Shown piece by piece: positions 1 to 64,000 of a stretch of DNA of 64,000 bases. Positions within the stretch are counted from its first letter, which is position 1. Each line of letters begins with the position of its first letter. The stretch comes from a virus. The stretch is taken from IMG/VR virus record IMGVR_UViG_3300037088_000882, positions 28,413 through 92,412 of that record; one strand, written 5' to 3'. Below the pieces are notes generated by a model. It was not told where the DNA came from and made no database searches. It worked only from the letters and a program-made list of their open reading frames with translations. Position numbers and translations under genes: made by a program.

Positions 1-72
1 ACACTCGTCTCATATACGGCTATTTAATTACCATAAGGGCTTTTGGTAGCCATTTTTTGAGTAATTCCCGTT

Positions 73-204
73 TACACTTCCTTTGCTTTTATCCCGTTCC
101 GAAAGGGGCCTTGTTTCAGGGCTCCCGCATCCGGGACAAAGATCTGCACCCGTCTTATCTCTGAATGTTTTTCCACAGTCAATGCAAACTTTCTCACTGG
201 ACAT
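73..204 (-). CDS. small zinc-ribbon protein (43 aa)
   Basis: Manually translated MSSEKVCIDCGKTF...LCPGCGS; two CxxC motifs, AAGGAG SD upstream. Confidence 0.5.
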
Positions 205-341
205 AAATGCTCCTTTTTAATGTTTTAAGGCTATTGCTTTAGACACTATAACTGAAGCTACGAGAAGGAAGATCACTATAAGGACGATTGCTTCCATTAT
301 AGTGACCCCTTTTTTGTTTTTGAGTTTAATCATAGTCAATT

Positions 342-1868
342 TTATTTAATAAATATTTTTGATCTGTATGTGTTATTTATGTTTGATATTTGAATTAGAC
401 ATTCTCCCGAGCAAGGGATTTTAATATTAGAATTATTTAATAAGGTTTGATAAATAAGTCGCCCTTGCAAATTCAGAACTGTTAAATGGTAAACATCTTT
501 GTCGAAAGATGTAAGATGAAAGATTGTTTGGCCATTTATTTTTATTGCTTTTTCAGCGTAAATTTTATTCCCCGTGTTTATGGCTACAGGAGGAGGACTA
601 GTGAAATGAAAAGAAATTGTATCTGGTACTGAGCCTCCCAAGTATACACATATTAGACCTGATCCAGTATCTATAGGTGAGAAAGTCCATACACTATCAT
701 TAGCTGGAATTTTACTTGTCCTAACACCATTGGTGATGGACCAATCGGCTTTTAAACAAACCCATTGATTATTATCTATACGTCTGCCTTGGACTTGTAG
801 TGACGTACTTTGGCCGGTGAGTAAATTTAGATTTTTTATAACCTGGCTATTTCCAGTGGTAATTCTGAGTGAGTCATAAAAAGATAATACTATAAAAGCT
901 TTTGCCGTTTTAGTCATTTTTCCTAATGAGTCAGTTACCGTTAGAGTGACTGAATCAATACCAAAAGCTGAAGGATTCCATGCATAAGATAAGGCTGTTC
1001 GACTCAACTGTACAGAAGTAGAATTTCCGATTTTTATGTATTGATATTGAATCCCTGCTGGTACTGTAGAAGTCCATGTTATTTGTTGCGGTGTTCCGAT
1101 ATATGCGATTAATGATGTGTTCGTTATAGATACGGTAGGAAGAGGGGCAGATATATTAAAAGAATCAGATGCAACATTATTAAAAGTGTCGGCATTCCAA
1201 GCACATATTTTGAAATTAACCCGGCCTATGTCAGTAGAGGTTGGAGTCCAGGAATAAGTGGATGATGTAGGACTAAGAGTGTCGAGTCTTGTAAAAGGTC
1301 TACCACTATGGCTTATCCATATAGATTGGGCTGTCACGGCAACGGTATCTTTTGTGATCCACTGGAATATAATTGGAGTTTTAATATAAGAATTTGGAGG
1401 AGTGGTTATTGAGATTGATGGAGGTTTTTCTAGTGCTCCTGATCCCATCATTGATAATGGCCAATGTTTACATATGTAAACTAAACTATCTACGAGGCTG
1501 TCCTTGAGATCTAGTAACCAATATGCTTTATTATGAATTGTAATTACACCTGTCCAATAATCTCCTGCAGTAATTGTATGAGTAAGAGTTTTAGCTGATG
1601 ATACGCCATTAGCCACAAAAGTTTTTATAGTATCATAAAAAATACTATCTGGACCGTATGGGTTGAGAGGCTTGTCATTAACGTCACATACTTTACCCCG
1701 AAATGATACATAAAAATTCGTTTTTGAGGAGGTCCCGTACTGGACTATTGAATTTGATGCGTTAAAGATGTTTCCTGAAATTTTAAAAGTGAAACCTAAT
1801 GCAGCTGAAGTAGAAAAGGACAGAAGAAACGTTAAGGTGATGGTGAGAATTAATTTATTCACAGGCAT
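342..1868 (-). CDS. secreted Ser/Thr-rich beta-sandwich protein with T9SS/Fibrobacter-like C-terminal sorting domain; start probably GTG at 1862
   Basis: N-terminal signal peptide; C-terminus VLNLQGRLIY...GECLIQI...YRSKIFIK; SD lies directly against the ATG, so the GTG is better spaced. Confidence 0.6.
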   Translation of the reverse strand: MPVNKLILTITLTFLLSFSTSAALGFTFKISGNIFNASNSIVQYGTSSKTNFYVSFRGKVCDVNDKPLNPYGPDSIFYDTIKTFVANGVSSAKTLTHTITAGDYWTGVITIHNKAYWLLDLKDSLVDSLVYICKHWPLSMMGSGALEKPPSISITTPPNSYIKTPIIFQWITKDTVAVTAQSIWISHSGRPFTRLDTLSPTSSTYSWTPTSTDIGRVNFKICAWNADTFNNVASDSFNISAPLPTVSITNTSLIAYIGTPQQITWTSTVPAGIQYQYIKIGNSTSVQLSRTALSYAWNPSAFGIDSVTLTVTDSLGKMTKTAKAFIVLSFYDSLRITTGNSQVIKNLNLLTGQSTSLQVQGRRIDNNQWVCLKADWSITNGVRTSKIPANDSVWTFSPIDTGSGLICVYLGGSVPDTISFHFTSPPPVAINTGNKIYAEKAIKINGQTIFHLTSFDKDVYHLTVLNLQGRLIYQTLLNNSNIKIPCSGECLIQISNINNTYRSKIFIK

Positions 1869-2122
1869 CTCCTTTCTTTTTGGGTTTGAGTGCCTATGAC
1901 TATATTATACATGTTTTTTTAAGAAAAGATTAGTATGTCGGAAAAATAGATTATTATTTTTCTAAATCTAACTTGATTATTTTAACCGTATACCCTGTAC
2001 GTTTGTAAGGTTCTGACATTTTCTCGGCATGCTTCAAGGTCGAGATCTCTCGAGTGATAAGTTTCCATCGATCTGCTACTTTATAACAGGCAATATAATT
2101 ATCTGGCTCTTTACTCATATAT

Positions 2123-2926
2123 TTAATATCCAAGTACAGGATGACTCTTAAGGTTCTTTATAAGTTCATGGCATACTTCAAAGGGCATTTGCGGGGCCCC
2201 TTCCGTGATTATGTGGCCTGGACTGAGCTCGGGTGGCTCTTCTTCCCAGGCCTGGTCTCTTAGACCTGGACTTAGAATGACGGCTGGCATATAAGTGAAA
2301 GCCCAACCTTCTCTAGGGTAGTCCATTTCTGGAGTCAGGTATGTTTTCGCTATAAACAGATTATTAGTTATTTTCTCTACTACCAGAACCCCATAAATTA
2401 AATCCAAATATATGAATTTATCGGTTTCACAAAAATAAAAGGAATTCATGGTTAGTATTCTAAGGTAATCAGCAGGATTGGGGTTTGTAAATAAAGTTTT
2501 TTGAAAAGATATTCTAAGATATCGAAAATTCTCCTCGTTGTATCTTTCTTTGAATTGTTCGAAACAATGAGCTGTGTAGAAGAGATGGTCCAGGTAAGTC
2601 CCTGGCATACTGCCGTAAAGCCTTCCAAACTCAGTTTTATATGTAACTTCGAAATTAGTGTATGCACGTAATTTACGATCGAAATTATAGAGGTTTACCC
2701 ATTCTCCGTAATAAGTGTGGAGCTCAGTAAGGATGTATTCCATTAATCTTTTTCTTGCATTATCCGATATTTTGCTGACATCTTTATTTTTGAATTCTTT
2801 GAGGAAGGCTTTTTCTAAGCAAATATTAAGCATGGCTCTAGGGTATCGTTCCAAGGCCACGGTCTTGAAATGTTTGTTGAGATCAGCAATGACCTCTTCG
2901 GGATTTCCATAAGGTTTGAAAGCCAT
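2123..2926 (-). CDS. hypothetical protein
   Basis: 267 aa ORF, co-oriented with neighbours. Confidence 0.6.
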   Translation of the reverse strand: MAFKPYGNPEEVIADLNKHFKTVALERYPRAMLNICLEKAFLKEFKNKDVSKISDNARKRLMEYILTELHTYYGEWVNLYNFDRKLRAYTNFEVTYKTEFGRLYGSMPGTYLDHLFYTAHCFEQFKERYNEENFRYLRISFQKTLFTNPNPADYLRILTMNSFYFCETDKFIYLDLIYGVLVVEKITNNLFIAKTYLTPEMDYPREGWAFTYMPAVILSPGLRDQAWEEEPPELSPGHIITEGAPQMPFEVCHELIKNLKSHPVLGY

Positions 2927-2929
2927 TAA

Positions 2930-3472
2930 TTAAAACCCAAGGTTTGCTTTTGATTCTCTGCGTTTGTTAATTGAATCATATTTCATAGAATTTCTAAATA
3001 CAAAAGTAATTGGAGTTTTTTCATTGTAATAACTTGTAAGTACAAAGGTTCTTGTTTTAAATTCCCAGGTTATTTCTTGTTTTATGCCATTTTCTTTAGT
3101 TTCTTCTTTTTTGTTTTCGAAACTGGTTTCAGATCCTAATCTTTCAACAAGTCTGTTATATAAAGTTTGAAGGCCTCCAATTTCGTGGCATTCTTCTTCA
3201 TTATAAAAAATACCGATTGAATATAAAGTATCATCAAGAAAAGAGCATGCGGCGGCTGCGGCAGTTTTCATTACAGCAAGATACTGATAGACACCTATTT
3301 CATGCTCGATATCTTTGGCAGGGAATTCTTCAGCATCTGGGTGAGCTTTTTTGAAATGCCCTAGAGTCATTCCTATTTTTAAATCCTCAAATTTAAAATC
3401 TTCTGATTTTTGGGAATAGCTTAAGCTGAATAAGAAGAGAGACGTTAAGATTAGACGTGGGATTGTTTTCAC
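2930..3472 (-). CDS. secreted hypothetical protein
   Basis: Signal peptide MKTIPRLILTSLFLFSLSYS; SD AAGGA. Confidence 0.65.
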   Translation of the reverse strand: MKTIPRLILTSLFLFSLSYSQKSEDFKFEDLKIGMTLGHFKKAHPDAEEFPAKDIEHEIGVYQYLAVMKTAAAAACSFLDDTLYSIGIFYNEEECHEIGGLQTLYNRLVERLGSETSFENKKEETKENGIKQEITWEFKTRTFVLTSYYNEKTPITFVFRNSMKYDSINKRRESKANLGF

Positions 3473-3552
3473 AGGCTTCCTTTCTTTTTGGTTTAGAATG
3501 CCTATGAATATTATACATGTATTTTGAGAGAGGTATAGAGGATTTTTTTAGA

Positions 3553-3639
3553 TGGTACCGGAAGAGTGACTTGAACACTCACGGGATTGCTCCCAATAGA
3601 TCTTGAATCTATCGCGTCTCCCAATTTCGCCATTCCGGC
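3553..3639 (-). tRNA. tRNA-Leu(CAA)
   Basis: Cloverleaf, anticodon arm ATAGA-TTCAAGA-TCTAT, long variable arm, encoded CCA. Confidence 0.95.
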
Positions 3640-3746
3640 TTAAGTGGTCAGGACAGGTTTACGCCCTACGATTTATGCCACACGCTTTTTCATTTTACTG
3701 TACAGTGTGGATCTATTAATATGAAGCATTTCAGCGATTTTTAAAG

Positions 3747-3820
3747 TGGGATTGGAGGAATTCGAATCCTCATTGTGTTGATTTTAAGTCAACTGCCTCT
3801 ACCAGTTGGGCTACAATCCC
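3747..3820 (-). tRNA. tRNA-Leu(TAA), short variable arm
   Basis: GGGATTG/CAATCCC acceptor; GTTGA-CTTAAAA-TCAAC; no CCA. Confidence 0.85.
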
Positions 3821-3868
3821 TCAATATAAATCACATGTCTACCAATTTCAACACCTGAATAGTAAAAA

Positions 3869-3951
3869 TGGAAGGGGCAAGATTTGAACTTGCGAACTCC
3901 GAAGAGACGGGATTTACAGTCCCGGGCCTTTAACCACTCGACCACCCTTCC
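3869..3951 (-). tRNA. tRNA-Tyr(GTA)
   Basis: CGGGA-CTGTAAA-TCCCG, long variable arm. Confidence 0.95.
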
Positions 3952-3958
3952 GTAAATT

Positions 3959-4044
3959 TGCGGATAAGAAGATTTGAACTTCTAAAAGGATTACTCCTCG
4001 CTGGTCTCTGAAACCAGTGTGTTTACCAATTCCACCATATCCGC
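3959..4044 (-). tRNA. tRNA-Leu(CAG)
   Basis: CTGGT-TTCAGAG-ACCAG, long variable arm. Confidence 0.93.
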
Positions 4045-4052
4045 GTAATATA

Positions 4053-4209
4053 TAGATTGCGTTCAAGTTACTAAAGCATTTACCCCTTTCGGGATACTTG
4101 TCGATTCTCAAGATCGATGCCTTACCAATTTGGCTATATTTCCATTCGGAAACACTCGGAGTCGAACCGAGATTAGTAATGTAGGCTTTAATTGTAAAAA
4201 CGCAATCTA
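4053..4209 (-). ncRNA. circularly permuted tRNA-like RNA 1 (YrlA/Y RNA-like)
   Basis: 11-bp terminal stem enclosing T arm, closed acceptor stem (TGTTTCC-GAAT-GGAAATA), D arm, then anticodon arm (TCGAT-CTTGAGA-ATCGA). Confidence 0.75.
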
Positions 4210-4212
4210 ATC

Positions 4213-4299
4213 TGGTGCGGTCGGTCTGATTTGAACAGGCATAGGATTGCTCCCACATGCACCTCAAGCATGCGTGGCTACCAATTACACCACGACCGC
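4213..4299 (-). tRNA. tRNA-Leu(GAG)
   Basis: CATGC-TTGAGGT-GCATG, long variable arm, CCA. Confidence 0.95.
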
Positions 4300-4307
4300 A
4301 TAATTTA

Positions 4308-4452
4308 TAAAGCCATATCCGAGTTATCAATGCTATCTTGATAGATTCTATTCTATTGCCTTTACCATTTGGCTATTCCCCCATAATTGGGGGAACGTGG
4401 AATCGAACCACGAATTTTTAATGTAAGCATCAACGGTAAAGATATGGCTTTA
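4308..4452 (-). ncRNA. circularly permuted tRNA-like RNA 2 (YrlA/Y RNA-like)
   Basis: 12-bp terminal stem; T arm CGTGG-TTCGATT-CCACG, closed acceptor TTCCCCC-AATTAT-GGGGGAA, D arm, hairpin with 6-nt loop; same architecture as RNA 1. Confidence 0.75.
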
Positions 4453-4465
4453 ATTTCAAAGAACT

Positions 4466-4554
4466 TGGTGCGAATGTAGAGATTCGAACTCTAAAGAGCT
4501 GTTAAGCTTCCAGATTCTAAGTCTGGCCCCTGCTACCAATTCGGGTACATTCGC
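4466..4554 (-). tRNA. tRNA-Leu(TAG)
   Basis: CCAGA-CTTAGAA-TCTGG, long variable arm, CCA. Confidence 0.95.
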
Positions 4555-4563
4555 ATATATTTA

Positions 4564-4634
4564 AGACGGTGCCCAGGATCGAACTGGGGCTGTCGGTTTT
4601 GCGGACCGATGCCTTACCTCTTGGCTACACCGTC
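4564..4634 (-). tRNA. tRNA-Cys(GCA), C33 variant
   Basis: TCGGT-CCGCAAA-ACCGA, U73 discriminator, no CCA. Confidence 0.88.
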
Positions 4635-4783
4635 GGATAAAAGAATTTATCTAATTCAAAGACCTCGTTTAAACATATTTCATTGATTTTCTCATTTGTG
4701 AAATCAGGTTCTTGGCCTTCTTCTATGCACGAGAATTTAAATGGTACATTATCTCGTAATTCATGCCCTATTTTAATTTTCAT
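4625..4783 (-). CDS. small hypothetical protein (52 aa); stop codon inside tRNA-Cys
   Basis: MKIKIGHELRDNVPF...FFYPTV*, SD GAGGGG. Confidence 0.5.
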   Translation of the reverse strand: MKIKIGHELRDNVPFKFSCIEEGQEPDFTNEKINEICLNEVFELDKFFYPTV

Positions 4784-4800
4784 TTAATCCCCTCAGTATA

Positions 4801-4847
4801 AAACAAAAAACCCTGCTTGATCTTTAGAACCAAGCAGGGTTTTGTTT
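4801..4847 (-). terminator. attenuator terminator 1
   Basis: AAACCCTGCTTG...CAAGCAGGGTTT followed by U tract. Confidence 0.9.
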
Positions 4848-4867
4848 ATTTCTTTTTTAACTTTAGA

Positions 4868-4954
4868 TCAAGACAAAATCCTACCCGGTCCCTTTAGATA
4901 GCTAAGGTAATATGATAGACACAAAGGTAAGGATTGAATAGTCTTATTGCTCAT
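4868..4954 (-). CDS. leader peptide 1 (Leu/Tyr/Cys): MSNKTIQSLPLCLSYYLSYLKGPGRILS
   Basis: 28-aa ORF between promoter and terminator; its 3' end is complementary to the terminator 5' strand. Confidence 0.85.
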   Translation of the reverse strand: MSNKTIQSLPLCLSYYLSYLKGPGRILS

Positions 4955-4962
4955 GATAACTA

Positions 4963-4991
4963 AATATAACACAGAAAAAATAAAAAGTCAA
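4963..4991 (-). promoter_or_regulatory. sigma70 promoter of tRNA array 1
   Basis: TTGACT-17 nt-TATATT with extended TG. Confidence 0.8.
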
Positions 4992-4999
4992 TTACTTTT

Positions 5000-7072
5000 T
5001 TAAGGTTCTACTGCTGTAAAGTCATTTTCAGGAACAGTGCTTTTATTTTTAGATCCGTATTTCCCAAGACGTGGCGAAATAAGAGAGTCTTCGGAAATAA
5101 ACCCCATAAGAGCTGAAGTTAAAGCTTGCTCACTAAGATATTCTTTTATTACCTGATCTTTATTCAAAACTTTAAAAAGTTTCATAACATGAGATACTTT
5201 GCATAATGCCACTTGTCGATAGGCACTAAGAACATCTTTTTTGATAGCATTAGAGTACATAACATTATGTTGTTTTTGATGAAATTCTGCAGTTTCTTGT
5301 ATGATTGGGGATTCTTCATTAAAAAATACTGCGGATCCCATATGTCCGTCTTCAAAACGGTGTTCATCTTTATAGAAGCATATATTTACTTCATGTTGCA
5401 TATCATTTTTTCCTACAGGGACAATTATTGGCATATCTTTTTTAATTTTTATTTCTATACTAGGAGTAGAATCTCCTGTGCTTTTTGCCTTTTTAACTCG
5501 AATACGTCGCCAAATTTGTTGAGAACCATCTATTGCTACGCCAGTTTTTTTCTCACCTGTATCGCTACCTTTACCCTCACTACTCCCTTTACTTACGCCA
5601 TTTAAAAAGCTCTCCCCCTCTTGGCTAGAGTCGATGAGACCGGTACTTTTTTGGTTTACAGGAACTTCTTCGTCAGTAGGGTCTTTTTTTATTTTTGATT
5701 TATTGGAATAATCTATGACATGGATACTATCGGCAAACCTATTACCGTATTTATCTAAAATTCTTTTTAGAAGAGCTTCATTGCCAGCAATTAGATCATC
5801 GCTGTCTCTGTCTTTATGTAATTCTTTGATTGTGTTAACTATTTCTTCTGGCATGTTTTTTATAAACAGGAGTCCCCAATATTCCATAGGAAGTTCAATA
5901 CTTTTTTTCCCGTTTCCAGTAAAGAATAAATTTGATCGGCTTTGATCAGGGAAGACGCCCCAATCTGTCTCTTGTGTGTGAATCTGGGGTTCTATAATAA
6001 TAGTTAATCGATTTTGAATTTCTTTGTCAATTATTCCGAAATTTCTAAAATTTGATATATGAGAATTAAAATTATATAGCTCTCCTTTATACATAACAGC
6101 AATGAAACCACTTTCTAGAGCATAGCCGTGACATACAGGACGGGCACCTTCCCAAAGGTACCAGCTAATTTTAAGTTTGCCATCTTCGAGATAGAAGGTA
6201 TCTGCTGTTTTAAGTTTACCTATTTTTGGGGCAATAACTTTAGCTTCTGTTATGTAATACTTAGCTCCATGGCATATCCTGGTATTTCCCCTGGTAGTAT
6301 TATATTTTTGTAATTTTTCATTGAATTCTTTTTCGCATCGCGGCCATTCATCTCGATTAGCTTTTCCATAATTAAATTCTTTAACACTAACTTGAATATT
6401 GTCCAGATTAAAAAAACGTGTATTAATATAACGTGTCAAATTTGAGGTATACCCTTTTTCCGATTGCATGTATGTGTCAGTTTTTGAGTCGTTCCCCATA
6501 AGAATGATGCAGGTTCCATGATCTCTAACCCATTTTGGAGCAACTAAAGACCAATCAATTTCATCCTCTTCCCATTCTACTGACATAGGGTCGATAACGG
6601 TTGCTATCTCATCGTTAAATTCCCAACTGGAAATGCTATAGGCTTTTTCCTCTATGTCATAATACATTCGTATCATTGATCCAATACCGTTTTGGTAAGA
6701 TATGTATACAACACCAGCCCCATTCCATGGCAGAAGAGATATTCTACATCCAATACCAAAATTTGTGTGAATGACTCTATCATTTTCATTCATTTCCTGC
6801 ATGACTGCTTTACCGCTGGATTGTATGTTTGTAAAATATTTTTTAAGTTGTTCTGCGGACATGCCATCCCCATCGTCGCAAATCATATGACGGTAAACAC
6901 CCTCTTTAGTAACCGATTGCCATTCAACTCCAAACTCTACTTTTTTAGCATGGGCTTCAATGGCATTCATTAAGACTTCACGGGCCCATTGATAAGGTTG
7001 GCAAAAACGGTATGTTCTGAGAATAAAATCTGTGGCATTTTCCATGCCAATGGGGAAGCTTTTGGAAGACAT
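5000..7072 (-). CDS. GHKL (Hsp90/MORC-like) ATPase
   Basis: REVLMNAIEA, DDGDGM and NFGIG Bergerat-fold motifs. Confidence 0.8.
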   Translation of the reverse strand: MSSKSFPIGMENATDFILRTYRFCQPYQWAREVLMNAIEAHAKKVEFGVEWQSVTKEGVYRHMICDDGDGMSAEQLKKYFTNIQSSGKAVMQEMNENDRVIHTNFGIGCRISLLPWNGAGVVYISYQNGIGSMIRMYYDIEEKAYSISSWEFNDEIATVIDPMSVEWEEDEIDWSLVAPKWVRDHGTCIILMGNDSKTDTYMQSEKGYTSNLTRYINTRFFNLDNIQVSVKEFNYGKANRDEWPRCEKEFNEKLQKYNTTRGNTRICHGAKYYITEAKVIAPKIGKLKTADTFYLEDGKLKISWYLWEGARPVCHGYALESGFIAVMYKGELYNFNSHISNFRNFGIIDKEIQNRLTIIIEPQIHTQETDWGVFPDQSRSNLFFTGNGKKSIELPMEYWGLLFIKNMPEEIVNTIKELHKDRDSDDLIAGNEALLKRILDKYGNRFADSIHVIDYSNKSKIKKDPTDEEVPVNQKSTGLIDSSQEGESFLNGVSKGSSEGKGSDTGEKKTGVAIDGSQQIWRRIRVKKAKSTGDSTPSIEIKIKKDMPIIVPVGKNDMQHEVNICFYKDEHRFEDGHMGSAVFFNEESPIIQETAEFHQKQHNVMYSNAIKKDVLSAYRQVALCKVSHVMKLFKVLNKDQVIKEYLSEQALTSALMGFISEDSLISPRLGKYGSKNKSTVPENDFTAVEP

Positions 7073-7176
7073 AAAAATTATCCTTTCACTAGTAGTACTA
7101 GGGATTGGTTAAAGTAAAAAATAAACTAAGATAAAACTTGAGTTTAAAACACAAGGTTTATCCATAACATTAAAAT

Positions 7177-8004
7177 TTATGGGAATATGACCATTTCGTT
7201 TGAAACAGGTATAGATCGATCCTCTTTTTTACTTTTATTACTACTTTTCGCTGAATATATAATGTCAATTCCTTGTAAATTATTTCCGTTGAATAGCGAT
7301 TCAGTCGCAGATAGTCTATCTATGGACAAGCACCAAGCTTTTTTAGTATTTAAAAAGTCTCTTAAACGTTCAAGATCTTTTAGGCCAAAGTCACAATTAT
7401 ACCATTTTTTTCCGTATTTAATATAAGGAGGGTCTGCGTAGATGAAATCGAATGGCACATTGTTTAGGAAAGTTTCGAAATCCTCACAAGAAACGGAAAG
7501 GATTTTATCTTTTAACAACATTCTTGTCCGTTCGATTTTTCTTATGATATTTGGAGGATTCCAGTATACGTCAACATTCCAGGCACTTTTTTGATCCCAC
7601 CCTCCGATTGGCAAAGACTCTGTAATAAAGCCGTTGTATGAGGTTTTATTAAGGAAGATTACTTTAAATGTTTTTTCTAAGTTTGTTGTTGGTTCACTGT
7701 GAAAAATATTTTTGTAGGTTTCTAAATTAACAACTTGAGTTGTAATTGCTTTATAAAGGGCTTCAAATTCAGAGTTTTTTGAGGCTTTAAAAAATTTCCA
7801 AAATGACCCTACATCTTTATTAGCGTCATTAAGATGGAATTTCCATAAAGGAAAATCCTTTGCCATGTTAATTAATGACCCGCCTCCTCCGACAAAAGGT
7901 TCAGCTACTGTCCATTCTGATGTGCGGGCTTCAGGATATGTGTTTTTTATCATTAAGTCTATTTTTTTCATTAGCCTTAATTTACCGCCGGGGTATCTTA
8001 GCAT
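7177..8004 (-). CDS. dam: Dam-like N6-adenine DNA methyltransferase (D12 class)
   Basis: RYPGGK, EPFVGGG and DPPY motifs. Confidence 0.85.
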   Translation of the reverse strand: MLRYPGGKLRLMKKIDLMIKNTYPEARTSEWTVAEPFVGGGGSLINMAKDFPLWKFHLNDANKDVGSFWKFFKASKNSEFEALYKAITTQVVNLETYKNIFHSEPTTNLEKTFKVIFLNKTSYNGFITESLPIGGWDQKSAWNVDVYWNPPNIIRKIERTRMLLKDKILSVSCEDFETFLNNVPFDFIYADPPYIKYGKKWYNCDFGLKDLERLRDFLNTKKAWCLSIDRLSATESLFNGNNLQGIDIIYSAKSSNKSKKEDRSIPVSNEMVIFP

Positions 8005-8129
8005 TTATTATCCAATTCGGGTTGTGGAGTGAAAATAACGCTTTATATATAATACTCGAATTATATATAAATATAAAAATAAATCGTTTAGAATCTACGA
8101 AAGGTAGGTAATATCAGGATGGGGAGTTT

Positions 8130-8447
8130 TCAGATTTTTATTTCTATAGGTTTTAAGATCATTGATTCGTCTTCTCCTGCATATACTACAGGGATTTCTG
8201 GGTACAGCTTTTTTAATTTATTTGCAAGTTCTATTCCCCAGGTATTAAGTTTTTTTGCTTTGCCTTTTTTGAATGTTGAATAATCTGATTCGAAGCAAGT
8301 ATCGTAATATCTTATCCAAGATTCAAATTCGTTGATTAATTCTTGAGGCAGTTTTAACTCTTCGTAATCAATCATGCCACCAAGATTCTCCCATATACCA
8401 GAACTTGAGAAGTCTGGCATTACTTTTAGCTTTGTTATCTCATTCAT
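8130..8447 (-). CDS. hypothetical protein
   Basis: 105 aa ORF in operon. Confidence 0.6.
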   Translation of the reverse strand: MNEITKLKVMPDFSSSGIWENLGGMIDYEELKLPQELINEFESWIRYYDTCFESDYSTFKKGKAKKLNTWGIELANKLKKLYPEIPVVYAGEDESMILKPIEIKI

Positions 8448-8829
8448 GATTTTCCTTTAAATAAGTGGAGCTACGGGGATTTGAACCCCGAACTTTCAGC
8501 TTGCAAAGCTGACACTCTTCCAATTGAGTTATAGCCCCATTATTTTCTATCTGAATTTCAGATTTCCAGTCTTTTTGTTTCTTTTCCTGCATTGTTAAAC
8601 TTCCACCACTTTCCCAGGCAGTACGCCTTGGGTTTCCACACATATCACAGCTACATAGTTTTGTAGTATTTCTAAGTATGTAAGAGAAATACCTCAATGT
8701 TTTTTCTGTAGGCTTTGAAGAACATAACAATCCTTGAGCACGTTTCTTCCCCTTATTGGCCCCAATAAGGAAACGTTCTCTACGATCTTTTGGATGAGAC
8801 ATAATGTACCCTTTTCTAGCGTCACTCAC
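8440..8829 (-). CDS. hypothetical phage protein (CSCxMCGNPR motif); 3' part contains tRNA-Ala
   Basis: ORF track; Cys motif. Confidence 0.55.
   Translation of the reverse strand: MSDARKGYIMSHPKDRRERFLIGANKGKKRAQGLLCSSKPTEKTLRYFSYILRNTTKLCSCDMCGNPRRTAWESGGSLTMQEKKQKDWKSEIQIENNGAITQLEECQLCKLKVRGSNPRSSTYLKENHE
8466..8538 (-). tRNA. tRNA-Ala(TGC)
   Basis: TCAGC-TTTGCAA-GCTGA; G3:U70 identity pair. Confidence 0.93.
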
Positions 8830-8875
8830 TGACGCATGATAGTGGATATCATTATGTGCTCCTTTCTTTAAAATA

Positions 8876-8948
8876 AGCCGATGAGAGGGCTCAAACCTCC
8901 AACTTGCTGATTACAAATCAGCTACTCTATCAATTGAGTTACACCGGC
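8876..8948 (-). tRNA. tRNA-Thr(TGT)
   Basis: GCTGA-TTTGTAA-TCAGC; D and T loops slightly non-canonical; no CCA. Confidence 0.85.
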
Positions 8949-10249
8949 GTATGAACATATACGTTTTTAATATACTCCAAAGCATCTTCTTGATTCAAGA
9001 TCGTCCCCTCGAGTTGTTGGTCCTCGATATCGGTTAAGATAATACCGAACTCTGGGCCTTGTTTAAAGCCCATATTAAGCAAATCCTTACCAGTCACGAT
9101 TCTTGGAGGACGAATTTCTTCTGGCTCATAAGTCTTGAGCTTTTCGATAACGAAATCATAGTTCTCAAGATTCCTATGCGATGATAAACAATCTACCCGA
9201 TGAAGAGCTAAATGATCTTCAATATTAGGTAGAGCCAGAAATCTTTTCAGTCGAGAAACTCTCATTTTCTTCACATGCATAAATTTCATGTGGTTTTCGA
9301 CTAAGTCTGAAATTCGAGTTACGAAATCATTTGAAAATTTCAACCTTTTCAAAATTCCCCAAGCAATATACTTACCCTTGATATCGTGGCCACTAAACCT
9401 TATACGGTCCTCGAAGGTTTGAGTAGGTGGCTTACCCACATCATGCAATAAGGTTGCCATTCTCACCTCAATAGAAGCCTCAGTAGGAAGATTTTCAAGA
9501 GCTTTTATCGTATGCTCGAGAACATCTCCTTCGGGGTGGTATTGAGGTGGTTGCTCACAACCCTTCATGGCCCGGACCTCGGGCAGGATATGATCGATTA
9601 ATCCAGTATCAAAAAGAAGGTTTACTGCCTTCCTGTAATTACCTGCCATAAGAATCTTAGTAAGTTCATCTGCAACTCTCTCGGCCGAGACCTGGGTTAT
9701 TTCAAAGGCATGCCTTTGAACTGCCTCTATGGTGCCTGGATCGATTTTGAAATCAAACCTGGCAGAAAAACGTACAACTCTCATCATACGTAATTTATCC
9801 TCAGCAATACGGTCATCAGGATTACCTATAAGCTTTATGATACCCTTATGAAGATCTTCAATACCTCCAACAGAATCGTAAATCTTATCTTCAATTGGGT
9901 CATAGAACATCCCATTGATGGTAAGGTCCCTACGTTGAGCATCCTCTTCCATGGTGCAAAAAGAAACGCTATCGGGCCGTCGACCATCCGAGTACACTCC
10001 ATCAGTCCTATAAGTAGCTACTTCGACTTCCTGGCCTTCATGGACGACTACAATGACTCCGAAAGCTTTGCCAACTGCAAGAGTCTTATCGAATAATTGC
10101 TCGACCATTTCGGGACGTGCGTTAGTGGCTATGTCGATATCAGTTGAAGTCCTTTGTAAGAGCATGTCTCGGACATAGCCTCCAGCAAAGAGAGCTTCAT
10201 AGCCATGGTCTCGTAATTTTTTAACTACATATAATGCTTGTTGTAACAT
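8939..10249 (-). CDS. cca: CCA-adding tRNA nucleotidyltransferase with HD domain
   Basis: GGYVRD, DIDIAT, RRDLTIN, HPEGD and LLHDVGK motifs. Confidence 0.9.
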   Translation of the reverse strand: MLQQALYVVKKLRDHGYEALFAGGYVRDMLLQRTSTDIDIATNARPEMVEQLFDKTLAVGKAFGVIVVVHEGQEVEVATYRTDGVYSDGRRPDSVSFCTMEEDAQRRDLTINGMFYDPIEDKIYDSVGGIEDLHKGIIKLIGNPDDRIAEDKLRMMRVVRFSARFDFKIDPGTIEAVQRHAFEITQVSAERVADELTKILMAGNYRKAVNLLFDTGLIDHILPEVRAMKGCEQPPQYHPEGDVLEHTIKALENLPTEASIEVRMATLLHDVGKPPTQTFEDRIRFSGHDIKGKYIAWGILKRLKFSNDFVTRISDLVENHMKFMHVKKMRVSRLKRFLALPNIEDHLALHRVDCLSSHRNLENYDFVIEKLKTYEPEEIRPPRIVTGKDLLNMGFKQGPEFGIILTDIEDQQLEGTILNQEDALEYIKNVYVHTPV

Positions 10250-10250
10250 A

Positions 10251-10562
10251 TTATCCTATTTTGATATTTTCTTCTTCAATTTTAACCCCTTGTTTTTCAA
10301 GGGATTTGAGATCTCTTTCCAGTTCCTTTATATCTTGTTTTTTATGCTCCAAAACATATATGATAAATCTTTTTATAGCTATGGCATCTTCATCTGAAAC
10401 TTGAACAGTTGAATAGCTTGAAAATTGTATCTCTGATTTTGTTGGATCATCTTTTTTATAGCACAGTATTCGTGTGTTTGCACTACCGCCTGTGAAAGAA
10501 TATTCAATGCCTTCTGAAAAAAAAGATCCAGTACAGACATGCATAATATTAACATTTTTCAT
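10251..10562 (-). CDS. hypothetical protein
   Basis: 103 aa ORF in operon. Confidence 0.55.
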   Translation of the reverse strand: MKNVNIMHVCTGSFFSEGIEYSFTGGSANTRILCYKKDDPTKSEIQFSSYSTVQVSDEDAIAIKRFIIYVLEHKKQDIKELERDLKSLEKQGVKIEEENIKIG

Positions 10563-10581
10563 ATTTTATCCTATTTAAATT

Positions 10582-10659
10582 TGGGGTGGAAGACGGGGCT
10601 TGAACCCGCAACCACTGGCTTCACAGGCCAGGGCTCTAGCCAATTGAGCTACCTCCACC
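10582..10659 (-). tRNA. tRNA-His(GTG) with encoded G-1
   Basis: CTGGC-CTGTGAA-GCCAG; G-1:C73; CCA. Confidence 0.95.
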
Positions 10660-10665
10660 ATAAAA

Positions 10666-11355
10666 TCAGTCTTCTCTTACTTGAACAAATTTTTCGATGT
10701 ATTCTCGATCTTTAGTGAAAATCGGAATGTTTAAATCTACATCCCCATTAACAACACAAAAACCACGTTTCCGCACAACTGGATATTTATCGAAATTTAT
10801 TCCTTTTTTCTGGAATAGTAACTCTTGTATTTCCTTACAAGAGACTTTATTTAATTCCTTGTGTGAAAAGTTTTCTCGCCCTGCCATCTGGATTGAGTTC
10901 CTGGTGGCATCCACTTGTCTCCATATGAAATAGTTTACTACCTCATCCTGAGGAATTGAAAAAACTCTACTATCAAAACAGACGTTGCTTCCATAGAGTC
11001 GAGAAAAGACTGCACTGGCCAAGGAAGCTGATATTGAAATCATTTTTCGTGCATCGTATCCGAACCAGGCATCTGTCGAGATCTTTTTATAATCTGTTAA
11101 AAGAAAGCTTATTTCGTCGGATTGGCAGTAACAAAAACCGCACCCTTGAATGTCAGCTAATACCGTATTAGCAGTTGCGATCATTTGCTCGGTAAACTCC
11201 ATGGACCATCCTTTTCCGAATCTTTTTCTGGTGATGGTGTGGAAGGCCCGGCCATCGATCCTGAGTATTACCGGAATCCGTCTTGGTAAAGTCCAAGCTG
11301 AGACTGATTCATAACGCTTCATGCGATCGCCTAGGTCTAACCTATCACTACTCAT
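10666..11355 (-). CDS. thg1: tRNA-His guanylyltransferase Thg1-like 3'-5' polymerase
   Basis: RMKRYE, RIDGRAFH, QSDEIS, FDSR and WRQVDATRNS motifs. Confidence 0.93.
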   Translation of the reverse strand: MSSDRLDLGDRMKRYESVSAWTLPRRIPVILRIDGRAFHTITRKRFGKGWSMEFTEQMIATANTVLADIQGCGFCYCQSDEISFLLTDYKKISTDAWFGYDARKMISISASLASAVFSRLYGSNVCFDSRVFSIPQDEVVNYFIWRQVDATRNSIQMAGRENFSHKELNKVSCKEIQELLFQKKGINFDKYPVVRKRGFCVVNGDVDLNIPIFTKDREYIEKFVQVRED

Positions 11356-11602
11356 TTTTATTCCGATCTGTTATATAAGATTTAAGTCTTTTAATTATCC
11401 CATTTCCTGTTTCTATACCGTAGAAATCATTCACACAGTTATGGATTCTTTCTACGATTCGATCTGATTTTGATCCTTGTTTTACTGCGTTTTCGTAATA
11501 ATCAATCCAGTCTACAAGCATGTTGTTTTTTTGCAGTACTTCTAACACAAATTCAAGAGGTAGCCCTATAGATGATACTACAAAATGGATTCCTCTAACC
11601 AC
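11348..11602 (-). CDS. small protein resembling an alanyl-tRNA synthetase helical subdomain
   Basis: F-x-SSIGLPLE...LVDW resembles the AlaRS motif FKLYDTYGFPLD...VD. Confidence 0.45.
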   Translation of the reverse strand: MVRGIHFVVSSIGLPLEFVLEVLQKNNMLVDWIDYYENAVKQGSKSDRIVERIHNCVNDFYGIETGNGIIKRLKSYITDRNKNE

Positions 11603-11684
11603 TATTTTTTTATCGGTCGAGTATCCTGAGAACTGTGATACGTTGCGTTTAGCATGAAGCTATTACCCTTCTATTATACATAAA

Positions 11685-11770
11685 TGGCGGAGGCGAGACG
11701 AGTCGAACGTCCAAGGCCTTTCGGCCGGCGGTTTTCAAGACCGCTGAATTACCAGTTATCCTACGCCTCC
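11685..11770 (-). tRNA. tRNA-Ser(TGA)
   Basis: GCGGT-CTTGAAA-ACCGC, long variable arm, G73, CCA. Confidence 0.95.
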
Positions 11771-11780
11771 ATATATCTCA

Positions 11781-11853
11781 AGCCCACATCCTGGATCGAA
11801 CAGGAGACCTCATCCTTACCAAGGATGTGCTCTACCAACTGAGCTATGTGGGC
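11781..11853 (-). tRNA. tRNA-Thr(GGT)
   Basis: CATCC-TTGGTAA-GGATG; no CCA. Confidence 0.95.
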
Positions 11854-11856
11854 ATA

Positions 11857-12297
11857 TTACCTTAACCCGTAAAGGTACAGCAATCCTGCCCATCCACTTG
11901 GAAGGCATTCTGGTGCTGTTTCTAATTTCTTTCCGTATTTCACAGCCATTTCTAAAAAATACTTAGCATGAAAGAATGCCTCTAACATTGGCCGAGTGTG
12001 TTTGAGCCATTCCTTATTATGTTTTGAATCAAATACTTTACCAGTTCCTTCCTGGTATATTTGATCGAAGTCATCATTAAACATAACTCCTACAGGAGCT
12101 AAACTTTTTAAAGTTTCTATTATCTTTTGAGTGCTTCCCTGTATGCCGTATACTTTAAAAGAGGAATGGTAGAAACGGTAAACGTAATCCTCATAACACC
12201 AATGGTCATTAATATCTTCCAGGAGCTTTTCAAGCTCGGGGAGTCTTGCCTTGATATTTACCAAGAGGTCTTTACTAAGATCTTGTCTCTCACTCAT
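11857..12297 (-). CDS. hypothetical protein (start MSERQ; the longer ORF call runs through tRNA-Trp and the attenuator)
   Basis: SD GGGAG before ATG 12297. Confidence 0.7.
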   Translation of the reverse strand: MSERQDLSKDLLVNIKARLPELEKLLEDINDHWCYEDYVYRFYHSSFKVYGIQGSTQKIIETLKSLAPVGVMFNDDFDQIYQEGTGKVFDSKHNKEWLKHTRPMLEAFFHAKYFLEMAVKYGKKLETAPECLPSGWAGLLYLYGLR

Positions 12298-12317
12298 AAG
12301 AACTCCCTTTTTAAAGA

Positions 12318-12379
12318 TGGCAGGAGTGGATCGAACCCCCATCGTCGGTTTTGGAGACCGGGTGCTTAGCGACACTCCT
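12318..12379 (-). tRNA. truncated tRNA-Trp(CCA)-like gene (62 nt)
   Basis: AGGAGTG/CACTCCT-G-CCA acceptor, CTCCAAA loop; D arm minimal, T-stem 3' strand missing. Confidence 0.6.
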
Positions 12380-12381
12380 AT

Positions 12382-12424
12382 AAAACAAAAAACCCCGCCG
12401 AATCTTTCGATCGAGCAGGGTTTG
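12382..12424 (-). terminator. attenuator terminator 2
   Basis: AAACCCTGCTCGA...TCGGCGGGGTTT followed by U tract. Confidence 0.88.
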
Positions 12425-12452
12425 ATTTGAAACACTTTATTTTTACTTAACC

Positions 12453-12551
12453 TTACTCGATCTCCAATATAGTATGCCAATGTGCCCATGATGTCGATGT
12501 GGTGGCCATTGCATTATTAGAGGATGATGTAGTAAGATTAATTGTTTTCAT
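12453..12551 (-). CDS. leader peptide 2 (Thr/Ser/Trp/His/Ala): MKTINLTTSSSNNAMATTSTSWAHWHTILEIE
   Basis: 32-aa apparently leaderless ORF; stop region pairs with the terminator 5' strand. Confidence 0.9.
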   Translation of the reverse strand: MKTINLTTSSSNNAMATTSTSWAHWHTILEIE

Positions 12552-12558
12552 GGTTATA

Positions 12559-12587
12559 ATTATACTATATATTTCGGTTCGTGTCAA
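12559..12587 (-). promoter_or_regulatory. consensus sigma70 promoter of tRNA array 2
   Basis: TTGACA-17 nt-TATAAT, 7 nt before the leader ATG. Confidence 0.9.
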
Positions 12588-12597
12588 TATTTTTAAT

Positions 12598-13056
12598 TTA
12601 TTTCATATTTCTGCTTTTGAACTCTTCTATTATTTGTAAATGATCAAAAGCCATTTTTTCAGGTAATTCTGATATACGGAACCATTTAGCCTCTTTAGCG
12701 TCATCTCTAGCCTCTACTGCATCAATAAGTTTCTTGCTGTATGGGATGAGGGCATAATAGACAACAGACACTACTCGGCCTCTCGGGTCTCGGCCTGGGT
12801 CTCCAAAAGTTTTAAATTGTTTTAGAGGGATATTTTTTAAATCCTTGGTAGACAGAGATGTTTCTTCTTTTAATTCTCTGTAGGCGGCTTCTTCAAGGGT
12901 TTCTCCTGAGTCCAAATAGCCTCCAGGTATTGCCCACATATCTTTAAATGGGTTATTCACACGTTTTATGAGTAATATGTTTACCCATTTTCTTATTGGG
13001 GTCATGATCACAATATCAACTGTTACGTTTTGTTTTTCGTATTTTCTTTTATTCAT
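12598..13056 (-). CDS. Nudix hydrolase (ADP-ribose pyrophosphatase/NrtR N-domain-like)
   Basis: GGYLDSGETLEEAAYRELKEET Nudix box; RDPRGR; AFDH. Confidence 0.9.
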   Translation of the reverse strand: MNKRKYEKQNVTVDIVIMTPIRKWVNILLIKRVNNPFKDMWAIPGGYLDSGETLEEAAYRELKEETSLSTKDLKNIPLKQFKTFGDPGRDPRGRVVSVVYYALIPYSKKLIDAVEARDDAKEAKWFRISELPEKMAFDHLQIIEEFKSRNMK

Positions 13057-13170
13057 ATATTACCTTTGTTAAGAGAGGAAGTCCGAGAGACTGGAGGAAA
13101 AACTCGGACTTCCAAGAGCACCAGCATTTGACGCTGCTGTAGCTCCATAATTTATTATACTGTATTGCTA

Positions 13171-13329
13171 CTATCGATCTGAAATACGCTCTCTGGTTGA
13201 AAATCTATATTCACATTCAACACATTTTCTACGCCTTCGGATATATGTGGCATAATCACGGGAATCTATTACTATGGTTTTGCCTTTACATTTTGGGCAA
13301 ACAAGGTTTTTACGGTTGAGGTTTAACAT
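13171..13329 (-). CDS. stand-alone NrdR-like zinc ribbon (52 aa)
   Basis: CPKC..VIDSR..IRRRRKCVECEYRFSTRE; no ATP-cone. Confidence 0.7.
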   Translation of the reverse strand: MLNLNRKNLVCPKCKGKTIVIDSRDYATYIRRRRKCVECEYRFSTRERISDR

Positions 13330-13459
13330 CTGGTATCCTATCTTCGATCGTTACTATTGCGTGACATTGAGGACACGTAAGTTTTTTAGGGTTAAAAAGA
13401 ATAGGTTCTAATTTTTCTTCTTCTGAAAGGGCTCCACAAAAACCGCATTTGTATTTCAT
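13310..13459 (-). CDS. small zinc-finger protein (49 aa)
   Basis: MKYKCGFCG...CPQC. Confidence 0.5.
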   Translation of the reverse strand: MKYKCGFCGALSEEEKLEPILFNPKKLTCPQCHAIVTIEDRIPDVKPQP

Positions 13460-13460
13460 G

Positions 13461-13736
13461 TCACTTATTCCCTATCTCATTATTGGCGTCTAAAGACATA
13501 AGTGTGTTAGATGAAGCATCCTGTGACGTTCTTATTTCTTCACAATATCCTGAGCATTCCGTTACTACCCAATAAAGGCCGTCTTGCTTTTTTTCCTTAG
13601 TGAATTTATTACATACAGAGAAAGGGTCCCCAGCAATGAGAACACATGAAGCACACCTAGTTTCTCTACGTACTTCTCCTACGTGTCGAGCTGCGAGGCG
13701 AAAAGATGAATCGACTGGAATAAAGATGTAGTTCAC
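13461..13736 (-). CDS. hypothetical Cys-containing protein
   Basis: ORF track. Confidence 0.5.
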   Translation of the reverse strand: MNYIFIPVDSSFRLAARHVGEVRRETRCASCVLIAGDPFSVCNKFTKEKKQDGLYWVVTECSGYCEEIRTSQDASSNTLMSLDANNEIGNK

Positions 13737-13741
13737 GGTTT

Positions 13742-14317
13742 TTATTCATATTGCTGGACGGTTTGATCTAAATGCTCGATCGGTATATTTGCTTTCTTTA
13801 ACATATCAATTGATTCTTGTGCTTTTTGGTAAAGTTTTTTTGCAATGATTTTAGAAACTCCTATGCTTATAAGCATCATGGTGCAGGTTCTGCATGGGGT
13901 CATTGATACGTATACCATGGAACCATCTAAAGAGATTCCTCGACGAGCTGCTTGTAATATAGCATTTTGCTCTGCATGAATAGTTCGAATACAGTGTTGT
14001 GATGGTGGCATCTCATATCGACTTTTAGCTGAGTTGTATGTGTGTGTATCTTTTCTTACTTGCATAATTATTTCTGCATCGTTGAATGCAGGCCACCCAT
14101 TAACTCCAATCGTTTCATCTACAAATCTAATATGTTCTTCCATTTCATGCCCATATTTATCACAATGATCAAATCCTGGTGGGCTTCCAGCATATCCTGT
14201 GGTAAGTATTTGGTTATTCTTTACAAAGACGCATCCAGGTTTACCTCGATCGCAGGTAGACCTTTGAGATATTGAATCGACGACACTCATGAAATATTCA
14301 GTCCAAGTAGGTCTCAT
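13742..14317 (-). CDS. dCMP deaminase (ComEB-like) with insertion
   Basis: RSTC, HAEQNA and PCRTC motifs. Confidence 0.9.
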   Translation of the reverse strand: MRPTWTEYFMSVVDSISQRSTCDRGKPGCVFVKNNQILTTGYAGSPPGFDHCDKYGHEMEEHIRFVDETIGVNGWPAFNDAEIIMQVRKDTHTYNSAKSRYEMPPSQHCIRTIHAEQNAILQAARRGISLDGSMVYVSMTPCRTCTMMLISIGVSKIIAKKLYQKAQESIDMLKKANIPIEHLDQTVQQYE

Positions 14318-15669
14318 TTTTTAAATCCTAAACTTTTTGGTTCTTTGAAATGATTTTCGCATAATTTCTTATGGTCCTTAATAGCTGTTAAAATGGTATA
14401 TGTCTCTTCATTTGTTATATTGTTACGTTTAAACTTCATTTTAGCCAGTTTTACGAACTCCGCTACAAAAGCCATACTCGAACCCTCTAATTCTTTAGCA
14501 AGGTCTCTAAGGGCTTCTTCTGATGTTATGTGGCTTGTGTAATCTATGCTGATATTGTAATACTTCAATAATTTATATATGTTATCCGGTGTAGGCTTTT
14601 CAACCTTATAGATTTTATCGAAGCGACCTGGTCGCCCTATTAATGCTTCATGTAAAATATCTGGAAAATTGGTGGTAGCAAAAAGAATAATATCATCGAA
14701 TTGGTCTACTCCGTCCATCCCTTTGAGAAGGCTGTGTAGTGAAATGCTTCCATAGTCCTTATCCATTTCACCGCTTTGAAAGGCCACAAATTTATCTATA
14801 TCTTCCAAGACACATACACGAGGTTTTACTTCTTCTGGATAGAGTAAATAATCTATGCTGCTTTCATGTATATTATCAAAATTCAAAGTGCCATCCCGTT
14901 CAATTGCTCTTCTTATATCAAAATGCTCGAGTCCGTAATACTCACAAACTTTACGAATAAGAAGAGTTTTGCCATTGCCTGGGCTACCTGCAAGCATGTA
15001 TCCACGACGCCATGCTAATTTAAGATCGTTTTTATAAAGATCTCGACTGATTAAAAAGTTATCGATATCTTCTCGAATATTCTTTAGTATTTCATCTGGC
15101 AGAAAGATTGAATTAAAAGCATCCTTATCGCAGTTTTGTTCGGTAAGTTTTATTGCTCTGAGTTTTTTTGAGAATCTTTTAATAAAAGAGGTGATAGTGC
15201 TTTCATTCCACTCTTTATTTTTAGGGTCAAAGACAATCCATATATTGTTTGTGCTGCTAGATACGTAGGATTCATCGTAACTTAAGTAGTAAACTCCAGG
15301 CTCGATCTCGGCAAAACCGTTAGGGCATCGTAAGTCTAACCCGAGATTATTCCCATAAATATTTACATATGAAAAAGCAATTCCACCATATGAGGATATT
15401 TTTGGGCCTATGTATGTTTCTAATCTCTTTGTATCAAAAGGATTATTCATCAATAAGCTATTCTCAGATAGACCGTATTTATTTAAGATTAAGGCTATGC
15501 GGTTGAAATAGACTAAATCTGTGAGTGGGTCGTAAAGGGGTAGAATTTTTGGAATGTTTTTGATTTTTAAACCTAATTTAGGTTTTACATTACGTTGAGG
15601 CTTCCACCCTAGTCCTATTCCTGGTGGTGTGGCAACAGCTTGAGTTGTTTTACAGTATTGAGGATTCAT
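14314..15669 (-). CDS. AAA+ ATPase
   Basis: GSPGNGKT Walker A, LEDID Walker B, TTN sensor, RPGRFD. Confidence 0.9.
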   Translation of the reverse strand: MNPQYCKTTQAVATPPGIGLGWKPQRNVKPKLGLKIKNIPKILPLYDPLTDLVYFNRIALILNKYGLSENSLLMNNPFDTKRLETYIGPKISSYGGIAFSYVNIYGNNLGLDLRCPNGFAEIEPGVYYLSYDESYVSSSTNNIWIVFDPKNKEWNESTITSFIKRFSKKLRAIKLTEQNCDKDAFNSIFLPDEILKNIREDIDNFLISRDLYKNDLKLAWRRGYMLAGSPGNGKTLLIRKVCEYYGLEHFDIRRAIERDGTLNFDNIHESSIDYLLYPEEVKPRVCVLEDIDKFVAFQSGEMDKDYGSISLHSLLKGMDGVDQFDDIILFATTNFPDILHEALIGRPGRFDKIYKVEKPTPDNIYKLLKYYNISIDYTSHITSEEALRDLAKELEGSSMAFVAEFVKLAKMKFKRNNITNEETYTILTAIKDHKKLCENHFKEPKSLGFKK

Positions 15670-17354
15670 GACATTTTTACCTTATAAAGTTTAGTTCCAT
15701 CCGCAAAGTATACTTCCACGCCATTATGGTATAACCTTGTTGATGAATTGATTGGTGAATTTTTTATTTCCTTTTTATGGTCCTTATCTCTAAATAATAC
15801 TGTTTTATCATCGTCGGCTAAAATATTTAATCCATTTTCTAGTGAGATAAAATTAACTGCCCCAGGACCCGTCATGGGTTCTATCCAAACTGAATATTTT
15901 GAGAAATTTTCATTAAAGATCAATATGTACTGCCAAAAATTTCCACCTTTTTCTACAATAAGAACAGAGGTGTGTCCTTCATGTTTTGCATCTATTATTC
16001 GAAACCCATTTAACTCGCTTACCAGAATATTGACGCAATGTCCCGGACTGTAGGGTACAGCAAGATGGCATTTCATGAAATCGTCTTGAGTTATTATGCC
16101 AGGGAAGATCTTATAGGAAGGGCATAGGTTGCTTACGGGCTTAGTTTGATGTAGGAGTCTACCTAATCGTTCAAAAGAGTTCTCTACGAGTTCTCCGTTG
16201 TTTATAGAATAGATTAAACCATTCGCACCAAACATTGCTTCAGCTGACATGACACTTACAGGTTTTTTAGATAAATCATAGAAGCATATTTGCCCATCTA
16301 ATCCTGGATGACCTATAATTGGGTCTTCTCCATAAATAGATAACATTTCAAGATTGTTTCGGCCAGTTTTAGTGAAATTAAATACTTGTTTATCCTCTTT
16401 ATAAACCCCTGAATTTGTTATGGCATAACGGGTTTTATCGAAGAAGTAAATTTTTTGTATTGTTGATGAGAATTCTTTTACCAGTTCCACTATAAAGCCT
16501 CCTTGACTGGAGACTGACTTTCCTTGAGAAATTGCAATAGAAACCAAATCAGCATAAGGAGGAATTGATCTTTCTCCTTTACTGAAAACAGCCTTGTACC
16601 AATCAAGATGTTTTTTAGGAATTACTGAGAAATCCTGGCAGGACTTGGGTAAAGTTACGTCTTTATCGAAAACTGAGATTCCCTTATCCATTCTTTTACC
16701 CCATTCAGCAGGAGCAAAATTAGGATGAAAACCTTTATAAGGGTGTATGCCAACATACATCTGGAAGGTAACTACTGCAAAACTAAACCAGTCAGTAAGT
16801 TCAGTGAACACCCCTTGAGGAGCCTGTCGGTCTCGTACGGATTCCATCAAGGCCATGGCCGGGAATGACGGAGTTTTCCAAGAATCCACATCGATACAAT
16901 AAACAATTTTCATGTCACTGCTTATTAGAAAATTCATTTCATTATAATCGACTATAAGAAATTTGTTTTTATGAACAAATTCTAATGTTTTTTGCATGCC
17001 CGAGATCATTTCAATTATATCTTTGGGGCTAATGTTTTTTTCATCTCTGAAGTTTTTAGTAAAAATTTTACACAGAAATTCTGTGCTGTCGACATAGGGC
17101 ATGGTAAACCCTATAGGCATCATATCTTTTGGATCATATAAGGGCTCGATGGGGGCGAGAATATTGTCTCTATTAAGGGTCCCGAGTTCCTGGATCTTGG
17201 CCACAGGGATCATTTGTTTAGGGTCGTGGTATATTTTATAAGCTATTGAATCCTTACAATAAACAACGCCTTGGCCTCCCGCAGCTTTATAATCTTTATC
17301 GGTAAGGGTTATAATTCCACTTTTCTTTTTTACTTTGGTTACTTTTGAATTCAT
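15666..17354 (-). CDS. Ser/Thr kinase-like protein (TerY-P triad type)
   Basis: GGQGVVY, AYKIY, DYNEMN, IDVDS and DWFSF motifs. Confidence 0.8.
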   Translation of the reverse strand: MNSKVTKVKKKSGIITLTDKDYKAAGGQGVVYCKDSIAYKIYHDPKQMIPVAKIQELGTLNRDNILAPIEPLYDPKDMMPIGFTMPYVDSTEFLCKIFTKNFRDEKNISPKDIIEMISGMQKTLEFVHKNKFLIVDYNEMNFLISSDMKIVYCIDVDSWKTPSFPAMALMESVRDRQAPQGVFTELTDWFSFAVVTFQMYVGIHPYKGFHPNFAPAEWGKRMDKGISVFDKDVTLPKSCQDFSVIPKKHLDWYKAVFSKGERSIPPYADLVSIAISQGKSVSSQGGFIVELVKEFSSTIQKIYFFDKTRYAITNSGVYKEDKQVFNFTKTGRNNLEMLSIYGEDPIIGHPGLDGQICFYDLSKKPVSVMSAEAMFGANGLIYSINNGELVENSFERLGRLLHQTKPVSNLCPSYKIFPGIITQDDFMKCHLAVPYSPGHCVNILVSELNGFRIIDAKHEGHTSVLIVEKGGNFWQYILIFNENFSKYSVWIEPMTGPGAVNFISLENGLNILADDDKTVLFRDKDHKKEIKNSPINSSTRLYHNGVEVYFADGTKLYKVKMS

Positions 17355-17576
17355 TTAATCCCATCCATAGGAACGAATTTCTTGAGCTATGCTTCTTAGG
17401 CTGTCTTCAGTCTTTTCTCTTTGATGCCCAAATACTTCGTAACCACTGTCGATTAATGGTGTAGGGTCTAAAAAAGCGTCGGCTATACCTTCTAATATGT
17501 TAGCTGGAGTCATACCTACACTGATCCATGTTTGTACGGTTTTACGAATTAAGAGTTTTTCTTCTGTTAAAGTCAT
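17355..17576 (-). CDS. hypothetical protein
   Basis: ORF track, tight packing. Confidence 0.5.
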   Translation of the reverse strand: MTLTEEKLLIRKTVQTWISVGMTPANILEGIADAFLDPTPLIDSGYEVFGHQREKTEDSLRSIAQEIRSYGWD

Positions 17577-17579
17577 ATG

Positions 17580-18023
17580 TTATCCGTAATAGGCAGATAG
17601 GAGCCATTTAGGTTTTTCATCCGTATTAAGATGAGTTTTACAAAATTCTGTGAAAGCTTTTAGATTCTCTTCTTTTACCTCTAAATGATAAGGAATTTCA
17701 AGAGCAGCATCCCATTCTGTGCTTAATTTTGTTTTGAGAACTGATAAAATTGGGCTTGGTTCATCTCCGTAACCTTGATAGATTAATTCTACTGGAAGTG
17801 GGTGGGCTTTCTTGAACCCGTTTTTATGGTTATAGTATTCATCACATTTTTCATCTTGTATCCCATTTAGAAAATTCCCCTTTTCGTCAAATACTCTAAA
17901 AGGAGGAATATAGCCACAAACAGCGTTAAACCACCAATCCTCAATATCATCCGACCAAGGATATTCTGTTTCATTATCTAATACGATACCAAAACAAATT
18001 GTTGCCCGTGCATCTGAGCCCAT
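17580..18023 (-). CDS. hypothetical protein
   Basis: SD AGGAGG. Confidence 0.65.
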   Translation of the reverse strand: MGSDARATICFGIVLDNETEYPWSDDIEDWWFNAVCGYIPPFRVFDEKGNFLNGIQDEKCDEYYNHKNGFKKAHPLPVELIYQGYGDEPSPILSVLKTKLSTEWDAALEIPYHLEVKEENLKAFTEFCKTHLNTDEKPKWLLSAYYG

Positions 18024-18129
18024 GATTCCTCCTAAATATTATATAGAATGCATAGTGTGATAAAAGCCATAGTAAATAAACCTGCTATGGCCGAGATTAA
18101 ATGCTTTTCTAAAAACTTTTTATATGGCA

Positions 18130-18684
18130 TCAATCCCCGCCTCCTCCGCCACCACCAGCATCTCCTGAAGCGTCACCTGAGGGGCTTTCTGTGGCCGTTT
18201 CAGGTGCTGGAGAGGGGGCTTCATGATCTACTTCGGGAGCAGGTGATGGTAATGCATGGTCAACCTCTGTGACAGGTGTTGGGGTAGATGGTGTTGTAGC
18301 TTGTCCAACTTCTGTAATAGGCTCTGAGGCCACAGGAGCACTATGGTCGACTTCTATCTCAGGGGATCCATTAGGGTTATTAGTGACATCAACCTCTTGT
18401 TCTAACCCTTTTACTTCTTCAATTTTTTCTATTTGGTTATTATTTTGAACAGGGGATTGAGTTGATCGAGACCATATTACGGCATTGTAATTATTGCTTA
18501 TTGGAGTTCTCGATGTTGTGTAATAATAATCGTTATTTGAATTACAGATGATGTAATAATATAACCAGGAATCATCTGATTGTTGGGCCCGATAAACCTT
18601 TACTTGTTCTTTTGCTGCTTGATGAACTGGTTTTGATTCACAAGCAATTAGTAACATAAAAGCAATGAGAATAAAGTTTTTCAT
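18130..18684 (-). CDS. lipoprotein with EVDH-x-x-P repeats and Gly-rich tail
   Basis: Lipobox LIAC; low-complexity C-terminus. Confidence 0.65.
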   Translation of the reverse strand: MKNFILIAFMLLIACESKPVHQAAKEQVKVYRAQQSDDSWLYYYIICNSNNDYYYTTSRTPISNNYNAVIWSRSTQSPVQNNNQIEKIEEVKGLEQEVDVTNNPNGSPEIEVDHSAPVASEPITEVGQATTPSTPTPVTEVDHALPSPAPEVDHEAPSPAPETATESPSGDASGDAGGGGGGGD

Positions 18685-19187
18685 GCTACCTTCCTTTCTT
18701 CGAAGATTTTGGATTTTTGATGCATATATTCAACAAGGGATAAGGCTATGGTACTTAGTAAAAAAATAACGTGTATAGAGCATTTTACTATGACTTCTCG
18801 GTCAGATGTAGCATTAGAATCAATGAAGACTTTCAGTAAATGTATGGATGACACACCGATGAGGGACATCCCAATTTTAACTTTTAAATAACCACTGCTG
18901 ATATGTTCGGAATTATCGGTCATTTTTTCAACAAAGGCATGATAACTACCTGTGATAATGATTCTGACCAGGTTGGCTATCATAACAATATCGACCAGAG
19001 AGAGGACGGCCATCATCATTAAATTTTCATCCATATGATGAAAATCTTTGCCTAATAAATAAACACTTTCGACGAATTTAACTGCATAAAATACTTGACA
19101 GATAATCAGGCCTAAGTAAAACGGGACTAATAGCCATTTACTGCTTTTGATTATTGCTTGAATACCCTTACTCATTATTATCCTCAC
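18681..19187 (-). CDS. UPF0114/YqhA-family membrane protein
   Basis: SKWLLVPFYLGL, LSLVDIVMIANL, LKVK..SLIGVSSIHLL. Confidence 0.85.
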   Translation of the reverse strand: MRIIMSKGIQAIIKSSKWLLVPFYLGLIICQVFYAVKFVESVYLLGKDFHHMDENLMMMAVLSLVDIVMIANLVRIIITGSYHAFVEKMTDNSEHISSGYLKVKIGMSLIGVSSIHLLKVFIDSNATSDREVIVKCSIHVIFLLSTIALSLVEYMHQKSKIFEERKVA

Positions 19188-19686
19188 TTTTTATGACTTT
19201 TGTAATAGAGTTCCTTCTCACAATTGCTATAAGATCGTAATCAGTAAACCTCTCTAATTCTTTATGTACAAGTTCGAGAACCTGGTCATGGGTCTCGGCC
19301 ACTACGAACTGGGTTGTAGTTGTTAAAGCTATTGAACTTACAATAGATACTCCATCTGAATCACTCCCGATTTTAGGTTTTGCCTGTTCTTTTATTGATC
19401 CTTTACTTAAATCTGGGTGCTCGTAGACAATCTCGTAAGAATACATTATACTACCTTTCTTTGTCTTTTTTATCGAGTATATTGGATTTCCTCTAATAAG
19501 TGAAATTAGTAGGGAAAATTGATGACTCTTTATTTCTTTTCTGGCATAACTTAAAACCAGCTCCTGGGAATCTGCCGCGATATATTCCGTTATTTTTTTA
19601 TAATAAAGGGCATTTTTTGAAACCTGTTCAGCAACAGTTCCTTTGCTTAGATCGGGGCATTCATAAGTTAATTCGTAAAGGGTCAT
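19168..19686 (-). CDS. hypothetical protein with internal tandem duplication
   Basis: YE.PDLSKG repeated twice. Confidence 0.6.
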   Translation of the reverse strand: MTLYELTYECPDLSKGTVAEQVSKNALYYKKITEYIAADSQELVLSYARKEIKSHQFSLLISLIRGNPIYSIKKTKKGSIMYSYEIVYEHPDLSKGSIKEQAKPKIGSDSDGVSIVSSIALTTTTQFVVAETHDQVLELVHKELERFTDYDLIAIVRRNSITKVIKSEDNNE

Positions 19687-20582
19687 TTTTTATAAAGCCC
19701 ATTTGTAATTATGTAATTAAATAATTCCTCGGGAATAAGCTTTAATATTTGCTCTTTAATTCCATTATCAGCAAGGTACTCATGCTCAGAGGACTCGAAA
19801 AGGTTACGTACTTTAGTCGAGGACATTTCTGCTAAAGGTTTATCTGGAAGCAGGTAAATGTGTGGTTGTTTTAAAAACCAATTAACTTTAGCAACATCAA
19901 AAGAAATCCCGGCTCTCGGGATGACAATAAAACGAATCATTCGTTCAAGGTATTCATAATTATACCAGGAATCAAAAGTTAAGGCGTTATCTAGGCCTAT
20001 TGCCATTGAAAATTCGTATTGGTCTCCAGCAAGGTTTTTAGATATGGATTTAACAAGGTGATAGGTTTCTCCTTGAAATTGGTTATCAATTTCATAAGAA
20101 GAGACCCTTATTCGGGCATCTTGTTTTACGAGAATTTTGAGCATTTCAAGGCGCTGTTTTGCGGAAGCAAGTTTCTTATTATCCATGTGGGCTGCACAGG
20201 GCATTAACCATACCTCATCGAAGTTTCGGCTGAAAGAGAGAATAGCTTGAGCTGCTTGAAGATGCCCGTAGTGAGGAGGATTGAAAGCTCCACCTAATAT
20301 GGCAACTTTAGTTTTTCGTCCCAAGGTTTTATATTGTAATTGACGTCTGTTTATTTTAACTAAAGTGTTATCAATAAGCTCTTTAGGGGACCATTCGTTC
20401 TCATTACAGAGTTGAAGAACCGAGCATAACAAATCACCAGTCTCTTCTTTAAGATTGGGGACATCGATATATCTGCTTAACTCGATTGTTTCTCGAAGAA
20501 TGTCATCAATTCTTTCTTTAAGAGGAGTTCGGCCAAAGTTGTTAACGAAAACTTCATTGATCTTTTTTATCGATTCTTCCAT
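19683..20582 (-). CDS. nadD: MazG-like domain fused to NadD-family NaMN/NMN adenylyltransferase
   Basis: N-terminal EETGDLL; GGAFNPPHYGH, IGLD and SSTKVR motifs. Confidence 0.85.
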   Translation of the reverse strand: MEESIKKINEVFVNNFGRTPLKERIDDILRETIELSRYIDVPNLKEETGDLLCSVLQLCNENEWSPKELIDNTLVKINRRQLQYKTLGRKTKVAILGGAFNPPHYGHLQAAQAILSFSRNFDEVWLMPCAAHMDNKKLASAKQRLEMLKILVKQDARIRVSSYEIDNQFQGETYHLVKSISKNLAGDQYEFSMAIGLDNALTFDSWYNYEYLERMIRFIVIPRAGISFDVAKVNWFLKQPHIYLLPDKPLAEMSSTKVRNLFESSEHEYLADNGIKEQILKLIPEELFNYIITNGLYKK

Positions 20583-20588
20583 TTTTCC

Positions 20589-20987
20589 TCATTCCGTTAT
20601 TTTTTTCAAGTCCTCCGCACGTTTATCTACGGTCGCTTTCTTATTATACATATTTATCGTAATGAAATCTTTGTTGGATACCAGATCCCATAACCCGCAT
20701 GTTTTAAGATTGTTTATAATTGAGAATAAGAAAGTTTTATTTCGAACCCATCTACGTTCAGGTTTATTAAAATCATAATAAGAGATTTTACTTAGGAATT
20801 TTACATCAGGAGGTTGCATTTCGATAGTGTTTGTGCTATCAAAATAGAAAAGTTTTAGAGATAACTCTTTATCTTTGAACCATTTAATAATTTCGATAAT
20901 AGGGTAGTTCATGACGACACAGCTTTTTTGACCTTTGTACAAACCTCTTAAAGTAAATACTGAATCGATTATAGCTGTAGGGAACAT
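20589..20987 (-). CDS. hypothetical protein
   Basis: ORF track. Confidence 0.55.
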   Translation of the reverse strand: MFPTAIIDSVFTLRGLYKGQKSCVVMNYPIIEIIKWFKDKELSLKLFYFDSTNTIEMQPPDVKFLSKISYYDFNKPERRWVRNKTFLFSIINNLKTCGLWDLVSNKDFITINMYNKKATVDKRAEDLKKITE

Positions 20988-20989
20988 AA

Positions 20990-21760
20990 TTACCTTACCT
21001 CTCGTATTTCAATTACAGACGGATTGGTACATTCGACAAATTCAAGATTTGCTCGGCCTAGTGTGTTTAGGTTATTAACGAAGCACTTTAAAAGACTTTT
21101 TGATTCTTCGGAATGGCTGTCTGCGGGAAATTGAAAAAGGGTGACATACAATTTAAATTTTACAGATCTTTCCGCTTTTAATTTGGAGAAGAAGTTCTTT
21201 AAACTGGGATCAAGGCTCATTACGTATTCTTTGAATTTTAAATGCTTTATCCGTTGTACAAATTCTATTCGTTCTGATTTTGTCATGTCCTCCCAATTAA
21301 CTGGAAGCATTTTAGAGAAATCGCTTTTAGTTTCTTTTTTAACGGACTCTTTTATTTCTATTTCACTTGCGATTACGGGCTCAATAACAGGAAAACTAAA
21401 ATCGGAAAGAATTTGAGCCCCTTTCTTTAAATCTTTCTTGGGTTGTTCGGGATCTTGCTGAGTGATGGGTTTTGTTTTTGCTATTTCTTTAACTGAAGCA
21501 TCCCAGAACTCTTTTGTTACAAAAAACCGTTCCTTACAAAATTTGTAATATCCGTGTTCTTTTTCATTTACGTAATAGGAACAGCATTCTCTTTTAAGTG
21601 CCTTTGCTGGCTCTTTATTTAATGTTAACATACCGCATTCAAAATCTTTTTGAGCCATGTCTGGATATTTAGCACAAAACCCTTTATAAAGGGTATCTAA
21701 AGGGACTCCAACAATTTTAAAGCTTTTACAAAAGTTTATTAGGTTATTTTTTTGTTTCAT
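20990..21760 (-). CDS. hypothetical protein
   Basis: ORF track. Confidence 0.6.
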   Translation of the reverse strand: MKQKNNLINFCKSFKIVGVPLDTLYKGFCAKYPDMAQKDFECGMLTLNKEPAKALKRECCSYYVNEKEHGYYKFCKERFFVTKEFWDASVKEIAKTKPITQQDPEQPKKDLKKGAQILSDFSFPVIEPVIASEIEIKESVKKETKSDFSKMLPVNWEDMTKSERIEFVQRIKHLKFKEYVMSLDPSLKNFFSKLKAERSVKFKLYVTLFQFPADSHSEESKSLLKCFVNNLNTLGRANLEFVECTNPSVIEIREVR

Positions 21761-22311
21761 CTGAATCCCCTTGTGAAATGAGGGAGCCTCACCTCGTGTA
21801 ATTTATACAGATTTTTATTTATTAAAGAAAAAAGTTCGAAATAATAATGGGCTTGAGAGCCTTCATGAGTCTTACTTAGTTTTGTCAAGCATTTGCAAAA
21901 ACGATGTCTGATCTTAACTTGACTCATCGCATGTTCTTTTTTAAACTTAAAAATAACGTTAATTCTTCGAGCTGTTTCAGATTGGCATGTTGTGGTCAAC
22001 ATTGACTTTAAGATCTCTATTTCAAGAGGATTGAATATTTTAGAAAGATCGTTTTCAAGATTTTCTGTGTTAAAAGAATTTATTTCTTTCATGAATAAGA
22101 ATCTGGTTCTTATTCTTTTCATTCGACTTGAGATAGCTCCTTGAGTCACTCCGAGTAGTCTAGCTATTTCTCTTTGGTCTATTTTCTTGATAACATGATA
22201 AACAAATAAGTCTTGTTCTGATTTCGGCAGCTTATGAAAAAACTCAGGATTTTCTTCAAATGTTTGACGGAGAAAATTAATACGGCCCTTTACGGTTATT
22301 GTATCGTTCAT
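21757..22311 (-). CDS. HTH protein (sigma region 4-like)
   Basis: LPKSEQDLF...QREIARLLGVTQGAISSRMKR. Confidence 0.65.
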   Translation of the reverse strand: MNDTITVKGRINFLRQTFEENPEFFHKLPKSEQDLFVYHVIKKIDQREIARLLGVTQGAISSRMKRIRTRFLFMKEINSFNTENLENDLSKIFNPLEIEILKSMLTTTCQSETARRINVIFKFKKEHAMSQVKIRHRFCKCLTKLSKTHEGSQAHYYFELFSLINKNLYKLHEVRLPHFTRGFR

Positions 22312-22327
22312 AGATTATGATACTGTT

Positions 22328-22753
22328 TTATTTCCCTTCATAAAAGAAATATTTTTCACAGAGTGGGCAACGAATTTTTTCTCCCACAGGAGGTGTTTCA
22401 GATCTATGTGCAAATCCGTCATCCCCTATTACAAGAGCCCAGCAATCACCAATTTCCTCACCTTGAGCATCAAATTTTCCGGAAAGTTTAAAACCGGCAT
22501 TTATTTTTTTCATTTCTCGAATTATTAGATTTATAGCTTCGACCATACCGTAGTTTTTTTCTGACCCATCCCATTTGATTCCTGAGTAATCTTCAGTTAA
22601 TTCAAGATCAATGTGAACATAATCATCGTTGATTTTCCATTCGGGGTGGTCTCGTGTGTCTTCCCCTAGAAATTCATTAATTGCTTTTAATTCATTTATG
22701 TTTAACTCATTACCAAATTTAAGAACTCCAGAAAATTGAGTTGTATACCCCAT
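22328..22753 (-). CDS. hypothetical phage protein
   Basis: MGYTTQFSG start; C-terminal CxxC. Confidence 0.65.
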   Translation of the reverse strand: MGYTTQFSGVLKFGNELNINELKAINEFLGEDTRDHPEWKINDDYVHIDLELTEDYSGIKWDGSEKNYGMVEAINLIIREMKKINAGFKLSGKFDAQGEEIGDCWALVIGDDGFAHRSETPPVGEKIRCPLCEKYFFYEGK

Positions 22754-22778
22754 TGTTAGACCTTTCTTTAAATAATTA

Positions 22779-22890
22779 GAGCATCTTTACACGCCAATGC
22801 AAAATGCCGAGTGTGTCAGCTACACCTGTGACCCGGCCTCCGTATCGTGTAGAGAACTTTTCTATCACATCTACTAATGTAAAGATGCCC
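22779..22890 (-). ncRNA. candidate structured RNA
   Basis: Terminal inverted repeat GGGCATCTTTACA/TGTAAAGATGCTC with internal hairpins filling an intergenic gap; strand assumed from neighbours. Confidence 0.4.
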
Positions 22891-23700
22891 TTAAATTGAT
22901 ATTGCAGCGATTCCTATATCATCACTATGAGACCAGTTTTTTCCTAATAAGCTTTTTTTAAGAAATCCCATTGTTCTTTTTACAAAGACTCCCTGGGTAT
23001 TTGGGAAATCCATAACTTCTAACATCATTTGCTGGTCGAAGACTGGGTCCTTGTTATGGTTTAGGTAATGATCGAGTCCATCAGTTGTGACCGCTATTAT
23101 GTCACCAGGGCCAGGATTTACCACGGTACAAAAAGGATGGTCGAATGGGTTATCTGTTATGAAAGGCTCGTCTTTACCTAGTTCTCCTTCAGTCCTACGA
23201 ACTGTATTATCTGGACCGAGTTTTTTTATGTAATCGTCTCGAGATGTAATCAAATAGAAAGGAGCATTTGTTTGGGGGTATTCAATTTTTATGTATTCAA
23301 TGCAGTCTTTATCTCTCTTTTTATGTAATATGTACCCATCTCCCCATCCAAATAAATAGGTAAGATTGTCGTGAACGGATACTATCATTAAGAGAGTAGC
23401 TTGTAAGGAGTTTATGCTTATAGGGTATAATTTTCTGATTTCATCGGCACGTTTTATAATACTATTCCCTAATAGAGGTGCTAAGGTATTTATTTTTACT
23501 TCAAAAAACAGATCATGAAAAGATTGTAGAACATATCGAGATACATGGCAAAGAATTTGAGATCCAATTTCTGAATTCTCGGCAGAGGAGCAACCATCGG
23601 ATATGATTGCATAATGTAGGTTTTTATAAGTTCCAGATAAAGCGTAGTCTTGGCAAACTTGGTGAGTGGTACCTATTTCAAAATATGAGTCGGTATTCAT
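22891..23700 (-). CDS. PP2C-family phosphatase (TerY-P triad type)
   Basis: HQVCQD, SDGCSS, GDG, TDG and DD motifs. Confidence 0.85.
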   Translation of the reverse strand: MNTDSYFEIGTTHQVCQDYALSGTYKNLHYAIISDGCSSAENSEIGSQILCHVSRYVLQSFHDLFFEVKINTLAPLLGNSIIKRADEIRKLYPISINSLQATLLMIVSVHDNLTYLFGWGDGYILHKKRDKDCIEYIKIEYPQTNAPFYLITSRDDYIKKLGPDNTVRRTEGELGKDEPFITDNPFDHPFCTVVNPGPGDIIAVTTDGLDHYLNHNKDPVFDQQMMLEVMDFPNTQGVFVKRTMGFLKKSLLGKNWSHSDDIGIAAISI

Positions 23701-24071
23701 TTTGGCCTCTTTAAAAAGAGAAAAGGAGTTGTAAAGTAATCTCCATAAATTTCTGTGTCATCTATATGGAGGTCAATTTTTTGTGCTTTACAGTAGTCGG
23801 CTTTTGTTTTATTCCATAATTTTTTACTTAACCAAGGTTCTCCATTTTTATCGTATCGAACGGGAGTTCCTTTTCTTTTGTGGTAAGAAGTAATAGAAAA
23901 GACTTTATTGAAGCTTATTCCTAAAGCCTTTAACTTTTTTCGAAAAGCAGGTGAATCTTCTTCTCCTGTAATAATGTGTACTTTATGCCCTGCCTCGACA
24001 AGCGTGTTTGTTAATACTCGGAAGACTTCATAGGCATCCAAGATTCCATGGAAATCGAAACCAAAGTTCAT
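23697..24071 (-). CDS. HAD-superfamily hydrolase
   Basis: FDFHGIL, ITG, K and IDD motifs. Confidence 0.7.
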   Translation of the reverse strand: MNFGFDFHGILDAYEVFRVLTNTLVEAGHKVHIITGEEDSPAFRKKLKALGISFNKVFSITSYHKRKGTPVRYDKNGEPWLSKKLWNKTKADYCKAQKIDLHIDDTEIYGDYFTTPFLFLKRPK

Positions 24072-24233
24072 TTTTTACCCTTTATCCTTGCTTTGTATTC
24101 TTTAATTTCTTCTTCTGTTGGATCCCAATCTAATAGTCCAAGAGAGTCATCAATTTCCCATTGTTCCCTTGCAGATCGATCATTGTAATTTGAGGGCCTT
24201 TGTAATGCACGGTCAACGCTACTCATATTATTC

Positions 24234-25007
24234 CTATCTGGTTAAAATAAGAGGCCTTATAAGGTTTGTCTTATTGTTAATGTGTATTTTGATATGCGTT
24301 TTAGTTAATTCAGTTGCTGGAATTTTTCTTCCAAGAATATCAAATAATTCTCCGTTTGTTGTACAAGATTTAATTGATTGCACAGGGCTATTTATTGTTG
24401 ATGTGATCCCATAAAAATCTGTTGTTCCGTCTGTTTGCAAGTACCAGTGAAGGACGACAGCTTGTGTGTAGTTTCGACAATCAGCATATGCAGGGGGCAT
24501 CATAGGGTCACAGCTTGTCCCTATAACAGTGGTCATAGATACTAAGACGTATTTTTTCTGACTTGTCTGTGCTATAAGAGGAGAAGTCCAATTGATCTTC
24601 CAACAGCTTCCTGGGAAATAACAAGAATTGTTTGTATCTATTAGTAGCCACGGGCTTTTACAATACCTTGTGGTATCTATTTTTAAAAAACTGTTTGTAT
24701 CTTTAAGATCTAAACTTTTTAAAGAAATAATTTCACTTAATTTTAATTTTGAAGTGTAAAAAGGTTTTACAGAATTTATTATCTCACAGGGACAATAATA
24801 CATACAGGTTCCACAATCATGAGAAAAAAACATAAGATCAGCAGAATCTATAGAAGTTGAACAATGTGCAGTTATTTTTGGTGAGAAAACCTTTGCCGAT
24901 GTGAAATTGATTGCTGTATTCATTTGAAGAGTGCCAACTCCAGAAATGATTTTTGCATTAGATAAGGTAAAAAGAACGAATAGACCTAAAAGCATTGAAC
25001 GTAACAT
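24234..25007 (-). CDS. secreted Cys-rich protein with C-terminal sorting-like motif
   Basis: Signal peptide; FDILGRKI near the C-terminus. Confidence 0.55.
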   Translation of the reverse strand: MLRSMLLGLFVLFTLSNAKIISGVGTLQMNTAINFTSAKVFSPKITAHCSTSIDSADLMFFSHDCGTCMYYCPCEIINSVKPFYTSKLKLSEIISLKSLDLKDTNSFLKIDTTRYCKSPWLLIDTNNSCYFPGSCWKINWTSPLIAQTSQKKYVLVSMTTVIGTSCDPMMPPAYADCRNYTQAVVLHWYLQTDGTTDFYGITSTINSPVQSIKSCTTNGELFDILGRKIPATELTKTHIKIHINNKTNLIRPLILTR

Positions 25008-25049
25008 ACTAATACTCCTTTGATTATGTGAAAGATATATAGGAATATA

Positions 25050-26027
25050 TTATCTTACAGATAACCCGTAAATACTTAAAGGACTATATTGGTCCTCTTG
25101 GTAATTTTTTTGCTCTTGTTTCTCGTCTTCTTCATGTTGTTTTTTACACTCGTTAAACAGTTTTGTAAGCAGGGCAATATCCTTAGTAGTGACAGACTTT
25201 TTTATTGCCGTAATCAAATCTTTAAAAATACGGTCGTAATGAAACCGTCTTCCAGCAAGAATGAGCATCGTTTCTGCTCGATCTATTATGGAGAGTTTCC
25301 CCTTTTTTTCAATTCGGTGCAATTTAATGTCAAGTTCTGCAAGAGCTTTTAAATCACCGTCTCTTGGCTGTATTATACGGCTTAAATTATGGTGAATAGC
25401 ATTTTTATCCATGAAAACTGTTAATGGGTCCCATTTATCCTTCTGGTAAGGATATAATGGATCATAGAGTTTTTTGGTGATGTTACTCAAGATGTAGGCC
25501 CGAGCATACACATCTTCATCTTTAAATAAGTTGAAACAATCACCTTGAATGTCACTGATTACCTTTGAAAGTCTTGATAGACTTTTGAGTAATGGGTCCT
25601 CATATCTACGTAGATGGTAAACAGCTTGTTCGCTATAGGCGTAGATCTCGTATATTTGTTTGTAAGGGCCTCTAACTTGACCAAGGAGTCCGGTAATATC
25701 AAGGAAGCCGTCAAAGGCATCAAAATCAACTTTTTCTGGCTCTAAAGAGTCCTCTTTCATAAGGCCATGGCAATGGTGGTTTATTGCGATTCCCCAAGAA
25801 GATACAGTGCCCCAAGTGACTGGGTTTGAGGCACTAGATCCTATAATCCAATGAGCTGCATTATGGTTTTGACCGAGAAAGGCATCCCATAAATCACCAA
25901 CGAAGGAGACTAAGGTCTCTGGGTATCCATAGTCCTCAGAATGGTCTTTTAGCTGATTTCCTAAACAAACCATCTGATTTATATCGTAAAATAATCCGCT
26001 AAGTCTTTCTTCGTTTGATAAGCCCAT
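25050..26027 (-). CDS. hypothetical protein
   Basis: 325 aa, SD AAGGAG. Confidence 0.65.
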   Translation of the reverse strand: MGLSNEERLSGLFYDINQMVCLGNQLKDHSEDYGYPETLVSFVGDLWDAFLGQNHNAAHWIIGSSASNPVTWGTVSSWGIAINHHCHGLMKEDSLEPEKVDFDAFDGFLDITGLLGQVRGPYKQIYEIYAYSEQAVYHLRRYEDPLLKSLSRLSKVISDIQGDCFNLFKDEDVYARAYILSNITKKLYDPLYPYQKDKWDPLTVFMDKNAIHHNLSRIIQPRDGDLKALAELDIKLHRIEKKGKLSIIDRAETMLILAGRRFHYDRIFKDLITAIKKSVTTKDIALLTKLFNECKKQHEEDEKQEQKNYQEDQYSPLSIYGLSVR

Positions 26028-26035
26028 TTTTCTCC

Positions 26036-26809
26036 TTAAAACTTGAAACTTACAGGTTGAGATGCTCCGCCCGTACCAAGAGCTTGGCTCTGGCTGGAAA
26101 CACTTTGACTTACAAATTGAGCCAATTTGGCCAATTTTCCTGCAGTTGCATCTCCTATAGAGATGTACTCATCGAGTCCGGCATTGATACGAAAGTTTTC
26201 AAGATAGCTTTTCATACTTGTATTAGCGTCATTGACACCAATTAGTATTGTACGAAGAGATTCTACGATACCTTCTGACCGTACCCTGGCTATGGCATCC
26301 TTAATTTCTCCTGGGTTTTGAACTTTTTGCGAGGCATTTTCTTCCCCATCGGTTAAAATGAAAAGAATAGCATTGCACAGGAATTTTTGTTTGTACAGCT
26401 TTTTTCCGTAATCATACAGAGCATCAACTGCTTCCATTGACCCATCATTAAGGGGAGTTCCACCATTGGGAGATAGGGCCCCTTTAAATTGAGCTGGGTC
26501 AAGAGTGCTTAAAAGAGAAAAGCCATGGAGTTCTTCAATACAAGGCTGGTTACCGTATTTTGAATTGAAAGTCGTTGTACGGTACAAAAGATTCTCCGCT
26601 CGAGGAGACTTCTTACAAGCATCAACACTAACAGCAAGCATGTCTTCCAAGGCTGCTTTAAAGGCCGCAACGGAACCAGATTGATCCGTGGCCATCTGAA
26701 CAATTGTATATTCCGAGGCTCCGAGTTTATCGATACTGACATTGGTGTATTGAAATCCGTGTACGGTTTTATTTACGTCGTCCACGGAGAGTCCTGCTAA
26801 TTTAGGCAT
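26036..26809 (-). CDS. vWA (TerY-like) domain protein
   Basis: DQSGS MIDAS, GGTPL and LTDGEEN motifs. Confidence 0.85.
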   Translation of the reverse strand: MPKLAGLSVDDVNKTVHGFQYTNVSIDKLGASEYTIVQMATDQSGSVAAFKAALEDMLAVSVDACKKSPRAENLLYRTTTFNSKYGNQPCIEELHGFSLLSTLDPAQFKGALSPNGGTPLNDGSMEAVDALYDYGKKLYKQKFLCNAILFILTDGEENASQKVQNPGEIKDAIARVRSEGIVESLRTILIGVNDANTSMKSYLENFRINAGLDEYISIGDATAGKLAKLAQFVSQSVSSQSQALGTGGASQPVSFKF

Positions 26810-26885
26810 GTTTTCTCCTTATAGTTTCATATTTAAAATTTTTTTCACATTGATCGCACCACATATGGTCCATCATTATTCTCGA

Positions 26886-27677
26886 TTACTTAAAAAAAGT
26901 GTCTGTCCGAGATACTCTCATTCCTTTGGCTATCATTTCGGTTACGAAATCAGTACCCAATTTCTCGAAACCAGTTACACTGGACGAGGCATCTTCAAGA
27001 AGAACGAATTTCTTGATCTGATCTTCCGAAAATTCAGCAGCCACGTCCCGAACAGTATTGGCCACACAATGGGATAAGGCTTCACCAGAAATGAGAATGT
27101 CATCATACCCTTTAAGAGTGCTGATAAATCGTGTGTTTAATCCAGTAGTGATATCGTCCGATCGTGGGACATCCCCCTTAACAGCTGAATAGTGCTCTGT
27201 AAATGGATTCGATCCTTTGGTTAAACGGGGAGCCATAGCACTATATTGAATTTCCCATTCCGTTACAGCTTTGTAGAGTACGGGAACAAGGGTCTGGCCG
27301 ATAGACCCTATAATGCAATGAGGTGGCCATATGCACAGTGCATAGCGTTTATTGGCTGCGAGAGTAGTTACGTATTCTAAAGCCCAATCTTTCCAACTTG
27401 GGTTTTTAGGGCGCCATTTGCTCGTAGTTACATCATCTACTGAAATAATTGTGAAAGGGGTAGGTTCTTTACCTGTGGCATCCTGCCAGAACAAAGGATG
27501 AGATATATGCATTCTATAATGACTGTCAAGAGTAAGTTGAATTTCGTCGATATCTCTGCCGTATTTGGTGATCATTTTTGCAATACGCTCCATATCCTTA
27601 GTTGCCCCGGTAACTGGCAGAGCTCCACCTTCGGCAAAATCGACTTGGCCATCAATCGTTAAAAGACATACGGTCAT
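26886..27677 (-). CDS. pncA: nicotinamidase/isochorismatase-family cysteine hydrolase
   Basis: IDGQVDF..GGAL, DSH, WPPHC, KG and EALSHCV motifs. Confidence 0.8.
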   Translation of the reverse strand: MTVCLLTIDGQVDFAEGGALPVTGATKDMERIAKMITKYGRDIDEIQLTLDSHYRMHISHPLFWQDATGKEPTPFTIISVDDVTTSKWRPKNPSWKDWALEYVTTLAANKRYALCIWPPHCIIGSIGQTLVPVLYKAVTEWEIQYSAMAPRLTKGSNPFTEHYSAVKGDVPRSDDITTGLNTRFISTLKGYDDILISGEALSHCVANTVRDVAAEFSEDQIKKFVLLEDASSSVTGFEKLGTDFVTEMIAKGMRVSRTDTFFK

Positions 27678-27696
27678 AAAACCTCCTGAAAGAATG

Positions 27697-28092
27697 TTAT
27701 TTGGATTTGATTTTTTTATTGGTAATATTTAAAGAGCAGTTTTTAGAAAGTTCTGGAATAACTTTTATAAATCCCCAAGCTTTATCTGGATGCAGTGTTT
27801 TAAAATCCTGCTCATCCCAATAATAGTCATCAGAGACATAAAAAGGCCCAGTTTCATGTTGAGCTCCATAAAGGACACGGTATTTTAGATGCTCAGGTTT
27901 GTAAACTCTGTATGAACCATCGCTAATGTCTAAGAAATGAAGATGGCCATCCATGTCGATAAGGAGACATTCAGGATCTCGGTATGGTCCATAAAGAACT
28001 CTTAATGGTTCTTTCTTTCCTTTTACAGAAATAACCCACATACCAGGATATATTTCTTGATCTTCATCTATAACTTTTAATTTTTTATCCAT
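27697..28092 (-). CDS. hypothetical protein
   Basis: SD AAGGAG. Confidence 0.6.
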   Translation of the reverse strand: MDKKLKVIDEDQEIYPGMWVISVKGKKEPLRVLYGPYRDPECLLIDMDGHLHFLDISDGSYRVYKPEHLKYRVLYGAQHETGPFYVSDDYYWDEQDFKTLHPDKAWGFIKVIPELSKNCSLNITNKKIKSK

Positions 28093-28218
28093 ATGGCTCC
28101 TTTTATACCTTAGCCTATTATACTAATTTTCTGCCATTAGTTATACTTATTTCATAATAATCATTTAATTTTGGTTTGATAATGGATTCCCTTACTTAAA
28201 AACTCACAGAAATAAAAC

Positions 28219-31200
28219 ATGGCTATCTATACACCAAATCCTGAACAACTCGGCCGACGTCGTTTCCCGGATAATAAAGCCTTTAGAAAGCAACTTTCTA
28301 ACCTGGCTGACAATGTCCTGGGGCAAATGCAAGGCCTTCTTGCCAGTAATTACCCCAGTGATCCTAATACTAACCTGGCTGTGTTTTATAAAGTTCTTTC
28401 TCGAGAAGCTGCCCGACTCCAGCTCGGGATAAATGCTATAAATGACGATAAACAGTACACACTGACCCGCCCTCAATTCTTGCAACAGGTCTTAGGGGAA
28501 CGTCTTGGCCTGGGGTCTCGGATAGCTCCAACGAATTATGATGACCAATCTTATAGAAATTATCTTCTCTCAATTAAGAATGCCTACTTGGTAGGCAGCT
28601 TAAAAGATAATATCGAGGCCCTGGCCTCGGAATTTACAGGTCAAACTGTTAATATTCGGGAACTTTACCTTGAAGCTCGAGATCCTCATTCTTCTTTGGA
28701 TGTTGCTACTTCAGCTAATATGATGGTGGTCAATGTTTTAATTGATACCCTAAGGGCTGGAACTGATTTAGCTACTTTATCACAAGATTTAAACTTTTTT
28801 GTTGGTTTAGTTCGTCCTGCTCACGTTTTATACGATACGAGATTCATATGGACTGAACAAATCGATGTGAATAAGGTTCACGATATACTATTTGGAGATA
28901 CTGGCGGTGGCTGTGTTCCTATTTATAATTATGATTATTTTACTGAACCCACTATTAAAGCTCTATTGGTATTCGAACTTCCTGGTCCTGTAGGGGCTTT
29001 AGGTTCAATTGAAGCTATCCATCATGATGATTATGTGTTCTATCTCAATAATTCAACAAGAGTTATATACGAACCAGGATATTCCAGGGCATTTGATGAA
29101 ACGGGCCACGAAATCCCTTTTAACGACCTGGAGATCGGTAAATATGTCCGAATTACTTATCAAGAGATTCCTGGAAGCTTTAATTTCTGGTATCCTCCTA
29201 CAGGTTTAATAACAACTTGGGCTTCTCAGTTTTATAAGAGTGTTTTTCAACGCCCTTTATTTCAAGAAACTGTGAAGAAGGTAATGGACCGCAATGGACG
29301 CTTCCCTCTTCAAATAAAAACAACACCCACTACTGTATGCGATCGGTGGGTTCAGGATGCCTTACAGCCTTATTATGAAGATTTAAGAGGGAATTGTAAC
29401 GTTGGTCGAGTTCAGCCTGCCTTTAATAAATTTATCTTACAAGCTCGAATGGGTTTTCCGAGATTAGATTGGCCTTATGATTCAAGTACTGTTCATGATA
29501 AAGCCCTGTTAGGTAATGATTATATCTCTTTTATGCAGTACAGCCCTCTAACGGATGGATCCAGTCATGCTGCGGGTATAAATGACGTTTCAGTCAAATT
29601 TGATGGTACTTCTTTAAATAATGCTGTTACTTTAGTAGATGCTAGTACTGGCCGTGTAGAGCTTAATCAGACCCTGGCTTTCTGGGATGGTACTTTTAGT
29701 CGATACCCGATGCCTGGGGATGTCTTTGATTTTAATTATCATTATTTAAGTGATAGTACGAATTTTGATGCCTCAACTTCCAAGGTTTATGGAATAACTT
29801 ACTGGCAACTCCCCTATGCTCCTCTTATTAAAGATTCTAGTGGGACCCTTGCTGATACAAGTAGTGTTGATTTATACGTTGATGGAACTCATATTCCTGG
29901 GGCCCTTATATCTCTTGACCCGCTTCTTGGTCATGCAATTATTCAGTCGACACCAAGTTTTTGGAATTCTACATTAGGAAGAATTCCAGTTATAGGCGAT
30001 ACTTTTGAATTTGATTCCACATGGGGAGATCGATTTCAATACCCGGCCTTGTTTGATGATCTTGCAAGGCCAATGGATTATTGGATAGGGAATCCTTATG
30101 TAATAGTTTTAGATGGTACAGGTACGGGGAATATTGTTGATTCGAGTAGTGCTGCCACACATCCAGATCCTGTTCTGATTGGTTATCGATTTAGAACTGA
30201 TTTACTGCATCATGCTTCGGTTCTTAATTCGCCTGACACACTATTGCTTAATCAGTATCAAAAGCCAGCAACTCGTGCTTCCATAGTGAATCAGGAAGCG
30301 GTACTGAATCATTCCAATTATTTCTTCAGTCCTGAGTTCTTATACGATCAAAATCCTGTTACGAAGCCTTTAGGGGATGATTATCTCGATAATGGTTTGG
30401 ATCCTGTTTTAAAACTTAGGGAAGGTACTCCGACTTTTCAGCAGACCTTTTCTTATCAGCCTGGTCTTATTTATCAGAAGAAGTTGCAGGACATAAGGAA
30501 AAATCATCGTTTATTGATGTATGCTGATTTATTGCAGAAAGAATTTAGAGATGATGGTGAGAGCTTACCTCTAAGCAGTATTTGTGAAGATATTCTTACT
30601 TTTAAGACTCGTTTAGGTGAGGATGATTATAACGGTCCTTACGAATGTCAGCCATGGATTCTTTTTGACACTGTAGATGTTTCAACTCAGCCTGTTCAGA
30701 TACCAGGTGATTATAAGGGAGTTCCTAATTTAAGAGTTGCTGATAAGCTTTTACGCCAAAATTTTATCCTTCGAGAAGTTGAACCTTCTGGGACGGCCAC
30801 AGTATCTTATGAAGTAACTAATTCAGATGAGGTGGATCCTCCTACATCTTTTACTTTACCTTCGACTCTTGAAATTTTTTATAATGATGATTACATCGAT
30901 TTTCCATCCTTACCTGTTGTAGATCTCGATGATAATCTGGCAGGTATTGATGATATAACTTGTGTGGCTTATTTAGAAGATAATCCTAGTGTTGCAGTGC
31001 CTGTAACTATAACGTCAATAAATCCGACGGCTGGGATTGTTACAGTTGAATATCCAACAGCTACTACATACAGCGAGATTCATACGGTTACTGCAGAAGA
31101 ATCTGCCGCAAATCAAATAAGGCTTTCAGGGTTTATTTATTCTGATGCTATTGCTGTGAGTATTGTACGTGGTGTATCTCAATATTTGGATGATGATTTT

Positions 31201-31779
31201 AGAATATCTGGACGCAGGTTATTTTGGTATTTTGGAAATCTTCAGAATCGAGTTCTTCCTGGGGATGAATTAAGGATATCTTATACCTATAACCCCTTTG
31301 CAGGGGCAAAACTTGTTTTCACATACCATATCCAAAATGATGTTTCTGTTCCAGTAATAATTCGAGATTGGTCTCGAATTATGGATGATAAATATGTTTT
31401 TGCTGGATTATGCCATGATGTCGAGGCAGTTAAAATAGGCCTGAATATGACCGAGTACTTGCCAGGTCTTGATGATGATAGCGACAGTATAACAATACCA
31501 TTTTTCAATACAAATACTCTTGAAATTGAAAAGCACGAATTTACGGGCCCTGTTTTCGAGACCTATGAGGCCATTGAGGATGAAATTGGAGCACCAGGTA
31601 ATTTTTACAACTCACTTGTTCGGATCAAGAGATTTAGTGGAGATACTCCATTAAACTACTCTTCAACGTACAGTTTTATTAATGATAAATTAGTTCGTTT
31701 CAGGAAAAAAACTTTTAGGGAACTAATGCCAGATCGAACATTTAAAACTACGAAAATTGTTGAAATGCTTCCAGTTTAG
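28219..31779 (+). CDS. putative baseplate wedge/tail structural protein
   Basis: N-terminal region ..DQSYRNYL..VRPAHV resembles P2 gpI/baseplate proteins; acidic beta-rich repeats. Confidence 0.6.
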   Translation: MAIYTPNPEQLGRRRFPDNKAFRKQLSNLADNVLGQMQGLLASNYPSDPNTNLAVFYKVLSREAARLQLGINAINDDKQYTLTRPQFLQQVLGERLGLGSRIAPTNYDDQSYRNYLLSIKNAYLVGSLKDNIEALASEFTGQTVNIRELYLEARDPHSSLDVATSANMMVVNVLIDTLRAGTDLATLSQDLNFFVGLVRPAHVLYDTRFIWTEQIDVNKVHDILFGDTGGGCVPIYNYDYFTEPTIKALLVFELPGPVGALGSIEAIHHDDYVFYLNNSTRVIYEPGYSRAFDETGHEIPFNDLEIGKYVRITYQEIPGSFNFWYPPTGLITTWASQFYKSVFQRPLFQETVKKVMDRNGRFPLQIKTTPTTVCDRWVQDALQPYYEDLRGNCNVGRVQPAFNKFILQARMGFPRLDWPYDSSTVHDKALLGNDYISFMQYSPLTDGSSHAAGINDVSVKFDGTSLNNAVTLVDASTGRVELNQTLAFWDGTFSRYPMPGDVFDFNYHYLSDSTNFDASTSKVYGITYWQLPYAPLIKDSSGTLADTSSVDLYVDGTHIPGALISLDPLLGHAIIQSTPSFWNSTLGRIPVIGDTFEFDSTWGDRFQYPALFDDLARPMDYWIGNPYVIVLDGTGTGNIVDSSSAATHPDPVLIGYRFRTDLLHHASVLNSPDTLLLNQYQKPATRASIVNQEAVLNHSNYFFSPEFLYDQNPVTKPLGDDYLDNGLDPVLKLREGTPTFQQTFSYQPGLIYQKKLQDIRKNHRLLMYADLLQKEFRDDGESLPLSSICEDILTFKTRLGEDDYNGPYECQPWILFDTVDVSTQPVQIPGDYKGVPNLRVADKLLRQNFILREVEPSGTATVSYEVTNSDEVDPPTSFTLPSTLEIFYNDDYIDFPSLPVVDLDDNLAGIDDITCVAYLEDNPSVAVPVTITSINPTAGIVTVEYPTATTYSEIHTVTAEESAANQIRLSGFIYSDAIAVSIVRGVSQYLDDDFRISGRRLFWYFGNLQNRVLPGDELRISYTYNPFAGAKLVFTYHIQNDVSVPVIIRDWSRIMDDKYVFAGLCHDVEAVKIGLNMTEYLPGLDDDSDSITIPFFNTNTLEIEKHEFTGPVFETYEAIEDEIGAPGNFYNSLVRIKRFSGDTPLNYSSTYSFINDKLVRFRKKTFRELMPDRTFKTTKIVEMLPV

Positions 31780-31803
31780 TAGGTGATAATCTTTTAATAC
31801 GTC

Positions 31804-32430
31804 GTGCCTTTTACTGAATGTACCCCTAAAGGAGATTTTAAAATGATTTTTTTAGAGAAGTTGCATAAGGCATTTGAGCACACCTTTGGTGGATTTCTTC
31901 TAAGACAGGAAGAAAACACCAGAACCCTTCGTGGGGAATATCGCATAATATTAAGAGATGCCTCAACTGGTAAGATTCTTGAAGAGAGACGAAACCACAA
32001 TCTTATCGTTAATTCAGCTTCGATATTAATCGCTCGTCTTTTAAAAGACAGTAGTGAACCTTTAGGTGGAATAACTTATTTAGCAGTAGGCACAGGAGCT
32101 TCTGGATGGAATTTACAGAATCCTCCTCAACCTGTCCCTACCCAGACGCAGCTCTTTAACGAGATAGCACGTAAAGCTTTTACGACACAGGATGTGACCT
32201 TTATTGACCCTACAACAGGTGACCCTACTGTGATTCCTACGAACGTTGTAGATTATACATGTACGTTTGCAGAAACGGAAGCTGTGGGGCCTATTGTAGA
32301 AATGGGAATGTTCGGTGGAGACGCTACAGATCTCGCTGATAGCGGGTCCATGGTCAATGACCGGAATTTTCCTGTCATTAATAAAACCAATTCAATGACG
32401 CTCACAATAATATTCAGGATTACAGCCTAA
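31804..32430 (+). CDS. putative baseplate/tail-fibre attachment protein
   Basis: HNLIVN..ITYLAVGTG..L.NEIARK..E.GMFGG..FPVINK pattern. Confidence 0.65.
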   Translation: MPFTECTPKGDFKMIFLEKLHKAFEHTFGGFLLRQEENTRTLRGEYRIILRDASTGKILEERRNHNLIVNSASILIARLLKDSSEPLGGITYLAVGTGASGWNLQNPPQPVPTQTQLFNEIARKAFTTQDVTFIDPTTGDPTVIPTNVVDYTCTFAETEAVGPIVEMGMFGGDATDLADSGSMVNDRNFPVINKTNSMTLTIIFRITA

Positions 32431-33359
32431 TGATACAAGATCTGGGTGTATGTAAAGGACCTGGAAAGGCCCTTTGCGAAATAAGAATTGGTCGGGATAA
32501 AATCAGGCTTGCTAAAGTCGGTCGATTCTTGTATGCTCTTTTAAATAATCGAGCAATTTTAGCCGCAGAATCTAAAAAAGACTTTATTTCAAAGAGTCTT
32601 CCTGTCCTGGCCTTGGCCATAAAAGACATGGCTAAGAAGGCCCAGATGGATACCATTAGATGGAACCCGATTAAACAGACAACGGATATGGTAGATGAAG
32701 CAATAAATTGCATTAAAGACAATATTACTCCGGTTCAAGTATTTATGTTAGAACAGAAGCCAGATGAAATTGAAGATAACCATGAGATCGAAGCAAGTGA
32801 ACGCCTTAGTTTAGTCCAGAGGCTTGAAAATTATAGGAAAGATATGGATGACTTTGGGACAAACCTTGCTGGAATTAGGCAGACTTCTGGAGTTTTATTA
32901 AAGACAAGTCTTACTCCTAAGATGTGGGGGAGTAAGGAAGTGATGAAAGTTATCAATGAGATGCATTCGGAAAAAGAGGATATAGATAGTGGATTTGAGC
33001 TTGTAGAGGCTTGTATGGAGCATTCAAATGGGCATATTGATTTAATTCGAGCTTCTTTAAATAAAAAGACTGCTTCTAATAATTTAATGCCTTTTGTAGG
33101 AAAAGTTATTGAGAGTTTCTCAACAACAAAATCCTTTATGTCTAAACTTGCTCAATCACTTCAAAGTCTTCATACAATCGATCGAGTATTTAAGGCTCAT
33201 ACGGGTTATCCAGCTACTTGGTTTTTTGACCCAACAACATATATGGATTTTAATTTTGAGTATGGAAATTTGATAAGTAATTTGATAAAAACTGCATCAA
33301 TTGAGTCCGAGATTGTTGAGCCCTTACTACTATGGAAAATCAAAACGGGAGCATGTTAA
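32430..33359 (+). CDS. hypothetical protein in structural operon
   Basis: ORF track, coupled to neighbours. Confidence 0.6.
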   Translation: MIQDLGVCKGPGKALCEIRIGRDKIRLAKVGRFLYALLNNRAILAAESKKDFISKSLPVLALAIKDMAKKAQMDTIRWNPIKQTTDMVDEAINCIKDNITPVQVFMLEQKPDEIEDNHEIEASERLSLVQRLENYRKDMDDFGTNLAGIRQTSGVLLKTSLTPKMWGSKEVMKVINEMHSEKEDIDSGFELVEACMEHSNGHIDLIRASLNKKTASNNLMPFVGKVIESFSTTKSFMSKLAQSLQSLHTIDRVFKAHTGYPATWFFDPTTYMDFNFEYGNLISNLIKTASIESEIVEPLLLWKIKTGAC

Positions 33360-36300
33360 ATGTCTGATTATTTAGGCCTGAACCAAACCAGAGTATTAGA
33401 TTCATCCAATCGTAGTTTTGAAGCAGTTGTTTATCAGAGGAAAAAACCGCCTCTATCCTGTGAAGTTAATTTCATGGGAAATCTCGAATCTGCTCATCTG
33501 CGGGATGTTGCTGAATTGGTGGGCCCAAGTGGTTGGGTCTCGGTTGGAAATATTAAAGACAATGTCTCAGAGATCTCTGCTCGTTGTGGTGATGTTATAA
33601 CTTCTCCTACTTACGGTGCTAATACTTTTAAACTCATGGCTACAGATAAAGGCCTCGTAACAGGGGAATTGGTTGCCTGGGTTAATGGAATGAAAGTTGT
33701 TGTTCAGGGTACAAATTCCCCTGACGAAAATAACGTAATCACATTACCTGCTCCTCCTTCTTTAAGTAATCGAGTTGATTTTGTGTTTCTGGAAGTATGG
33801 AGAAAATTGGTAACTCCTTCTGATGTTATTTATACCCATGGTAATGTCCTTTACGGTAGTGCAAACTATTTGAATGATCTTATTGATCCTGCTGCAAGTG
33901 TCGAAACAACTTTAAGAATTCAAGTTCAATATAGAATCAGAGTAGCTTCGGTAGATATCGATTCTTATCCTGAAGGCTTTGATCCTAATCAAGTGTATGC
34001 TCAAGGTCCTCTGGCAAATCCTTTGACTTGTACAGGTGCTGCTTTTGTTCAGATGCCAGATGATCCAGGATTATGGAGAGCAGGACTTGGGGATTCAGCT
34101 GCACAACAAAGTTTGCAAACAGTTGATGGGTATACTTATGGTATTCCAATGTTTGCTATTTGCCGTAGGAATACTAGTCAGTTTAATCCTAATACACATA
34201 CAAATGGTGCTGGATATGATCTGACTCATTATTTGAATGGCTGGACTTCCGATCGTCCCGATAATCTTTTCAGTGACTGGGTAGTTACTGATGATATCAT
34301 GGATATGAGACATACGATTAAAGCTGATAATTTAAGAGATAAATGTAATGAAGCTTTTCAAAAACTGATCAGTGGCAAACTCCGTGGAAAGATGCAAAAA
34401 AACACTTTAGGGGAAGATCGTTTTGAAAATGTTGCAGTGCAAATTGATGGCATAAGTTCAGCTGATCCTGGATGGTTTAATCGTATTACGGTAGGAGATG
34501 GCATTCGAAGAACATTTTCAAATGCTGCTCTTACTCAAGAGCATGCTCTTATAGAAGTTCCTGCCTCAGGAACTTGGAATTCTTTAAGTACTATAGGTCT
34601 TGCAGCTGTATTTAATTACCCTATTGGAACTACTATTTATAATGTGGCTTCTGTATGGGCCCAGGTAGATCCTGTAACTCTCATACCTCTTACTTTAGGG
34701 GTTGATTATAATGTTACCTATAACGGATCAACGGCTGTAATCGATTTTAATCTTGGAAGTTCCTTTATTTTTGGTACCTCTTATACGCTCACAGTGGATT
34801 ATACTATTCAATATCCTGCTGTGACCAATATAAGCGGTTATCCAAAAGATAGTGGTTTATATTACTTGCCTTATAAGTTTCTCGAATCTCGTATGGGAAG
34901 TGATTCTACCGTTGCTTTCCCGTTATCTGTAGGTTCAAGTGTAAATCTCCATGGTATATCTCCTGTGATTTCTTCTGATGGGACTTTTTCCAGTTCTGTT
35001 TTTAATAAAGGGGCTAATTCAACAGAGCCTTACGATTTTGGCATTCAAATGACGTATAGTTTATTAGGAAGTCCTTCAAATACTATCGTTATTCCTCGCA
35101 ATATATGGGGTTATGAGATCTTAGGTGTTGTAAGTATCTACATTCCTAGTACACTTTCTTATCGACCTATTGTTACGGTAGCCAGAAATGCTACTTCTTA
35201 CAATATTGTTTATAGCGGTACGGTAGCTACAAGTAATCAAACAATTCAATTAGTCCTATATGTAGGTGCTTCGAATTTAAATCCAAGTGTCCCAAGTAAG
35301 TTTTTTCAGACAAATAAACAAGGTAAAGCAATAGTTGATACATTCCAGATGAAGGAATTAGTTCCAACTCAGGCAGCTACTGGACAAACGACCTTTTATG
35401 TGGATGCTCATACCAGTGTTATTCAGGGTATTGCAAGCATAAGGAATCAGAGTGGGTATGGTATTGCTTATATTGACGGTACGATGACAACAACCCTTAC
35501 TAATAACGCCTTTTTACCTACAGATAATACATGTTCGAGAGCCACTATAACTTTTTCAGTTCCTCCTCCTAACGGATCTCTTATTGAGGTTCCAGCTTTA
35601 ATGAAAAGTCCTTTGGAAGTTACGGATAATTATCAGTTTTATTATCAAACAATTCCTTATCAAGGACTTTTGGATACTACGACTTCTGGGATAATAGAGG
35701 CTGAAGGACCTACAACTATAACTACTGCTGGATCTGGGCATATAACTGATTATCAACTTTCTCAGGTGACAGCTACTTTTTCAGGAATTTTGACAGATAA
35801 TTCTTCTACAGTAACGGGCTCTGGAACTGATTGGCTATCTACTGTAAAACCTGGTTATTTGATTAATCCTAGTGCTCATCCAGGTCAGTTTTATACAATT
35901 ACTGAAATTCTCGATAGTACAACGTTAATTATTAACGGTAGTGCGGGGACATTCTTAGACTATTATTCTACTATTATTGCTTTAGATAGACCGAGCTTTA
36001 ATACTGCCAATGTAATCGACCGTTTACCTACTTTAGATGTCGATCGTGACTCCAGTGGTTTTAGTGAAAGTATTTCAAATAATCCTTCTATATCAGATGA
36101 ATATTTTCCTGTGCTAAATACCCACATAATGGGAAGGGTCCAGGATATTATAGATGTTCCTCCAAATGGAGTTGAAATAGGGCCTAGGATCGCAGGTCGA
36201 GGCAGATCAACAGTACATATCACAGATTCTGACGATTTGCTTGGATTAGGGAATCTCGGGCTTAATTTAGGAACAGTTTACTCAGTTTATTCACTTAATT

Positions 36301-36491
36301 ATCAAAAAGGATATCAGGCATATATCTTAAATAAAGAAGATACTGGTAAACTTTATCTAATGGTAGTAGGTAGTGAGACAAATAATAGCGGTTATACTCC
36401 AGTTTCAAGGCTTAGCCCATTTTCAAATAATGATACAGTCGATATTTTCCAGATTCCTGGTCGACCTCTTATGAATGGGAAATCTGTGTAA
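33360..36491 (+). CDS. putative virion structural (baseplate/tail) protein
   Basis: RVDFVFLEVW and RIQVQYRIRV motifs; Thr/Ser beta-rich; operon context. Confidence 0.6.
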   Translation: MSDYLGLNQTRVLDSSNRSFEAVVYQRKKPPLSCEVNFMGNLESAHLRDVAELVGPSGWVSVGNIKDNVSEISARCGDVITSPTYGANTFKLMATDKGLVTGELVAWVNGMKVVVQGTNSPDENNVITLPAPPSLSNRVDFVFLEVWRKLVTPSDVIYTHGNVLYGSANYLNDLIDPAASVETTLRIQVQYRIRVASVDIDSYPEGFDPNQVYAQGPLANPLTCTGAAFVQMPDDPGLWRAGLGDSAAQQSLQTVDGYTYGIPMFAICRRNTSQFNPNTHTNGAGYDLTHYLNGWTSDRPDNLFSDWVVTDDIMDMRHTIKADNLRDKCNEAFQKLISGKLRGKMQKNTLGEDRFENVAVQIDGISSADPGWFNRITVGDGIRRTFSNAALTQEHALIEVPASGTWNSLSTIGLAAVFNYPIGTTIYNVASVWAQVDPVTLIPLTLGVDYNVTYNGSTAVIDFNLGSSFIFGTSYTLTVDYTIQYPAVTNISGYPKDSGLYYLPYKFLESRMGSDSTVAFPLSVGSSVNLHGISPVISSDGTFSSSVFNKGANSTEPYDFGIQMTYSLLGSPSNTIVIPRNIWGYEILGVVSIYIPSTLSYRPIVTVARNATSYNIVYSGTVATSNQTIQLVLYVGASNLNPSVPSKFFQTNKQGKAIVDTFQMKELVPTQAATGQTTFYVDAHTSVIQGIASIRNQSGYGIAYIDGTMTTTLTNNAFLPTDNTCSRATITFSVPPPNGSLIEVPALMKSPLEVTDNYQFYYQTIPYQGLLDTTTSGIIEAEGPTTITTAGSGHITDYQLSQVTATFSGILTDNSSTVTGSGTDWLSTVKPGYLINPSAHPGQFYTITEILDSTTLIINGSAGTFLDYYSTIIALDRPSFNTANVIDRLPTLDVDRDSSGFSESISNNPSISDEYFPVLNTHIMGRVQDIIDVPPNGVEIGPRIAGRGRSTVHITDSDDLLGLGNLGLNLGTVYSVYSLNYQKGYQAYILNKEDTGKLYLMVVGSETNNSGYTPVSRLSPFSNNDTVDIFQIPGRPLMNGKSV

Positions 36492-37309
36492 TGGAAAGTT
36501 TGAGTGGTTACTTGAAAAATATAGCTAAAGAGCAAAAGAAATACATTGTCCATCAAATTCGGATATTTTTTGATGCTCCTCCGAAACAATTGGCCAATAA
36601 GGTATTGGATGATAAAGGTCAGAATTTTCAATGGCTGTATTACACGATAACTTTCTCGGATGATAAGAAAGAAAAATGGTACATTTATAAGACTCCACTC
36701 GAACCCTGGGGAGTTACTCAGACTGGTGGTCAACAAGTTTTTGTTTCTGATCCTGAAGGTAATATTGCAAAGAATGAGACTCCAGATATAACAGAAGAGG
36801 AAGTAAAAAGTAATCCTGTTTTTGAGAAGTTTTTAAGAGGCCCAAATCTTAATCCCAAACTTCCTTCTGAAACCATGCTTGAATATGTTCAGTTTTATAA
36901 TAAGCATGAAATAGCAAGATTCACTTCAACTTTATTTACCCAAAAAATTGAAAATGCTAAAGACGAAAATAATAAGCCCTTTTATATGATGGTGACGAAA
37001 AAAGGTCTGTACACCCCACTTGGTCAGGGACCTTTTGGAAATAAAGGGACTCCAGGTCATTTTAAAGCCGCTGTGCGATTAGCTGCTGGGGATAAAGGTC
37101 CTGGTTTTGATATAATGAAGCGTTTAGTTCAAAAGCAACGTACTGTTAAGACTCCTTCTCATCCCAAGGAATATGAAACAGGTGGATTTAGTATTCTACA
37201 GGATTGGGAACGTAAGAAACAAAAGCACTCTCCTACGAAAACAGATGTTAACGATGGCTTCGATACAATGAAAAAGCTCGTTAAACATCCTGTAAAAATA
37301 AAGAAATAG
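36491..37309 (+). CDS. hypothetical protein
   Basis: C-terminal GFDxMKxLV repeat. Confidence 0.55.
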   Translation: MESLSGYLKNIAKEQKKYIVHQIRIFFDAPPKQLANKVLDDKGQNFQWLYYTITFSDDKKEKWYIYKTPLEPWGVTQTGGQQVFVSDPEGNIAKNETPDITEEEVKSNPVFEKFLRGPNLNPKLPSETMLEYVQFYNKHEIARFTSTLFTQKIENAKDENNKPFYMMVTKKGLYTPLGQGPFGNKGTPGHFKAAVRLAAGDKGPGFDIMKRLVQKQRTVKTPSHPKEYETGGFSILQDWERKKQKHSPTKTDVNDGFDTMKKLVKHPVKIKK

Positions 37310-37383
37310 CTATCTATTTCTTTTAATTCCAGTCATATATAAAATATTTCTTTAATTACCCTCATTTAGGCGGTATTATTGCT

Positions 37384-39072
37384 ATGGCACAAACCTTTAT
37401 TGGCGTTCCTTCCTGTTATCCTCAGCTCGTAAATTTGAGGCAATCTAAAACTGCATCCTTTAAGGGTAATAAATACCTTAAGGAAACGACCAAATTACGC
37501 TATTATCAGGTTATAGGTTCTCTCCATATGATGATGTTGGAGAGAATGGTTTTAGGCGACGGCACAGGCCTTGGAAAGACCATTCAATCAATAGCAGCTT
37601 ACACCTGGCTTCTTGATAGCGATCCTACCCTTAAGATGCTTATAGTGACTCCGAAATCGGCTATGCATCAATGGGCTGAAGAATTTGATAAATTCACTCA
37701 AGGTATAACTGTAAGAGTGATAACAGCAGAGTATAAGCCTGAAGGGAGCAAAAAATTAGAAGGTTTTGAAGCTCGTCAGGTACAGTATAAGGAATTCAAA
37801 GAAAATGTTTTAGTGATTAATTATGATCCGCTTGTGAATGAGTATGAATTTGTTAAAAGTCTTTTAGTTCCTAATTACATGGTAATCCTCGATGAGGTTA
37901 CTGCAGTTAAGAATAGGAAAGCTCAAAGATCTTTTGCATGTAAACTTCTTACTGAGACAGCTAAACGGGTATATGGCCTCTCGGCAACTATTATCAAGAA
38001 TGGCCTTGAAGAGGTCTTTGGCATTTATGATGTAGTGGTCCCGGGGCTCTTCGGAAATGTGACTAAGTTTCGGAAGGATTACTGTGTTCAGGAATTAATG
38101 AAACTTAGAATTAATGGGAAAGAGCGTAGAATTCCCAAGACCGTTGGATATAAAAACCTTGCCAATTTTAAGCAAGTACTCGATCCATATCTTTTAGTGC
38201 GTAAAAAAGAGGCTGTTGCTTCCGAGTTACCTAAGCTTATTTCCCGTAAAGTCATACTCGATATGTTGCCTGAACAAAAAGAACTTTACAGACAGGCCCT
38301 ATCGGGGATTCTTTATGAGGAAAAAGTTAAACAGGAGTATTTTGAAATAACTGATGCCATTCGTAATGGTCAAACTGATGACAAGACCCAGAAGCGGTTC
38401 TTGGAGTTGAAGGAAAAGTATGACCAGTTTATGACTACTGAGGGTAAGAAGAAGGGCAAACTGGCAGCTCTTACTTACTGTCAGATGATAAGTAATGGCC
38501 CTCAATTATTGAATATTAAATCTGAATCGAGTAAAGAACTCGAATTTGAACGGTTGATGAAGGAAGAACTGGCCAATGAAAAGGTAATACTTTTTACTCG
38601 CTTTAAAAGTGGTATTCCTTATTTGGAAGTTATTTGTGAAAGAAACCACATTCAGTATGCGAAGATTACTGGAGATGTGACCTCGGGCGATCGATTAAAA
38701 GCCCAGCATCTATTTCAAGACACTGCATGCCCCTTGATTTTCATTACCACGGCTGGTTCAGCTGCTTTAAATCTACAATCTGCAAGTGTGATTATTCTCT
38801 ATGATACTCCATGGTCTTATGGGGACTTGGTACAGACTTTAGGTAGGGCCCAGCGAATTGGGAGTCTACAAGATCATATTCTTGTTATACATTTCATAAA
38901 TAAAGGTACTATAGATGTCCGAGTTATGAGTAAGGTTTCGAGTAAGAAAAATTTAAGTGATGAAGTCCTTGGGGATACAGCCGTAGGGGCCTTAGATTTT
39001 ACCCATAATGACGAGAAATTGGTTGATTTGTTGTACAGTGATATTTTGGAAGATGCGGAGGCTTTGAAATGA
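37384..39072 (+). CDS. SNF2-family helicase
   Basis: GDGTGLGKT, LDE, SAT, LNLQ and QTLGRAQRIG motifs. Confidence 0.9.
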   Translation: MAQTFIGVPSCYPQLVNLRQSKTASFKGNKYLKETTKLRYYQVIGSLHMMMLERMVLGDGTGLGKTIQSIAAYTWLLDSDPTLKMLIVTPKSAMHQWAEEFDKFTQGITVRVITAEYKPEGSKKLEGFEARQVQYKEFKENVLVINYDPLVNEYEFVKSLLVPNYMVILDEVTAVKNRKAQRSFACKLLTETAKRVYGLSATIIKNGLEEVFGIYDVVVPGLFGNVTKFRKDYCVQELMKLRINGKERRIPKTVGYKNLANFKQVLDPYLLVRKKEAVASELPKLISRKVILDMLPEQKELYRQALSGILYEEKVKQEYFEITDAIRNGQTDDKTQKRFLELKEKYDQFMTTEGKKKGKLAALTYCQMISNGPQLLNIKSESSKELEFERLMKEELANEKVILFTRFKSGIPYLEVICERNHIQYAKITGDVTSGDRLKAQHLFQDTACPLIFITTAGSAALNLQSASVIILYDTPWSYGDLVQTLGRAQRIGSLQDHILVIHFINKGTIDVRVMSKVSSKKNLSDEVLGDTAVGALDFTHNDEKLVDLLYSDILEDAEALK

Positions 39073-39770
39073 TGTCTGAGAGACCTTGCCCCTATTGTAA
39101 AAATGAACGTAAGGCAGTTGTGGTTGTTCCACATCCTTACATAGATAATAAATTTAAGACTGCGATTAGATGGTGTATCTGTATGTTGGCTCAATTTGTT
39201 TCCGAATCTACTGAGAATACTATCCTTTCTTCTTTTGAAGGGGATATAATTCCTTTAGATAAAATAAATTCTAATTTAGAATTTATTCCCGATGAATTGT
39301 TTAAAAGCCCTAATTTACTTATCAGAGGTGATTACGATACTTTCTGCAATCATTTAAGAAGTACCCTTATTAAATACCGTTATAAGGATCCACCGAGTTC
39401 TATTTATTGCTGTGAGGCTATAAACGTCCTCCAGAGATTTTATGTGGAGCAAAATGATAAGTCCTGCATGACTCTTTCTGAGACAGAGAAATACGATCTT
39501 ATGGTTATTTGTCTTGGAAATAAGCAAAAGAATGATCAGTTGAAAACTTGTATTGCTGAAGTAGTTTACATGAGGAAGAAAAAGAAAAAGCCTACATGGG
39601 TATATATGCCTCATCCAAGTCTGGAGCAATGTGTGTGGGAAAAGTCTCCTGAACTTGAGGAGTATTTAAAAGAGTATAAAGCAATAAATATTGCTGCAGA
39701 TGGAATTGCAGTTGATCGAACATCAAAAACAAATAGCAAGCTTTCTAATTTTAATATTGGTGGACGATAA
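39069..39770 (+). CDS. putative helicase loader (degenerate DnaC/IstB-like)
   Basis: CxxC...CxC N-terminus, located directly before dnaB. Confidence 0.4.
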   Translation: MMSERPCPYCKNERKAVVVVPHPYIDNKFKTAIRWCICMLAQFVSESTENTILSSFEGDIIPLDKINSNLEFIPDELFKSPNLLIRGDYDTFCNHLRSTLIKYRYKDPPSSIYCCEAINVLQRFYVEQNDKSCMTLSETEKYDLMVICLGNKQKNDQLKTCIAEVVYMRKKKKKPTWVYMPHPSLEQCVWEKSPELEEYLKEYKAINIAADGIAVDRTSKTNSKLSNFNIGGR

Positions 39771-39772
39771 CC

Positions 39773-41275
39773 ATGAAAAGAATATTTAGATCAATAATAG
39801 ATGTTAAAAAAGGTGGGATGCCCACCATTCCTTATGACGAGCTTATAAGAAATTATAAGGCTTTCGAGTCAAGCCATGTTCTGGCTGAAGACCCCTCTTA
39901 TTTACAAATTTACCATTGGATTGAAGCTCACTTTCGTAAATATAAAGAGCTACCCTCTATTGATCTTTTAAAAGAAAAAGCTCAAAATGAAGGTAGTGAG
40001 ATCATATTTGCCAATCTTGAAGAGATCCTTGTTCAAACTCCTTTTTATAGGTCCGATTATCAAGCAATTTTAAAGGAGAAGTTTGAAGAACAAAACAGTT
40101 CAAATTTTAAAGAAATACTTAATAAAACCTGGCAGGTTGCAAGTTCTGGGTTAAAAATCGGGAAGAATAAACAGGTTAAAGGTATTGATGAAGCTCTAAA
40201 TTATTTCATTGGAGAAGCAAGAAAATTTAGATACGCTTCTGGCGAGATCAAGACCGAGGGAGAGATTCGTAGTGTTGAGGATCAAAAAGAGGTTATAGAA
40301 GCTTATCAGTTAAGAAAGAAAAATCCCACTGTTGGGTTATTTACAAATATTGATAAGATTGATGAGGTTTTCAGGGGAGTTCAGTTAGGGCATTTATTTA
40401 TTGTAGCTGCCTATGTCAGTCAGGGAAAAACAACTTTTGTGGCTAACATGGCTTATAATGGAATTATGCAGGGTATGAATGGGGCCTATGTGAGTCTCGA
40501 AATGACTTACGAGGAAATGAGAGATTTGATGTATGTCCTACATTGCTCAAATCCTGATTGGTATAAACATCCAAAGTACAAGCATTTGGCTGGTAAAATA
40601 TCTTATGATAAAGTTAGGCATGGGGAATTGAATGAGTTGGAAGAAGAGTTTTTTATAACTGCATCAGAAGATTTTAAGAATCGTCCTGATTTCGGTAAGC
40701 TCGAGCTCATGCAGTATTCAGGCATAACTCCATCAGTTCTTGAAATGGAATTATACGATCGAAAAGCAAAACTCTCAGAGAGTGGCCGTAATCTAGAATT
40801 TGCCATTATAGATTATGTGGGATTAATGTCTCAGGATAAGGAACTTCGATCGGGTGATGTTAAAGCTGATTTGAACCATATGTTGAAGAGACTTAAAGCT
40901 TTTGCTTTGAATTTTGATAGTGGACGTGGACTCCGAGTAATTACTCCTCACCAGATAAACCGTGAAGGGTATAAAGAAGCCATTAAAAATGAGGGCATTT
41001 ATAGGATTACAGCTCTTTCGGATGCTAATGAATCAGAGCGTTCAGCCGATGGTGTTGTTGCTTTGTATATGAATGAGGATATGAGACGTCATGGAACAAT
41101 TAAGGTTACTTGTTTAAAAAACCGTCATGGTGCAATATTTTCTCCGTTTGATGCCAATCTTGATGTGTCTATATCGAAATGTCTTCGAGATGCTATCCAG
41201 GTTAAAGGTAATGAAGGTATAAACGATGAAGCCATGGCAATTGCTAACGTTATGGACACTGTTTTGGGGGATTAA
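39773..41275 (+). CDS. dnaB: replicative DnaB-like helicase
   Basis: SQGKT, SLEM, IDYVGL, HQINR and KNRHG motifs. Confidence 0.9.
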   Translation: MKRIFRSIIDVKKGGMPTIPYDELIRNYKAFESSHVLAEDPSYLQIYHWIEAHFRKYKELPSIDLLKEKAQNEGSEIIFANLEEILVQTPFYRSDYQAILKEKFEEQNSSNFKEILNKTWQVASSGLKIGKNKQVKGIDEALNYFIGEARKFRYASGEIKTEGEIRSVEDQKEVIEAYQLRKKNPTVGLFTNIDKIDEVFRGVQLGHLFIVAAYVSQGKTTFVANMAYNGIMQGMNGAYVSLEMTYEEMRDLMYVLHCSNPDWYKHPKYKHLAGKISYDKVRHGELNELEEEFFITASEDFKNRPDFGKLELMQYSGITPSVLEMELYDRKAKLSESGRNLEFAIIDYVGLMSQDKELRSGDVKADLNHMLKRLKAFALNFDSGRGLRVITPHQINREGYKEAIKNEGIYRITALSDANESERSADGVVALYMNEDMRRHGTIKVTCLKNRHGAIFSPFDANLDVSISKCLRDAIQVKGNEGINDEAMAIANVMDTVLGD

Positions 41276-41385
41276 ATGGATGAATATAGATTCGCTCGAA
41301 TGGGTGATATTCTTTGTGAGATATCTGAATGGGATGAAGAGGATATAACTGAATTCATAGAACGCTTAATGGAGGTATTGGATAA

Positions 41386-41778
41386 ATGATTCATGAGTTA
41401 AAAACATGGCCCCAATATTATGATGTTATTATTTCTGGGCATAAAACTTTTGAAGTTAGGAAAAATGATCGTCATTTTGAAGTTGGCGACCTTTTGATTT
41501 TAAAAGAATATCACCCTATAACTGGGTACACAGGAAAACAGATAACAAAGGAAATAACTTATATCCTTCCTGGTGGAAGTCAGTTTGGCATTCATATGGA
41601 CCATGTTGTGATAGGTTTTAACCAATCGGAGGCCGAAGCCTTAAAAGAGACTGTTGGACTTCTTAAAGATGCCGTAGAAGCCTGGGAAGAGCGTGATATG
41701 GGAAATTGGTGGGATCATAATTATAAACATGTATGCGAGATCACAGGACATCAAATTCGTAACTCAGCTCAGGATTAG
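41386..41778 (+). CDS. ASCH/DUF3850 domain protein
   Basis: HELK..KTFEVRKNDRHFEVGDLLILKE. Confidence 0.85.
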   Translation: MIHELKTWPQYYDVIISGHKTFEVRKNDRHFEVGDLLILKEYHPITGYTGKQITKEITYILPGGSQFGIHMDHVVIGFNQSEAEALKETVGLLKDAVEAWEERDMGNWWDHNYKHVCEITGHQIRNSAQD

Positions 41779-41782
41779 TTTG

Positions 41783-42331
41783 ATGAAAGACCCTACCCTA
41801 GTAAAAGATCTCATTCTTGAGAAGGTTGACCTTGCCAAAGTCATGATGGACTATAAGGTTGATTTCATGTATAACCCTTCTAAGCAGGATGAAGCTCAGT
41901 TTCGTTGTCCCTTCCATGGTCAGGATACTAAACCCTCGGCTCGATATTACCGAGCTACTCAGTCCTGTTGGTGTTGGGTATGTGGTAAGCGATGGGATGT
42001 GATAGGGTTTATCATGGAACGGGAGACAATGACTTTTGTCGGGGCGGTTAATTATATTGCTAATCGTTACAAGGTTGATACCTCATCTATTCCTGATACA
42101 CCTGAATTTAAAAATCCTAAGGTTCAAAAAATTTCTGAAGATTCTGTTTTAATGACGGTACTCACAAACAGTATTATGGAGAGTAGGAAAAAATTACCTT
42201 TAGAAAAATATCGTGTAATATGTTCATTTTTTTATAAGCTTGCCTATGAGAAGAGTCTTGGACAAGACACATCTGAAGGTGTGAAAAAATTAATAGGAAA
42301 ACTGGAAAAAATAAATAATGAGTCGATATAA
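41783..42331 (+). CDS. CHC2 primase zinc-finger domain protein (stand-alone)
   Basis: CPFH..D..PS..CWVCG; no TOPRIM domain. Confidence 0.8.
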   Translation: MKDPTLVKDLILEKVDLAKVMMDYKVDFMYNPSKQDEAQFRCPFHGQDTKPSARYYRATQSCWCWVCGKRWDVIGFIMERETMTFVGAVNYIANRYKVDTSSIPDTPEFKNPKVQKISEDSVLMTVLTNSIMESRKKLPLEKYRVICSFFYKLAYEKSLGQDTSEGVKKLIGKLEKINNESI

Positions 42332-45300
42332 AGCAGCTACAGTTAGTTCAGGGGACCTTTTTGAAGAGGATAAGATTCAGACCCTTACGGGCGAGAAGCC
42401 TTGGATGAAGGATAGAGTTTTTAAGTGTGCTGAAACAATTGAAGACGTAAGGAAGTTTGTAGATAATGCTATCGATCCTGCCATTAATCCTTCGAGAAGA
42501 TGTGTCCTGGATCTTGAAACTACAGGATTAAACAGCCGAACTAAAAAACAAGTTGGTCCTGATGGTAAAATTCGTCAGGTCCCTATAACTCCTATTGTAG
42601 GTTTTTGTGTTTCCTACGACTCAAAATTTGGTTTTTATATTCCCATTAAACATTGGGATGATCCTAATAATCCAGAAGGCTATAATTTACCTGAAAAGGA
42701 AGTTTTCGAGGAAATCCGTAGGTTATGTGCGTTTTGTGTGACTATCTACCATAATGCTAAATTCGATCTACAGTTTCTGAAAAATTACGGCATTATTGTA
42801 TCTGATTTCAGAAAGTTTGAAGATACTCTCCTAAAAGCACATCTCTTTGATCCAGCCCAAAAAGATAATAAGCTTAAGCATCTATCAGAACGCCTGCTTA
42901 ATCAACCCATGATAGAATTCAGTGATATAACAGGTAAGGAAAAACGTTTTGATCTTCTTGATCCCAGGAAGATTGGTTACGTCTATGGGTCTTCGGATGG
43001 AGTCTGCACCTTTGATCTTAATAATTATTTTGATGCTCAAGAAATTGTTACAAGCCAGAAATCCATATACGACCTTGAGAGAAGAATAACCCTGGTTGTT
43101 ATGGAAATGGAATCAAACCTTGTTAAGTTGAATATCCCGTATTTAAAAGATTTACAGCATCGAACTCAAACTCGAATAGATGAAATTGAAAAGCAGATCC
43201 ATGCATTTGCTGGCCGTGATATAAATATTGCAAGTCCTCAACAATTAGGTAAGTTTCTTTTTGATGAAAAGCAATATACTTACCCTGAGAAGTCCAAGAC
43301 CGCGTCCGGGCAATATAGCACTGCAGATGCTACTCTTGAAAAGATAGCTGAGTTATACCCCATCGTTAAAAGGATTATGGAGTATCGGGGATTAGAAAAA
43401 ATAAATGGGACCTATATAACTAAACTGCTGAATAATTATGATGAGGATGAGTGTGTAAAACTTTGTTTTAATCAGTCTGGAACGGATACTGGCCGATTCT
43501 CGTCTCCTGGAGGCCAGGGCATTGATGAGGATGGTTATTCAGGGACTAACGTTCAAAGTATTCCAAAAAAGCCTGATGAGGATAATCCATGGATGGATAT
43601 GCGTAAGGCTTTTGTCCCTCGACCTGGCTTTACAATGATTGCGGCAGATTATGAAAACGAAGAGATGCGTATTGCTACGAATTACTCATTAGAGACTAAG
43701 TGGATTGATGCTGTAAAAAATGATATTGACTTTCATACGGCAACAGGAGCTATTATTGCTGGTGGTAAGGAAGCTAGCCAGGTTACTTCAAGTGAAAGAA
43801 AATTGGGTAAATGTGTTGCAAAGGGAACATTAATAGCTTCAGACCGAGGATGGCTTCCTATCGAGAAATTAAAAAAAGGGGATAAAGTAGTTACTCATAC
43901 TGGAGAGCTTAAAAGAATTACCAAGATATGGGATATGGGTGTAAAACCGGGAATGGTACTTCACACTAAAGGGAAGCATAAAATAACTTGTGGGTTAAAT
44001 CATAAGTTTCTTACAGAGAATAATGAATGGGTAAGAGCGGAAGAATTAAAAATAGGCTGTATAATAAAAACAATGGCTGTTTCTATCAAACCTTTTTTAA
44101 GTTTAGATAAAGATTGGAAATCAGGTTCGACTGAGATAAGTAAAATTAAATTTATAAATCAGGTAGATTTAATGGATCTTACAATTGAAGGGGATCATAC
44201 TTATATAGCTCAGGGTTTAGTGACTCATAATACAACTAATTTTCTGGCTCTTTATCTCGGAGGACCCAAAACATTAGCAGCAAAAGCAAAAATATCGATG
44301 ATGGAGGCCAAAAAGGTCCTGTATACTTTCTGGGAAGGTGTTCCCAAATTAAAGAAGTGGAAGGATACTGAGATTCTTAAAGCTCGAAAATTAAGGATGG
44401 TTAAAACTGCTTTCGGTCGGGTACGTTCTCTGACTAAGTATTATGAAAGTGGTGATCCTATTATCGAGTCTCATGGGGACCGTTGTGCTATAAACACGCA
44501 GATCCAGGGTTCGGCTGCAGACATGATGAAGATTGTTATGTCTAGGGTATACTTATGGATACATGAGAATAATCTTCAGGATGAGGTAAGGCTTCTTATT
44601 ACCATGCATGATGAGCTTGTTTTTGAGATAAAGACTGAGAAGCTTGAAGAGTATGTTCCATATATTGCTCGGATCATGATGTTACCCGAGATTGTAACTG
44701 ACATGCTTCATTGGCCGGTGCCTTTAACTGTAGACATCAAATATGGGGATTCCTGGAGAGCTAAGAAAACTTTCTTTAAGGATTTTCCAAATGCGAAGGA
44801 AAAACTTAATGATCTCCTAAAGTCTAAAGTTATTGAGATGCCTAAGAATCGTTATGAGATTCTTAAACAGCAAATTCCTGATCCTGTTTCTCAACAACAA
44901 GAAGTTGTTAAAGATTCAACCCCAATTAAAGAGGAGCCCATTGTTGTTGAAAAGAAAGAAGAGCCTGCTCCTGTTGTAGTAGATGTTACTCCCCAGACTG
45001 AGGCCATCTTAAAAGATCCTGTAGATTCCTTGATAACTGATGTGAGTATCCAGGAAACTGTACCGGAGGAAAAAAAAGAACCTGAAGTTGACAAGGTACA
45101 AATCGAAGATAAGATATTAGTGTTTACATTAAGGGATCGTCGGGATGTCACATTACGGCATATGAACGATATAATACGGTTTTTTATTCGAGAGATTAAA
45201 AGAGGGAGGAAATACAAGAGTCCTATGAAAACATTAAGGGTTAGGGATTCTATAGGTAATAGTCTCATGGTATCAGAGACTGAAGTACCAGAAGAGCCTT

Positions 45301-45332
45301 TTTTGACATTAGCAAGATTTTATGAAGTATAA
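42318..45332 (+). CDS. polA: family A DNA polymerase with 3'-5' exonuclease and mini-intein
   Basis: DLETTG, HNAKFD, TGRFSS, ADYENEEMR, IQGSAAD and HDE motifs. Confidence 0.93.
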   Translation: MSRYKAATVSSGDLFEEDKIQTLTGEKPWMKDRVFKCAETIEDVRKFVDNAIDPAINPSRRCVLDLETTGLNSRTKKQVGPDGKIRQVPITPIVGFCVSYDSKFGFYIPIKHWDDPNNPEGYNLPEKEVFEEIRRLCAFCVTIYHNAKFDLQFLKNYGIIVSDFRKFEDTLLKAHLFDPAQKDNKLKHLSERLLNQPMIEFSDITGKEKRFDLLDPRKIGYVYGSSDGVCTFDLNNYFDAQEIVTSQKSIYDLERRITLVVMEMESNLVKLNIPYLKDLQHRTQTRIDEIEKQIHAFAGRDINIASPQQLGKFLFDEKQYTYPEKSKTASGQYSTADATLEKIAELYPIVKRIMEYRGLEKINGTYITKLLNNYDEDECVKLCFNQSGTDTGRFSSPGGQGIDEDGYSGTNVQSIPKKPDEDNPWMDMRKAFVPRPGFTMIAADYENEEMRIATNYSLETKWIDAVKNDIDFHTATGAIIAGGKEASQVTSSERKLGKCVAKGTLIASDRGWLPIEKLKKGDKVVTHTGELKRITKIWDMGVKPGMVLHTKGKHKITCGLNHKFLTENNEWVRAEELKIGCIIKTMAVSIKPFLSLDKDWKSGSTEISKIKFINQVDLMDLTIEGDHTYIAQGLVTHNTTNFLALYLGGPKTLAAKAKISMMEAKKVLYTFWEGVPKLKKWKDTEILKARKLRMVKTAFGRVRSLTKYYESGDPIIESHGDRCAINTQIQGSAADMMKIVMSRVYLWIHENNLQDEVRLLITMHDELVFEIKTEKLEEYVPYIARIMMLPEIVTDMLHWPVPLTVDIKYGDSWRAKKTFFKDFPNAKEKLNDLLKSKVIEMPKNRYEILKQQIPDPVSQQQEVVKDSTPIKEEPIVVEKKEEPAPVVVDVTPQTEAILKDPVDSLITDVSIQETVPEEKKEPEVDKVQIEDKILVFTLRDRRDVTLRHMNDIIRFFIREIKRGRKYKSPMKTLRVRDSIGNSLMVSETEVPEEPFLTLARFYEV
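43812..44231 (+). mobile_element. mini-intein (140 aa) in PolA motif B
   Basis: GK|CVAKGT...GLVTHN|T; no endonuclease domain. Confidence 0.9.
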
Positions 45333-45530
45333 TCTTTAAAAAACCCTTGATCTATTTTTTCATATCAGTTATATTGATTTTATCGGGAGTTTTTCAAAAA
45401 AGAATATCTCCTGTAAGTAACTCGAAATAATAGAGTTACACACAATTCAAGATTGAACTTTAATACAAAAATTTAGTTCAAAAACAAAAAGTCCGTTATA
45501 TTACCACAATTAAAAAAAGGAGCCTCAAGA

Positions 45531-46235
45531 ATGGTTTCTACTAATTGTATCCCTGTCTTCATCCGCTACAATGATTCGGAATTTAGAGCTCTCGTTACCT
45601 CCATTTGTAATTCTCTCAATTATCAAGGATCTTATGAAGAAATAATTGCCGAGTTATATGAAAAAATTTGTGATAGTCCGATTCTTCAGTCTTTTAATCG
45701 GCATTATTATCGAGGTGTTGCCTCAAATAAAATGTCTACTTATCTTTACCCTATAATACGCAATCATGTAATTTCCCGTCTTAAATCTCCCGAGCATAAA
45801 ATTTTTCAGTCAATTGCCTATTCCCCATCTTACGACTCAGAAGAAACTAATGATATGGATCATGTTCTGAGTAACAATAACATTGCACCAGATTACGAAG
45901 AATTACTTTTACACAATGCTGAGGTGGATCAGGTTGATGGGCTTCGTTTAGAGTTGCAGGATTTTGCACGTCGTTATTTACATCAGTCTAAATCACGTAG
46001 GGGTAAGAAAAGTCTTTCAAAAAAATCAAGCTGTACTTTATTGGATATATATAATTATCTTTATGAGGGCTATTCGAATAAAGAGATTGCCGATATATAT
46101 GAAGTTTCTCAAATGTCAGTCAGCCATTATAAAAACAAACTTGCTAAAGCGTTATTAAAATACGGGTTCACTGTATCACCAAGACGTAAAAGGAAGGTTT
46201 GTGATGATTCAGATAACGACATGTCCGAAATGTAA
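45531..46235 (+). CDS. sigma-factor-like protein
   Basis: C-terminal HTH GYSNKEIADIYEVSQMSVS; region 2-like STYLY..IRN. Confidence 0.6.
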   Translation: MVSTNCIPVFIRYNDSEFRALVTSICNSLNYQGSYEEIIAELYEKICDSPILQSFNRHYYRGVASNKMSTYLYPIIRNHVISRLKSPEHKIFQSIAYSPSYDSEETNDMDHVLSNNNIAPDYEELLLHNAEVDQVDGLRLELQDFARRYLHQSKSRRGKKSLSKKSSCTLLDIYNYLYEGYSNKEIADIYEVSQMSVSHYKNKLAKALLKYGFTVSPRRKRKVCDDSDNDMSEM

Positions 46236-46395
46236 ATCGGGAATTGAAATTACTGAATGCAAAGAAGATGCTATCGATAGTGTTGGTGTTTTTTGCGTTA
46301 ATGAAGAATGTTTTTTCCATAGAAGTGCTATCGTAGGTCTGGATCGAACTGAACCGAGCGTTTATATTGCTGAGGAATTAAAAGTAAATTTTTAA
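46201..46395 (+). CDS. small zinc-ribbon protein
   Basis: CPKC...CxxxxC. Confidence 0.5.
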   Translation: MMIQITTCPKCKSGIEITECKEDAIDSVGVFCVNEECFFHRSAIVGLDRTEPSVYIAEELKVNF

Positions 46396-46524
46396 ATGTG
46401 AATTATGGCTGATATTATAAGTATAATATATTAGACCACAATCTGTTGTGGCCATGAGAACAATAGAGCTCAACTGGTAGATCCCCTATGTGCTCCTTTA
46501 TCACCCTATAAGAAAGGCTCATAA

Positions 46525-47316
46525 ATGAGTTTGAAAGACCTTTTTTCCAGCAAGGATTTCTTTTATTACATCCCTCTTGATAATATCAAGGTGGATCCTG
46601 ATTTTAATGTTCGAACGGAATTCGGGGATATTCCAGCACTCGCAAAAGATATAGCGACGAACGGTCTTACGCATGCCCTTACAGTACGTTTATCTGAAGA
46701 TAAAAAGTGTGTTTACATTGTAGATGGGGAACGCCGTTTTCGTGCTATCAATTACATCAATAACAATAAGCTGGTCGAAAATGGAATGCTTGATGTGAAA
46801 TGTAGCCTTGAGGAAAAAGGGTCCAATGAACAGTCTCGTATTATTCGAATGTTCTCTACTGGAGCAAATTCAAAAGCATTAACAGAAATCGAACAGGCTA
46901 AGGTTGTTTTTCGTTTGATGTCGGTTCACCATTTAAAAGTAAAAGAAATTGCTAACTCGATTGGAAGACCTCAAACATACGTTAATCACCTCCTTGACCT
47001 GCATAGTGCCCCCACCAATATTAAAGAAGCGGTAGTTGAAAAGAAAATGTCCCCAACAGCTGCTATTAAATTATCTAAAGCCCCTAAAGAAAAAAGGGAT
47101 GAAATTTTACGTAAAGCAGCCTCAGGCACAGGTAAGGTTAAAGTAAAAGACGTTGAGAAAGCTACTCAAGGAACCTCTTCTGAAATATCCTCTCGTACAG
47201 TTAAAAATTACATTAAAAAGGTCGATAAACTTATTGATGCTGGAGTGAGTAAGTACAAATGGGAATGTGTAAAACTTGGTCTTGAGATTGCTCTTGGCCT
47301 TAAAGAATTGCCCTGA
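46525..47316 (+). CDS. ParB/Spo0J-like protein
   Basis: NVR, DGERRFRA and HTH. Confidence 0.85.
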   Translation: MSLKDLFSSKDFFYYIPLDNIKVDPDFNVRTEFGDIPALAKDIATNGLTHALTVRLSEDKKCVYIVDGERRFRAINYINNNKLVENGMLDVKCSLEEKGSNEQSRIIRMFSTGANSKALTEIEQAKVVFRLMSVHHLKVKEIANSIGRPQTYVNHLLDLHSAPTNIKEAVVEKKMSPTAAIKLSKAPKEKRDEILRKAASGTGKVKVKDVEKATQGTSSEISSRTVKNYIKKVDKLIDAGVSKYKWECVKLGLEIALGLKELP

Positions 47317-47388
47317 GGAATAAAATGGTAAAAATGAAACAAGCACTTTTAGGCTTTGGTGTAGGGCTTGTAGTGGGTTTTGTTTTAG

Positions 47389-48153
47389 GTGTCGGAGCAA
47401 CACTTTTTTGGATGCTTATATCACCATGAAAAGAGTAAAAAGATGATTACCACAGACATTATTATTATTTCATATAAAGACCAGGTTCCTCTCGAAAAAT
47501 GTATTGCTTCGATTAAAAAGCATTGCAAAGATTACAATCTTATTATTGAAGATAATAATGTTGTTAATAACGGGTTTACTAAAGCCGTTAATAATGGGGT
47601 AAGAAAGGGCACAGCTCCTTATATTTGGTTGGTTAATTCTGATGCCTTGATTAGAGATAAGAAAACTCAGCAAGCCCTGATCGATCGTTTCTCTTATTGC
47701 CCTCAGGTAGGAGTAGTTGGAAGCATGCAGGTGGATTTTGATAACCATGATTTAATCAGGCATGCTGGAACAGTGCGAGCTTTTCCTGGGGGAATTCATA
47801 AGAATGGGTTGATTTCCATGGGCCATGGTAGAGTGCCTGAGAAACAGACATGGGTTAATTTTGCTAGTGTTATGTTTTCTCGTTCCATGTATAACGATAT
47901 TGGGCCTCTGGATGAATCAATGTTCTTAATCTATTCTGATAGTGATTATTGTTATTTTGCTCGGTCTAAAGGATATGAAGTATGGTATGAACCACGAAGT
48001 ATGGTCTACCATAAGCTAAATGCTTCCAAAACGGTTACTGAATGGCATAAAAAGGATATGGAAGCTTTTATGGAAAAATGGGGCATCGTTCCAGCTCCAA
48101 ATGGAAATTTTATGTACAGTGCTTTATTTTCTAAATTGGATATGTTTCCATAA
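47389..48153 (+). CDS. GT2 glycosyltransferase (start probably 47443)
   Basis: NNGFTKAVNNG, NSD and YSDSDYC motifs. Confidence 0.85.
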   Translation: MSEQHFFGCLYHHEKSKKMITTDIIIISYKDQVPLEKCIASIKKHCKDYNLIIEDNNVVNNGFTKAVNNGVRKGTAPYIWLVNSDALIRDKKTQQALIDRFSYCPQVGVVGSMQVDFDNHDLIRHAGTVRAFPGGIHKNGLISMGHGRVPEKQTWVNFASVMFSRSMYNDIGPLDESMFLIYSDSDYCYFARSKGYEVWYEPRSMVYHKLNASKTVTEWHKKDMEAFMEKWGIVPAPNGNFMYSALFSKLDMFP

Positions 48154-48291
48154 TGTGGGCATAATAATAAGTGAAACATAACGGTTTGCGTACCTCCTAC
48201 TATATTGACGCCTTCGGGCCATGTAATATAGTCCTAATGTGAGGAATGTTTTAACGGAGATTGTGCCCATATTATAAAAATTGAGGTTTGA

Positions 48292-48726
48292 ATGATAAGT
48301 CGAGATTTCGAACAAAGTAAATACCCTATATGTCGTCGTGCCCCAGTCATTTGTTTTTTCGAAAATGGGCTAACTGTTGTTTATAATAGGTTCGATTTGC
48401 GTGCTTTTTTTGCTAAAAATGGGACCACTTGTCGTTGTGTCGGTGTGTGGCCTGGTAAAAAGAGCACAGACTGCTTTACTTTAAATTCAAAAAGTTACAG
48501 CCTCATAGACACCCCCCCTGAAATACACAAGGAAATAGATAGTGCAGAATCAATTGCAGTGACATTGGATGAAAACGGTGCCTTTGAAGAAATTACTTAT
48601 ATTCCAAGTCTTTTTTTCGAGGGCCGTACTCCTATTGTTTCTAAAGAAAAGGCTTTATTCGAATATGTAAGGAAAGTAGGATTACGGTATGCTATTTCCT
48701 TATCTTCCTCTAAAAACCCTAAATAA
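48292..48726 (+). CDS. hypothetical protein
   Basis: ORF track. Confidence 0.55.
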   Translation: MISRDFEQSKYPICRRAPVICFFENGLTVVYNRFDLRAFFAKNGTTCRCVGVWPGKKSTDCFTLNSKSYSLIDTPPEIHKEIDSAESIAVTLDENGAFEEITYIPSLFFEGRTPIVSKEKALFEYVRKVGLRYAISLSSSKNPK

Positions 48727-48792
48727 TCGATAATCTATTAATTTTGCTCTCATTTGTGAACATTGTAGAAACAACACTGAAAAGGAGAGCTT

Positions 48793-49584
48793 ATGTGGGA
48801 TTTTTTTTCTGGATTACCTACCCCTATCTCAGTCGCTTTAATCGCTTTAGGAATAATCGCAATAGCTGTTATAGCAGTACGAGGAAAGATTCGGGCAAAA
48901 TTTGGAAATAAAGAAATCAATATAGGCAAAGAAGATCCTTCCTCTATTCCTCCTCCTCCCCAGTCTGGTACATTATCTTTAAGAAAATACTCCTGCGGTG
49001 ATTGTATTTTAATGCTTATGAGTAAACGGGAGAATTATGAAATTCAAGTTCGAAAAGAGAGTAATTACGTACTTAAAAGTCAAATGACATACTCTGAACA
49101 AAAATTAGCTGAATTACAATTAACATATATGGATATGATTTCTAAACTTATTCATGATTTTGTACAAAAAGATACTACAAGTGTTGAGGAGTCTGTTCAA
49201 TATAAACTTGTTGATAGCCTTTTAAGGGATGCTTTACTTAATGTTAAAAATGAGATCCGTAGATCATTCAAAGATAATGGGTTTTATGATATGGATAACT
49301 CGGAATTTTATAATTATGTGAAGAATCGTACTAAGACAGTTGAAGCCATTATCCATCAATATATGAGAAGTATTTATCCAGACCGAGGCGGAGTTTTACC
49401 TATTCATGAAATTTTAATAAATTTTGATGAACAGCAATCTTTTTTAAGTGCTTTAATGAATGATATTTATAACAATGCCCAGGATATTAAAAAGGCATCA
49501 AAAAGAAAAATAGCCGATATTGATCAAGAGTTTAAAGTATGGCTTGATCAATTTACGGCTCCTATCAGCATGATAAAAATTTAA
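48793..49584 (+). CDS. membrane-anchored hypothetical protein
   Basis: Single N-terminal TM helix; SD AAGGAG. Confidence 0.6.
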   Translation: MWDFFSGLPTPISVALIALGIIAIAVIAVRGKIRAKFGNKEINIGKEDPSSIPPPPQSGTLSLRKYSCGDCILMLMSKRENYEIQVRKESNYVLKSQMTYSEQKLAELQLTYMDMISKLIHDFVQKDTTSVEESVQYKLVDSLLRDALLNVKNEIRRSFKDNGFYDMDNSEFYNYVKNRTKTVEAIIHQYMRSIYPDRGGVLPIHEILINFDEQQSFLSALMNDIYNNAQDIKKASKRKIADIDQEFKVWLDQFTAPISMIKI

Positions 49585-49586
49585 AC

Positions 49587-50321
49587 TCATTTTTTACCTG
49601 TCAATACTTCGTTAAAAGTGCTCTCCCAACGATCTTTTGCATAATCGGTTTTAATAAACCATTTTAGCCATCTACGATTAATCTCAGAAGCTTCAACCCT
49701 TGTATACTTAGGATTATGTATTAAGCGGGATCCTTTTTTACTGTCTTTAGTTAAAAACAATTGATTTTTTTCATGGTTCTTTTTCTCTGCTTTAGTTAAG
49801 AAATCATCCTCATTAAATTTTCCAAAAACTTTGAAAAATTCTTTCCCGGTGTTAATGATCATTTCTTCGAAAGATCGGCCCCCGGTCTCGGTTCCTGCAA
49901 AGTGCCCCCAATTATCTCGATTAAACCATTTATCTAAATCTTTATCCATATAGACTGTGAAGTTAAGTTCGCTCCAATATTCGATATGATCTGGTTTCCA
50001 TTCTTCTCCATACATTTTTTTGTAAGAGACGCTTGTCTGGATGAGTCCTTTATTATCTTTTAATTCCTCTTCTGTGTAGTCTTTAAACTCTCTATCAAAT
50101 TCCTCTTTATAGAGATTATAATTTTTTGGTGTGTAGAAGAGTTCTAAAAAGCCTTTTCTTGGTTCGGTATAACCTCGTTTACAAACTTGTACGATATCAA
50201 CACATAAAAGTTGGAAAGGGGTGTATACTGTATCTAAAGATAAAGCAGGGTGGTCAGATAAATCGCATAATGTGTCCCGTGCTTTAAGGTGTTTGTTCAT
50301 TTCTGATAAGTTTTGGGGCAT
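49587..50321 (-). CDS. hypothetical protein
   Basis: 244 aa, SD AGGAG. Confidence 0.6.
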   Translation of the reverse strand: MPQNLSEMNKHLKARDTLCDLSDHPALSLDTVYTPFQLLCVDIVQVCKRGYTEPRKGFLELFYTPKNYNLYKEEFDREFKDYTEEELKDNKGLIQTSVSYKKMYGEEWKPDHIEYWSELNFTVYMDKDLDKWFNRDNWGHFAGTETGGRSFEEMIINTGKEFFKVFGKFNEDDFLTKAEKKNHEKNQLFLTKDSKKGSRLIHNPKYTRVEASEINRRWLKWFIKTDYAKDRWESTFNEVLTGKK

Positions 50322-50335
50322 TTTAATCTCCTATT

Positions 50336-50626
50336 TTATTCGATATCTTCAATTATAAACCCTTGACTCAAGGGATCAGTTGCAGCATCTAATATAGCAT
50401 CTTCTGCAGAGTCGTGAAACCATATAAGTGATCCTAAAGGTAAATTTATAGTTTCTGTTTTTTCAATTAGAATTTGTTTATCAGTTTTACGCACAATGAT
50501 TTTTTGCATAATATCGTTAGAGTCTTTGCCATTAACTACGATGCCTTCTTTTTCTTTTAGTAGGTATGAAAGGGCATTGGCAAAAGAATTTAGCATTAGC
50601 TCGTAATCTGGTTGTTCGTCTTCCAT
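50336..50626 (-). CDS. hypothetical protein
   Basis: ORF track. Confidence 0.55.
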   Translation of the reverse strand: MEDEQPDYELMLNSFANALSYLLKEKEGIVVNGKDSNDIMQKIIVRKTDKQILIEKTETINLPLGSLIWFHDSAEDAILDAATDPLSQGFIIEDIE

Positions 50627-50913
50627 TATTCCTCGTAAATAAGTATTTGCCGTGAAGGTTTAAATTTTAAAGTCATTCGGCCTTTTACTTCTCGAGTCTC
50701 TTTCAGACGGGGGATATTATATGTTCGAGCTTTTTTAAAATAAGGATAGAGAGTGCCAAAGCCTCTTATTTCAATGCTATTACCTTTTTTAAATTGGACT
50801 TTTATTTCTTCTATAAAAAGATCAACAATAAGAGCTACTACAGTTTTCGATACTTTGGGAGAGTCTTTAGAATCTATAATTGCTTGGACTAATTTTTGTT
50901 TATTTACTCGCAT
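50626..50913 (-). CDS. HU/IHF-family DNA-binding protein
   Basis: IEIRGFGT..KAR..P..FKPS. Confidence 0.88.
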   Translation of the reverse strand: MRVNKQKLVQAIIDSKDSPKVSKTVVALIVDLFIEEIKVQFKKGNSIEIRGFGTLYPYFKKARTYNIPRLKETREVKGRMTLKFKPSRQILIYEE

Positions 50914-51059
50914 GGTCCTCTTTATCTTTCTTTATACGTATTGGTTTTCTACAACAAGAGCATCTGTGAATCATTTCACCTTTAGGTCCATACTCACCCC
51001 ATCGAATATTACCTATATGCCCAAAAACCCAACAAAGAAATGATCCCCATAAATTACGT

Positions 51060-53000
51060 TTAGTCGGCATCATCGAGAAATAGACTCTTTTCAGTAATTA
51101 TGTGTTTCAATCTCTTATTGGTATAATCAACATATTTTTCTGAGATATCAAATCCTATGTAATTTCGTCCAAGTTTCTTGCACTCTTCAGCAGTTGTACC
51201 ACTTCCAATAAATGGATCGAACACTGTAGACCCTATCCAGCTAAGCATTTTAATAAGGCGCCTGGGTAATTCTGGAGGAAATGGGGCAGGATGAATTGAA
51301 TTATTTATCAATCGTGAAGATTCTTTATAAGCAGCTCGAGCAAATTCCCAGGGAGTTAAAGACCATTCTACAAACTCATCTTTAGTAAGATCGGTTTCAC
51401 CTTTGTCCTGTAGCTCGTAAGTATCCTTACAAAAAATAAGGATGTATTCCATAGCTGTTGGAAAAGAAGGATTATTTGGGCTCTTAAACGATCCCCAAGC
51501 ACAATTATGGTATAATACTTTACCTAAGTAACTATTATCTTCTTCTACTTCCATATTATAAACTTCAATATTTTCAACATTTTCAGTAATAATTTCTTTT
51601 ACCCTATAGAAAGCGTGGTAGCTCCCAATTTTAACTTTGTTGTAGAGATATTTTCTATTATCCATGTCAAAAGGAGCATCACATATATCATGTAGCTTTT
51701 TTCCGTATTTACCACAAAGTCTTATTTCATAGCATTCGTGTTTACCTTGAATGGTTCTTCCGTCTTTTAATATGCTTGAGGATAATTTTTTTCTTTTGTG
51801 TATAGATGGTGGCAATTTTAGGCGTATAAGAATATCACGTAATTGATAAACTAAATATTCAGATACTGTGACAAGAGAGCTTTGATGGGAATTAAAATGA
51901 CCGTCAGCGTGAAAAACACCTTTAATTAACTCTTTTTGAAGATCATAAGGAACTTGAAATAAAAAGGGGTGCATTTTTTTTTGATGCGCATATTCCCCAC
52001 ATAAAATTTTAAGCATCTTTGGTAGAATTTTATTTGAACTGATAATTATTCTTTTTAAATTATCTCGGTATTCTTTATGTGTTGTAAATCCTAATTTTAG
52101 GGCTATAGAAACTATATCATCAGTTAAGTAATCTTCATTTGGCCCAAAATCTAAACGAATTTCATTTTTATGTATACTACCATCTCCTAAATAATAACCT
52201 ATAAGTCTGAATAATTCTTTTGAGTTGTAATTAAAAAGAATTCCAGTTATTTTTTCTAACCTTTTATTGAAATTATTTACTCCTGCATGATGTTGCGTTG
52301 TATATCGAGGGACCATTAAGTAATACTCATAAGGCTCTAATTCTATAGGAATTTTCCACAAGGGAGTAAGCGGGACTCTTTTTCTTGGACAGCCCTTAGG
52401 GCAAAATTTACTAATCAGGCTTTTACGGTGCAATACTGGTGATACATATAAAGGATGCTCACCATAAACCGTAATCGGCTGTCCCCCTATTGTATGTATT
52501 GTATATTTATTTCCTGTAAAAACGGATTTATGTAAATCTAAAACTTTTCTAAAGCGTCGTTTATGTGTTAAAACCATATCGCCTATTTTTACATCTTTTA
52601 TATGTTTATAGCCATCTAAAGTATTGATTAATTCTTCTGGTGGTAAACATCTATTACTGGTATTGTTTTTATTCCAAGCAATTGTTGTGTATTGGAGATA
52701 GTGCAAAGAATGGGTCATGAATTGAATAATATCGGAGTGGGTAGGTATCTTTCCATTTTCTCCGTCTCCAATATTAATAACGACTCTACCTCCCTTTTTT
52801 AATTTAGGGTAGAGGGCTTTAAATATTTCTCGTAACCATTTTATATAATTTTTGTGGCCCATTTTATCGTTGAATGAATCATAACCTTCAAGACCTACAT
52901 TATATGGAGGACTTGTGATTACAAGATCGATACTTTTATCCGTGAGTTTGGGTATTAATTCTAAACAATCCCCTTGGACTATTTCATTTAAAAATTGCAT
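51060..53000 (-). CDS. beta-class N4-C/N6-A DNA methyltransferase with intein
   Basis: TSPPY, HPAPFP and DPFIGSGTT motifs. Confidence 0.9.
   Translation of the reverse strand: MQFLNEIVQGDCLELIPKLTDKSIDLVITSPPYNVGLEGYDSFNDKMGHKNYIKWLREIFKALYPKLKKGGRVVINIGDGENGKIPTHSDIIQFMTHSLHYLQYTTIAWNKNNTSNRCLPPEELINTLDGYKHIKDVKIGDMVLTHKRRFRKVLDLHKSVFTGNKYTIHTIGGQPITVYGEHPLYVSPVLHRKSLISKFCPKGCPRKRVPLTPLWKIPIELEPYEYYLMVPRYTTQHHAGVNNFNKRLEKITGILFNYNSKELFRLIGYYLGDGSIHKNEIRLDFGPNEDYLTDDIVSIALKLGFTTHKEYRDNLKRIIISSNKILPKMLKILCGEYAHQKKMHPFLFQVPYDLQKELIKGVFHADGHFNSHQSSLVTVSEYLVYQLRDILIRLKLPPSIHKRKKLSSSILKDGRTIQGKHECYEIRLCGKYGKKLHDICDAPFDMDNRKYLYNKVKIGSYHAFYRVKEIITENVENIEVYNMEVEEDNSYLGKVLYHNCAWGSFKSPNNPSFPTAMEYILIFCKDTYELQDKGETDLTKDEFVEWSLTPWEFARAAYKESSRLINNSIHPAPFPPELPRRLIKMLSWIGSTVFDPFIGSGTTAEECKKLGRNYIGFDISEKYVDYTNKRLKHIITEKSLFLDDAD
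51504..52649 (-). mobile_element. intein with LAGLIDADG homing endonuclease (382 aa)
   Basis: R|CLPP...YHN|C; LIGYYLGDG and IKGVFHADG. Confidence 0.9.
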
Positions 53001-53192
53001 GTGTTTTTCTCTTTAAGCATGATGAAAGTGATTTTTATTAGCACAAATCTTACATAAATTCCAGCCATCCCGACCTATGCATAACTTACAATCTTTTATT
53101 GGTTCCCAATAAAAATATTTTCGGCAGTGCATGCAGGGGTATTCCTCTGACGTTTTTTCATTGTATTTACAATTACTGCATGACTTACCCAT

Positions 53193-54194
53193 TTAATCAG
53201 CAAACAGGTCGTTAAGAACGTCTGTTTCTGCTTTAGCCTCAGTTTCAATTTTAGGCTGAGTGCTTGGAACATAATACTGCCGACCTGTAAGGCTGCAGAA
53301 ACGAGTCCAATTTGAATTTGGGTCTTTATTCTCAGGTATAGATGAGAAATTGATAGCGTGTTTTACCATAGCGTCCATGGCATCTACCTGTGCCACGGCA
53401 TGGGCCTCGGCAAACATGGTTTTACGTATACCCTCGTCTTCGTGATGTGCTACAATGATATGGGAAAGTTTTAAGAATGTAACATCATCCATTGGTATAT
53501 TCAATCTTCTGGCTATATCAAGGAGCATACCGTAACCAATAAATGTATGGTGTAGAAGCCGGCCAGCATCGGACATTTCTATAACGAGATCCCAATGGTA
53601 GCTGTTTATCTTACCGATGTCATGAATTAGGCATCCTGTGAGGACTATATCCGAGTCCAGGTTCTGGTATTGAGCAATGAGTTCACCTGCCCGTATCATC
53701 GAATAAGAGTGCTCAGCAAGGCCTCCAATGTAATTATGGTGGACTTCTCCGACTCCACCTGGACAGGACATGTACTGAGGTCTTAGGTTTCCCAGGATTT
53801 CAGCCCATATCTTCTCGCAGATCTCGTTTTTAATTTTAGACTGAAAAGTCATTAACCCTGATTCGATCTCTTTGATCTTATCGGGTGGAAGAGAGGGTAT
53901 GAGCTGGCTTATATCATAGGTTTTGGCTTGAGCCATACTTTTCACTTGTATTTGAGATACTTCTTTAAAAGTGCTGAGTTCTCCTACGACTTCGACAACG
54001 GATTTATTTTTGAGCCAAGTTTTATAAGAGGAGAAGCCGTCCCACATAATTGCTTTAATTGATCCCGAGAGATCGGTGAACTCGCAAGCCATGAAAGTTC
54101 CAGGCTTATTAGCGAAAGGTTTATAATCAATTTTAGATATGAGGAAGGTTCCCTTAATGGGTCCTGAAGTTTTAGTTTTGTAATCTTTAATCAT
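53193..54194 (-). CDS. YhaM-like OB-fold/HD 3'-5' exonuclease
   Basis: HHNYIGGLAEH, HDIGK and AHH motifs. Confidence 0.85.
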   Translation of the reverse strand: MIKDYKTKTSGPIKGTFLISKIDYKPFANKPGTFMACEFTDLSGSIKAIMWDGFSSYKTWLKNKSVVEVVGELSTFKEVSQIQVKSMAQAKTYDISQLIPSLPPDKIKEIESGLMTFQSKIKNEICEKIWAEILGNLRPQYMSCPGGVGEVHHNYIGGLAEHSYSMIRAGELIAQYQNLDSDIVLTGCLIHDIGKINSYHWDLVIEMSDAGRLLHHTFIGYGMLLDIARRLNIPMDDVTFLKLSHIIVAHHEDEGIRKTMFAEAHAVAQVDAMDAMVKHAINFSSIPENKDPNSNWTRFCSLTGRQYYVPSTQPKIETEAKAETDVLNDLFAD

Positions 54195-54431
54195 TGAAAA
54201 GTCCTTTATAAGAGGTAAGATTACTATAATACGTTAAAGATTAATGGGAATAAAGCAGTTTTTTAGATTATTCTAAATCTAACCAAATTTCCCCGAAGGA
54301 GTTTGTTTCTACTTTAGTTATTTTTTTATTGATGATTGATTCTTCTGGTAGGTGTGAACCACATTCATCTACAATCACATGCTTTGATCCAGGATAATCA
54401 GGATGATCACTGTAATCAATTTTTATTTTCA

Positions 54432-54632
54432 TTATACCGCTCTCATCAAGCCGAAAATTTCTTTTAATCTTTTAACAGCATAAACATAATTTTTGGTTTT
54501 GTTATTTTCATAAGCAATAACCATTTTTTGAATTCTCATTATTTTAGCTTTTGTAAGATCCAATTCAATGCTATCACTTATTAAGTTTCCTATTATTTTG
54601 TCGAGAATTTCTTTAGGCGATTTTTTCATCAC
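54432..54632 (-). CDS. hypothetical protein
   Basis: ORF track. Confidence 0.45.
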   Translation of the reverse strand: MMKKSPKEILDKIIGNLISDSIELDLTKAKIMRIQKMVIAYENNKTKNYVYAVKRLKEIFGLMRAV

Positions 54633-55345
54633 TTCTCCAATTTGATAAGTTTTCTATCTACAACTAGTTTTGAATATTCTATCATATCTTTACAGTCTGA
54701 AATGGTTATGTTTTTTTCTTCTATTTCTCGGTTACATCGGGAAATATGTTTAGCAAGAAGATCTCTGGCTATGACTCTATCCGCCGTTGTAAGAATGTTT
54801 TTAGTCGGATAAATACCTTGATCTTTAAGAGATATTCCGCAAAGATCTCCTGAAAATTGAATTTCACTTGAATTTAGGGTTAAGTCTCTTAAAGCATTAT
54901 TGTTTTTTTCAATTTTTTCGCATAGTTTTTGCACAGTTCGTCCAGAAGTTGTATTTCCTAGATTACTATACAATTTACGTCCTTCTTCTTCGTTTTTGTC
55001 TATGTAGTAATCGATAGTGTAATCTGATTTTAGTAAAGTAAGACTCTCTAATTTTTTAGATAATGTATTACTTTTTTCTAAACTCATGACCCAGAAACTC
55101 TTGTCGAGCTCAGTGTTTTTTATTTTTCTTTCAATGTTTTTTAAAGCCCTTTGAAAAGCATCTTGAGTTTTTAATTGTTCTGAATATCTGCATTCTATTG
55201 AAACCAATTTTGTAAAGCAGAATAGTACCGACATAATGCTGTGAGTATCGAGGCGGTCAGTGCAATCAATTGCTCCTATAACTCCTTGACGAGGGTTATA
55301 TACAAGGGTATTGAAGTTAGGGTTCCAAGAGATTTCTTTTTTCAT
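54629..55345 (-). CDS. hypothetical coiled-coil protein
   Basis: ORF track. Confidence 0.55.
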   Translation of the reverse strand: MKKEISWNPNFNTLVYNPRQGVIGAIDCTDRLDTHSIMSVLFCFTKLVSIECRYSEQLKTQDAFQRALKNIERKIKNTELDKSFWVMSLEKSNTLSKKLESLTLLKSDYTIDYYIDKNEEEGRKLYSNLGNTTSGRTVQKLCEKIEKNNNALRDLTLNSSEIQFSGDLCGISLKDQGIYPTKNILTTADRVIARDLLAKHISRCNREIEEKNITISDCKDMIEYSKLVVDRKLIKLEK

Positions 55346-55376
55346 GTATAACCTTCATGTTGCCTTATTGGGTGTT

Positions 55377-55745
55377 CTATGAGTGAATGAAGTTATTTGT
55401 GTGAATCAATTGGTCATAACGATAATAATCAGGTGTAGTTGGATCTTCTATTCTTTTAAGGCCCATTTCTCTTAATGCAGTATCAGATAGTGACTTAATA
55501 TCAAGACCTTCATTTAAAACAACAACAAACACGCCGATTGGATGAGTCGTAAATAAGTTATATATGTTTTGCGCTTGAAGTTCATTTATAAGCTTGTCTG
55601 GAGTTATTACTATTGTGTCACCTGTTTTTATATTTAACTTTTTTATGTTTAAATTAAGGTGAGCGATGTCTGATTGTATTTCAGTAAGTTCAGGCTTAGA
55701 GTCTTCGGGAACTGGCTTTTGTAACGTTATGTCAAATCGGTTCAT
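55377..55745 (-). CDS. hypothetical protein
   Basis: ORF track. Confidence 0.55.
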   Translation of the reverse strand: MNRFDITLQKPVPEDSKPELTEIQSDIAHLNLNIKKLNIKTGDTIVITPDKLINELQAQNIYNLFTTHPIGVFVVVLNEGLDIKSLSDTALREMGLKRIEDPTTPDYYRYDQLIHTNNFIHS

Positions 55746-56296
55746 ACTCGAAATCCTGTCTTTATAATTTGACCGCCCTTACGTGAAATTATAAATTCTT
55801 TTTTTACTACAGGTAAGTCTTCTAATTTTATACCCCGTTCGGTTAAATGTATTACCTTTTGATTTGATGATCCCTTCCAGCCTTTATTACATATCTCATC
55901 TTGTTCAAAAGGACCTATGCTTACAATGTCCAATACAGTTAATAATGCAAGGTGGTAACAATGCTCTGTTGCAGGAGAAAGACTCAATGATGAATATCCA
56001 GTTGTTAGAAAAACACTGGTATAATCGAACACTCCCTTGCAAAGCTCATAGACCGCTTTGTATTGATCCAAGGGCTCGCCTCCAGTTATGGAGATACCAT
56101 CGATACCCTCAGTTGAAAGAATGTCTTTAATGAGGTCCTGAACATCGTACTCAATGCCTCCGCTAAAGTCCCAGGTATCGGTATTACTACATCCAGGGCA
56201 ATGTATGCTACATCCTTGAACCCATATAGTGTAGCGAGTCCCAGGTCCCTGGGCTCGGAGTTTTTTTCCGATATAGTTAACACGTAATTTAGACAT
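55742..56296 (-). CDS. radical SAM NrdG-like activating enzyme
   Basis: GPG.R..WVQGCSIHCPGC, TGGEP and GSSNQ motifs. Confidence 0.85.
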   Translation of the reverse strand: MSKLRVNYIGKKLRAQGPGTRYTIWVQGCSIHCPGCSNTDTWDFSGGIEYDVQDLIKDILSTEGIDGISITGGEPLDQYKAVYELCKGVFDYTSVFLTTGYSSLSLSPATEHCYHLALLTVLDIVSIGPFEQDEICNKGWKGSSNQKVIHLTERGIKLEDLPVVKKEFIISRKGGQIIKTGFRV

Positions 56297-56534
56297 CTTT
56301 TTTAGCCTTAACCGCTTCGATTTTCTTTCGAGCTTCATCGTGATACTTTTCCATCAAATCTCCGATGTAACAGGCTCCACGTTTTGGCCTTTTAGTCTTC
56401 CATCCACAGGAGCATTTATCTTTAGCTGTTCCATTACCGCCTCGTTCGCATTCTGAGCAATCAACGGATAGATTTCCTTTAGTATCTACTGTACTATGCA
56501 TTTTTATTCTCCCGTGAAAGAGCTCCCTGAACAC
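56289..56534 (-). CDS. small Cys-rich hypothetical protein
   Basis: CSEC, CSCG. Confidence 0.5.
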   Translation of the reverse strand: MFRELFHGRIKMHSTVDTKGNLSVDCSECERGGNGTAKDKCSCGWKTKRPKRGACYIGDLMEKYHDEARKKIEAVKAKKDV

Positions 56535-56772
56535 GACCCATAACGGTTCTGTAGGGTAAATTAATGATATAAGTTGTATTATTAAAGTCCCTGAGGGCCG
56601 TCTGATCTTTACTTTGAGGATAAATTAAAGTAATATGATCAATGTTTGTCAAGCCATCCTCTTGGTTAATATCAATTCTTGGTACTCCCAATGGCGTGAC
56701 ACAAGCAATAGGAAAATTTAAAAACTTCATTTTACATCCATTTCTTTGATAGCCCTGCAAGCCACAGGACAA
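56494..56772 (-). CDS. hypothetical protein
   Basis: ORF track; start probably MKFL. Confidence 0.45.
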   Translation of the reverse strand: MSCGLQGYQRNGCKMKFLNFPIACVTPLGVPRIDINQEDGLTNIDHITLIYPQSKDQTALRDFNNTTYIINLPYRTVMGRVQGALSRENKNA

Positions 56773-57142
56773 ATTTCCAGTATTTACGAACCCTTATATG
56801 CTTACCATTAGGCATGTTATGGTAAGTCACATTGCCACTCATATCTGTTCTTTTATAAGAAGTGTTCATAAGCCATGTACGGAGCCGTATAGTATTATAC
56901 TCAGCTGTTCGTACTAGTTCTTCTGTTATGGGAACGTTTTCCTTAAATCTATGAATGCCTCCAGCACAGCCCCCATTACACCATACGTAATGTAAGGCAT
57001 CGAGTTCGAGATTCTTTTTTCTCGTCGCTTCATTGAGCATTTGAAGGGCGTGTTTTTGATGATGGATTAATTCTTCAAGTTGTTTTATATGTATAGCTTG
57101 GTTTTTTATTTTTAATTCTAGATCAGACATTATAAGCCCCAT
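56732..57142 (-). CDS. hypothetical protein
   Basis: ORF track. Confidence 0.55.
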   Translation of the reverse strand: MGLIMSDLELKIKNQAIHIKQLEELIHHQKHALQMLNEATRKKNLELDALHYVWCNGGCAGGIHRFKENVPITEELVRTAEYNTIRLRTWLMNTSYKRTDMSGNVTYHNMPNGKHIRVRKYWKFVLWLAGLSKKWM

Positions 57143-58146
57143 TTAAGAATGTATTCATTAGATAAGGCCTTGAAGCTGATTTTTTCTAAACTGTCATACA
57201 GCCTGAAAACCGTACCCTCTTGTAAAAGTTGGGGGTTTAAAGGGCTTGGAATATCGGCCATTTTTAAAAGTTCATCACAAGTATGGTTCAGAATGAAATT
57301 ATCATTGAGGATCGGAACTGTTTTTAATCCTAATCCTTTAACAAATGAAAGCATATCATCAAGCTTTAAGTACTGCTGTTTTTTAATGTCAAAAACATAA
57401 AACACATAAAGGTCAACACCTTTTAATTTGATCCGATTGCTTTGAATTCCTTCTCCTGCAGTTTCAGCCTGGATAGCATACCCATCAGGAAGTTTTTCTT
57501 TCAAATTGTATCGGTTAGCAAGTTTCCAAAATATGTTTTTATCATTCTCTATAAATTCTAAGCTATGACCACAGGCCCCGAATATTCCATCACTTTTGTA
57601 AAAGGTTGATGAAGTTCCATCTATTTTAGATGTTAAGTAAAATCTTTGCCCCTTATATTTATTAAGCAAGCTAAGACAGTTTTGAACTCTCTCTTCATCA
57701 GTTTTCGGTATTATTCCTGGTAATAACCCCTTCATTTCTCCGGCCAGGTGTACGGGAATAGGGGGTTCGTATCTATAAACCCCAATTTGCTTAGTAACTT
57801 CAGTTCCGATTTCTCGATCGGTTATTTCTGGGAATTGAAATAAAGGGAGAGCTAGACCTTGCGAGATTTGGCCTCTGAGCCTTATTGTCTTTAAGCGGAA
57901 TCCTATAACTTCTTTACCGTCCTCTATAATGGATTTTTTTAAAGTATTTCCTTTTGAAAGGAAGGAGAACTGGGGAATATTAGGTAATAATGAATCCACT
58001 TCAAAGTACAAACAGAGATCTTGAGGTTTGAAATTACCTTTTTGTGTTACACACCACCATCCTTGAATTCTTATTTTTTCAATAGCATCGGCCCCTTCAA
58101 TGGGCAAAACTTCTTCAATACGCTGTATAGAGGCGAGTTTACGCAT
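57130..58146 (-). CDS. RNA ligase (DRB0094/Rnl2-like)
   Basis: RKLASI..ADAIE N-domain, KTDEER, KIDGTS, EG.V and SFK motifs. Confidence 0.9.
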   Translation of the reverse strand: MRKLASIQRIEEVLPIEGADAIEKIRIQGWWCVTQKGNFKPQDLCLYFEVDSLLPNIPQFSFLSKGNTLKKSIIEDGKEVIGFRLKTIRLRGQISQGLALPLFQFPEITDREIGTEVTKQIGVYRYEPPIPVHLAGEMKGLLPGIIPKTDEERVQNCLSLLNKYKGQRFYLTSKIDGTSSTFYKSDGIFGACGHSLEFIENDKNIFWKLANRYNLKEKLPDGYAIQAETAGEGIQSNRIKLKGVDLYVFYVFDIKKQQYLKLDDMLSFVKGLGLKTVPILNDNFILNHTCDELLKMADIPSPLNPQLLQEGTVFRLYDSLEKISFKALSNEYILKWGL

Positions 58147-58203
58147 TACTGTCCTTTTGTTTGGTTTATCTTATTATACTAAGTTGCAGGAGGAAAAATC
58201 AGA

Positions 58204-58884
58204 TCAAATTTTATTGTGGGCAAAAATGTAATTACCGCCCGTATTCTTCATCAGTTTATAATTGGGGCCAATAATATTTTCGAACTCTTTTTGGGTTGTG
58301 GGGAATTTCTTTAGAGGGGCATATTCTACAATAATTATTTTTGGGTCGTATTCTTCAAAATTTAATCCTCGCAAGACCGCCAGGTCGTTTCCTTCTGTAT
58401 CAATACACAGGGCATCAATATCTTTAATGTTGTGTTTCTTAAAAAGATCGTTTAGCGTTAAAACTGATACTTCTTCCTGTCCTATATCTGGACCAAGTCT
58501 ACGGTCATTAGGGTCTTCTGGTTTTGTTTCTTGCTCTCTTAATGAATGGCATCCTTGCTCTCTTTTTATGAATAAAGTAGCTTTTTTTGATACACTTGAT
58601 ACTGCTATATTTTCCAAAATCACTTTATTATTGTTATCGTAAAGATATTTTAATTGTTTAAAATAAATAGAATAAGGCTCCACTAAAAGAGCACTCCAAT
58701 CATATTCATTGATCAATTTAAATGAGTTAGATACACTAACTCCATCAGCAGCTCCTACATCAACAATAAGGCCATTTTTCTTACTGTTAAAGTAATTAAT
58801 AATAAAGTCGTCTTCATTGTTTGATGCAGTAAATGTACGGCTGGCACGAAAAGCACTTATTTTGGGATCTTTTAGGTTGATCAT
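58204..58884 (-). CDS. FkbM-family methyltransferase
   Basis: VDVGAADG.SNS, VEP and IDTEG motifs. Confidence 0.85.
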   Translation of the reverse strand: MINLKDPKISAFRASRTFTASNNEDDFIINYFNSKKNGLIVDVGAADGVSVSNSFKLINEYDWSALLVEPYSIYFKQLKYLYDNNNKVILENIAVSSVSKKATLFIKREQGCHSLREQETKPEDPNDRRLGPDIGQEEVSVLTLNDLFKKHNIKDIDALCIDTEGNDLAVLRGLNFEEYDPKIIIVEYAPLKKFPTTQKEFENIIGPNYKLMKNTGGNYIFAHNKI

Positions 58885-58976
58885 GTTTTTCCCTTCTTAT
58901 TCGTATTTGAATCTTTATTAAATAAATATAATAGAAGATTATGCGGTTCTGAATAAGAAATGTTTTAAAGAGGGAG

Positions 58977-59062
58977 TGGCGGAGAGCCGGCGATTTGAAC
59001 GCCGAAGCCCTTTCGGGCGCTGGTTTAGCAAACCAGGGTCATACCATTAGACATAGCTCTCC
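58977..59062 (-). tRNA. tRNA-Ser(GCT)
   Basis: CTGGT-TTGCTAA-ACCAG, long variable arm, CCA. Confidence 0.95.
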
Positions 59063-59310
59063 ATAATTTGTTTGATAAGGTTTTGTTCTATAAATCTTTT
59101 TACATCAGCAGGATAGATAGTGTAAGCAATATTATCAATCTCATAATCTGGGTCGTCGCCTAAAAATTCAATAAATCTTTCTAAAGGTATTTCTTCTCGT
59201 TTTCTGTTTGGGGTAAATATTATAAGGTTCCCTCGTTGTCCTCGGAGATACCATTTCCATGTATCAGCCCCGATGTGAATTTTTCTTAGAGCTTTCATTT
59301 TACGAGACAT
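59047..59310 (-). CDS. hypothetical protein; stop codon inside tRNA-Ser
   Basis: SD AAGGA. Confidence 0.6.
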   Translation of the reverse strand: MSRKMKALRKIHIGADTWKWYLRGQRGNLIIFTPNRKREEIPLERFIEFLGDDPDYEIDNIAYTIYPADVKRFIEQNLIKQIMESYV

Positions 59311-59328
59311 GCGTTTTCCTTAAAATAG

Positions 59329-59404
59329 TGGTGGGTGTTTCCAGACTCGAACTGGAATAACAGGATTTTCAGTCCCGCACCTTGACCCCGTTGGTAAAAC
59401 ACCC
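59329..59404 (-). tRNA. tRNA-Phe(GAA)
   Basis: CGGGA-CTGAAAA-TCCTG, CCA. Confidence 0.9.
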
Positions 59405-59458
59405 ATTATAAAGACACTAAAGCCATCGTTGTCCATTGGGTGTTTCCTTTCTTGTTAA

Positions 59459-59535
59459 TGGTAGGCCCGGACCGAGTTGAACGGTCGACCCCTACCTTAT
59501 CAGGGTAATGCTCTAACCATCTGAGCTACGGGCCT
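59459..59535 (-). tRNA. tRNA-Ile(GAT)
   Basis: TTACC-CTGATAA-GGTAG, CCA. Confidence 0.95.
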
Positions 59536-59542
59536 GTAAATC

Positions 59543-59629
59543 TAGCGGGAGCAGGATTCGAACCTGCGTCCTCTGTTAAGAGGTGAGGCTTATGAGACCC
59601 CCGAGTTAGACCAACTACTCTATCCCGCG
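59543..59629 (-). tRNA. initiator-type tRNA-Met(CAT) with long variable arm
   Basis: C1:U72 mismatch, CTCATAA loop, variable stem CCTCT-TAAC-AGAGG. Confidence 0.8.
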
Positions 59630-59637
59630 ATAATTTA

Positions 59638-59715
59638 TGGTGGTGGTAGCTGGATTTAAACCAGCGAATCTCTGGATTATGATTCCAGGGCATTAATCAG
59701 CTATGCTATACCACC
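59638..59715 (-). tRNA. tRNA-Met(CAT), elongator (or Ile2)
   Basis: CTGGA-ATCATAA-TCCAG; atypical D and T loops; CCA. Confidence 0.75.
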
Positions 59716-59769
59716 ATATTAGCTCCTCCAATTTTTTGTGCTTTTAGTGTGTACATCTAAACTCCATAA

Positions 59770-59846
59770 TGGCGGGCCCGACGTGGATCGAACACGCGAC
59801 CTCCGCAGTGACAGTGCGGCGTTCTAGCCAATTGAACTACGAGCCC
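59770..59846 (-). tRNA. tRNA-Asp(GTC)
   Basis: CCGCA-CTGTCAC-TGCGG, G73, CCA. Confidence 0.95.
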
Positions 59847-59890
59847 AAAAAACAAAAAACCTCGTTGGTTTCCCAGCGAGGTTTTGATTT
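59847..59890 (-). terminator. attenuator terminator 3
   Basis: AAAACCTCGCTGG-GAAA-CCAACGAGGTTTT followed by U tract, directly before tRNA-Asp. Confidence 0.9.
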
Positions 59891-59913
59891 AATCTATTTT
59901 GTTACTTGTTAAA

Positions 59914-60003
59914 TCAAGACCCCGCCTTAGGCATAGTATCAAACATGCTATCACTAATGATAAACATAAAGCTGATACTGACGGTCTTGGTTGAAAGTAA
60001 CAT
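59914..60003 (-). CDS. leader peptide 3 (Ser-AGY/Ile/Phe/Met/Asp): MLLSTKTVSISFMFIISDSMFDTMPKAGS
   Basis: 29-aa ORF with SD AAGGA; stop region pairs with the terminator 5' strand. Confidence 0.9.
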   Translation of the reverse strand: MLLSTKTVSISFMFIISDSMFDTMPKAGS

Positions 60004-60046
60004 TGAAAGTAATTTCCTTAGTAAAGTAAACTGCGAATCTTAATTA

Positions 60047-60075
60047 AAGATAACACATAAAAAAGTTTTTGTCAA
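60047..60075 (-). promoter_or_regulatory. sigma70 promoter of tRNA array 3
   Basis: TTGACA-17 nt-TATCTT with extended TG. Confidence 0.8.
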
Positions 60076-60379
60076 TATATTTTTTTAAAAAAATAATTTA
60101 TACTCGATTTCATGTATAAGAGTGTATAATTTGTTATAAATAATTTTAAAGATAAATTTGCACTTAAGTTATTTTTATGCTATATTAAGGTCTAATAGTT
60201 TATCTCTATAGGTTTTTTACTTATTTGTTTTTCAAAGGAGTTTTATATGTAATCGCAAAATGTTTACTCGCTTCATTTGTGTAATAGCCAGTTGGGTCGG
60301 GCCATTAAGTGTCCCATTAATACTGACAGGCTAACGTTTTAAGATCACTAAACGCAAAACAACTAACAAGGAGTCTATC

Positions 60380-60985
60380 ATGGTTTCTCTATCCGCCCTC
60401 ATTGACTTACACGCCTCTTTTGACACTCAGTACGGAATCGGTAACAATCTCATTCATTATCTTGCTCAACTTCGAACTACTCAGAATTTTGATTTTGAAG
60501 GTATAAAACAGCTCTTTATTACCCGTCAAAGCCCACAAAGATTTGATGAGTTTAATTTAAAAGTAGCTCCTATGGATATATCTCTTTTAAAAAAGAGACT
60601 TGTACTTCCTGCAAGTGATAATGAAATTTACCGAATTGTTATGTCAGAGGATCCGACAATCCCAGAATTGGAACTCTTTTCTTTTAAATGCCCTGGCTGG
60701 TCGAATTTATTTGCCCTGAAATGGTATTTGGTGCATCACATGGATAAGGCTAAGGCCTTTACTGGGTTTCTTCCCTATGGCTCTCCTGTAGTAGCCTTTG
60801 TAAATTCTTTGAGATCTAAACCTCGAAACATCCCGATGAACCCAGATTATGCAGATCATGTGTACTTGCAGACAATTAGTAATCAGGAGGCCTTGACTTT
60901 TAATATGCCTTCAATCGAAATAAATAATATTATGTATCTTAAAGGATTGAAGTATACAAAGGCTGAAAAAGAAATATCTGAATAA
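60380..60985 (+). CDS. hypothetical protein
   Basis: SD AAGGAG. Confidence 0.65.
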   Translation: MVSLSALIDLHASFDTQYGIGNNLIHYLAQLRTTQNFDFEGIKQLFITRQSPQRFDEFNLKVAPMDISLLKKRLVLPASDNEIYRIVMSEDPTIPELELFSFKCPGWSNLFALKWYLVHHMDKAKAFTGFLPYGSPVVAFVNSLRSKPRNIPMNPDYADHVYLQTISNQEALTFNMPSIEINNIMYLKGLKYTKAEKEISE

Positions 60986-60991
60986 TTTTTC

Positions 60992-61020
60992 TTGACTTTA
61001 CTTTTTAAAACAGTTATAAT
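60992..61020 (+). promoter_or_regulatory. sigma70 promoter of tRNA array 4
   Basis: TTGACT-17 nt-TATAAT, 6 nt before the leader ATG. Confidence 0.88.
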
Positions 61021-61026
61021 TATACC

Positions 61027-61104
61027 ATGTTAAAAAATACGTTAAACACAATTATAGGTACGGTCGGGATAAGTGAACGTAAGGTAGGAGGATTTCTAAC
61101 CTGA
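61027..61104 (+). CDS. leader peptide 4: MLKNTLNTIIGTVGISERKVGGFLT
   Basis: 25-aa apparently leaderless ORF; CCTGACAGGGCCT pairs with the terminator 5' strand AGGCCCCGTCAGG. Confidence 0.8.
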   Translation: MLKNTLNTIIGTVGISERKVGGFLT

Positions 61105-61134
61105 CAGGGCCTGTATTGTATAAAAAGTAAGTTC

Positions 61135-61170
61135 AAGGCCCCGTCAGGAAACCGACGGGGCCTTTTTTAT
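61135..61170 (+). terminator. attenuator terminator 4
   Basis: AAGGCCCCGTC-AGGAAACC-GACGGGGCCTT followed by U tract. Confidence 0.92.
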
Positions 61171-61215
61171 TGTTTGTTCTTTTACATTGTTGTTCGAATT
61201 AAGAAGCACCTTTAT

Positions 61216-61288
61216 GGTCCGTTCGTCTAGTGGTTAGGACATGAGATTTTCATTCTCAAGATCACCAGTTCAATCCTGGTACGGACTA
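61216..61288 (+). tRNA. tRNA-Glu(TTC)
   Basis: TGAGA-TTTTCAT-TCTCA; GTCTAGTGG D arm; no CCA. Confidence 0.9.
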
Positions 61289-61292
61289 TTAC

Positions 61293-61367
61293 GGCTCTAT
61301 CGTCTAACGGCTAGGACGAAGGTTTTTCGAACCTTAGACTGGAGTTCAACTCTCCATAGAGCTACCA
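61293..61367 (+). tRNA. tRNA-Glu(TTC), second divergent copy
   Basis: AAGGT-TTTTCGA-ACCTT; CCA. Confidence 0.85.
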
Positions 61368-61457
61368 ATTTAACCCTTGTTGCATAGACTTGGGTTCAGC
61401 TCCTTAATAGGAGTTGTGAGTTGAAATAGGTAAGAACTGACACGCTGCCAGGAATAT

Positions 61458-61538
61458 AGGGTAGTACCGAGCCGCTCTTATAAGGCGGATAGTCGTAATG
61501 GTATGTGGAAGATATGAGTTCAAGTCTCATCTACCCTA
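61458..61538 (+). tRNA. D-armless tRNA-Ile(TAT)-like RNA
   Basis: AGGGTAG/CTACCCT-A acceptor, CCGCT-CTTATAA-GGCGG, T arm ATGAG-TTCAAGT-CTCAT; about 25-nt variable region. Confidence 0.6.
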
Positions 61539-61579
61539 CTTTTCTTTTTATATTAAGATTAAATTTCAGTATAATTAGC

Positions 61580-61918
61580 ATGTCTGTAAGAGCTGTTATA
61601 ACATCAGGTGGTAAAGACCTTACTATATCTTTTAGTGAGCCTTTATTTATAGGTAGTGGGCTTTATTTTAATGTTGAAGAAAGAATAAAAGAAATTTGTT
61701 ATTCTTTTATTTCAAAACCTAATACTGTAGAGAATCGACAAATATTAGCCTCGGCTATAACTCAATTTTTATATCAAATGCTGGCACAAGACTATTTAAC
61801 AATGAATGGCATTTTTGGGAATCCCCAACTTCAAGATATTCTTATAGATAAGACACAAAGTCCCTTGTTTAAACTAAATTCTCGGTATGATCTTTTATTA
61901 AGAAACCCTTCTTTATAG
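61580..61918 (+). CDS. hypothetical protein (start MSVRA)
   Basis: The longer ORF call overlaps the tRNA-like element. Confidence 0.55.
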   Translation: MSVRAVITSGGKDLTISFSEPLFIGSGLYFNVEERIKEICYSFISKPNTVENRQILASAITQFLYQMLAQDYLTMNGIFGNPQLQDILIDKTQSPLFKLNSRYDLLLRNPSL

Positions 61919-61926
61919 GAGTTTAC

Positions 61927-62499
61927 TTGAAACGTATAGGTTTTATAGGTGTTCCTGGATCTGGTAAATCTTGTGTCGCCCGTGGTCTGGCTGCTCGAGG
62001 GTATGAGAAATTAAATAAGATCGAGCTTGTTTCTGAGTATGCAAGACGTTTTATAGCAAAATATGGTACAGTTGACGTAAGTGACCAATATAAAATAATG
62101 CAGAAGCAGCTTGAGTGGGAAGACGTGATTCCCCAAGATAAAACTGATGTACTTATTACGGATAGCCCTGTATTTCTAGGATTTCTTTATGCTTTAAATT
62201 TAAGAGACTCGAATAATGCGAAAGACGTTATGTATATCAATGACATTTTTAAACGTATGAGTAAACTGAATTGTCCAAATAGGTACGATATAATATTCCA
62301 TCTGCCTCCAATATGGAAACCTGTCCAGGACGGGGTTCGTCCACAGGATCATTTTGACGATACCTGGAGAAATGAAGCGGATAACCTATTACAGTTTATT
62401 TTTAAGCTTTTTCCTCCTAAGCATTTTGTGACCTTAAAGACAGACACTTTAGATCTCAGAATAAATGAATGCCTCGAAATATCAGAAAAATACCTTTAG
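61927..62499 (+). CDS. NadR-type/AAA_28 P-loop kinase
   Basis: GVPGSGKS, SEYAR, ITD and DGVR motifs. Confidence 0.8.
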   Translation: MKRIGFIGVPGSGKSCVARGLAARGYEKLNKIELVSEYARRFIAKYGTVDVSDQYKIMQKQLEWEDVIPQDKTDVLITDSPVFLGFLYALNLRDSNNAKDVMYINDIFKRMSKLNCPNRYDIIFHLPPIWKPVQDGVRPQDHFDDTWRNEADNLLQFIFKLFPPKHFVTLKTDTLDLRINECLEISEKYL

Positions 62500-62538
62500 A
62501 CTAATCCGCCAATTCTGTATAATACAATCAGGAGGATT

Positions 62539-63024
62539 ATGGGAACTGAATACTATCTATACAATCATGCCAATGCTACTTATTATGAGTTAGGTAAGGG
62601 CCCTTTTGGAGCACATATTATAGACACCCATAAAAAGGATCTCTATAATGCTGAGGCTTTTTTAGATGTTTTGAAAAAAGAATGGAATAGCTTTTCTACT
62701 TCTGTGCCCGAAGATGATCGGATAAAATATTTCACCCTTATCGCTCAGGATCTTCAAGCTTTTGTGAAAGACACACCCGAAGATCAGATTCAGTGTTTTG
62801 GGGATAACGGTGATGAGGATTTGTGGGCAGATTGGCTTAAATATGAATTTGTAGGAACACGGTATGGTTTAGGGTCTCCTGACCATGAGACTTACATGAA
62901 AGAAATGAAGAATCGTATTTTGGAAGATCAGGTCGAAGCAGACCTCACTTTAGATTTCAGTGAGCGTGAAATAAAAATCATGAAAGTAGAAGGCTGGAAT
63001 TTTAAACACCGGGAATCAGCATGA
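62539..63024 (+). CDS. hypothetical protein
   Basis: SD AGGAGG. Confidence 0.65.
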   Translation: MGTEYYLYNHANATYYELGKGPFGAHIIDTHKKDLYNAEAFLDVLKKEWNSFSTSVPEDDRIKYFTLIAQDLQAFVKDTPEDQIQCFGDNGDEDLWADWLKYEFVGTRYGLGSPDHETYMKEMKNRILEDQVEADLTLDFSEREIKIMKVEGWNFKHRESA

Positions 63025-63260
63025 AGATACATTGTATCGGACATAGACTTACAAAAAACTTTGCTTGGGAATTAGCTTATTTTAATTTCATCCGAAAATT
63101 TTCAGATGGCATTACATTCTTTAATTTCTTAATTGATTTTGACCTATTCAAAGAAGACCACAACCCTCAATTTAGAATTTGTTTAACTGTACTTAATACA
63201 GTAATTTTTGAGTTCCAAATATATAATACCAATCATATTCCCGAGGAGCTTTATGTCTAA
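63021..63260 (+). CDS. hypothetical protein
   Basis: ORF track. Confidence 0.5.
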   Translation: MKIHCIGHRLTKNFAWELAYFNFIRKFSDGITFFNFLIDFDLFKEDHNPQFRICLTVLNTVIFEFQIYNTNHIPEELYV

Positions 63261-63699
63261 GTCCTTTATCTTAATGCTTATTGCCGTTAGTTTTTGTTTT
63301 GCAGATTCAGATAGCCTTCCCAATCCTTCATTATCGCCTGGGGATACAATCCCAGGTGCTGGGGCCTTGCTCTGTACTCCTGGGTATTCTAAGTCAGTTC
63401 GTCATGTATCTGGATCGACTAAGCATAAGGTTTATGAAGAGTATGGTATTACGAGCCGTAAGCCAGCAGAATACGAAGTCGATCACCTTATCTCCCTCGA
63501 GCTGGGGGGTAGTAATGACATCCAGAATCTATGGCCTCAGAGTTATGTAACTCAACCTTGGAATGCACATAAGAAGGATGTTCTGGAAAATAAATTGCAT
63601 CAATTGGTATGCTCGGGTCAGATTCCTTTGCATCAGGCTCAGTATGAGATTGCACATGATTGGATTGCAGCTTATAAAAAGTATGTGGGAAATAAATAG
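63253..63699 (+). CDS. secreted HNH-like nuclease
   Basis: Signal peptide; EVDHLISLELGGSNDIQNLW..HKKD. Confidence 0.7.
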   Translation: MSKSFILMLIAVSFCFADSDSLPNPSLSPGDTIPGAGALLCTPGYSKSVRHVSGSTKHKVYEEYGITSRKPAEYEVDHLISLELGGSNDIQNLWPQSYVTQPWNAHKKDVLENKLHQLVCSGQIPLHQAQYEIAHDWIAAYKKYVGNK

Positions 63700-64000
63700 G
63701 TGTTTTATGTTTAGACTTCAAGCAATGCGTTATTTGACAACAGAATCTTTAAGACACTTAGACCAAGCCCCAGCACTTAAAGAGCCTGAATATGTGATAG
63801 TCTTATCTTACATTGCAACACTTAAAAGTTTAGAGAAAAAAATATTTCTTAAATGTTTGGATAAAGAGAATAGCCGCATATATAAGGCTTATTTAAAAAT
63901 TGAAGAAGAAATAAATAAGGAGAAAGAACAAAGAGAATTTTTAAAACGAGAAAAGCGTAAAAAGGCTAAGGAGAAAAAAGAGAAGGCCTTTTCTAAAATA

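Follow-up and report, generated by a model that had tools for sequence, protein, structure and literature searches.

In a phage from a peat metagenome we found four tRNA arrays within a window of 64 kb (the whole stretch of DNA that was analysed), each preceded by a promoter, a short leader frame and a terminator. In three of these four blocks the leader is written in the codons of the downstream tRNAs, and the phage therefore probably makes the array tRNAs only when ribosomes decode the leader codons slowly. As judged from the sequence, these units are likely to represent ribosome-mediated attenuation of the trp/his type acting on tRNA (and tRNA-repair) operons, in which a stall at the cognate codons would lead to read-through. 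The same layout was present in other phage contigs with unrelated sequences. A literature search found no published description of leader-peptide attenuation for tRNA genes.

ARAGORN and Rfam calls bore out the tRNA gene positions of the initial annotation (Table 1). The layout it had proposed upstream of each array, i.e. a near-consensus sigma-70 promoter, a leader frame, a spacer and a strong intrinsic terminator, was likewise confirmed in all four cases. All leader frames start with ATG, and the spacer between leader and terminator measures 25-30 nt across the four units. Each terminator consists of a GC-rich hairpin followed by a T-tract, and in our own terminator scan these four were the strongest compact terminators of the whole 64 kb window. 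The unit promoters scored 10-12 of 12 and ranked first among the sites of their strand within the two scanned stretches, with those of units 1 and 3 (W1, W3) tying with other 10-of-12 sites. An 11-of-12 promoter site was also seen outside the units (62621-62649, + strand). The ATG lies 8, 7 and 6 nt past the -10 hexamer in units 1, 2 and 4, respectively. In all three it coincides with the predicted transcription start, so that the mRNAs of units 2 and 4 should be leaderless and that of unit 1 leaderless or nearly so. Unit 3 has a 5' UTR of 43 nt with an AAGGA ribosome-binding site. No RNA runs containing this phage were found.

Table 1. Features of the four leader/tRNA array units in the 64 kb window.
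Feature	Position	Strand	Description
Unit 1 promoter	4963..4991	-	TTGACT, 17 nt, TATATT, TG extension
Unit 1 leader frame	4868..4954	-	28 codons
Unit 1 antiterminator 5' segment	4874..4891	-	in last 8 leader codons; predicted duplex with terminator 5' arm -17.2 kcal/mol
Unit 1 intrinsic terminator	4807..4843	-	16-bp stem, about -21.5 kcal/mol, then T-tract
52-codon ORF	4625..4783	-	GAGGGG ribosome-binding site; between unit 1 terminator and tRNA-Cys; no family match
Array 1	3553..4634	-	tRNA-Cys(GCA), Leu(UAG), Leu(GAG), Leu(CAG), Tyr(GUA), Leu(UAA), Leu(CAA)
Unit 2 promoter	12559..12587	-	TTGACA, 17 nt, TATAAT; 12 of 12
Unit 2 leader frame	12453..12551	-	32 codons
Unit 2 antiterminator 5' segment	12448..12463	-	spans stop codon; predicted duplex -19.3 kcal/mol
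Unit 2 intrinsic terminator	12390..12423	-	-18.7 kcal/mol, then T-tract
tRNA-like element	12310..12379	-	Trp-type anticodon loop (CCA); uncalled
Array 2	8465..11853	-	Thr(GGU), Ser(UGA), His(GUG), Thr(UGU), Ala(UGC)
Thg1-like enzyme gene	10666-11355	-	adjoins tRNA-His in array 2
CCA-adding enzyme gene	8939-10249	-	within array 2
Unit 3 promoter	60047..60075	-	TTGACA, 17 nt, TATCTT, TG extension
Unit 3 leader frame	59914..60003	-	29 codons
Unit 3 antiterminator 5' segment	59918..59927	-	directly before stop codon; predicted duplex -13.1 kcal/mol
Unit 3 intrinsic terminator	59856..59885	-	-14.8 kcal/mol, then T-tract; 11 nt before tRNA-Asp
Array 3	58977..59846	-	Asp(GUC), two CAU tRNAs, Ile(GAU), Phe(GAA), Ser(GCU)
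FkbM methyltransferase gene	58204-58884	-	downstream of array 3, same strand
RNA ligase gene	57130-58146	-	downstream of array 3, same strand
Unit 4 promoter	60992..61020	+	TTGACT, 17 nt, TATAAT; 11 of 12
Unit 4 leader frame	61027..61104	+	25 codons; rich in Gly, Thr, Ile, Leu
Unit 4 antiterminator 5' segment	61099..61113	+	spans stop codon; predicted duplex -24.0 kcal/mol
Unit 4 intrinsic terminator	61135..61164	+	-22.6 kcal/mol, then T-tract
Array 4	61215..61538	+	two UUC-anticodon tRNAs (61215-61289, 61293-61367) and tRNA-like gene
D-armless tRNA-like gene	61458-61538	+	anticodon UAU; 22-nt variable region

Under strict wobble rules, array 2 reads 16 of the 31 leader codons of its own unit (19 under relaxed rules), and arrays 1 and 3 read 10/27 and 15/28 of theirs, whereas only 0-5 codons of these leaders are read by the other arrays. 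Measured against the phage's own codon usage, the match has binomial P values of 2e-3, 5e-7 and 9e-5 for units 1, 2 and 3. Among 426 short ORFs taken mechanically from the contig, 20, 1 and 3, respectively, matched at least as well; the match of unit 1 is thus just moderately unusual for AT-rich short ORFs. Every amino acid served by arrays 1-3 is present in the array's own leader, and codons for Cys, Trp and His are confined to the leader whose array carries the respective tRNA. Array 1 contains five Leu isoacceptors, and codons 9-20 of its leader hold five of the six Leu codons (TTA, TTG, CTA twice and CTT) together with three Tyr codons and one Cys codon; the sixth Leu codon is TTG at codon 27. 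The leader of unit 2 has seven Thr, five Ser, three Ala, two His and two Trp codons, that of unit 3 four Ser AGY, three Ile ATY, three Phe, three internal Met and two Asp codons. The match extends to the Ser isoacceptor, as had been proposed: all five Ser codons of unit 2 are TCN, none AGY, with Ser-UGA in the array, and unit 3, with Ser-GCU, has its four AGY codons in the sensor part and two TCN codons outside it.

The claim of codon-matched leaders for all four arrays was too strong in this respect, because unit 4 shares the layout only, as the initial annotation had implied: its visible tRNAs read 3 of 24 leader codons (P = 0.43). The operon of unit 4 may continue past the contig end. In array 2, where the tRNAs are interspersed with co-oriented ORFs, the match of the two TGG codons of the leader relies on the Trp-like element, a defective tRNA in this contig with a reduced D arm and an impaired acceptor stem. 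In one contig from another peat run a 5-nt insertion completes this stem.

The 3' end of each leader had been described as complementary to the 5' strand of the terminator, and this held in all four units, with the best duplex to the terminator 5' arm mapping to the leader's 3' end or stop codon. The fraction of random contig windows (n = 2000) with a duplex at least as strong was 0.0035, 0.0035, 0.013 and 0.0005 for units 1-4, and within each unit antiterminator and terminator are comparable in energy. We folded transcripts ending at the terminator loop with the ribosome footprint masked, and antiterminator pairing dropped as the ribosome neared the stop codon. With the A site on a matched codon, 0.5-0.9 of the terminator 5' arm was paired upstream (0.7-0.9 for most of these codons; already 0.4 at the last matched codon of unit 3). 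Over the last 4-9 positions up to the stop codon this value was 0.1-0.6, mostly 0.1-0.3. Full-length minimum-energy folds of the untranslated RNA contain the terminator and a pairing that sequesters the antiterminator segment, whereas the ensemble of truncated transcripts favours the antiterminator.

From these features we infer the following course of events. The strong promoter would yield a transcript whose first feature is a frame of 25-32 codons, and translation would begin right where transcription is predicted to start in units 1, 2 and 4, and after the ribosome-binding site in unit 3. The last codons, the stop codon and the first bases beyond it form the segment that could pair with the terminator 5' arm 25-30 nt downstream. 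A ribosome reaching the end of the frame would mask this segment, the terminator would fold and the transcript would stop before the tRNAs. A ribosome stalled mid-frame on the sensor codons, i.e. those read by the isoacceptors encoded downstream, would leave the segment free to pair with the terminator 5' arm once this is made, and RNA polymerase would continue into the tRNA genes, which would thus be co-transcribed as an array. Read-through in arrays 2 and 3 would also reach genes for tRNA maturation and repair. Since the product of each operon is decoding capacity for a defined set of codons, we propose that it feeds back on its own synthesis, array by array.

We screened the window and other phage contigs with an automatic rule (a strong terminator with a tRNA on the same strand no more than 600 nt downstream, together with the longest ATG frame of 15-50 codons ending just upstream of the terminator), which yielded 14 non-redundant leader/array pairs. 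The expected codon/anticodon enrichment over shuffled pairings was evident, as the summed own-array fraction of these pairs was 5.16 in comparison to 2.31 +/- 0.41 after shuffling (z 6.9) and none of 300,000 shuffles reached it. When the pairs of the window were removed, the sum was 3.76 versus 1.88 (0/300,000). The match amounted to 38% in frame versus 17% and 14% out of frame, and of 40 Leu/Ser/Arg codons 33 belonged to the box that the array serves, where 19.8 would be expected (P = 1.6e-5). The best antiterminator duplex was located between -28 and +9 nt relative to the stop codon in 12 of 14 pairs. Among 38 non-redundant strong terminators 16 precede tRNAs, and a frame of 20-44 codons ends just upstream of 15 of these 16 versus 4 of the 22 others (Fisher P = 6.7e-6). 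Such units are not universal, because many tRNA arrays in other contigs examined have none (L025, L078, L065 and L020).

A promoter, a short transcript and a terminator are also the anatomy of a small-RNA gene, and unit 4 has no codon match. The units might thus be independent micro-protein or small-RNA genes that lie before tRNAs by chance, with terminators that merely end them, tRNAs expressed from other promoters or by leak-through, and a match arising by coincidence or as a by-product of composition. We regard this as very improbable, since the match is specific for frame and array against 300,000 shuffles and recurs in unrelated sequences, codon composition and frame are conserved while the peptide sequence is not, and in 12/14 pairs the region complementary to the terminator arm is found at the stop codon. 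Furthermore, the promoter scan of the two stretches found no strong promoter between terminator and tRNAs.

At same-layout loci of other phage contigs, frame and codon-tRNA match were retained in differing sequences. The related phages G001 and G002 share three homologous leaders in which promoter, ribosome-binding site, start, antiterminator and terminator are conserved, with one terminator base pair changed from C-G to T-A. Three indels (3, 9 and 3 nt) and a 9-nt replacement, all in frame, distinguish their sensor parts, which keep the same restricted codon set. Between leader and T-tract, cleanly aligned 1-nt indels occur only in the post-stop spacer or the terminator hairpin; ahead of the start codon there are gaps of several lengths. 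The in-frame indels of the sensor parts and the frame specificity point to decoding and argue against a switch working without translation by T-box-like binding of tRNA to the leader RNA, for which many consecutive cognate codons could in principle be binding sites; T-box leaders are established to choose between terminator and antiterminator by tRNA as well. The phage leaders lack a conserved core and are much shorter than T-boxes, and no T-box or other riboswitch matched in Rfam at any threshold used. No Rfam leader family scored above threshold, with only chance-level matches to PyrR, Phe_leader and His_leader (E 0.5-0.7). A switch of opposite polarity, in which completed translation gives read-through, conflicts with the geometry: a ribosome that has reached the stop codon lies over the antiterminator segment, 25-30 nt short of the terminator stem, which it can favour and cannot melt. 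We give the T-box-like and the opposite-polarity switch, taken together, hardly any weight.

The same attenuator could also serve as a global alarm for translation failure or amino-acid starvation, or as an infection timer, rather than as a sensor of specific tRNAs, and the codon match would then chiefly see to it that the phage tRNAs, once made, decode the leader. It is established for trp and his attenuation that a stalled ribosome cannot distinguish absent from uncharged tRNA. In the truncated-transcript ensemble the untranslated leader already favours the antiterminator (0.5-0.9), so that any block of initiation or elongation would turn the arrays on, and the leaderless starts of units 1, 2 and 4 make initiation a possible control point. 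An alarm would, however, not need a separate leader and codon set for each array, specific down to the isoacceptor box. Phage G004 moreover carries two paralogous leaders with a common promoter, 5' UTR and first codons; these differ only in their sensor parts, which fit the respective arrays (Arg/Ser versus Gln/Pro/Trp). We therefore consider a global function rather unlikely.

Trp/his-type attenuation is supported by every sequence-level prediction that could be tested, namely antiterminator overlap, match of codon, frame and isoacceptor, recurrence and in-frame indels. Its physiological trigger might be a shortage of the matched tRNAs, and one may speculate about host anticodon nucleases as its cause; the Thg1-like, CCA-adding enzyme and RNA ligase genes, which lie within or after arrays 2 and 3 in the same orientation, are circumstantial indications.

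The closest known systems are the multivalent enterobacterial leader attenuators of ilvGMEDA (Leu/Val/Ile codons) and the thr operon (Thr/Ile codons), along with trpL, hisL, leuL and pheL. As in these, a promoter is followed by a short leader (translated there) that is rich in regulatory codons of several amino acids, and by a terminator, the upstream strand of the antiterminator lies at the leader end, and the position of the ribosome would decide the fold. Unlike these, the phage units would control tRNAs and tRNA maturation and repair enzymes instead of biosynthetic enzymes, their leaders match isoacceptor codon boxes beyond amino acids, the sensor codons stand in mixed order instead of long single-codon runs, three of four leaders appear to be leaderless mRNAs, and the phage switch does not clearly depend on a protector (1:2) hairpin. 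The two groups are unrelated in sequence and in Rfam. The E. coli pheM-pheST attenuator governs the genes of phenylalanyl-tRNA synthetase through a leader with Phe codons, i.e. leader-peptide attenuation also acts there on the decoding apparatus and not on biosynthesis, but on a host synthetase with a single amino-acid specificity. T-box riboswitches (RF00230) similarly convert the state of a tRNA into a choice between terminator and antiterminator before genes restoring decoding capacity, but bind uncharged tRNA directly without translation, with one specifier codon and a conserved core. To our knowledge they control synthetase, transporter and biosynthesis genes and not tRNA genes. In Anabaena sp. 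PCC 7120 translational stress induces a silent long tRNA array, the trn operon (PMC8421152), which TrcR represses (PMC10272220); there is no mention of attenuation, a leader or a terminator in either paper. Both there and, as we propose, in the phage, an accessory tRNA array is kept off and turned on when translation is impaired, under a protein repressor on a bacterial megaplasmid in Anabaena and, in the phage, by attenuation at a leader.

Each of the four tRNA arrays of the window was found to be preceded by the same succession of parts when read on the coding strand: a promoter, a short ATG-initiated frame, a spacer, a hairpin followed by a T-tract, and then the first tRNA gene. This is the upstream layout that the initial annotation had claimed for all four arrays, and the tRNA gene positions given there were likewise confirmed by ARAGORN and Rfam. 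The promoters of these four units matched 10-12 of 12 consensus positions and were the top-ranked sites of their respective strands within the stretches scanned, with two of them tying with other 10-of-12 sites; one 11-of-12 site was located outside the units (62621-62649, plus strand). The leader frames of units 1-4 comprise 28, 32, 29 and 25 codons, respectively, with 25-30 nt between frame and terminator and 10 to 174 nt between terminator and first tRNA. The mRNA of units 1, 2 and 4 would be leaderless, because the ATG lies only 6-8 nt past the -10 hexamer, and unit 3 showed a 43-nt 5' UTR with an AAGGA site ahead of the ATG. The terminators are GC-rich hairpins with T-tracts (-14.8 to -22.6 kcal/mol), and in our own scan of both strands they were the four strongest compact terminators of the 64 kb. 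That terminators of this strength occur nowhere else than ~150 nt past a strong promoter and directly ahead of tRNA genes calls for an explanation.

Table. tRNA arrays, tRNA-like elements and co-oriented genes of the window, and leader frames ahead of tRNA genes in other phage loci
Source	Position	Strand	Feature	Remarks
Window	3553-4634	-	tRNA array 1	
Window	4091-4143 (within 4053-4452)	-	Partial tRNA match	Gap between array 1 Leu tRNAs; sub-threshold, 24.8 bits
Window	8465-11853	-	tRNA array 2	
Window	8939-10249	-	CCA-adding enzyme	Inside array 2
Window	10666-11355	-	Thg1-like enzyme	Inside array 2; adjoins tRNA-His
Window	12310-12379	-	tRNA-like element	Trp-type anticodon loop, reduced D arm, poor acceptor stem; relaxed-score call
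Window	57130-58146	-	RNA ligase with PHA02142 OB domain	Downstream of array 3, same strand
Window	58977-59846	-	tRNA array 3	
Window	61215-61538	+	tRNA array 4	
Window	61293-61367	+	Second array 4 tRNA	Anticodon UUC, G at position 37, body unlike first; amino-acid identity uncertain
Window	61458-61538	+	tRNA-like gene	Anticodon UAU; acceptor, anticodon and T arms intact, 4 nt replacing D arm, 22-nt variable region; Rfam tRNA 37 bits
L100			19-codon frame with five Gln and four Pro	Before tRNA-Pro, tRNA-Gln
L061			Frame with six TTA and four Ile codons	Before tRNA-Leu(UAA), tRNA-Ile
L061, other strand			Frame with Gln, Pro and two Trp codons	Before Gln, Pro, Pro, Trp tRNAs
L104			Arg-, Gln- and Pro-rich frame	Before Pro, Gln and two Arg tRNAs
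L101			Frame with eight Leu, two Tyr and one Cys	Before tRNA-Cys, tRNA-Leu

A mutually exclusive antiterminator at the 3' end of each leader had also been claimed, and it was found in all four units: the best pairing partner of the terminator 5' arm in each case comprised the final codons of the leader frame and its stop codon (the antiterminator segment). These duplexes reached -13 to -24 kcal/mol, a strength seen in only 0.05-1.3% of 2000 random contig windows, and within each unit the energies of terminator and antiterminator were about the same. We folded the transcripts as they stand just before synthesis of the terminator 3' arm, masking the ribosome footprint codon by codon. With the A site at an array-matched codon, upstream pairing of the 5' arm was mostly 0.7-0.9 (0.5-0.9 overall, and for unit 3 a value of 0.4 at the final matched codon). 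At the remaining 4-9 positions up to the stop codon the masked folds gave 0.1-0.6, mostly 0.1-0.3, and in units 1-3 the switch point fell at the last matched codon or directly after it. Since a ribosome on the stop codon covers the antiterminator segment and not the terminator stem, which is still 25-30 nt away, completion of the leader should favour termination and stalling should favour read-through. Translation to the end would occlude the antiterminator segment, so that the terminator could fold and transcription would end before the tRNAs. A ribosome stalled at the sensor codons, i.e. those leader codons that are read by tRNAs of the downstream array, would leave this segment free and permit read-through into the tRNA genes. 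Full-length minimum-energy folds had the antiterminator segment sequestered by a protector (1:2) pairing; in the truncated-transcript ensemble without ribosome the antiterminator dominated and the segment was not sequestered.

Codons and anticodons were matched by standard wobble rules, with a relaxed variant in which U34 reads whole four-codon boxes. The initial annotation had described leader codons that match the downstream tRNAs for arrays 1-3, leaving out array 4, and this match held for the former three units and failed for the fourth. In leader 1, 10 of 27 codons were read by array 1 (all six Leu, three Tyr, one Cys), in leader 2, 16 of 31 by array 2 (19 if relaxed: seven Thr, five Ser, all of them TCN, three Ala, two His, two Trp), and in leader 3, 15 of 28 by array 3 (four Ser AGY, three Ile, three Phe, three Met, two Asp). 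Matches of the same leaders to arrays other than their own numbered 0-5 (0-6 with relaxed wobble). Binomial probabilities against phage codon usage were 2e-3, 5e-7 and 9e-5 for leaders 1, 2 and 3, and equally good matches were given by 20, 1 and 3, respectively, of the 426 mechanically called short ATG frames of the contig, so that the match of leader 1 is only moderately unusual when taken alone. Each amino acid served by arrays 1-3 was present in the respective leader, and the rare Cys, Trp and His were confined to the leader whose array has that tRNA. Only 3 of 24 codons of leader 4 were read by the three visible tRNA genes of array 4 (P = 0.43). Codons for Gly, Thr, Ile, Lys, Asn and Val abound in leader 4, and tRNAs for Gly, Val, Lys, Asn and for the two ACG codons of this leader were not found on the contig, which ends 2.5 kb past array 4. 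It is possible that the operon of unit 4 continues past the contig end, interspersed with ORFs like array 2.

In order to avoid choosing leaders by eye we applied a fixed selection rule to the window and to the other phage loci described below. Terminators of -14 kcal/mol or better were accepted up to 600 nt before a same-strand tRNA, the leader was the longest ATG frame of 15-50 codons with its stop between 110 nt before and 3 nt after the stem start, and the array comprised all same-strand tRNAs up to the next qualifying terminator. This rule yielded 14 non-redundant leader/array pairs with the same frames as those read by eye. Summed over these pairs, the own-array fraction was 5.16 compared with 2.31 +/- 0.41 for shuffled pairings, a value reached in none of 300,000 shuffles; without the four pairs of the window it was 3.76 compared with 1.88, again reached in 0 of 300,000. 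The match was specific to the leader frame (38% in frame; 17% and 14% in the alternative frames), and for 12 of 14 pairs the best antiterminator duplex was positioned -28 to +9 nt from the stop codon. Leu, Ser and Arg each have two codon boxes. For arrays that serve only one of them, the leader codons fell into the served box in 33 of 40 cases (19.8 expected, P = 1.6e-5), and four of the seven exceptions came from locus L101, where the array is truncated at the contig end. Sixteen of 38 non-redundant strong terminators at the loci analysed precede tRNAs and 22 do not. The longest frame ending upstream had 20-44 codons at 15 of the 16 pre-tRNA terminators and at 4 of the 22 others (Fisher P = 6.7e-6).

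Sequence homologues of leaders 1-4 were found neither in the GenBank phage collection nor in 170 fetched loci, and we therefore searched for the architecture instead of the sequence. Loci were fetched via the Thg1-like gene of array 2 (from virus contigs, then metagenome contigs) and supplemented with whole tRNA regions of four contigs; fetching via a NUDIX neighbour provided one useful case (L005), and fetching via a 201-aa neighbour of units 3 and 4 provided none. Other phage loci also showed strong terminators directly ahead of tRNA arrays, each with a short frame upstream (Table). Both a frame and a codon-tRNA match are kept at loci of the same layout with unrelated leader sequences. The unit of L101 resembles a diverged version of unit 1, the sole such case among the fetched loci. 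The tRNA arrays of L025, L078, L065, L020 and L044 had no leader/terminator unit. On L049, a 497-kb GC-rich virus contig of jumbo size, promoter-like sites are followed by mini-frames at ~4900-5000, 8760-8920 and 18170-18360 that are rich in Lys, in Glu and in Ala/Ser/Gly/Arg, and the arrays behind them encode Lys, Glu and Asn, and Arg, Ser, Gly and Ala tRNAs, respectively. Hairpins were visible at these sites and canonical T-tract terminators were absent, and the locus was excluded from the statistics. The Xanthomonas jumbo phage XacN1, considered as a cultured test case, was not counted either, with no T-tract terminators before its tRNAs and one suggestive mini-frame only. This mini-frame (L180 5400-5570; record ~30400-30570) has 13 codons, including three Lys and four Tyr, and lies just before tRNA-Lys, tRNA-Lys and tRNA-Tyr. 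XacN1 also carries a repeated motif (ACTAAATAG, one base, then TTTACA) ahead of several tRNA groups.

Two related phage contigs, G001 and G002 (loci L095 and L096), carry three homologous units each. Between them the promoter, ribosome-binding site, first codons, antiterminator segment and terminator were near-invariant, and the middle of the frame was rewritten: three indels (3, 9 and 3 nt) and a single 9-nt replacement all left the reading frame intact. Cleanly aligned 1-nt indels from leader to T-tract were confined to the post-stop spacer or the terminator hairpin, and gaps of several lengths were found upstream of the start codon. In one unit the residue order was scrambled and the codon set was still Thr, Phe, Asn, Ser (AGY only) and Cys. 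A C-G pair of one terminator was replaced by T-A, and pairing with the antiterminator strand, which had not changed, persists via G-U. The contig of L061 (G004) encodes two leaders with common promoter, 5' UTR and first codons whose sensor parts differ, each matching its own array. These frame-preserving rewrites and differing sensor parts argue for selection on frame and codon content and not on peptide sequence, as would be predicted for a decoding sensor and not for a micro-protein. Together with the frame specificity of the match, they are indirect evidence that the leaders are translated. Leaders 1 and 2 showed no variation in contigs of the four peat runs compared over positions 4500-12700. 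Amber-suppressor tRNAs (anticodon CUA) were present inside presumably leader-controlled arrays of G001, G002 and G004. In G001 and G002 the leader of the CUA-tRNA array ends in TAG followed by many codons without an in-frame stop, so that amber suppression would carry the ribosome into the terminator region.

The window corresponds to the final 64 kb of a virus contig of 92 kb with an estimated completeness of 20% (CheckV), which encodes phage replication genes (DNA polymerase, helicases) and has all of its tRNA genes inside the window. Near-verbatim copies of the window were present in peat metagenomes, and no RNA run containing this phage was listed. Two extra tRNA-like elements (12310-12379 and 61458-61538) were called at relaxed settings only. 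The Trp-like one was not called by ARAGORN at default settings, with or without a 5-nt insertion present in one low-depth contig (3.7) from another peat run. With the five extra bases, at 12322, the acceptor stem would have 7 perfect base pairs and be followed by GCCA. A direct repeat may thus have been collapsed in the window contig, or the copy there may have decayed. Leader 4 contains two ATA codons, cf. the UAU anticodon of the other element. Genes for tRNA maturation and repair are co-oriented with arrays 2 and 3 (Table). No strong terminator and only weak promoter-like sites were found inside array 2, and arrays and co-oriented genes are presumably co-transcribed. If so, the attenuators would control a tRNA supply-and-repair regulon, which would fit a response to tRNA loss or damage; host anticodon nucleases, the trigger proposed in the initial annotation, would be a speculative cause of it.

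The four-unit observation is real and far beyond chance. Its best-supported explanation is ribosome-mediated (leader-peptide) attenuation, which we consider probable. Phage tRNA genes are usually viewed as codon-usage helpers or as spares against tRNA-cleaving defences. We tentatively suggest, as a possibility that goes considerably further, that decoding sensors of a modular, re-writable kind occur in large phages from several unrelated lineages, with leader codons edited to reflect the tRNAs encoded behind them and with separate feedback for each block. The same switch might then induce replacement tRNAs together with the Thg1-like enzyme, the CCA-adding enzyme and the RNA ligase when the host depletes or cuts isoacceptors, and would represent an inducible counter-defence against anticodon nucleases. 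If the attenuation reading holds, a textbook mechanism would be extended to a new gene class, and these would be the first tRNA operons known to us that sense their own product through decoding speed. The leader would be a directly readable forecast of the codons that the phage expects to run short, and the co-regulated repair enzymes would tie the switch to the tRNA-cleavage arms race. The comparisons suggest that the units are re-programmable by codon changes. Being also short and modular, they should be easily tested with reporters or defined translation systems, and they could possibly be used as synthetic sensors for individual tRNA pools.

No Rfam family reached the gathering threshold in any of the leaders, the leader families (Trp, His, Thr, Leu, Phe) and the PyrR site included; the only hits were sub-threshold, with scores of 29.6 bits for PyrR (threshold 54), 24.3 for Phe_leader (55) and 23.5 for His_leader (49), with E-values of 0.5-0.7. 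The T-box riboswitch (RF00230) was not matched at the gathering threshold or at E-values up to 1. No description of leader-peptide attenuation of tRNA genes was found in the full-text literature searched, in which subscription journals are thinly covered and older work is possible. The nearest published regulated accessory tRNA array that we found is the trn operon of Anabaena, which is under the repressor TrcR (PMC10272220) and whose papers describe no attenuation, leaders or terminators (PMC8421152, PMC10272220). In their logic the phage units resemble the multivalent leader-peptide attenuators of ilvGMEDA and thr as well as pheM-pheST. Distinguishing features are their proposed tRNA gene targets, a match that extends to isoacceptors, the predicted leaderless starts and the absence of any sequence relationship with these systems.

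What the first reader, a model, noticed from the sequence alone, without database searches (positions are those of the whole stretch)
4053..4452. Two circularly permuted tRNA-like RNAs with a shared, covarying scaffold inside the Leu array
On the minus strand both read: terminal stem, TTTAC, 8-bp stem, YTACATTA, T arm, acceptor 3' strand, short loop, acceptor 5' strand, D arm (TAGCCAAA-TGGTAA-GGCA), anticodon-like hairpin, CAAG, stem partner, AACTYG, terminal stem. The stems differ in sequence but keep pairing (ATTAAAGC/GCTTTAGT against GTTGATGC/GCATTGAT), while the linkers are conserved. Established: bacterial YrlA Y RNAs have a permuted T-acceptor-D module with a closed acceptor stem and bind Ro60/Rsr. 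Unlike typical YrlA these keep an anticodon arm (TGA in copy 1, a 6-nt loop in copy 2), and no Ro/TROVE gene is in the window. They could be Y RNAs, decoys for anticodon nucleases, or permuted tRNA precursors needing ligation.
Basis: partly seen in the sequence, partly recalled or inferred. Interest (0 to 1): 0.8.

Follow-up and report, generated by a model that had tools for sequence, protein, structure and literature searches.

The report
Phage tRNA-shaped Y-like RNA pair
Two small RNA genes inside a giant phage's tRNA operon encode inside-out copies of a tRNA clamped by a conserved stem; relatives of these RNAs sit beside genes for Ro60-type ring proteins in other phages and bacteria, so they are most likely an undescribed branch of the known "Y RNA" tRNA mimics and not broken tRNAs.

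Summary
On the minus strand, 4452-4308 (copy A) and 4209-4053 (copy B) fold into one architecture. It consists of an outer 12-13 bp stem, an internal loop (UUUAC / AACUY), an 8-9 bp stem and a YUACAUUA junction. Then come a T arm, a 7-bp acceptor stem closed by a 4-6 nt loop, U8-A9, a D arm and an anticodon-like hairpin; B also has a GAAA hairpin.

A covariance model built from A, B and one homologue found about 45 distinct members in phage contigs and bacterial genomes, with covariation in all six helices.

In eleven related phage contigs, one or two copies lie directly upstream of a TROVE+vWA Ro60 gene. Other members lie beside two divergent Ro60-like protein families. Rfam's YrlA model does not hit A or B, but it weakly hits their Ro60-adjacent relatives.

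My verdict is a new variant of the known YrlA/Y-RNA class. It differs by keeping a tRNA-like anticodon arm, lacking the GNCGAA motif, and sitting in a tRNA operon.

No Ro60-like gene lies on the 92-kb record, which is about 20% of the genome, so the partner here is inferred.

This scan has noted similar phage RNAs before on other DNA.

The parts
4308..4452 (-). Copy A, a whole Y-like tRNA-mimic RNA of 145 nt. It starts 13 nt after tRNA-Leu(UAG) and ends 8 nt before tRNA-Leu(GAG).
   Evidence: model R1 gives 145 bits
4440..4452 (-). A: outer stem, 5' strand (UAAAGCCAUAUCU). It pairs with 4308-4320.
4426..4434 (-). A: second stem, 5' strand (GUUGAUGCU). It pairs with 4326-4334. The internal loop is UUACC (4435-4439) opposite AACUC (4321-4325).
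4396..4412 (-). A: T arm, CGUGG-UUCGAUU-CCACG.
4376..4395 (-). A: closed 7-bp acceptor hairpin, UUCCCCC-AAUUAU-GGGGGAA.
4358..4373 (-). A: D arm, GCC-AAAUGGUAAA-GGC, preceded by U8 A9.
4341..4356 (-). A: anticodon-like hairpin, AUAGA-AUAGAA-UCUAU, with a 6-nt loop.
4053..4209 (-). Copy B, a whole Y-like tRNA-mimic RNA of 157 nt. It starts 3 nt after tRNA-Leu(GAG) and ends 8 nt before tRNA-Leu(CAG).
   Evidence: model R1 gives 144 bits
4198..4209 (-). B: outer stem, 5' strand (UAGAUUGCGUUU). It pairs with 4053-4064.
4185..4192 (-). B: second stem, 5' strand (AUUAAAGC). It pairs with 4070-4077. The internal loop is UUACA (4193-4197) opposite AACUU (4065-4069).
4155..4171 (-). B: T arm, CUCGG-UUCGACU-CCGAG.
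4137..4154 (-). B: closed 7-bp acceptor hairpin, UGUUUCC-GAAU-GGAAAUA.
4119..4134 (-). B: D arm, GCC-AAAUUGGUAA-GGC.
4101..4117 (-). B: anticodon-like arm, UCGAU-CUUGAGA-AUCGA. The loop is canonical (Y32 U33 ... R37 A38), with the triplet UGA at 4108-4110.
   Evidence: Rfam tRNA 24.8 bits over 4091-4143
4081..4096 (-). B: extra hairpin resembling a variable arm, UAUCCC-GAAA-GGGGUA.
3553..4634 (-). The surrounding tRNA operon on the minus strand, in transcription order: Cys, Leu-UAG, A, Leu-GAG, B, Leu-CAG, Tyr, Leu-UAA, Leu-CAA. The terminator of the upstream gene is at 4807-4843.
8939..10249 (-). Phage CCA-adding enzyme. This is context only: it could add CCA if the acceptor loop were cut.

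Best explanation
The two elements are genes for Y-RNA-like tRNA mimics of the YrlA type. They are transcribed with the tRNA operon. The enzymes that trim the neighbouring tRNAs probably release them. Each RNA has two modules. The first is a closing 'handle': an outer stem, a conserved internal loop (UUAC / AACUY), a second stem and a YUACA junction. The second is a head that reproduces a tRNA in rotated order: T arm stacked on a 7-bp acceptor stem sealed by a short loop, D arm, and an anticodon-like arm.

Shown here: the fold, its covariation, membership of a family spread over phages and bacteria, and the association of that family with genes for Ro60-type ring proteins.

Inferred: the handle docks a Ro60-type protein, encoded either in the unsequenced about 80% of this phage or by the host. 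The tRNA-shaped head would then tether or bait a tRNA-binding enzyme, as proposed for bacterial Ro60-Y RNA particles. This phage also carries tRNA-repair genes.
For: - **Fold and covariation:**
- **Family size:** model R1 finds members in 9 groups of phage records and in about 12 cellular genomes.
- **TROVE phage clade:** in L112 the element ends 27 nt before a 570-aa TROVE+vWA_Ro60 ORF on the same strand. Ten further loci whose Ro60 is 63-79% identical were searched, and nine carry one or two tandem copies just upstream.
- **First divergent protein family:** the L111 element abuts a 557-aa ORF that is Ro60-like by the ESM Atlas (TM 0.60-0.72 to TROVE clusters) and by hhalign (94% probability, E 1e-7, against phage Ro60). 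A homologue lies 1.4 kb from the element in G008 and about 1 kb from it in a Myxococcaceae genome. All 5 Myxococcota genomes that carry the RNA have this protein.
- **Second divergent protein family:** DUF2828+DUF7788 ORFs lie 163 nt and 496 nt from elements in G009 and L182.
- **Rfam YrlA:** the model gives 32.4 bits (E 0.003) on the Ro60-adjacent copy L127:3787-3901. The loci upstream of Ro60 in CcrColossus, a phage named as carrying Y-like RNAs (PMC12135203), score only 30-42 bits.
- **Shared handle:** the handle of A and B (...AC / AACUY-G) is closest to those of L106, L111 and the Myxococcota copies, all of which go with the second Ro60-like family.
Against: - Rfam YrlA does not hit A or B at E<=10.
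- The proposed Rsr-contact motif GNCGAAN0-1G is absent.
- No TROVE, DUF2828, vWA_Ro60, VWA_2, VWA_CoxE or L111-type protein is found on the 92-kb record.
- None of these is found in G001 either. That record holds the most similar element (158 bits) and is rated 97% complete.
- None is found in G007, rated 100% complete.
- No transcript, binding or processing data exist.
Confidence: 0.7

Rival explanations
1. Two-piece tRNAs from permuted genes. RNase P cuts the acceptor loop at +1, the 3' trailer is trimmed, and CCA is added by the phage enzyme. The long handle then holds the two pieces together as a chargeable tRNA. Copy B would be a tRNA-Ser(UGA).
For: - The acceptor stem is exactly 7 bp, stacked on the T stem, with G at +1.
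- B has a canonical UGA loop, G1-C72, G2-C71, A3-U70, G at position 73 and a hairpin like a variable arm.
- 14 of 44 distinct members encode N73-CCA as the first four bases of the acceptor loop, against about 0.7 expected by chance.
- The phage encodes a CCA-adding enzyme.
- M. smegmatis YrlA is cut by RNase P and receives CCA in vivo (PMC4201824).
Against: - Copy A has a 6-nt loop.
- L106 and L116 lack the anticodon hairpin altogether.
- A and B themselves encode no CCA.
- The phage already has an ordinary tRNA-Ser(UGA) at 11685-11770, which is not similar to B in sequence.
- A conserved handle and an association with Ro60-like genes are not expected for a translating tRNA.
Confidence: 0.08
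2. Decoys that act without Ro60. The RNAs display tRNA-like anticodon arms to soak up host anticodon nucleases or other tRNA-targeting defence proteins.
For: - About 21 of 25 phage members with the hairpin have canonical Y-U-NNN-R-A loops.
- The triplet changes on an otherwise constant stem between close relatives: CUUUUAA, CUGUUAA and CUGCUAA on CUUCA/UGAAG.
- The elements sit in a tRNA operon of a phage with RNA ligase, Thg1-like and CCA enzymes.
- No Ro60-like gene is found in G001 or G007.
Against: - Copy A's loop is not canonical, and some members have no anticodon hairpin.
- The most conserved non-tRNA part is the handle, which a simple decoy would not need.
- The family tracks Ro60-type genes.
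Confidence: 0.15
3. Non-functional remnants of rearranged or tandemly duplicated tRNA genes.
For: A tandem dimer of one tRNA gene, truncated at both ends, would give exactly the T-acceptor-spacer-acceptor-D-anticodon order. That origin is plausible.
Against: There are compensatory changes in every helix across distant phages and bacteria. The handle is conserved, and so is the position next to Ro60-type genes.
Confidence: 0.03

Closest known systems
YrlA (Y RNA-like A; Rfam RF02553; Chen et al. 2014, PMC4201824)
   Same: Both have a closing helix and a circularly permuted tRNA-like domain in the order T arm, closed acceptor stem, D arm. In both, relatives are encoded next to Ro60 on the same strand, often in pairs. 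Two family members (L106, L116) have the plain YrlA topology.
   Different: A and B carry an extra tRNA-like anticodon hairpin, and B also a hairpin like a variable arm. The acceptor stem is a full 7 bp. There is no GNCGAAN0-1G motif. There is no RF02553 hit. The elements sit inside a tRNA operon with no Ro60 gene on the record.
Yrl1/Yrl2 of Thermus phage phiLo (PMC12135203)
   Same: Two Y-like RNAs lie upstream of a phage Ro60 gene. The TROVE-carrying relatives found here have the same layout.
   Different: According to that paper, the phiLo RNAs were picked by a CGAA bulge and a stem-bulge-stem shape. No tRNA-like head or anticodon arm is described for them.
D. radiodurans Yrn1
   Same: Chen et al. 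model an 'anticodon arm' with a 5-bp stem and a 6-nt loop, which is like copy A.
   Different: The order of arms relative to the ends differs. Yrn1 has no full D arm, and it carries a recognisable Ro-binding helix.
Circularly permuted tRNA genes of Cyanidioschyzon merolae (from my own knowledge)
   Same: The 3' half lies upstream of the 5' half, joined at the acceptor end.
   Different: Those genes rely on a bulge-helix-bulge motif and on ligation through a circular intermediate. Here the ends form a long helix with a 5+5 internal loop, and some members have no anticodon arm.

Membership tests
YrlA (Rfam RF02553) | Score at or above the family's gathering threshold (69 bits). | tested here: not met
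   There is no hit on A or B at E<=10. Relatives score 23-32 bits. The loci upstream of Ro60 in phage CcrColossus also score only 30-42 bits.
YrlA (Chen et al. 2014) | A permuted tRNA-like domain: T arm, acceptor stem closed by a loop, D arm, with the nucleotides for tRNA tertiary contacts. | tested here: met
   The elements have a UUCGAYU T loop, a 7-bp closed acceptor stem, U8 A9, and a GG-containing D loop. Covariation is shown.
YrlA (Chen et al. 2014) | Encoded within 4 kb of a Ro60 ortholog, on the same strand. | tested here: not met
   No TROVE or other Ro60-like gene lies on the 92-kb record, which is a fragment of about 20% of the genome. The criterion is met for homologues.
YrlA (Chen et al. 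2014) | A GNCGAAN0-1G motif near the 5' end. | tested here: not met
   Reading the sequences shows no such motif in the 5' strands. The conserved elements there are UUAC, AACUY and YUACA instead.
YrlA / Y RNA | Bound by the Ro60/Rsr protein. | not testable with these tools
   This needs co-immunoprecipitation or a gel-shift assay.
tRNA (RF00005 / ARAGORN) | A contiguous cloverleaf with an open acceptor end. | tested here: not met
   ARAGORN does not call either element. Rfam tRNA gives 24.8 bits, below the 29-bit threshold, on part of B only.
Permuted tRNA genes (C. merolae type) | A bulge-helix-bulge motif at the joined termini, and a canonical 7-nt anticodon loop. | tested here: not met
   The termini form a 12-13 bp helix, a 5+5 internal loop and an 8-9 bp helix. 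Copy A has a 6-nt loop.

The most novel reading that the evidence does not exclude
The sealed acceptor stem is a processing site. RNase P opens it, and CCA is either encoded (as in many relatives) or added by the phage enzyme. The result is a nicked, CCA-ended, tRNA-shaped RNA. Its exchangeable anticodon arm baits host tRNA-targeting nucleases, while the handle recruits a Ro60-type ring protein. Together they would form a phage counter-defence or tRNA-surveillance particle whose specificity is set by the anticodon triplet.
Probability: 0.15. Interest if true: 0.85.

Novelty: new variant of a known kind. Interest (0 to 1): 0.55.

Why it matters
Bacterial and phage Y RNAs are known, but what their tRNA-like module does is still open. 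This branch keeps a complete cloverleaf. Its anticodon loops are canonical, yet the triplet changes between close relatives. Many members encode N73-CCA in the sealed acceptor loop.

The RNAs travel with three different Ro60-type protein families, two of which Pfam TROVE does not recognise. That gives concrete, testable handles on two questions: what the tRNA mimic is for (bait, tether or substrate), and how widely Ro60-like particles occur in large phages. It also explains unannotated gaps in phage tRNA arrays.

Tried and rejected
- **Rfam:** gathering and E<=10 scans gave no family for A or B.
- **GenBank phages:** blastn of the region hit only ordinary tRNAs.
- **Junction pattern:** TACATTA...GGTTCGANTCC mostly hit ordinary class-II tRNAs that have a UACAUUAGAAAC variable region. 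Only L084 was a clear homologue.
- **Divergent Ro60 candidate:** I tested the 508-aa ORF downstream of the array (342-1868). It has no Pfam or PHROG hit, no BLASTP similarity to Ro60, and Ig-like repeats, so I rejected it.
- **Structure of the DUF2828 protein:** a single-sequence AlphaFold model failed (pLDDT 37). Its Ro60-like nature therefore rests on its domain make-up (DUF7788 with a weak VWA_2 hit) and on an earlier unchecked note.
- **Recent copying from a tRNA:** B's anticodon and variable arms are not copies of the phage's own tRNA-Ser(UGA), so recent gene conversion is rejected.
- **RtcB:** not present on the record.

Full report
**What is there.** The window is part of a 92.4-kb IMG/VR virus record rated about 20% complete, with about 37% G+C. 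A minus-strand tRNA operon spans 4634-3553. In transcription order it reads Cys, Leu-UAG, [A], Leu-GAG, [B], Leu-CAG, Tyr, Leu-UAA, Leu-CAA. The two gaps hold the reported elements: A at 4452-4308 and B at 4209-4053.

Each folds far better than shuffled controls (z = -5.3 and -5.1, with 0 of 200 shuffles as stable). Both fold into the same shape:
- an outer stem of 12-13 bp;
- a 5+5 internal loop (UUACC/AACUC in A, UUACA/AACUU in B);
- a second stem of 8-9 bp;
- a junction YUACAUUA plus about 5 nt;
- a 5-bp T arm with a UUCGAYU loop;
- directly abutting it, a 7-bp acceptor stem closed by AAUUAU (A) or GAAU (B);
- U8 A9, then a 3-bp D stem with a GG-containing loop, then A26;
- a 5-bp hairpin.

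That last hairpin has a canonical anticodon loop in B (CUUGAGA, triplet UGA) and a 6-nt loop in A (AUAGAA). B adds a GAAA-tetraloop hairpin that resembles a class-II variable arm.

**Is it a family?** Neither ARAGORN nor Rfam recognises the elements. The Rfam YrlA model (RF02553) gives nothing at E<=10. A pattern scan found one close homologue, L084:1518-1664, with compensatory changes.

I built covariance model R1 from A, B and L084 (146 positions, 41 pairs). A second pattern scan required a T loop followed within 19-27 nt by AUAGCCAAAU. Scored with R1, it found members in eight more viral contigs at 34-77 bits.

On 28 distinct sequences, all six helices covary. Paired cells are 92.7% against 59.7% in shuffles. 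38 of 41 pairs show double substitutions. Slid controls reach 45% at most. The alignment is model-fitted, which favours pairing, but the margin is large.

The acceptor hairpin is 7 bp in nearly all members, with many different sequences.

**What do the relatives sit next to?**
- **TROVE Ro60.** In L112 the element ends 27 nt upstream of a 570-aa ORF with TROVE and vWA_Ro60 domains, on the same strand and just after a tRNA array. I searched for that protein in viral contigs. This gave ten further loci at 63-79% identity, and nine of them carry one or two tandem R1 hits (45-75 bits) immediately upstream of the gene. In the tenth, L132, R1 gave only a weak match (17.9 bits) there, and Rfam YrlA scores 38.4 bits just upstream of it.
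- **A second Ro60-like family.** The L111 element overlaps the start of a 557-aa ORF with no Pfam match. The ESM Atlas places this ORF with TROVE/vWA_Ro60 clusters (feature score 0.94-0.95; TM 0.60-0.72 over residues 60-548). Its family profile matches the phage Ro60 profile by hhalign (94% probability, E 1e-7, across the MIDAS/vWA region). A 30%-identical homologue lies 1.4 kb from the element in the complete record G008.
- **DUF2828+DUF7788.** In the complete record G009, a 480-aa ORF of this type ends 163 nt before the element. The same pairing recurs in L182, 496 nt apart, where DUF7788 also gives a weak VWA_2 match.

**Cellular genomes.** A scan of bacterial genomes found full-length members at 66-88 bits in five Myxococcota, and others in several phyla. 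None of the five Myxococcota has Pfam TROVE. All five have the L111-type protein (E 1e-15 to 1e-17). It lies about 1 kb downstream of the element in one genome and 11 kb away in another. Two further genomes have TROVE and one has DUF2828.

**Link to Rfam YrlA.** RF02553 scores 32.4 bits (E 0.003, full-length) on the Ro60-adjacent copy L127:3787-3901. That is the same range (30-42 bits) it gives upstream of the Ro60 gene of CcrColossus, a phage named as carrying Y RNA-like RNAs and a Ro60 homologue (PMC12135203, citing Chen et al. 2014). I therefore place A and B in the YrlA-type Y RNA class in the broad sense, as a branch the current Rfam model does not reach.

**What is different.**
- Canonical YrlA has T, acceptor, D and a variable stem-loop, with the long helix taking the place of the anticodon stem (PMC4201824).
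- Most members here also carry a hairpin right after A26 that looks like a real anticodon arm. About 21 of 25 phage copies have Y-U-NNN-R-A loops.
- The triplets vary: UGA, UUU, GUU, GCU, ACG, GAA and AUA in phages, and CAU, UCU, UUG, CAA and others in bacteria.
- Close relatives keep the stem (CUUCA/UGAAG) but change the triplet (UUU, GUU, GCU).
- Two members (L106, L116) lack the hairpin and so have plain YrlA topology.
- The GNCGAAN0-1G motif is absent. The conserved non-tRNA features are the internal loop (…AC opposite AACUY or CUUU) and the YUACA junction.
- 14 of 44 distinct closed acceptor hairpins begin their loop with N73-CCA, for example ACCAUGC in Myxococcota and GCCAAAUU in the Ro60-adjacent phage copies. 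About 0.7 would be expected by chance, although the cases cluster in four or five lineages.

The N73-CCA pattern fits the published finding that M. smegmatis YrlA, which has a 7-bp acceptor, is cut by RNase P and receives CCA in vivo (PMC4201824). A and B do not encode CCA, but the phage has its own CCA-adding enzyme.

**What is missing here.** No Ro60-type gene of any of the three kinds lies on the 92-kb record. I searched for TROVE, DUF2828, vWA_Ro60, VWA_2 and VWA_CoxE, the L111 protein and its family profile. The same searches are negative for three other records:
- G001, which holds the closest element and is rated 97% complete;
- G007, rated 100% complete;
- G004, 330 kb and 67% complete, which shares a 1043-aa protein with this window.

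So the partner in this phage is inferred. It may lie in the missing about 80% of the genome, be host-encoded, or be too divergent to detect. Alternatively these copies may act without one.

The window does carry a tRNA-maintenance set: a CCA enzyme, a Thg1-like protein, an RNA ligase, an HD+OB protein and a NUDIX protein. This fits the RNA-repair context described for jumbo phages (PMC7824862).

**Mechanism and odds.**
- **Y-like RNAs with a protein-docking handle (0.7).** They would be released from the tRNA precursor. The handle docks a Ro60-type ring, and the tRNA-shaped head engages a tRNA-binding factor.
- **Decoys independent of Ro60 (0.15).**
- **Chargeable two-piece tRNAs after an RNase P cut (0.08).**
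- **Inert remnants of tRNA genes (0.03).**

The first three are not fully exclusive.

**Novelty.** I found no paper that describes permuted, Ro60-associated RNAs with complete anticodon arms in phage tRNA operons. The class itself, and the layout of two Y-like RNAs upstream of a phage Ro60 gene, are published (PMC4201824, PMC12135203). Earlier notes of this scan report similar phage RNAs on other DNA. One of them gave me the DUF2828 lead, which I then tested here.

Noticed in passing
Loci L001-L097 (for example L001:8833-8862, L009, L039): Dozens of phage class-II tRNAs (Leu-UAA, Tyr-GUA and others) have a variable region of about 15 nt, UACAUUAGAAAC(N3-5), with no obvious stem. The UACAUUA motif is the same as the junction 5' of the T arm in elements A and B.
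   Followed up: no
window 3746-3820 (-): ARAGORN calls a 75-nt 'tRNA-Leu(UAA)' with a 5-nt variable loop, which is a class-I shape. That is unusual for a bacterial-type leucine tRNA.
   Followed up: no
window 51060-53000 (-): A 646-aa N6/N4 DNA methylase has a LAGLIDADG domain inserted between its two methylase stretches. It may be an intein or a fused homing endonuclease.
   Followed up: no
window 8939-13056 (-), 53193-54194 (-) and 57130-58146 (-): The window carries a tRNA-maintenance set: a CCA-adding enzyme, a Thg1-like 3'-5' polymerase, a NUDIX protein, an HD+OB-fold protein, and an RNA ligase with a PHA02142 OB domain. These lie beside two further tRNA clusters.
   Followed up: partly
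L155, L146, L193, L180, L187, L185 (Myxococcota genomes): Chromosomal members of the same RNA family score 66-88 bits. Their acceptor loops read ACCAUGC or ACCAAC in five of the six (ACUUAU in L155), and their anticodon-like triplets vary. Each of the genomes searched also has an L111-type Ro60-like gene but no Pfam TROVE.
   Followed up: partly
L174, L195, L197, L198, L201 (Nannocystaceae, Chitinophagaceae and Leptospiraceae genomes): Local R1 hits cover only T arm, closed acceptor (6 or 7 of 7 pairs), D arm and a canonical anticodon arm (triplets UGU, ACG, GUU, UAG, GAU). No recognisable handle is aligned. Their nature is unresolved.
   Followed up: no
window 61458-61538 (+): The Rfam tRNA model gives 37 bits here, next to the two tRNA-Glu genes. 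ARAGORN does not call it.
   Followed up: no

Follow-up and report, generated by a model that had tools for sequence, protein, structure and literature searches.

Leader-peptide attenuators are known from several enterobacterial operons, and some of them are multivalent: the thr attenuator responds to Thr and Ile, that of ilvGMEDA to Ile, Leu and Val, and the trp, his, leu and pheA operons are attenuated as well. A gene for a component of the translation apparatus is controlled in the same manner in Escherichia coli, where pheST, encoding phenylalanyl-tRNA synthetase, is preceded by the pheM leader. T-box riboswitches also toggle between an antiterminator and a terminator according to the charging state of a tRNA, but there uncharged tRNA is bound directly by the leader, and the genes under control are synthetase and amino-acid genes. 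The attenuators of enterobacterial amino-acid operons are among those that have been modelled (PMC1183508). In mycobacteria, leaderless polycysteine short ORFs stall the ribosome at codons for the scarce amino acid, which remodels the RNA and turns the operon on (bioRxiv 10.1101/834739); the structure hides a ribosome-binding site, and the control of the cysteine metabolism genes is translational. As far as we found, the nearest published example of a regulated extra tRNA array is the trn operon of Anabaena sp. PCC 7120, a long, supernumerary and horizontally spread array whose promoter contains direct repeats bound by the repressor TrcR (PMC8421152, PMC10272220); the terms leader peptide, attenuator and terminator do not occur in the first of these papers (PMC8421152).

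Here we describe a phage locus (4991-4795, minus strand; termed unit 1) that, with a probability of about 70%, is a ribosome-mediated attenuator of the trp/ilv type, which would sense a shortage of charged Leu, Tyr and Cys tRNAs and gate a phage tRNA operon. Like the thr and ilvGMEDA attenuators, unit 1 has a short, promoter-proximal ORF in which sensing codons for several amino acids are clustered, four RNA segments that form 1:2, 2:3 and 3:4 pairings, an intrinsic terminator before the first gene to be regulated, and a stop codon sited such that a ribosome finishing the ORF would block the antiterminator. Unlike them, it is viral, apparently leaderless and devoid of a Shine-Dalgarno sequence, there is a separate codon set for each array, and it would gate tRNA genes instead of biosynthetic enzymes, the sensed molecule and the product being of the same class. 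The likeness with pheST lies in the attenuation of a translation-apparatus gene driven by the level of charged tRNA, whereas pheST is cellular, controls a synthetase and senses a single amino acid. As in the mycobacterial case, a putatively leaderless mRNA opens with a short sensory ORF; in unit 1, however, the ORF is followed by an intrinsic terminator before tRNA genes. As in Anabaena, the array is proposed to be off by default and to be induced when translation is impaired, but in Anabaena the control is exerted at the promoter and the response is not codon-specific.

The window that we analysed is the final 64 kb of an IMG/VR viral contig 92.4 kb long, with 37% G+C. CheckV rates the contig as 20% complete, and the source is therefore a huge phage. 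It encodes, upstream of unit 1, a HATPase-like protein of 690 aa, the gene of which ends at 5000 (minus strand); an identical protein was found on a separate 474-kb contig. The source DNA is present in eleven peat-metagenome DNA runs from several studies, with no RNA run among the matches listed, and a megablast search against the GenBank phages gave no match for it. ARAGORN predicts 20 tRNA genes in the window, grouped as four same-strand blocks, one of which encloses the genes for a Thg1-like tRNA-His guanylyltransferase and a CCA-adding enzyme. The first gene past the terminator of unit 1 (4783..4625) specifies 52 aa that matched no Pfam or PHROG family. The features of unit 1, its array and the three further units discussed below are listed in Table 1.

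Table 1. Positions of unit 1, its predicted RNA segments, the genes behind it and the three further units in the window.
Feature	Position	Strand	Description
Sigma-70-type promoter, unit 1	4963..4991	-	-35 at 4991..4986; -10 at 4968..4963; spacer 17 nt; extended-10 TG at 4971..4970
Leader ORF, unit 1	4868..4954	-	28 codons (4954..4871) plus TGA stop (4870..4868); read from sequence
Sensing codons 9-20	4895..4930	-	Leu, Pro, Leu, Cys, Leu, Ser, Tyr, Tyr, Leu, Ser, Tyr, Leu
Region 1, 5' arm of anti-antiterminator (pause-type) hairpin	4926..4946	-	Pairs with 4886..4869; MFE folds
Region 2, antiterminator 5' arm	4873..4892	-	Last eight ORF codons; ends 2 nt before the stop codon
Region 3, shared arm	4826..4852	-	Antiterminator 3' arm 4845..4826; terminator 5' arm 4852..4828
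Region 4, terminator 3' arm and T tract	4795..4822	-	3' arm 4822..4807, then T tract; MFE folds
52-aa ORF, first gene past the terminator	4625..4783	-	Good Shine-Dalgarno; 3' end overlaps tRNA-Cys by 10 nt
tRNA array of unit 1 (Cys/Leu/Tyr)	3553..4634	-	ARAGORN; Rfam tRNA model 43-63 bits
tRNA-Cys(GCA)	4634..4564	-	ARAGORN and Rfam
tRNA-Leu(TAG)	4554..4466	-	ARAGORN and Rfam
tRNA-Leu(GAG)	4299..4213	-	ARAGORN and Rfam
tRNA-Leu(CAG)	4044..3959	-	ARAGORN and Rfam
tRNA-Tyr(GTA)	3951..3869	-	ARAGORN and Rfam
tRNA-Leu(TAA)	3820..3746	-	ARAGORN and Rfam
tRNA-Leu(CAA)	3639..3553	-	ARAGORN and Rfam
Unit 2	12587..12380		Promoter 12/12 at 12587..12559; ATG 7 nt past the -10 box; 32-codon leader
Unit 3	about 60075..59850		Leader before Asp, Met x2, Ile(GAT), Phe, Ser(GCT) tRNAs
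Unit 4	60993..61170	+	Same RNA design; two tRNA-Glu genes behind

The promoter of unit 1 matches the consensus at 10 of 12 positions, in addition to the TG of the extended -10 element, and leads within 190 nt, over an interval free of genes, to a terminator of 16 pairs. A promoter with a nearby terminator and no gene in between is an arrangement that fits a regulatory leader or a small RNA. The ATG of the leader ORF starts at 4954, and no Shine-Dalgarno sequence precedes it. Because this ATG lies only 8 nt past the -10 hexamer, where transcription is predicted to start, the mRNA is probably leaderless or nearly so, and translation of the leader would have to start in that leaderless mode. The first-pass annotation had singled out codons 9-20 as a stretch of Leu, Tyr and Cys codons, and these are indeed present at 4930..4895 (minus strand): nine of the 12 specify one of the three amino acids, four types of Leu codon are used, and CTG is absent. 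The run is broken by one Pro and two Ser codons. The array that had been read behind the leader, with tRNAs for Cys(GCA), Leu(TAG, GAG, CAG, TAA and CAA) and Tyr(GTA), was recovered in full by ARAGORN and the Rfam tRNA model, and four of its five Leu isoacceptors have their own codon in the leader.

Over the whole leader, the tRNAs of the array read 10 of the 27 codons that follow the ATG, which gives P = 0.002 against the codon usage of the phage and P = 0.02 on a trinucleotide-composition background. The cognate codons are clustered: nine of them fall within a window of 12 codons (scan P = 4e-5). In the +1 frame, seven of 26 codons are cognate too, and the cognate enrichment in unit 1 is the weakest among the three matched units of the window.

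The folding predicted for unit 1 is the classical four-segment logic (1:2, 2:3 and 3:4) of the trp, thr and ilv attenuators. In the full-length minimum free energy (MFE) structure (-42.1 kcal/mol), a 1:2 hairpin (4946..4926 with 4886..4869) stands next to the 3:4 terminator (4852..4828 with 4822..4800), the dominant element of this fold; the terminator hairpin proper (4843..4807) counts 16 pairs, six of them G-C, a 5-nt loop and a T-rich tail. When the RNA is ended just before region 4, the 2:3 antiterminator forms instead (4892..4873 with 4845..4826, 19 pairs). This is the helix that the first-pass annotation had proposed as 18 of 19 pairs, G-U included: it is found at 4891..4873 with 4845..4827, with four G-U pairs, and RNAfold recovers it at -24 to -25 kcal/mol. 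Of 3000 random genome windows of 43 nt folded with the same terminator arm, which average -8.2 kcal/mol (sd 3.1), only 0.03% equal the 2:3 duplex, which scores -25.0 kcal/mol. The whole leader has a fold z-score of -3.4 compared to shuffled sequences. In folds with the footprint of a ribosome masked, the antiterminator is retained (about -24 kcal/mol) when codon 12 or codon 16 occupies the P site; with the ribosome at codon 20 it falls to -6 kcal/mol, and on the stop codon it is lost (-2.0 kcal/mol). The stall positions predicted to leave the antiterminator fully free are codons 9-17.

When the leader DNA of unit 1 was searched against the phage, a second, similar terminator came up, and the sequence upstream of each tRNA block revealed the same build three more times (units 2-4). 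In unit 2, 19 of 31 leader codons specify Thr, Ser (TCN), Ala, His or Trp (P about 1e-6), and the array behind it consists of a Trp-like tRNA followed by Thr(GGT), Ser(TGA), His, Thr(TGT) and Ala. The tRNA-Trp-like sequence is called by ARAGORN at a lowered threshold only, and a natural variant with a 5-nt insertion is uncalled too; Trp therefore enters the looser tally only, and with strict wobble and Trp excluded, 14 of the 31 codons are cognate. In the unit 3 leader, Ser (only AGY), Ile (ATY), Phe, Met and Asp account for 15 of the 28 codons (P about 1e-4). When each leader of the window is set against the array of another unit, the cognate count is at or under expectation.

Unit 4 has only one cognate codon among 24 for the two visible tRNA-Glu genes, and it is either the main internal counter-example or else the head of an incomplete array. 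Odd tRNA-like sequences follow there, and after another 2.5 kb the contig stops. Each of the four units has an antiterminator whose 5' arm extends over the final codons and the stop codon of the ORF, and the antiterminator duplexes, at -16 to -25 kcal/mol, all do at least as well as the best 1% of random windows. The ATG is 6-8 nt away from the -10 box in units 1, 2 and 4, a distance that agrees with leaderless mRNAs.

Codon-matched leader ORFs also occur in five other phage lineages, four of them uncultured, the fifth being the cultured Xanthomonas phage XacN1. With the Thg1-like protein as the query, we retrieved 80 IMG/VR loci, 13 of which have tRNAs near the gene. Candidate units were selected by architecture alone: same-strand tRNAs had to lie downstream of a terminator that scored -12 kcal/mol or better and was located outside long ORFs, and the longest ATG ORF had to end at most 75 nt before that terminator. 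The units of other phages selected in this way show the same fold logic as those of the window. One phage (L054) has two: a leader with Gln, Trp and Pro codons ahead of tRNAs for Gln, Pro (two) and Trp (P = 1e-5), and another with six TTA and four ATY codons ahead of Leu(TAA) and Ile(GAT) (P = 1e-5). In the pair L007/L008, a block of five codons in a row corresponds exactly to the five anticodons that lie downstream (Ala TGC, Thr TGT, Ile GAT, Arg TCT and Met CAT), and in L061, codons for Cys, Trp, Val and Leu precede the tRNAs for Trp, Val, Cys and Leu. The rule also took one of two XacN1 ORFs and one unmatched ORF, with one cognate codon out of 15, in a high-GC phage of 497 kb (L042).

In the latter phage, exactly three copies of a promoter pattern lie within 20 kb, and behind each of them come a short ORF enriched in cognate codons and a tRNA array; in the best case, 24 of 49 codons specify Ala, Ser, Gly or Arg ahead of tRNAs for Arg, Ser (four), Gly (two) and Ala (two) (P = 1.5e-4). 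XacN1, a phage of Xanthomonas citri, has a recurrent promoter-like motif that is twice followed by an ATG after 4-5 nt. One of its ORFs, of 13 codons, carries seven Lys/Tyr codons ahead of the tRNAs for Lys, Lys and Tyr; in the other, a nine-amino-acid leader ORF of 41 codons, 25 of 40 codons match the eight tRNAs that come next (P = 9e-6). The two matched ORFs lie near 30,428 and 46,104 of AP018399.1. There is no canonical terminator behind either of them, and the read-out in XacN1 may therefore differ.

We compared each leader of the nine architecture-selected units with all nine arrays. The mean z on the diagonal (own array) is 3.2, versus -0.02 (sd 1.4) off the diagonal, and when arrays were permuted among leaders, the observed sum was reached in one of 200,000 permutations. 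Unit 2 is absent from this test because the long-ORF filter removed it. With unit 2 restored, cognate codons make up 36% of the codons in frame in the ten units, whereas either of the alternative frames gives 13-14%.

Matched leaders do not precede every phage tRNA array. No leader was seen ahead of the Tyr/Leu tRNA array of another locus (L018), and the small ORFs in the tRNA region of phage T5 have no evident match to the tRNAs that follow. A Cys-rich 42-aa ORF ahead of the T5 tRNA-Cys was considered as a matched leader and set aside; it looks more like a zinc ribbon. The search for relatives of unit 1 itself was negative throughout: via the 690-aa HATPase-like gene, no relative was found in IMG/VR; homologs of that gene with 30-44% identity exist, but the 15 metagenome loci recovered have no tRNA array beside it; the CCA-adding enzyme as the query recovered three loci with almost no tRNAs; a DNA pattern derived from the terminators common to units 1 and 2 had no further match in IMG/VR; and contigs from four peat runs covering 3400-12700 contain no variant inside 4795-4991.

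The attenuator reading of unit 1 has to be weighed against four others. The one that fares best holds that unit 1 is a translation-coupled attenuator responding to general translation capacity, which any slowing of the ribosome would trigger, the codon bias being secondary. Host shut-off, ribosome-targeting toxins and global starvation would be examples of such triggers. The predicted switch would answer a stall anywhere in codons 9-17, unit 4 would be the same switch without a visible codon match, and the tRNA array of Anabaena is induced by general translational stress (PMC8421152). Such a sensor, however, needs no codon matching, yet the match is frame-specific and survives permutation, and the codon sets differ from unit to unit and track their own arrays down to the level of the anticodon (Ser TCN versus AGY, only TTA for Leu, Arg AGA for TCT). 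We therefore regard this explanation as unlikely.

Somewhat less likely still is that the locus encodes a non-coding sRNA some 155 nt long, or that the terminator merely insulates the array from the 690-aa gene, with the codon content of the ORF being accidental. A promoter with a terminator close behind is the anatomy of an sRNA gene as well, the leader has no Shine-Dalgarno sequence, and attenuator RNAs have been described as able to act in trans (PMC6614838). On this account, however, chance would have to produce the matched diagonal and the frame specificity, which it does not explain, and the ORF, the stop codon at the antiterminator arm and the cognate enrichment recur both in the units of the window and in lineages of unrelated sequence; moreover, tRNA is the only Rfam family that reaches its gathering score. 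One sub-threshold match, to the PyrR binding site (RF00515; 4802..4911, 29.6 bits, E = 0.72), was rejected, as it lies below the 54-bit gathering threshold; it probably reflects only the antiterminator/terminator topology common to both.

We give very little credence to a leader that binds tRNA directly in the fashion of a T-box, its triplets pairing with anticodons and no ribosome being involved. The output would likewise depend on tRNA status, and the leader does have triplets complementary to the anticodons of the array, but a cmscan of 3300-13000 found no T-box match (RF00230) at E<=1 and neither a Stem I nor a T-box sequence, and the many in-frame codons, the ATG at the predicted start of the transcript and the stop codon next to the antiterminator arm belong to sensing by a ribosome rather than to one specifier loop. 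Equally improbable is a functional 28-aa protein with a leaky terminator between two genes: small genes are common in phages, and short ORFs lie between the tRNA genes of T5 and XacN1, but the four leaders of this phage have a common architecture without peptide similarity, and their composition tracks the downstream tRNAs. None of the four explains why the codon sets differ by unit and follow their own arrays in frame.

A ribosome-mediated attenuator is the reading that fits best, and unit 1 as predicted has every anatomical feature of this class that can be examined computationally. The interpretation put forward in the first-pass annotation is supported by analysis in silico: all the anatomical features were found in place, and the codon match, repeated elsewhere, is specific to the reading frame.

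The switch would operate as follows. The host RNA polymerase would initiate at the unit 1 promoter, giving an mRNA whose 5' end is at the AUG or no more than 3 nt from it, and a ribosome would translate the leader of 28 codons. With ample charged Leu, Tyr and Cys tRNAs, the ribosome would reach the stop codon (4870..4868) and cover region 2 (4892..4873); region 3 would then pair with region 4, and transcription would stop at the T tract near 4800. If any one of these tRNAs were scarce, be it by host shut-off, by host defence nucleases that cleave tRNAs or by high demand from the phage, the ribosome would stall at codons 9-17, opening region 1 and freeing region 2, such that the 19-bp 2:3 helix could form before region 4 exists. 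The terminator would then not form, and the polymerase would continue into the 52-aa ORF and the Cys/Leu/Tyr tRNA genes. The newly made tRNAs would end the stall, closing a negative feedback loop. In the complete absence of translation, 1:2 and 3:4 would both form and unit 1 would remain off. The terminator would also block transcripts coming from the upstream gene, on which 1:2 and 3:4 should form because the leader has no ribosome-binding site there.

Since extra tRNA is no cure for amino-acid starvation, the sensible input would be a shortage of the tRNAs themselves. Phage tRNAs have been reported to replace host tRNAs cut by defence nucleases (PMC10264068, PMC11464382, PMC11555353), and unit 1 may likewise be connected with anti-phage defence.

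Beyond this locus, we lean, with somewhat less assurance, towards a more general reading: huge phages of several unrelated lineages would possess a modular tRNA-supply homeostat, in which each tRNA operon is gated by a leader written in the codons of its own tRNAs. Decoding speed would be measured codon by codon and only the set of tRNAs in short supply switched on, for instance after an anticodon nuclease has cleaved a host tRNA or after its loss in host shut-off. Unit 1 would then serve as the Leu/Tyr/Cys channel of this homeostat.

The reasons for which phages carry tRNA genes have long been debated, and codon compensation, the replacement of degraded host tRNA and the escape from tRNA-cleaving defences have all been advanced. 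In full-text searches of the literature, we found no description of codon-matched leaders or of trp-operon-style control before tRNA genes, nor one of the control of phage tRNA-gene expression; the XacN1 genome paper and a review-type paper on phage tRNAs mention no such leader. If the attenuator reading is true, leader-peptide attenuation, known for amino-acid operons and a synthetase, extends to tRNA genes and to viruses, in a direct feedback loop where the product is the sensed molecule. Such units could act as natural sensors that report, codon by codon, on the depletion of tRNAs by defence systems, and the near-consensus sigma-70 promoter suggests that a reporter could work in a laboratory bacterium. 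The phage would handle tRNAs as an on-demand resource, and each leader would be a readable list of the codons it monitors, telling which decoding shortages the phage expects.

Of the units in this phage that combine a promoter, a short leader ORF and a terminator ahead of a block of tRNA genes, unit 2 has a perfect promoter, matching the consensus at all 12 of 12 positions, and its ATG lies 7 nt 3′ of the -10 box. The leader consists of 32 codons, many of them for Thr, Ser (TCN), Ala, His and Trp, and is located upstream of a Thr/Ser/His/Thr/Ala tRNA block, within which genes for a Thg1-like protein and a CCA-adding enzyme also occur. Its terminator resembles in sequence that of unit 1, the proposed Leu/Tyr/Cys attenuator. 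The features considered here are collected in the table.

Coordinates of sister units, tRNA-like sequences and comparable sites in other phages
Feature	Position	Strand	Remark
Gene called tRNA-Leu(TAA)	3746-3820	-	75 nt only
Two Leu-array spacers, ~170 nt each	4044-4213 and 4299-4466	-	ARAGORN, Rfam
tRNA-Trp(CCA)-like sequence	12310-12372	-	immediately 3′ of unit 2 terminator
Sister unit 2	12380-12587	-	promoter, leader ORF, terminator
Sister unit 3	59850-60075	-	leader ORF with codons cognate to downstream tRNAs
Sister unit 4	60993-61170	+	promoter, leaderless ATG, antiterminator, terminator
Structured tRNA-like stretch	61370-61540	+	3′ of the two tRNA-Glu genes
Promoter-pattern sites, phage L042	4887, 8746, 18161	+	497-kb high-GC phage
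Motif/ORF sites, phage XacN1 (L103, AP018399.1)	25416-25470 and 41091-41230		8-nt motif, then short ORF

In the Trp(CCA)-like sequence behind unit 2, the 7-bp acceptor stem is perfect, the end reads CCA and the T arm is defective; the sequence is called by ARAGORN at a lowered threshold only. One peat contig carries a variant with a 5-nt insertion at 12322, which is likewise not called by ARAGORN.

In unit 3, 15 of the 28 codons in the leader have a cognate tRNA downstream. Its main codon run specifies Ser by AGY only and Ile by ATY only, in agreement with the downstream Ser(GCT) and Ile(GAT) tRNAs; its 5′ UTR of ~37 nt sets it apart from the other units of this phage. Unit 4 shares the design of its sister units. 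The two tRNA-Glu genes downstream do not correspond to its leader, which has codons for Gly, Thr, Ile, Lys, Asn and Val, amongst others. The contig ends 2.5 kb downstream of this unit. For the structured stretch 3′ of the tRNA-Glu genes, low-threshold ARAGORN forces a Gly(GCC) tRNA with a 34-nt intron, a doubtful call.

In the Leu array downstream of unit 1, ARAGORN found no tRNA in either spacer; Rfam gave a partial, sub-threshold tRNA match (24.8 bits) at 4091..4143. Bacterial Leu tRNAs usually have a long variable arm. Since the gene called tRNA-Leu(TAA) is so short and lacks such an arm, its amino-acid identity may be different from that called.

Comparable arrangements occur in other phages. 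In L042, each promoter-pattern site is followed by a short ORF enriched in codons of the tRNAs that follow (Lys; Glu/Asn; Arg/Ser/Gly/Ala), with terminators other than the T-tract type. tRNAs with the amber-reading anticodon CTA, labelled Pyl by ARAGORN, recur in huge phages (L054, 9781; L083, 5738; L087, 7679; L103, 31048 and 31131), and have already been reported for the cultured Xanthomonas phage XacN1 (L103). In a 45-kb stretch of XacN1, we found seven copies of an 8-nt motif, six of which precede tRNA genes. In two cases, an ATG follows within 4-5 nt, and both ATGs start a short unannotated ORF matching the next tRNAs, with no canonical terminator after either ORF. The motif looks like a phage promoter yielding leaderless transcripts.

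Follow-up and report, generated by a model that had tools for sequence, protein, structure and literature searches.

The final 64 kb of a viral DNA record carry a tRNA operon preceded by a short regulatory unit, designated unit B, which is likely to function as a ribosome-mediated (leader-peptide) transcription attenuator that gates the operon by the supply of the operon's own tRNAs. As judged from the sequence, the phage probably makes the unit B tRNAs only when ribosomes run short of them. Leader-peptide attenuation is a known kind of regulation; what appears new here is that the regulated genes are tRNA genes rather than amino-acid supply genes. Attenuation had been put forward in the original prediction, and it was supported by comparative and statistical evidence from 13 units, from the choice among synonymous codons and from structural elements that exceeded their controls.

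The stretch analyzed here (the window, 64 kb in total) is the end of a 92.4-kb IMG/VR virus record with a G+C content of approximately 0.37. The CheckV completeness of this record was approximately 20%, indicating that it is a fragment of a huge phage. The DNA runs containing the stretch were peat metagenomes from several studies, and no RNA run containing it was among those listed. When the window was searched with ARAGORN, 20 tRNA genes were found in four clusters; Rfam agreed with the ARAGORN tRNAs and gave one extra at 61458-61538. At gathering score, Rfam returned tRNA matches only across the whole window, and a search of positions 11600-12700 up to E = 10 revealed no leader, T-box or other regulatory family. 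No match was found when positions 8000-14000 were compared to GenBank phages by megablast. The features of unit B, of the operon behind it and of the three sister units in the window are listed in Table 1.

Table 1. Positions of unit B, its flanking and downstream genes, and sister units A, C and D in the 64-kb window.
Feature	Position	Strand	Description or support
NUDIX hydrolase	12598-13056	-	Directly upstream of unit B
Unit B (promoter to terminator)	12587-12382	-	
Sigma-70-type promoter	12559..12587	-	TTGACA (12587-12582), 17 nt, TATAAT (12564-12559)
Leader ORF MKTINLTTSSSNNAMATTSTSWAHWHTILEIE	12453..12551	-	32 codons + TAA; stop at 12455-12453
Region 1 (predicted), codons 4-8	12530..12541	-	RNAfold: paired to the stop-codon region in the minimum-energy fold of the full-length RNA
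Region 2, antiterminator 5' strand GATCGAGTAAGGTT	12449..12462	-	Spans the stop codon, 12455-12453
Region 3 AACCCTGCTCGATC	12409..12422	-	Terminator 5' arm, partner of region 2
Intrinsic terminator	12382..12420	-	Hairpin 12420-12393, then TTTTTTGTTTT; -15.2 kcal/mol
Non-canonical tRNA-Trp(CCA)-like gene	12316..12379	-	
146-aa ORF	11857..12297	-	First protein gene of the operon
tRNA-Thr(GGT)	11781..11853	-	ARAGORN, Rfam
tRNA-Ser(TGA)	11685..11770	-	ARAGORN, Rfam
Thg1-like tRNA-His guanylyltransferase	10666..11355	-	Pfam Thg1 1.9e-22; PHROG 4717 7e-72
tRNA-His(GTG)	10582..10658	-	ARAGORN, Rfam
tRNA nucleotidyltransferase (CCA-adding enzyme)	8939..10249	-	Pfam PolyA_pol 1.9e-37; PHROG 2244 9.5e-78
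tRNA-Thr(TGT)	8876..8948	-	ARAGORN, Rfam
tRNA-Ala(TGC)	8465..8538	-	ARAGORN, Rfam
Unit A: promoter, leader MSNKTIQSLPLCLSYYLSYLKGPGRILS, antiterminator, terminator	4805..4991	-	Ahead of Cys, Leu x5 and Tyr tRNAs
Unit C: leader MLLSTKTVSISFMFIISDSMFDTMPKAGS	about 59854..60085	-	Ahead of Asp, Met x2, Ile, Phe and Ser-GCT tRNAs
Unit D: leader MLKNTLNTIIGTVGISERKVGGFLT	60992..61168	+	Ahead of Glu x2 and a D-armless tRNA(UAU)

The promoter of unit B had been described as perfect, and a promoter scan bore this out: it matched the consensus at 12/12 positions and was the sole such match in the window. The leader ATG (12551) lies 7 nt past the -10 box and is without a Shine-Dalgarno sequence, implying that the mRNA is leaderless or nearly so. 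Re-reading of the ORF on the minus strand gave the leader counts claimed before. Thr, Ser, Ala, Trp and His contribute 7, 5, 3, 2 and 2 residues, respectively, for a total of 19 of the 32, and codons 16-27 (ATTSTSWAHWHT) form an unbroken run of 12 codons for these five amino acids. Ser is encoded by TCN in all five cases; Thr is encoded by ACA (four), ACT (two) and ACC (one), and ACG is absent. Codons for the distal tRNAs are present as well, with CAT occurring twice (His), ACA four times (Thr-TGT) and GCA twice (Ala). The leader also holds codons for Asn (three), Ile (three), Leu (two), Glu (two) and Lys, for which the operon contains no matching tRNAs. When contigs from four other peat runs were aligned to the stretch in a comparison of DNA, the unit B leader was identical in all the contigs covering it.

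The five amino acids together account for a fraction of 0.231 in the long ORFs of the record, and the probability of finding at least 19 of them among 31 residues was 5.8e-6. Among the ATG ORFs of 20-45 codons in the 92-kb record, the unit B leader ranked first of 426 for how well it matched its own tRNA set. AT-rich DNA often contains short ORFs and the case was first chosen by eye; both points would favour a chance arrangement, in which a common promoter, a short ORF without function and a terminator belonging to an upstream gene happened to precede tRNA genes. Such a coincidence is scarcely credible in view of this composition and rank, of the permutation tests described below, none of which reached the observed match, and of the terminator itself, which lies downstream of the unit's own promoter rather than where the NUDIX gene ends.

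The antiterminator had been placed across the stop codon of the leader, and the pairing was confirmed against shuffled controls. The duplex of regions 2 and 3 had a free energy of -18.1 kcal/mol compared to -8.8 +/- 2.4 kcal/mol in dinucleotide shuffles (P = 0.002), and region 2 falls within the footprint of a ribosome positioned at the stop codon. The terminator sits between the leader and the tRNAs, 4 nt ahead of the first tRNA-like gene.

Behind unit B, the minus strand from 12380 down to 4991, where the unit A promoter is located, contained no promoter scoring higher than 9/12 and no strong terminator; weak 9/12 promoter-like sites (e.g., 8998-8969, ahead of tRNA-Thr(TGT)) occurred at chance frequency. 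On this arrangement, one transcript probably carries the tRNAs, the small ORFs, Thg1 and the CCA-adding enzyme together. The unit B transcript may also extend into a Dam methylase gene and a gene for a 690-aa ATPase-like protein, and internal transcription starts may exist within the operon. The genes under unit B are tRNAs, Thg1 and the CCA-adding enzyme, and not genes that make or charge the sensed amino acids. The 146-aa ORF had no Pfam or PHROG match.

It had also been claimed that the leader is enriched in exactly the five amino acids of six downstream tRNAs. This depends on the sixth, the Trp tRNA, which is non-canonical and damaged in the assembly. Neither ARAGORN nor Rfam called the Trp-like gene (12379-12316) at default settings. 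The gene has a perfect 7-bp acceptor stem, the discriminator G, an encoded CCA, a CCA anticodon arm and a TTCGATC T loop. In this assembly it is without the 3' strand of the T stem, and approximately 8 nt of the D arm are missing compared to the Trp tRNA of a relative. A 61-kb contig from one peat run (X3) and a contig from another (X7) were nearly identical except for 5 extra bases in this gene, which complete the T stem, and from that allele ARAGORN at a 90% threshold called a 67-nt tRNA-Trp(CCA) with a minimal D arm. Poor cloverleafs were obtained for the element of the window in the ARAGORN mitochondrial mode and with low thresholds. Both alleles retain only a few bases of the D arm, which leaves the gene outside the canonical cloverleaf. 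The 5-nt longer allele indicates that the Trp gene is real in the population and unusual, and that it is damaged or mis-assembled in the record. A junction joining 11847 to 12379 through 36 foreign bases, observed in run X8, was taken as an artefact of tRNA similarity from other organisms.

All four tRNA clusters of the window were headed by the same layout as unit B, in the common order of promoter, short ORF, a complement of the terminator 5' arm located at the stop codon, terminator and tRNAs. Only four compact strong terminators were present in the 92-kb record, and each of them headed a tRNA cluster; the rest of the terminator scan gave weak, long hairpins inside genes only. In units B and C, the distance from the T tract to the first tRNA is 4-7 nt. 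This leaves no room for a promoter, so the tRNAs need read-through of the terminator. The ATG lies 8, 7 and 6 nt past the -10 box in units A, B and D, respectively, with no Shine-Dalgarno sequence, and GGAG-type sites precede the neighbouring protein genes; the leaders of these three units therefore look leaderless. The 5' region of unit C is 43 nt in length and contains AAGGAA.

Codon content also followed the cluster. The four core Ser codons of unit C are AGY and Ser-GCT lies downstream, compared to the exclusive use of TCN ahead of Ser-TGA in unit B. In unit D the architecture was present and the codon match to its own tRNAs was not significant. The antiterminator strand overlapped or abutted the stop codon in the four window units and in three units of the relative G001 (each P <= 0.006 compared to shuffles). 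In these seven units its 5' strand was located between -21 and +11 nt of the stop, which is inside the footprint of a terminating ribosome.

Units in relatives were collected from loci with Thg1 homologues, from tRNA maps of whole records, from fetched regions and by an automatic search whose rule was a terminator no more than 800 nt upstream of a tRNA together with a short ORF ending next to the terminator. The leaders of the relatives differ in their amino acids, yet they fit their own downstream arrays. In G001 and G002 (loci L003 and L004), a leader containing ...GCA ACA ATT AGA ATG... (ATIRM) precedes Met-CAT, Thr-TGT, Ile-GAT, Ala-TGC and Arg-TCT; this first unit lies approximately 1.5 kb upstream of Thg1 and is the positional counterpart of unit B. 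A second leader of these relatives, MRITTNNTFSNSNCTCNFCFSNS..., stands ahead of Phe, Asn, Ser-GCT, Cys and Thr-CGT and contains two ACG codons, and a third, 44 codons long and rich in L, H, K, V, E, S, W, G, Y and D, precedes an array of 13 tRNAs. In G005, the leader SSSRSSR was found ahead of Arg-ACG and four Ser tRNAs, and QQWQPQP (L050) ahead of Gln, two Pro and Trp tRNAs. The two G005 units (L088 and L090) had codon-matched leaders with an antiterminator pairing no better than in shuffles, and these may use another antiterminator geometry. A further locus, L094, was located by means of the 146-aa ORF, whose homologue there is equally placed behind a codon-matched leader; this leader, MIATTTIRIEGREGEGEGTIMS (EGREGEGEG), precedes two Glu, two Gly, Met, Thr-CGT and two Arg tRNAs.

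Comparison of orthologous leaders between G001 and G002 revealed three indels within the ORFs, of 3, 3 and 9 nt, and indels of 1 nt after the stop codon. The numbers are small, and the frame-preserving indels can be read as signs of leader translation. Many Thg1-bearing relatives with tRNAs are without such units. One of them is L014, the closest tRNA-rich relative by Thg1, where the tRNAs lie directly behind protein genes.

The match between leader codons and downstream tRNAs was then quantified. In the best 12-codon window of each leader, units A, B and C had 9, 11 and 12 matches to their own cluster, respectively, compared to 0-3 with the other clusters of the window. For nine independent units selected by an objective rule (ARAGORN tRNAs only and, for each terminator, the best candidate ORF), the cognate counts in the best 12 codons summed to 71, compared to 31.4 +/- 6.7 with tRNA sets permuted among the units, and this sum was reached in 0 of 200,000 permutations. 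In a larger, partly hand-picked set of 13 units from this phage, four uncultured relatives and the cultured phage Tunturi_5, z was 8.1 and 0 of 300,000 permutations reached the observed value. For amino acids whose downstream tRNAs read only some of the synonymous codons, 29 of 39 leader codons were cognate compared to 15.2 expected from the codon usage of each record (z = 4.8). This suggests that tRNA species, rather than amino acids, are the matched quantity.

These results also bear on the identity of the signal. In an attenuator of this design any slowing of the ribosome gives read-through, uncharged tRNA arising from amino-acid shortage would act alike, and unit D has the architecture without the codon match. 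The same device could be responding to general translation capacity or to amino-acid starvation, for instance as a timer of the infection stage, with the codons only tuning its sensitivity. A general sensor has no reason to follow the tRNAs of its cluster, and the leader composition does so over 13 units and down to the synonymous codons, which counts against such a signal; we consider it unlikely. More tentatively, huge soil phages may monitor the tRNA pool with a modular sensor able to tell single isoacceptors apart, in which a tRNA block is turned on only when ribosomes stall on the codons read by that block; we regard this extension as possible rather than probable. If true, the phage could make up for precisely the host tRNAs that are in short supply or that anticodon-nuclease defences have cleaved, and the same transcript would bring enzymes for tRNA end repair, Thg1 for the 5' ends and the CCA-adding enzyme for the 3' ends.

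In the proposed attenuation mechanism, host RNA polymerase would start at the consensus promoter, placing the 5' end of the RNA at or next to the AUG, and a ribosome would translate the 32-codon leader while the polymerase advances. With fast decoding, the ribosome would reach the stop codon and cover region 2, the terminator of regions 3 and 4 would form, and transcription would end at approximately 12387, giving a short RNA of approximately 165 nt as the expected product. When aminoacyl-tRNAs are scarce, the ribosome would lag at ACA, ACT or ACC, TCN, TGG, CAT or GCA codons and leave region 2 free as region 3 emerges, so that the antiterminator would form and the polymerase would read through into tRNA-Trp, Thr-GGT, Ser-TGA, Thg1, His, the CCA-adding enzyme, Thr-TGT and Ala. 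The newly made tRNAs would relieve the stall, closing a negative feedback loop. The parts of this scheme that we infer are that the leader is translated, that it starts without a 5' leader, that folding is decided by kinetic competition, how far the operon extends and which signal is sensed.

Structure predictions were in line with such a switch. The fold of the unit B RNA before the terminator 3' arm exists showed the 2:3 antiterminator, and the full RNA at equilibrium showed the 1:2 pairing, in which codons 4-8 are paired with the stop region, together with the terminator. When the stop region was masked by a ribosome in a constrained fold, only the terminator formed. In these models, the fold switching of unit B follows trp/his logic. 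When stalls were placed along the leader in a single-ribosome equilibrium model, the terminator was abolished by stalls at codons 4-13 in unit A and 3-12 in unit C. In the same model, the terminator probability of unit B decreased from 0.92 to about 0.71-0.77 with stalls at codons 4-7 only, and stalls in the main run (codons 16-27) did not lower it. This weak effect at equilibrium means that unit B needs either kinetic competition, with region 2 being free as region 3 emerges, or queued ribosomes; the latter would act by covering region 1.

Equilibrium folding thus favours the unit B terminator at most ribosome positions, and the leader has no Shine-Dalgarno sequence. Both observations would fit a terminator that is leaky, or that yields to an antitermination factor of the phage or the host, independently of translation, with the ORF being an unrelated micro-gene or left untranslated. 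That account leaves unexplained the tracking of tRNAs by leader codons, the position of the antiterminator strand at the stop codon in seven units and the frame-preserving indels, and we regard it as improbable.

Multivalent leader-peptide attenuators are well known in enterobacteria, for example the thr leader (Thr, Ile) and the ilvGMEDA leader (Ile, Leu, Val); trpL, hisL, leuL and pheL are further leaders of this type. Unit B resembles them in having a promoter-proximal short ORF packed with regulatory codons and a terminator ahead of the regulated genes, in a mutually exclusive antiterminator that would be set by the position of the ribosome and in the joint sensing of several amino acids. 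In contrast to these attenuators, unit B is phage-encoded, has an apparently leaderless mRNA and targets tRNAs and tRNA-maturation enzymes instead of biosynthetic enzymes. Moreover, the phage units would sense up to five or more amino acids, with a codon match at the level of isoacceptors.

Attenuation of pheST through the pheM leader controls phenylalanyl-tRNA synthetase in E. coli and is a precedent for leader-peptide attenuation of genes of the translation apparatus; its target is a synthetase, a single amino acid is sensed, the system is cellular and tRNA genes are not controlled. T-box riboswitches bind uncharged tRNA directly, with no translation, and control synthetase and amino-acid genes. 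They share with unit B the reading of a specific tRNA state and a terminator/antiterminator switch. Unlike them, unit B gave no T-box match in the Rfam search, and the joint sensing of many codons implies a ribosome. In mycobacteria, leaderless Cys-rich short ORFs act as attenuators, and there too a leaderless short ORF senses aminoacyl-tRNA supply through its codons. The mycobacterial ORFs differ in that they precede cysteine-related protein genes and respond to one amino acid, and they involve neither a phage nor the control of tRNA genes.

The phage T5 tRNA region contained small ORFs and many promoters, and no terminator-plus-leader units or codon match were found there; T5 is therefore no model for the unit B system. 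The nearest published functional parallel is the long tRNA array (trn operon) of Anabaena sp. PCC 7120, whose supernumerary tRNAs are switched on by translational stress: the array is silent, is induced when translation is impaired and is under the protein repressor TrcR (PMC8421152, PMC10272220). The words leader, attenuat and terminator are absent from PMC10272220, and no codon-matched sensor is described in it. The trn array thus differs from unit B in being controlled by TrcR instead of by a codon-matched leader. No leader-peptide control of tRNA genes was found in full-text searches of the literature, a scope outside which the old subscription-journal papers on T5 lie.

The role of phage tRNAs is debated, the proposals being compensation for codon usage, renewal of a host pool that has been degraded and evasion of defences that cut tRNAs. 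If the attenuator reading is true, unit B would be a first example of leader-peptide attenuation acting on tRNA genes and would offer direct access to the question of why phages carry them. With a sensor composed of the codons of its own cluster, the phage would measure the shortage itself and respond cluster by cluster, and the debate would become a question of input and output that can be tested. Leader-peptide attenuation would also gain tRNA genes as a new target class, and the unit would be a compact natural reporter of how available chosen isoacceptors are.

Three such units were found in the cultured Tunturiibacter phage Tunturi_5 (PP885688), which has a G+C content of 0.57. One of them is annotated as the hypothetical protein gp308, and one is located just after a NUDIX gene, as is unit B. 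The unit with the leader MKTLCLSSYCLSSSLSLS... precedes Leu, Cys, Tyr and Ser tRNAs and resembles unit A. The paper on the Tunturi phages lists 43 tRNAs, and the words leader and attenuat are absent from it (PMC11924767). The presence of the same layout in this cultured phage, the host of which is Tunturiibacter psychrotolerans, means that a wet-lab system exists.

Leader-terminator units of the kind that head the tRNA clusters of the window were found in a cultured jumbo phage of Acidobacteriota, Tunturi_5. Three codon-matched units lie upstream of its own tRNA arrays, one of them corresponding to gp308, a hypothetical protein in the annotation, and a bench system is thus available through this phage. 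The NUDIX hydrolase gene directly upstream of the leader of unit B, the unit ahead of the Trp, Thr, Ser, His and Ala tRNAs, has a counterpart in the same place in Tunturi_5, and this synteny is conserved between phages whose G+C content is 0.37 (window) and 0.57 (Tunturi_5). The Tunturi_5 array homologous to that of unit A, the set ahead of the Cys, Leu and Tyr tRNAs, contains three Ser tRNAs and is preceded by a Ser-rich leader. Leader A itself has five Ser codons, and an ordinary Ser tRNA is absent from its cluster.

Features of the window and of Tunturi_5 (L095, PP885688)
Feature	Sequence	Position	Strand	Support
tRNA-Trp(CCA) gene, minimal D arm	window	12316-12379	-	
NUDIX hydrolase gene upstream of unit B leader	window	12598-13056	-	
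NUDIX hydrolase gene upstream of leader	Tunturi_5	15411-15797	-	
Leader A, Ser-codon observation	window	4868-4954, with 4053-4452	- (leader)	
tRNA, anticodon UAU (Ile, AUA)	window	61458-61538	+	Rfam, 37 bits
Unit A terminator, bidirectional form	window	4805-4843		
Unit C terminator, bidirectional form	window	59854-59885		
Codon-matched leader-terminator unit	Tunturi_5	2823-2972	-	
Codon-matched leader-terminator unit	Tunturi_5	15210-15374	-	
Codon-matched leader-terminator unit	Tunturi_5	about 23290-23390	-	

In unit A and in unit C, which heads the Asp to Ser-GCT tRNAs, the terminator hairpin has an A tract ahead of it and a T tract behind it, and for this reason both terminators also score on the opposite strand. 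The window's copy of the tRNA-Trp gene of unit B lacks 5 nt of the T stem (GCCCT, minus strand) that are present in contigs from two other peat metagenome runs (X3 and X7); either the sequence is misassembled here or the allele is defective. Behind leader D, which has two ATA codons, the tRNA(UAU) was not called by ARAGORN. Only about 4 nt occupy the place of its D arm, and a D-loop-like GUAAUGGUA was found within its 22-nt variable region.

Unusual tRNAs were also found in relatives with similar units. In records G001 and G002 (loci L084 and L085), a CUA-anticodon tRNA, labeled 'Pyl-cta' by ARAGORN, closes the array behind an F/N/S/C/T leader; none was found in the window. This tRNA would act as an amber suppressor, a hint that TAG is recoded in the two relatives. 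At a further locus of the relatives (L004, 13119-13268, plus strand), two adjacent ARAGORN tRNA calls have four-base anticodons (cttg and cttt) in 8-nt anticodon loops, and these may be frameshift-suppressor-like tRNAs or miscalls.
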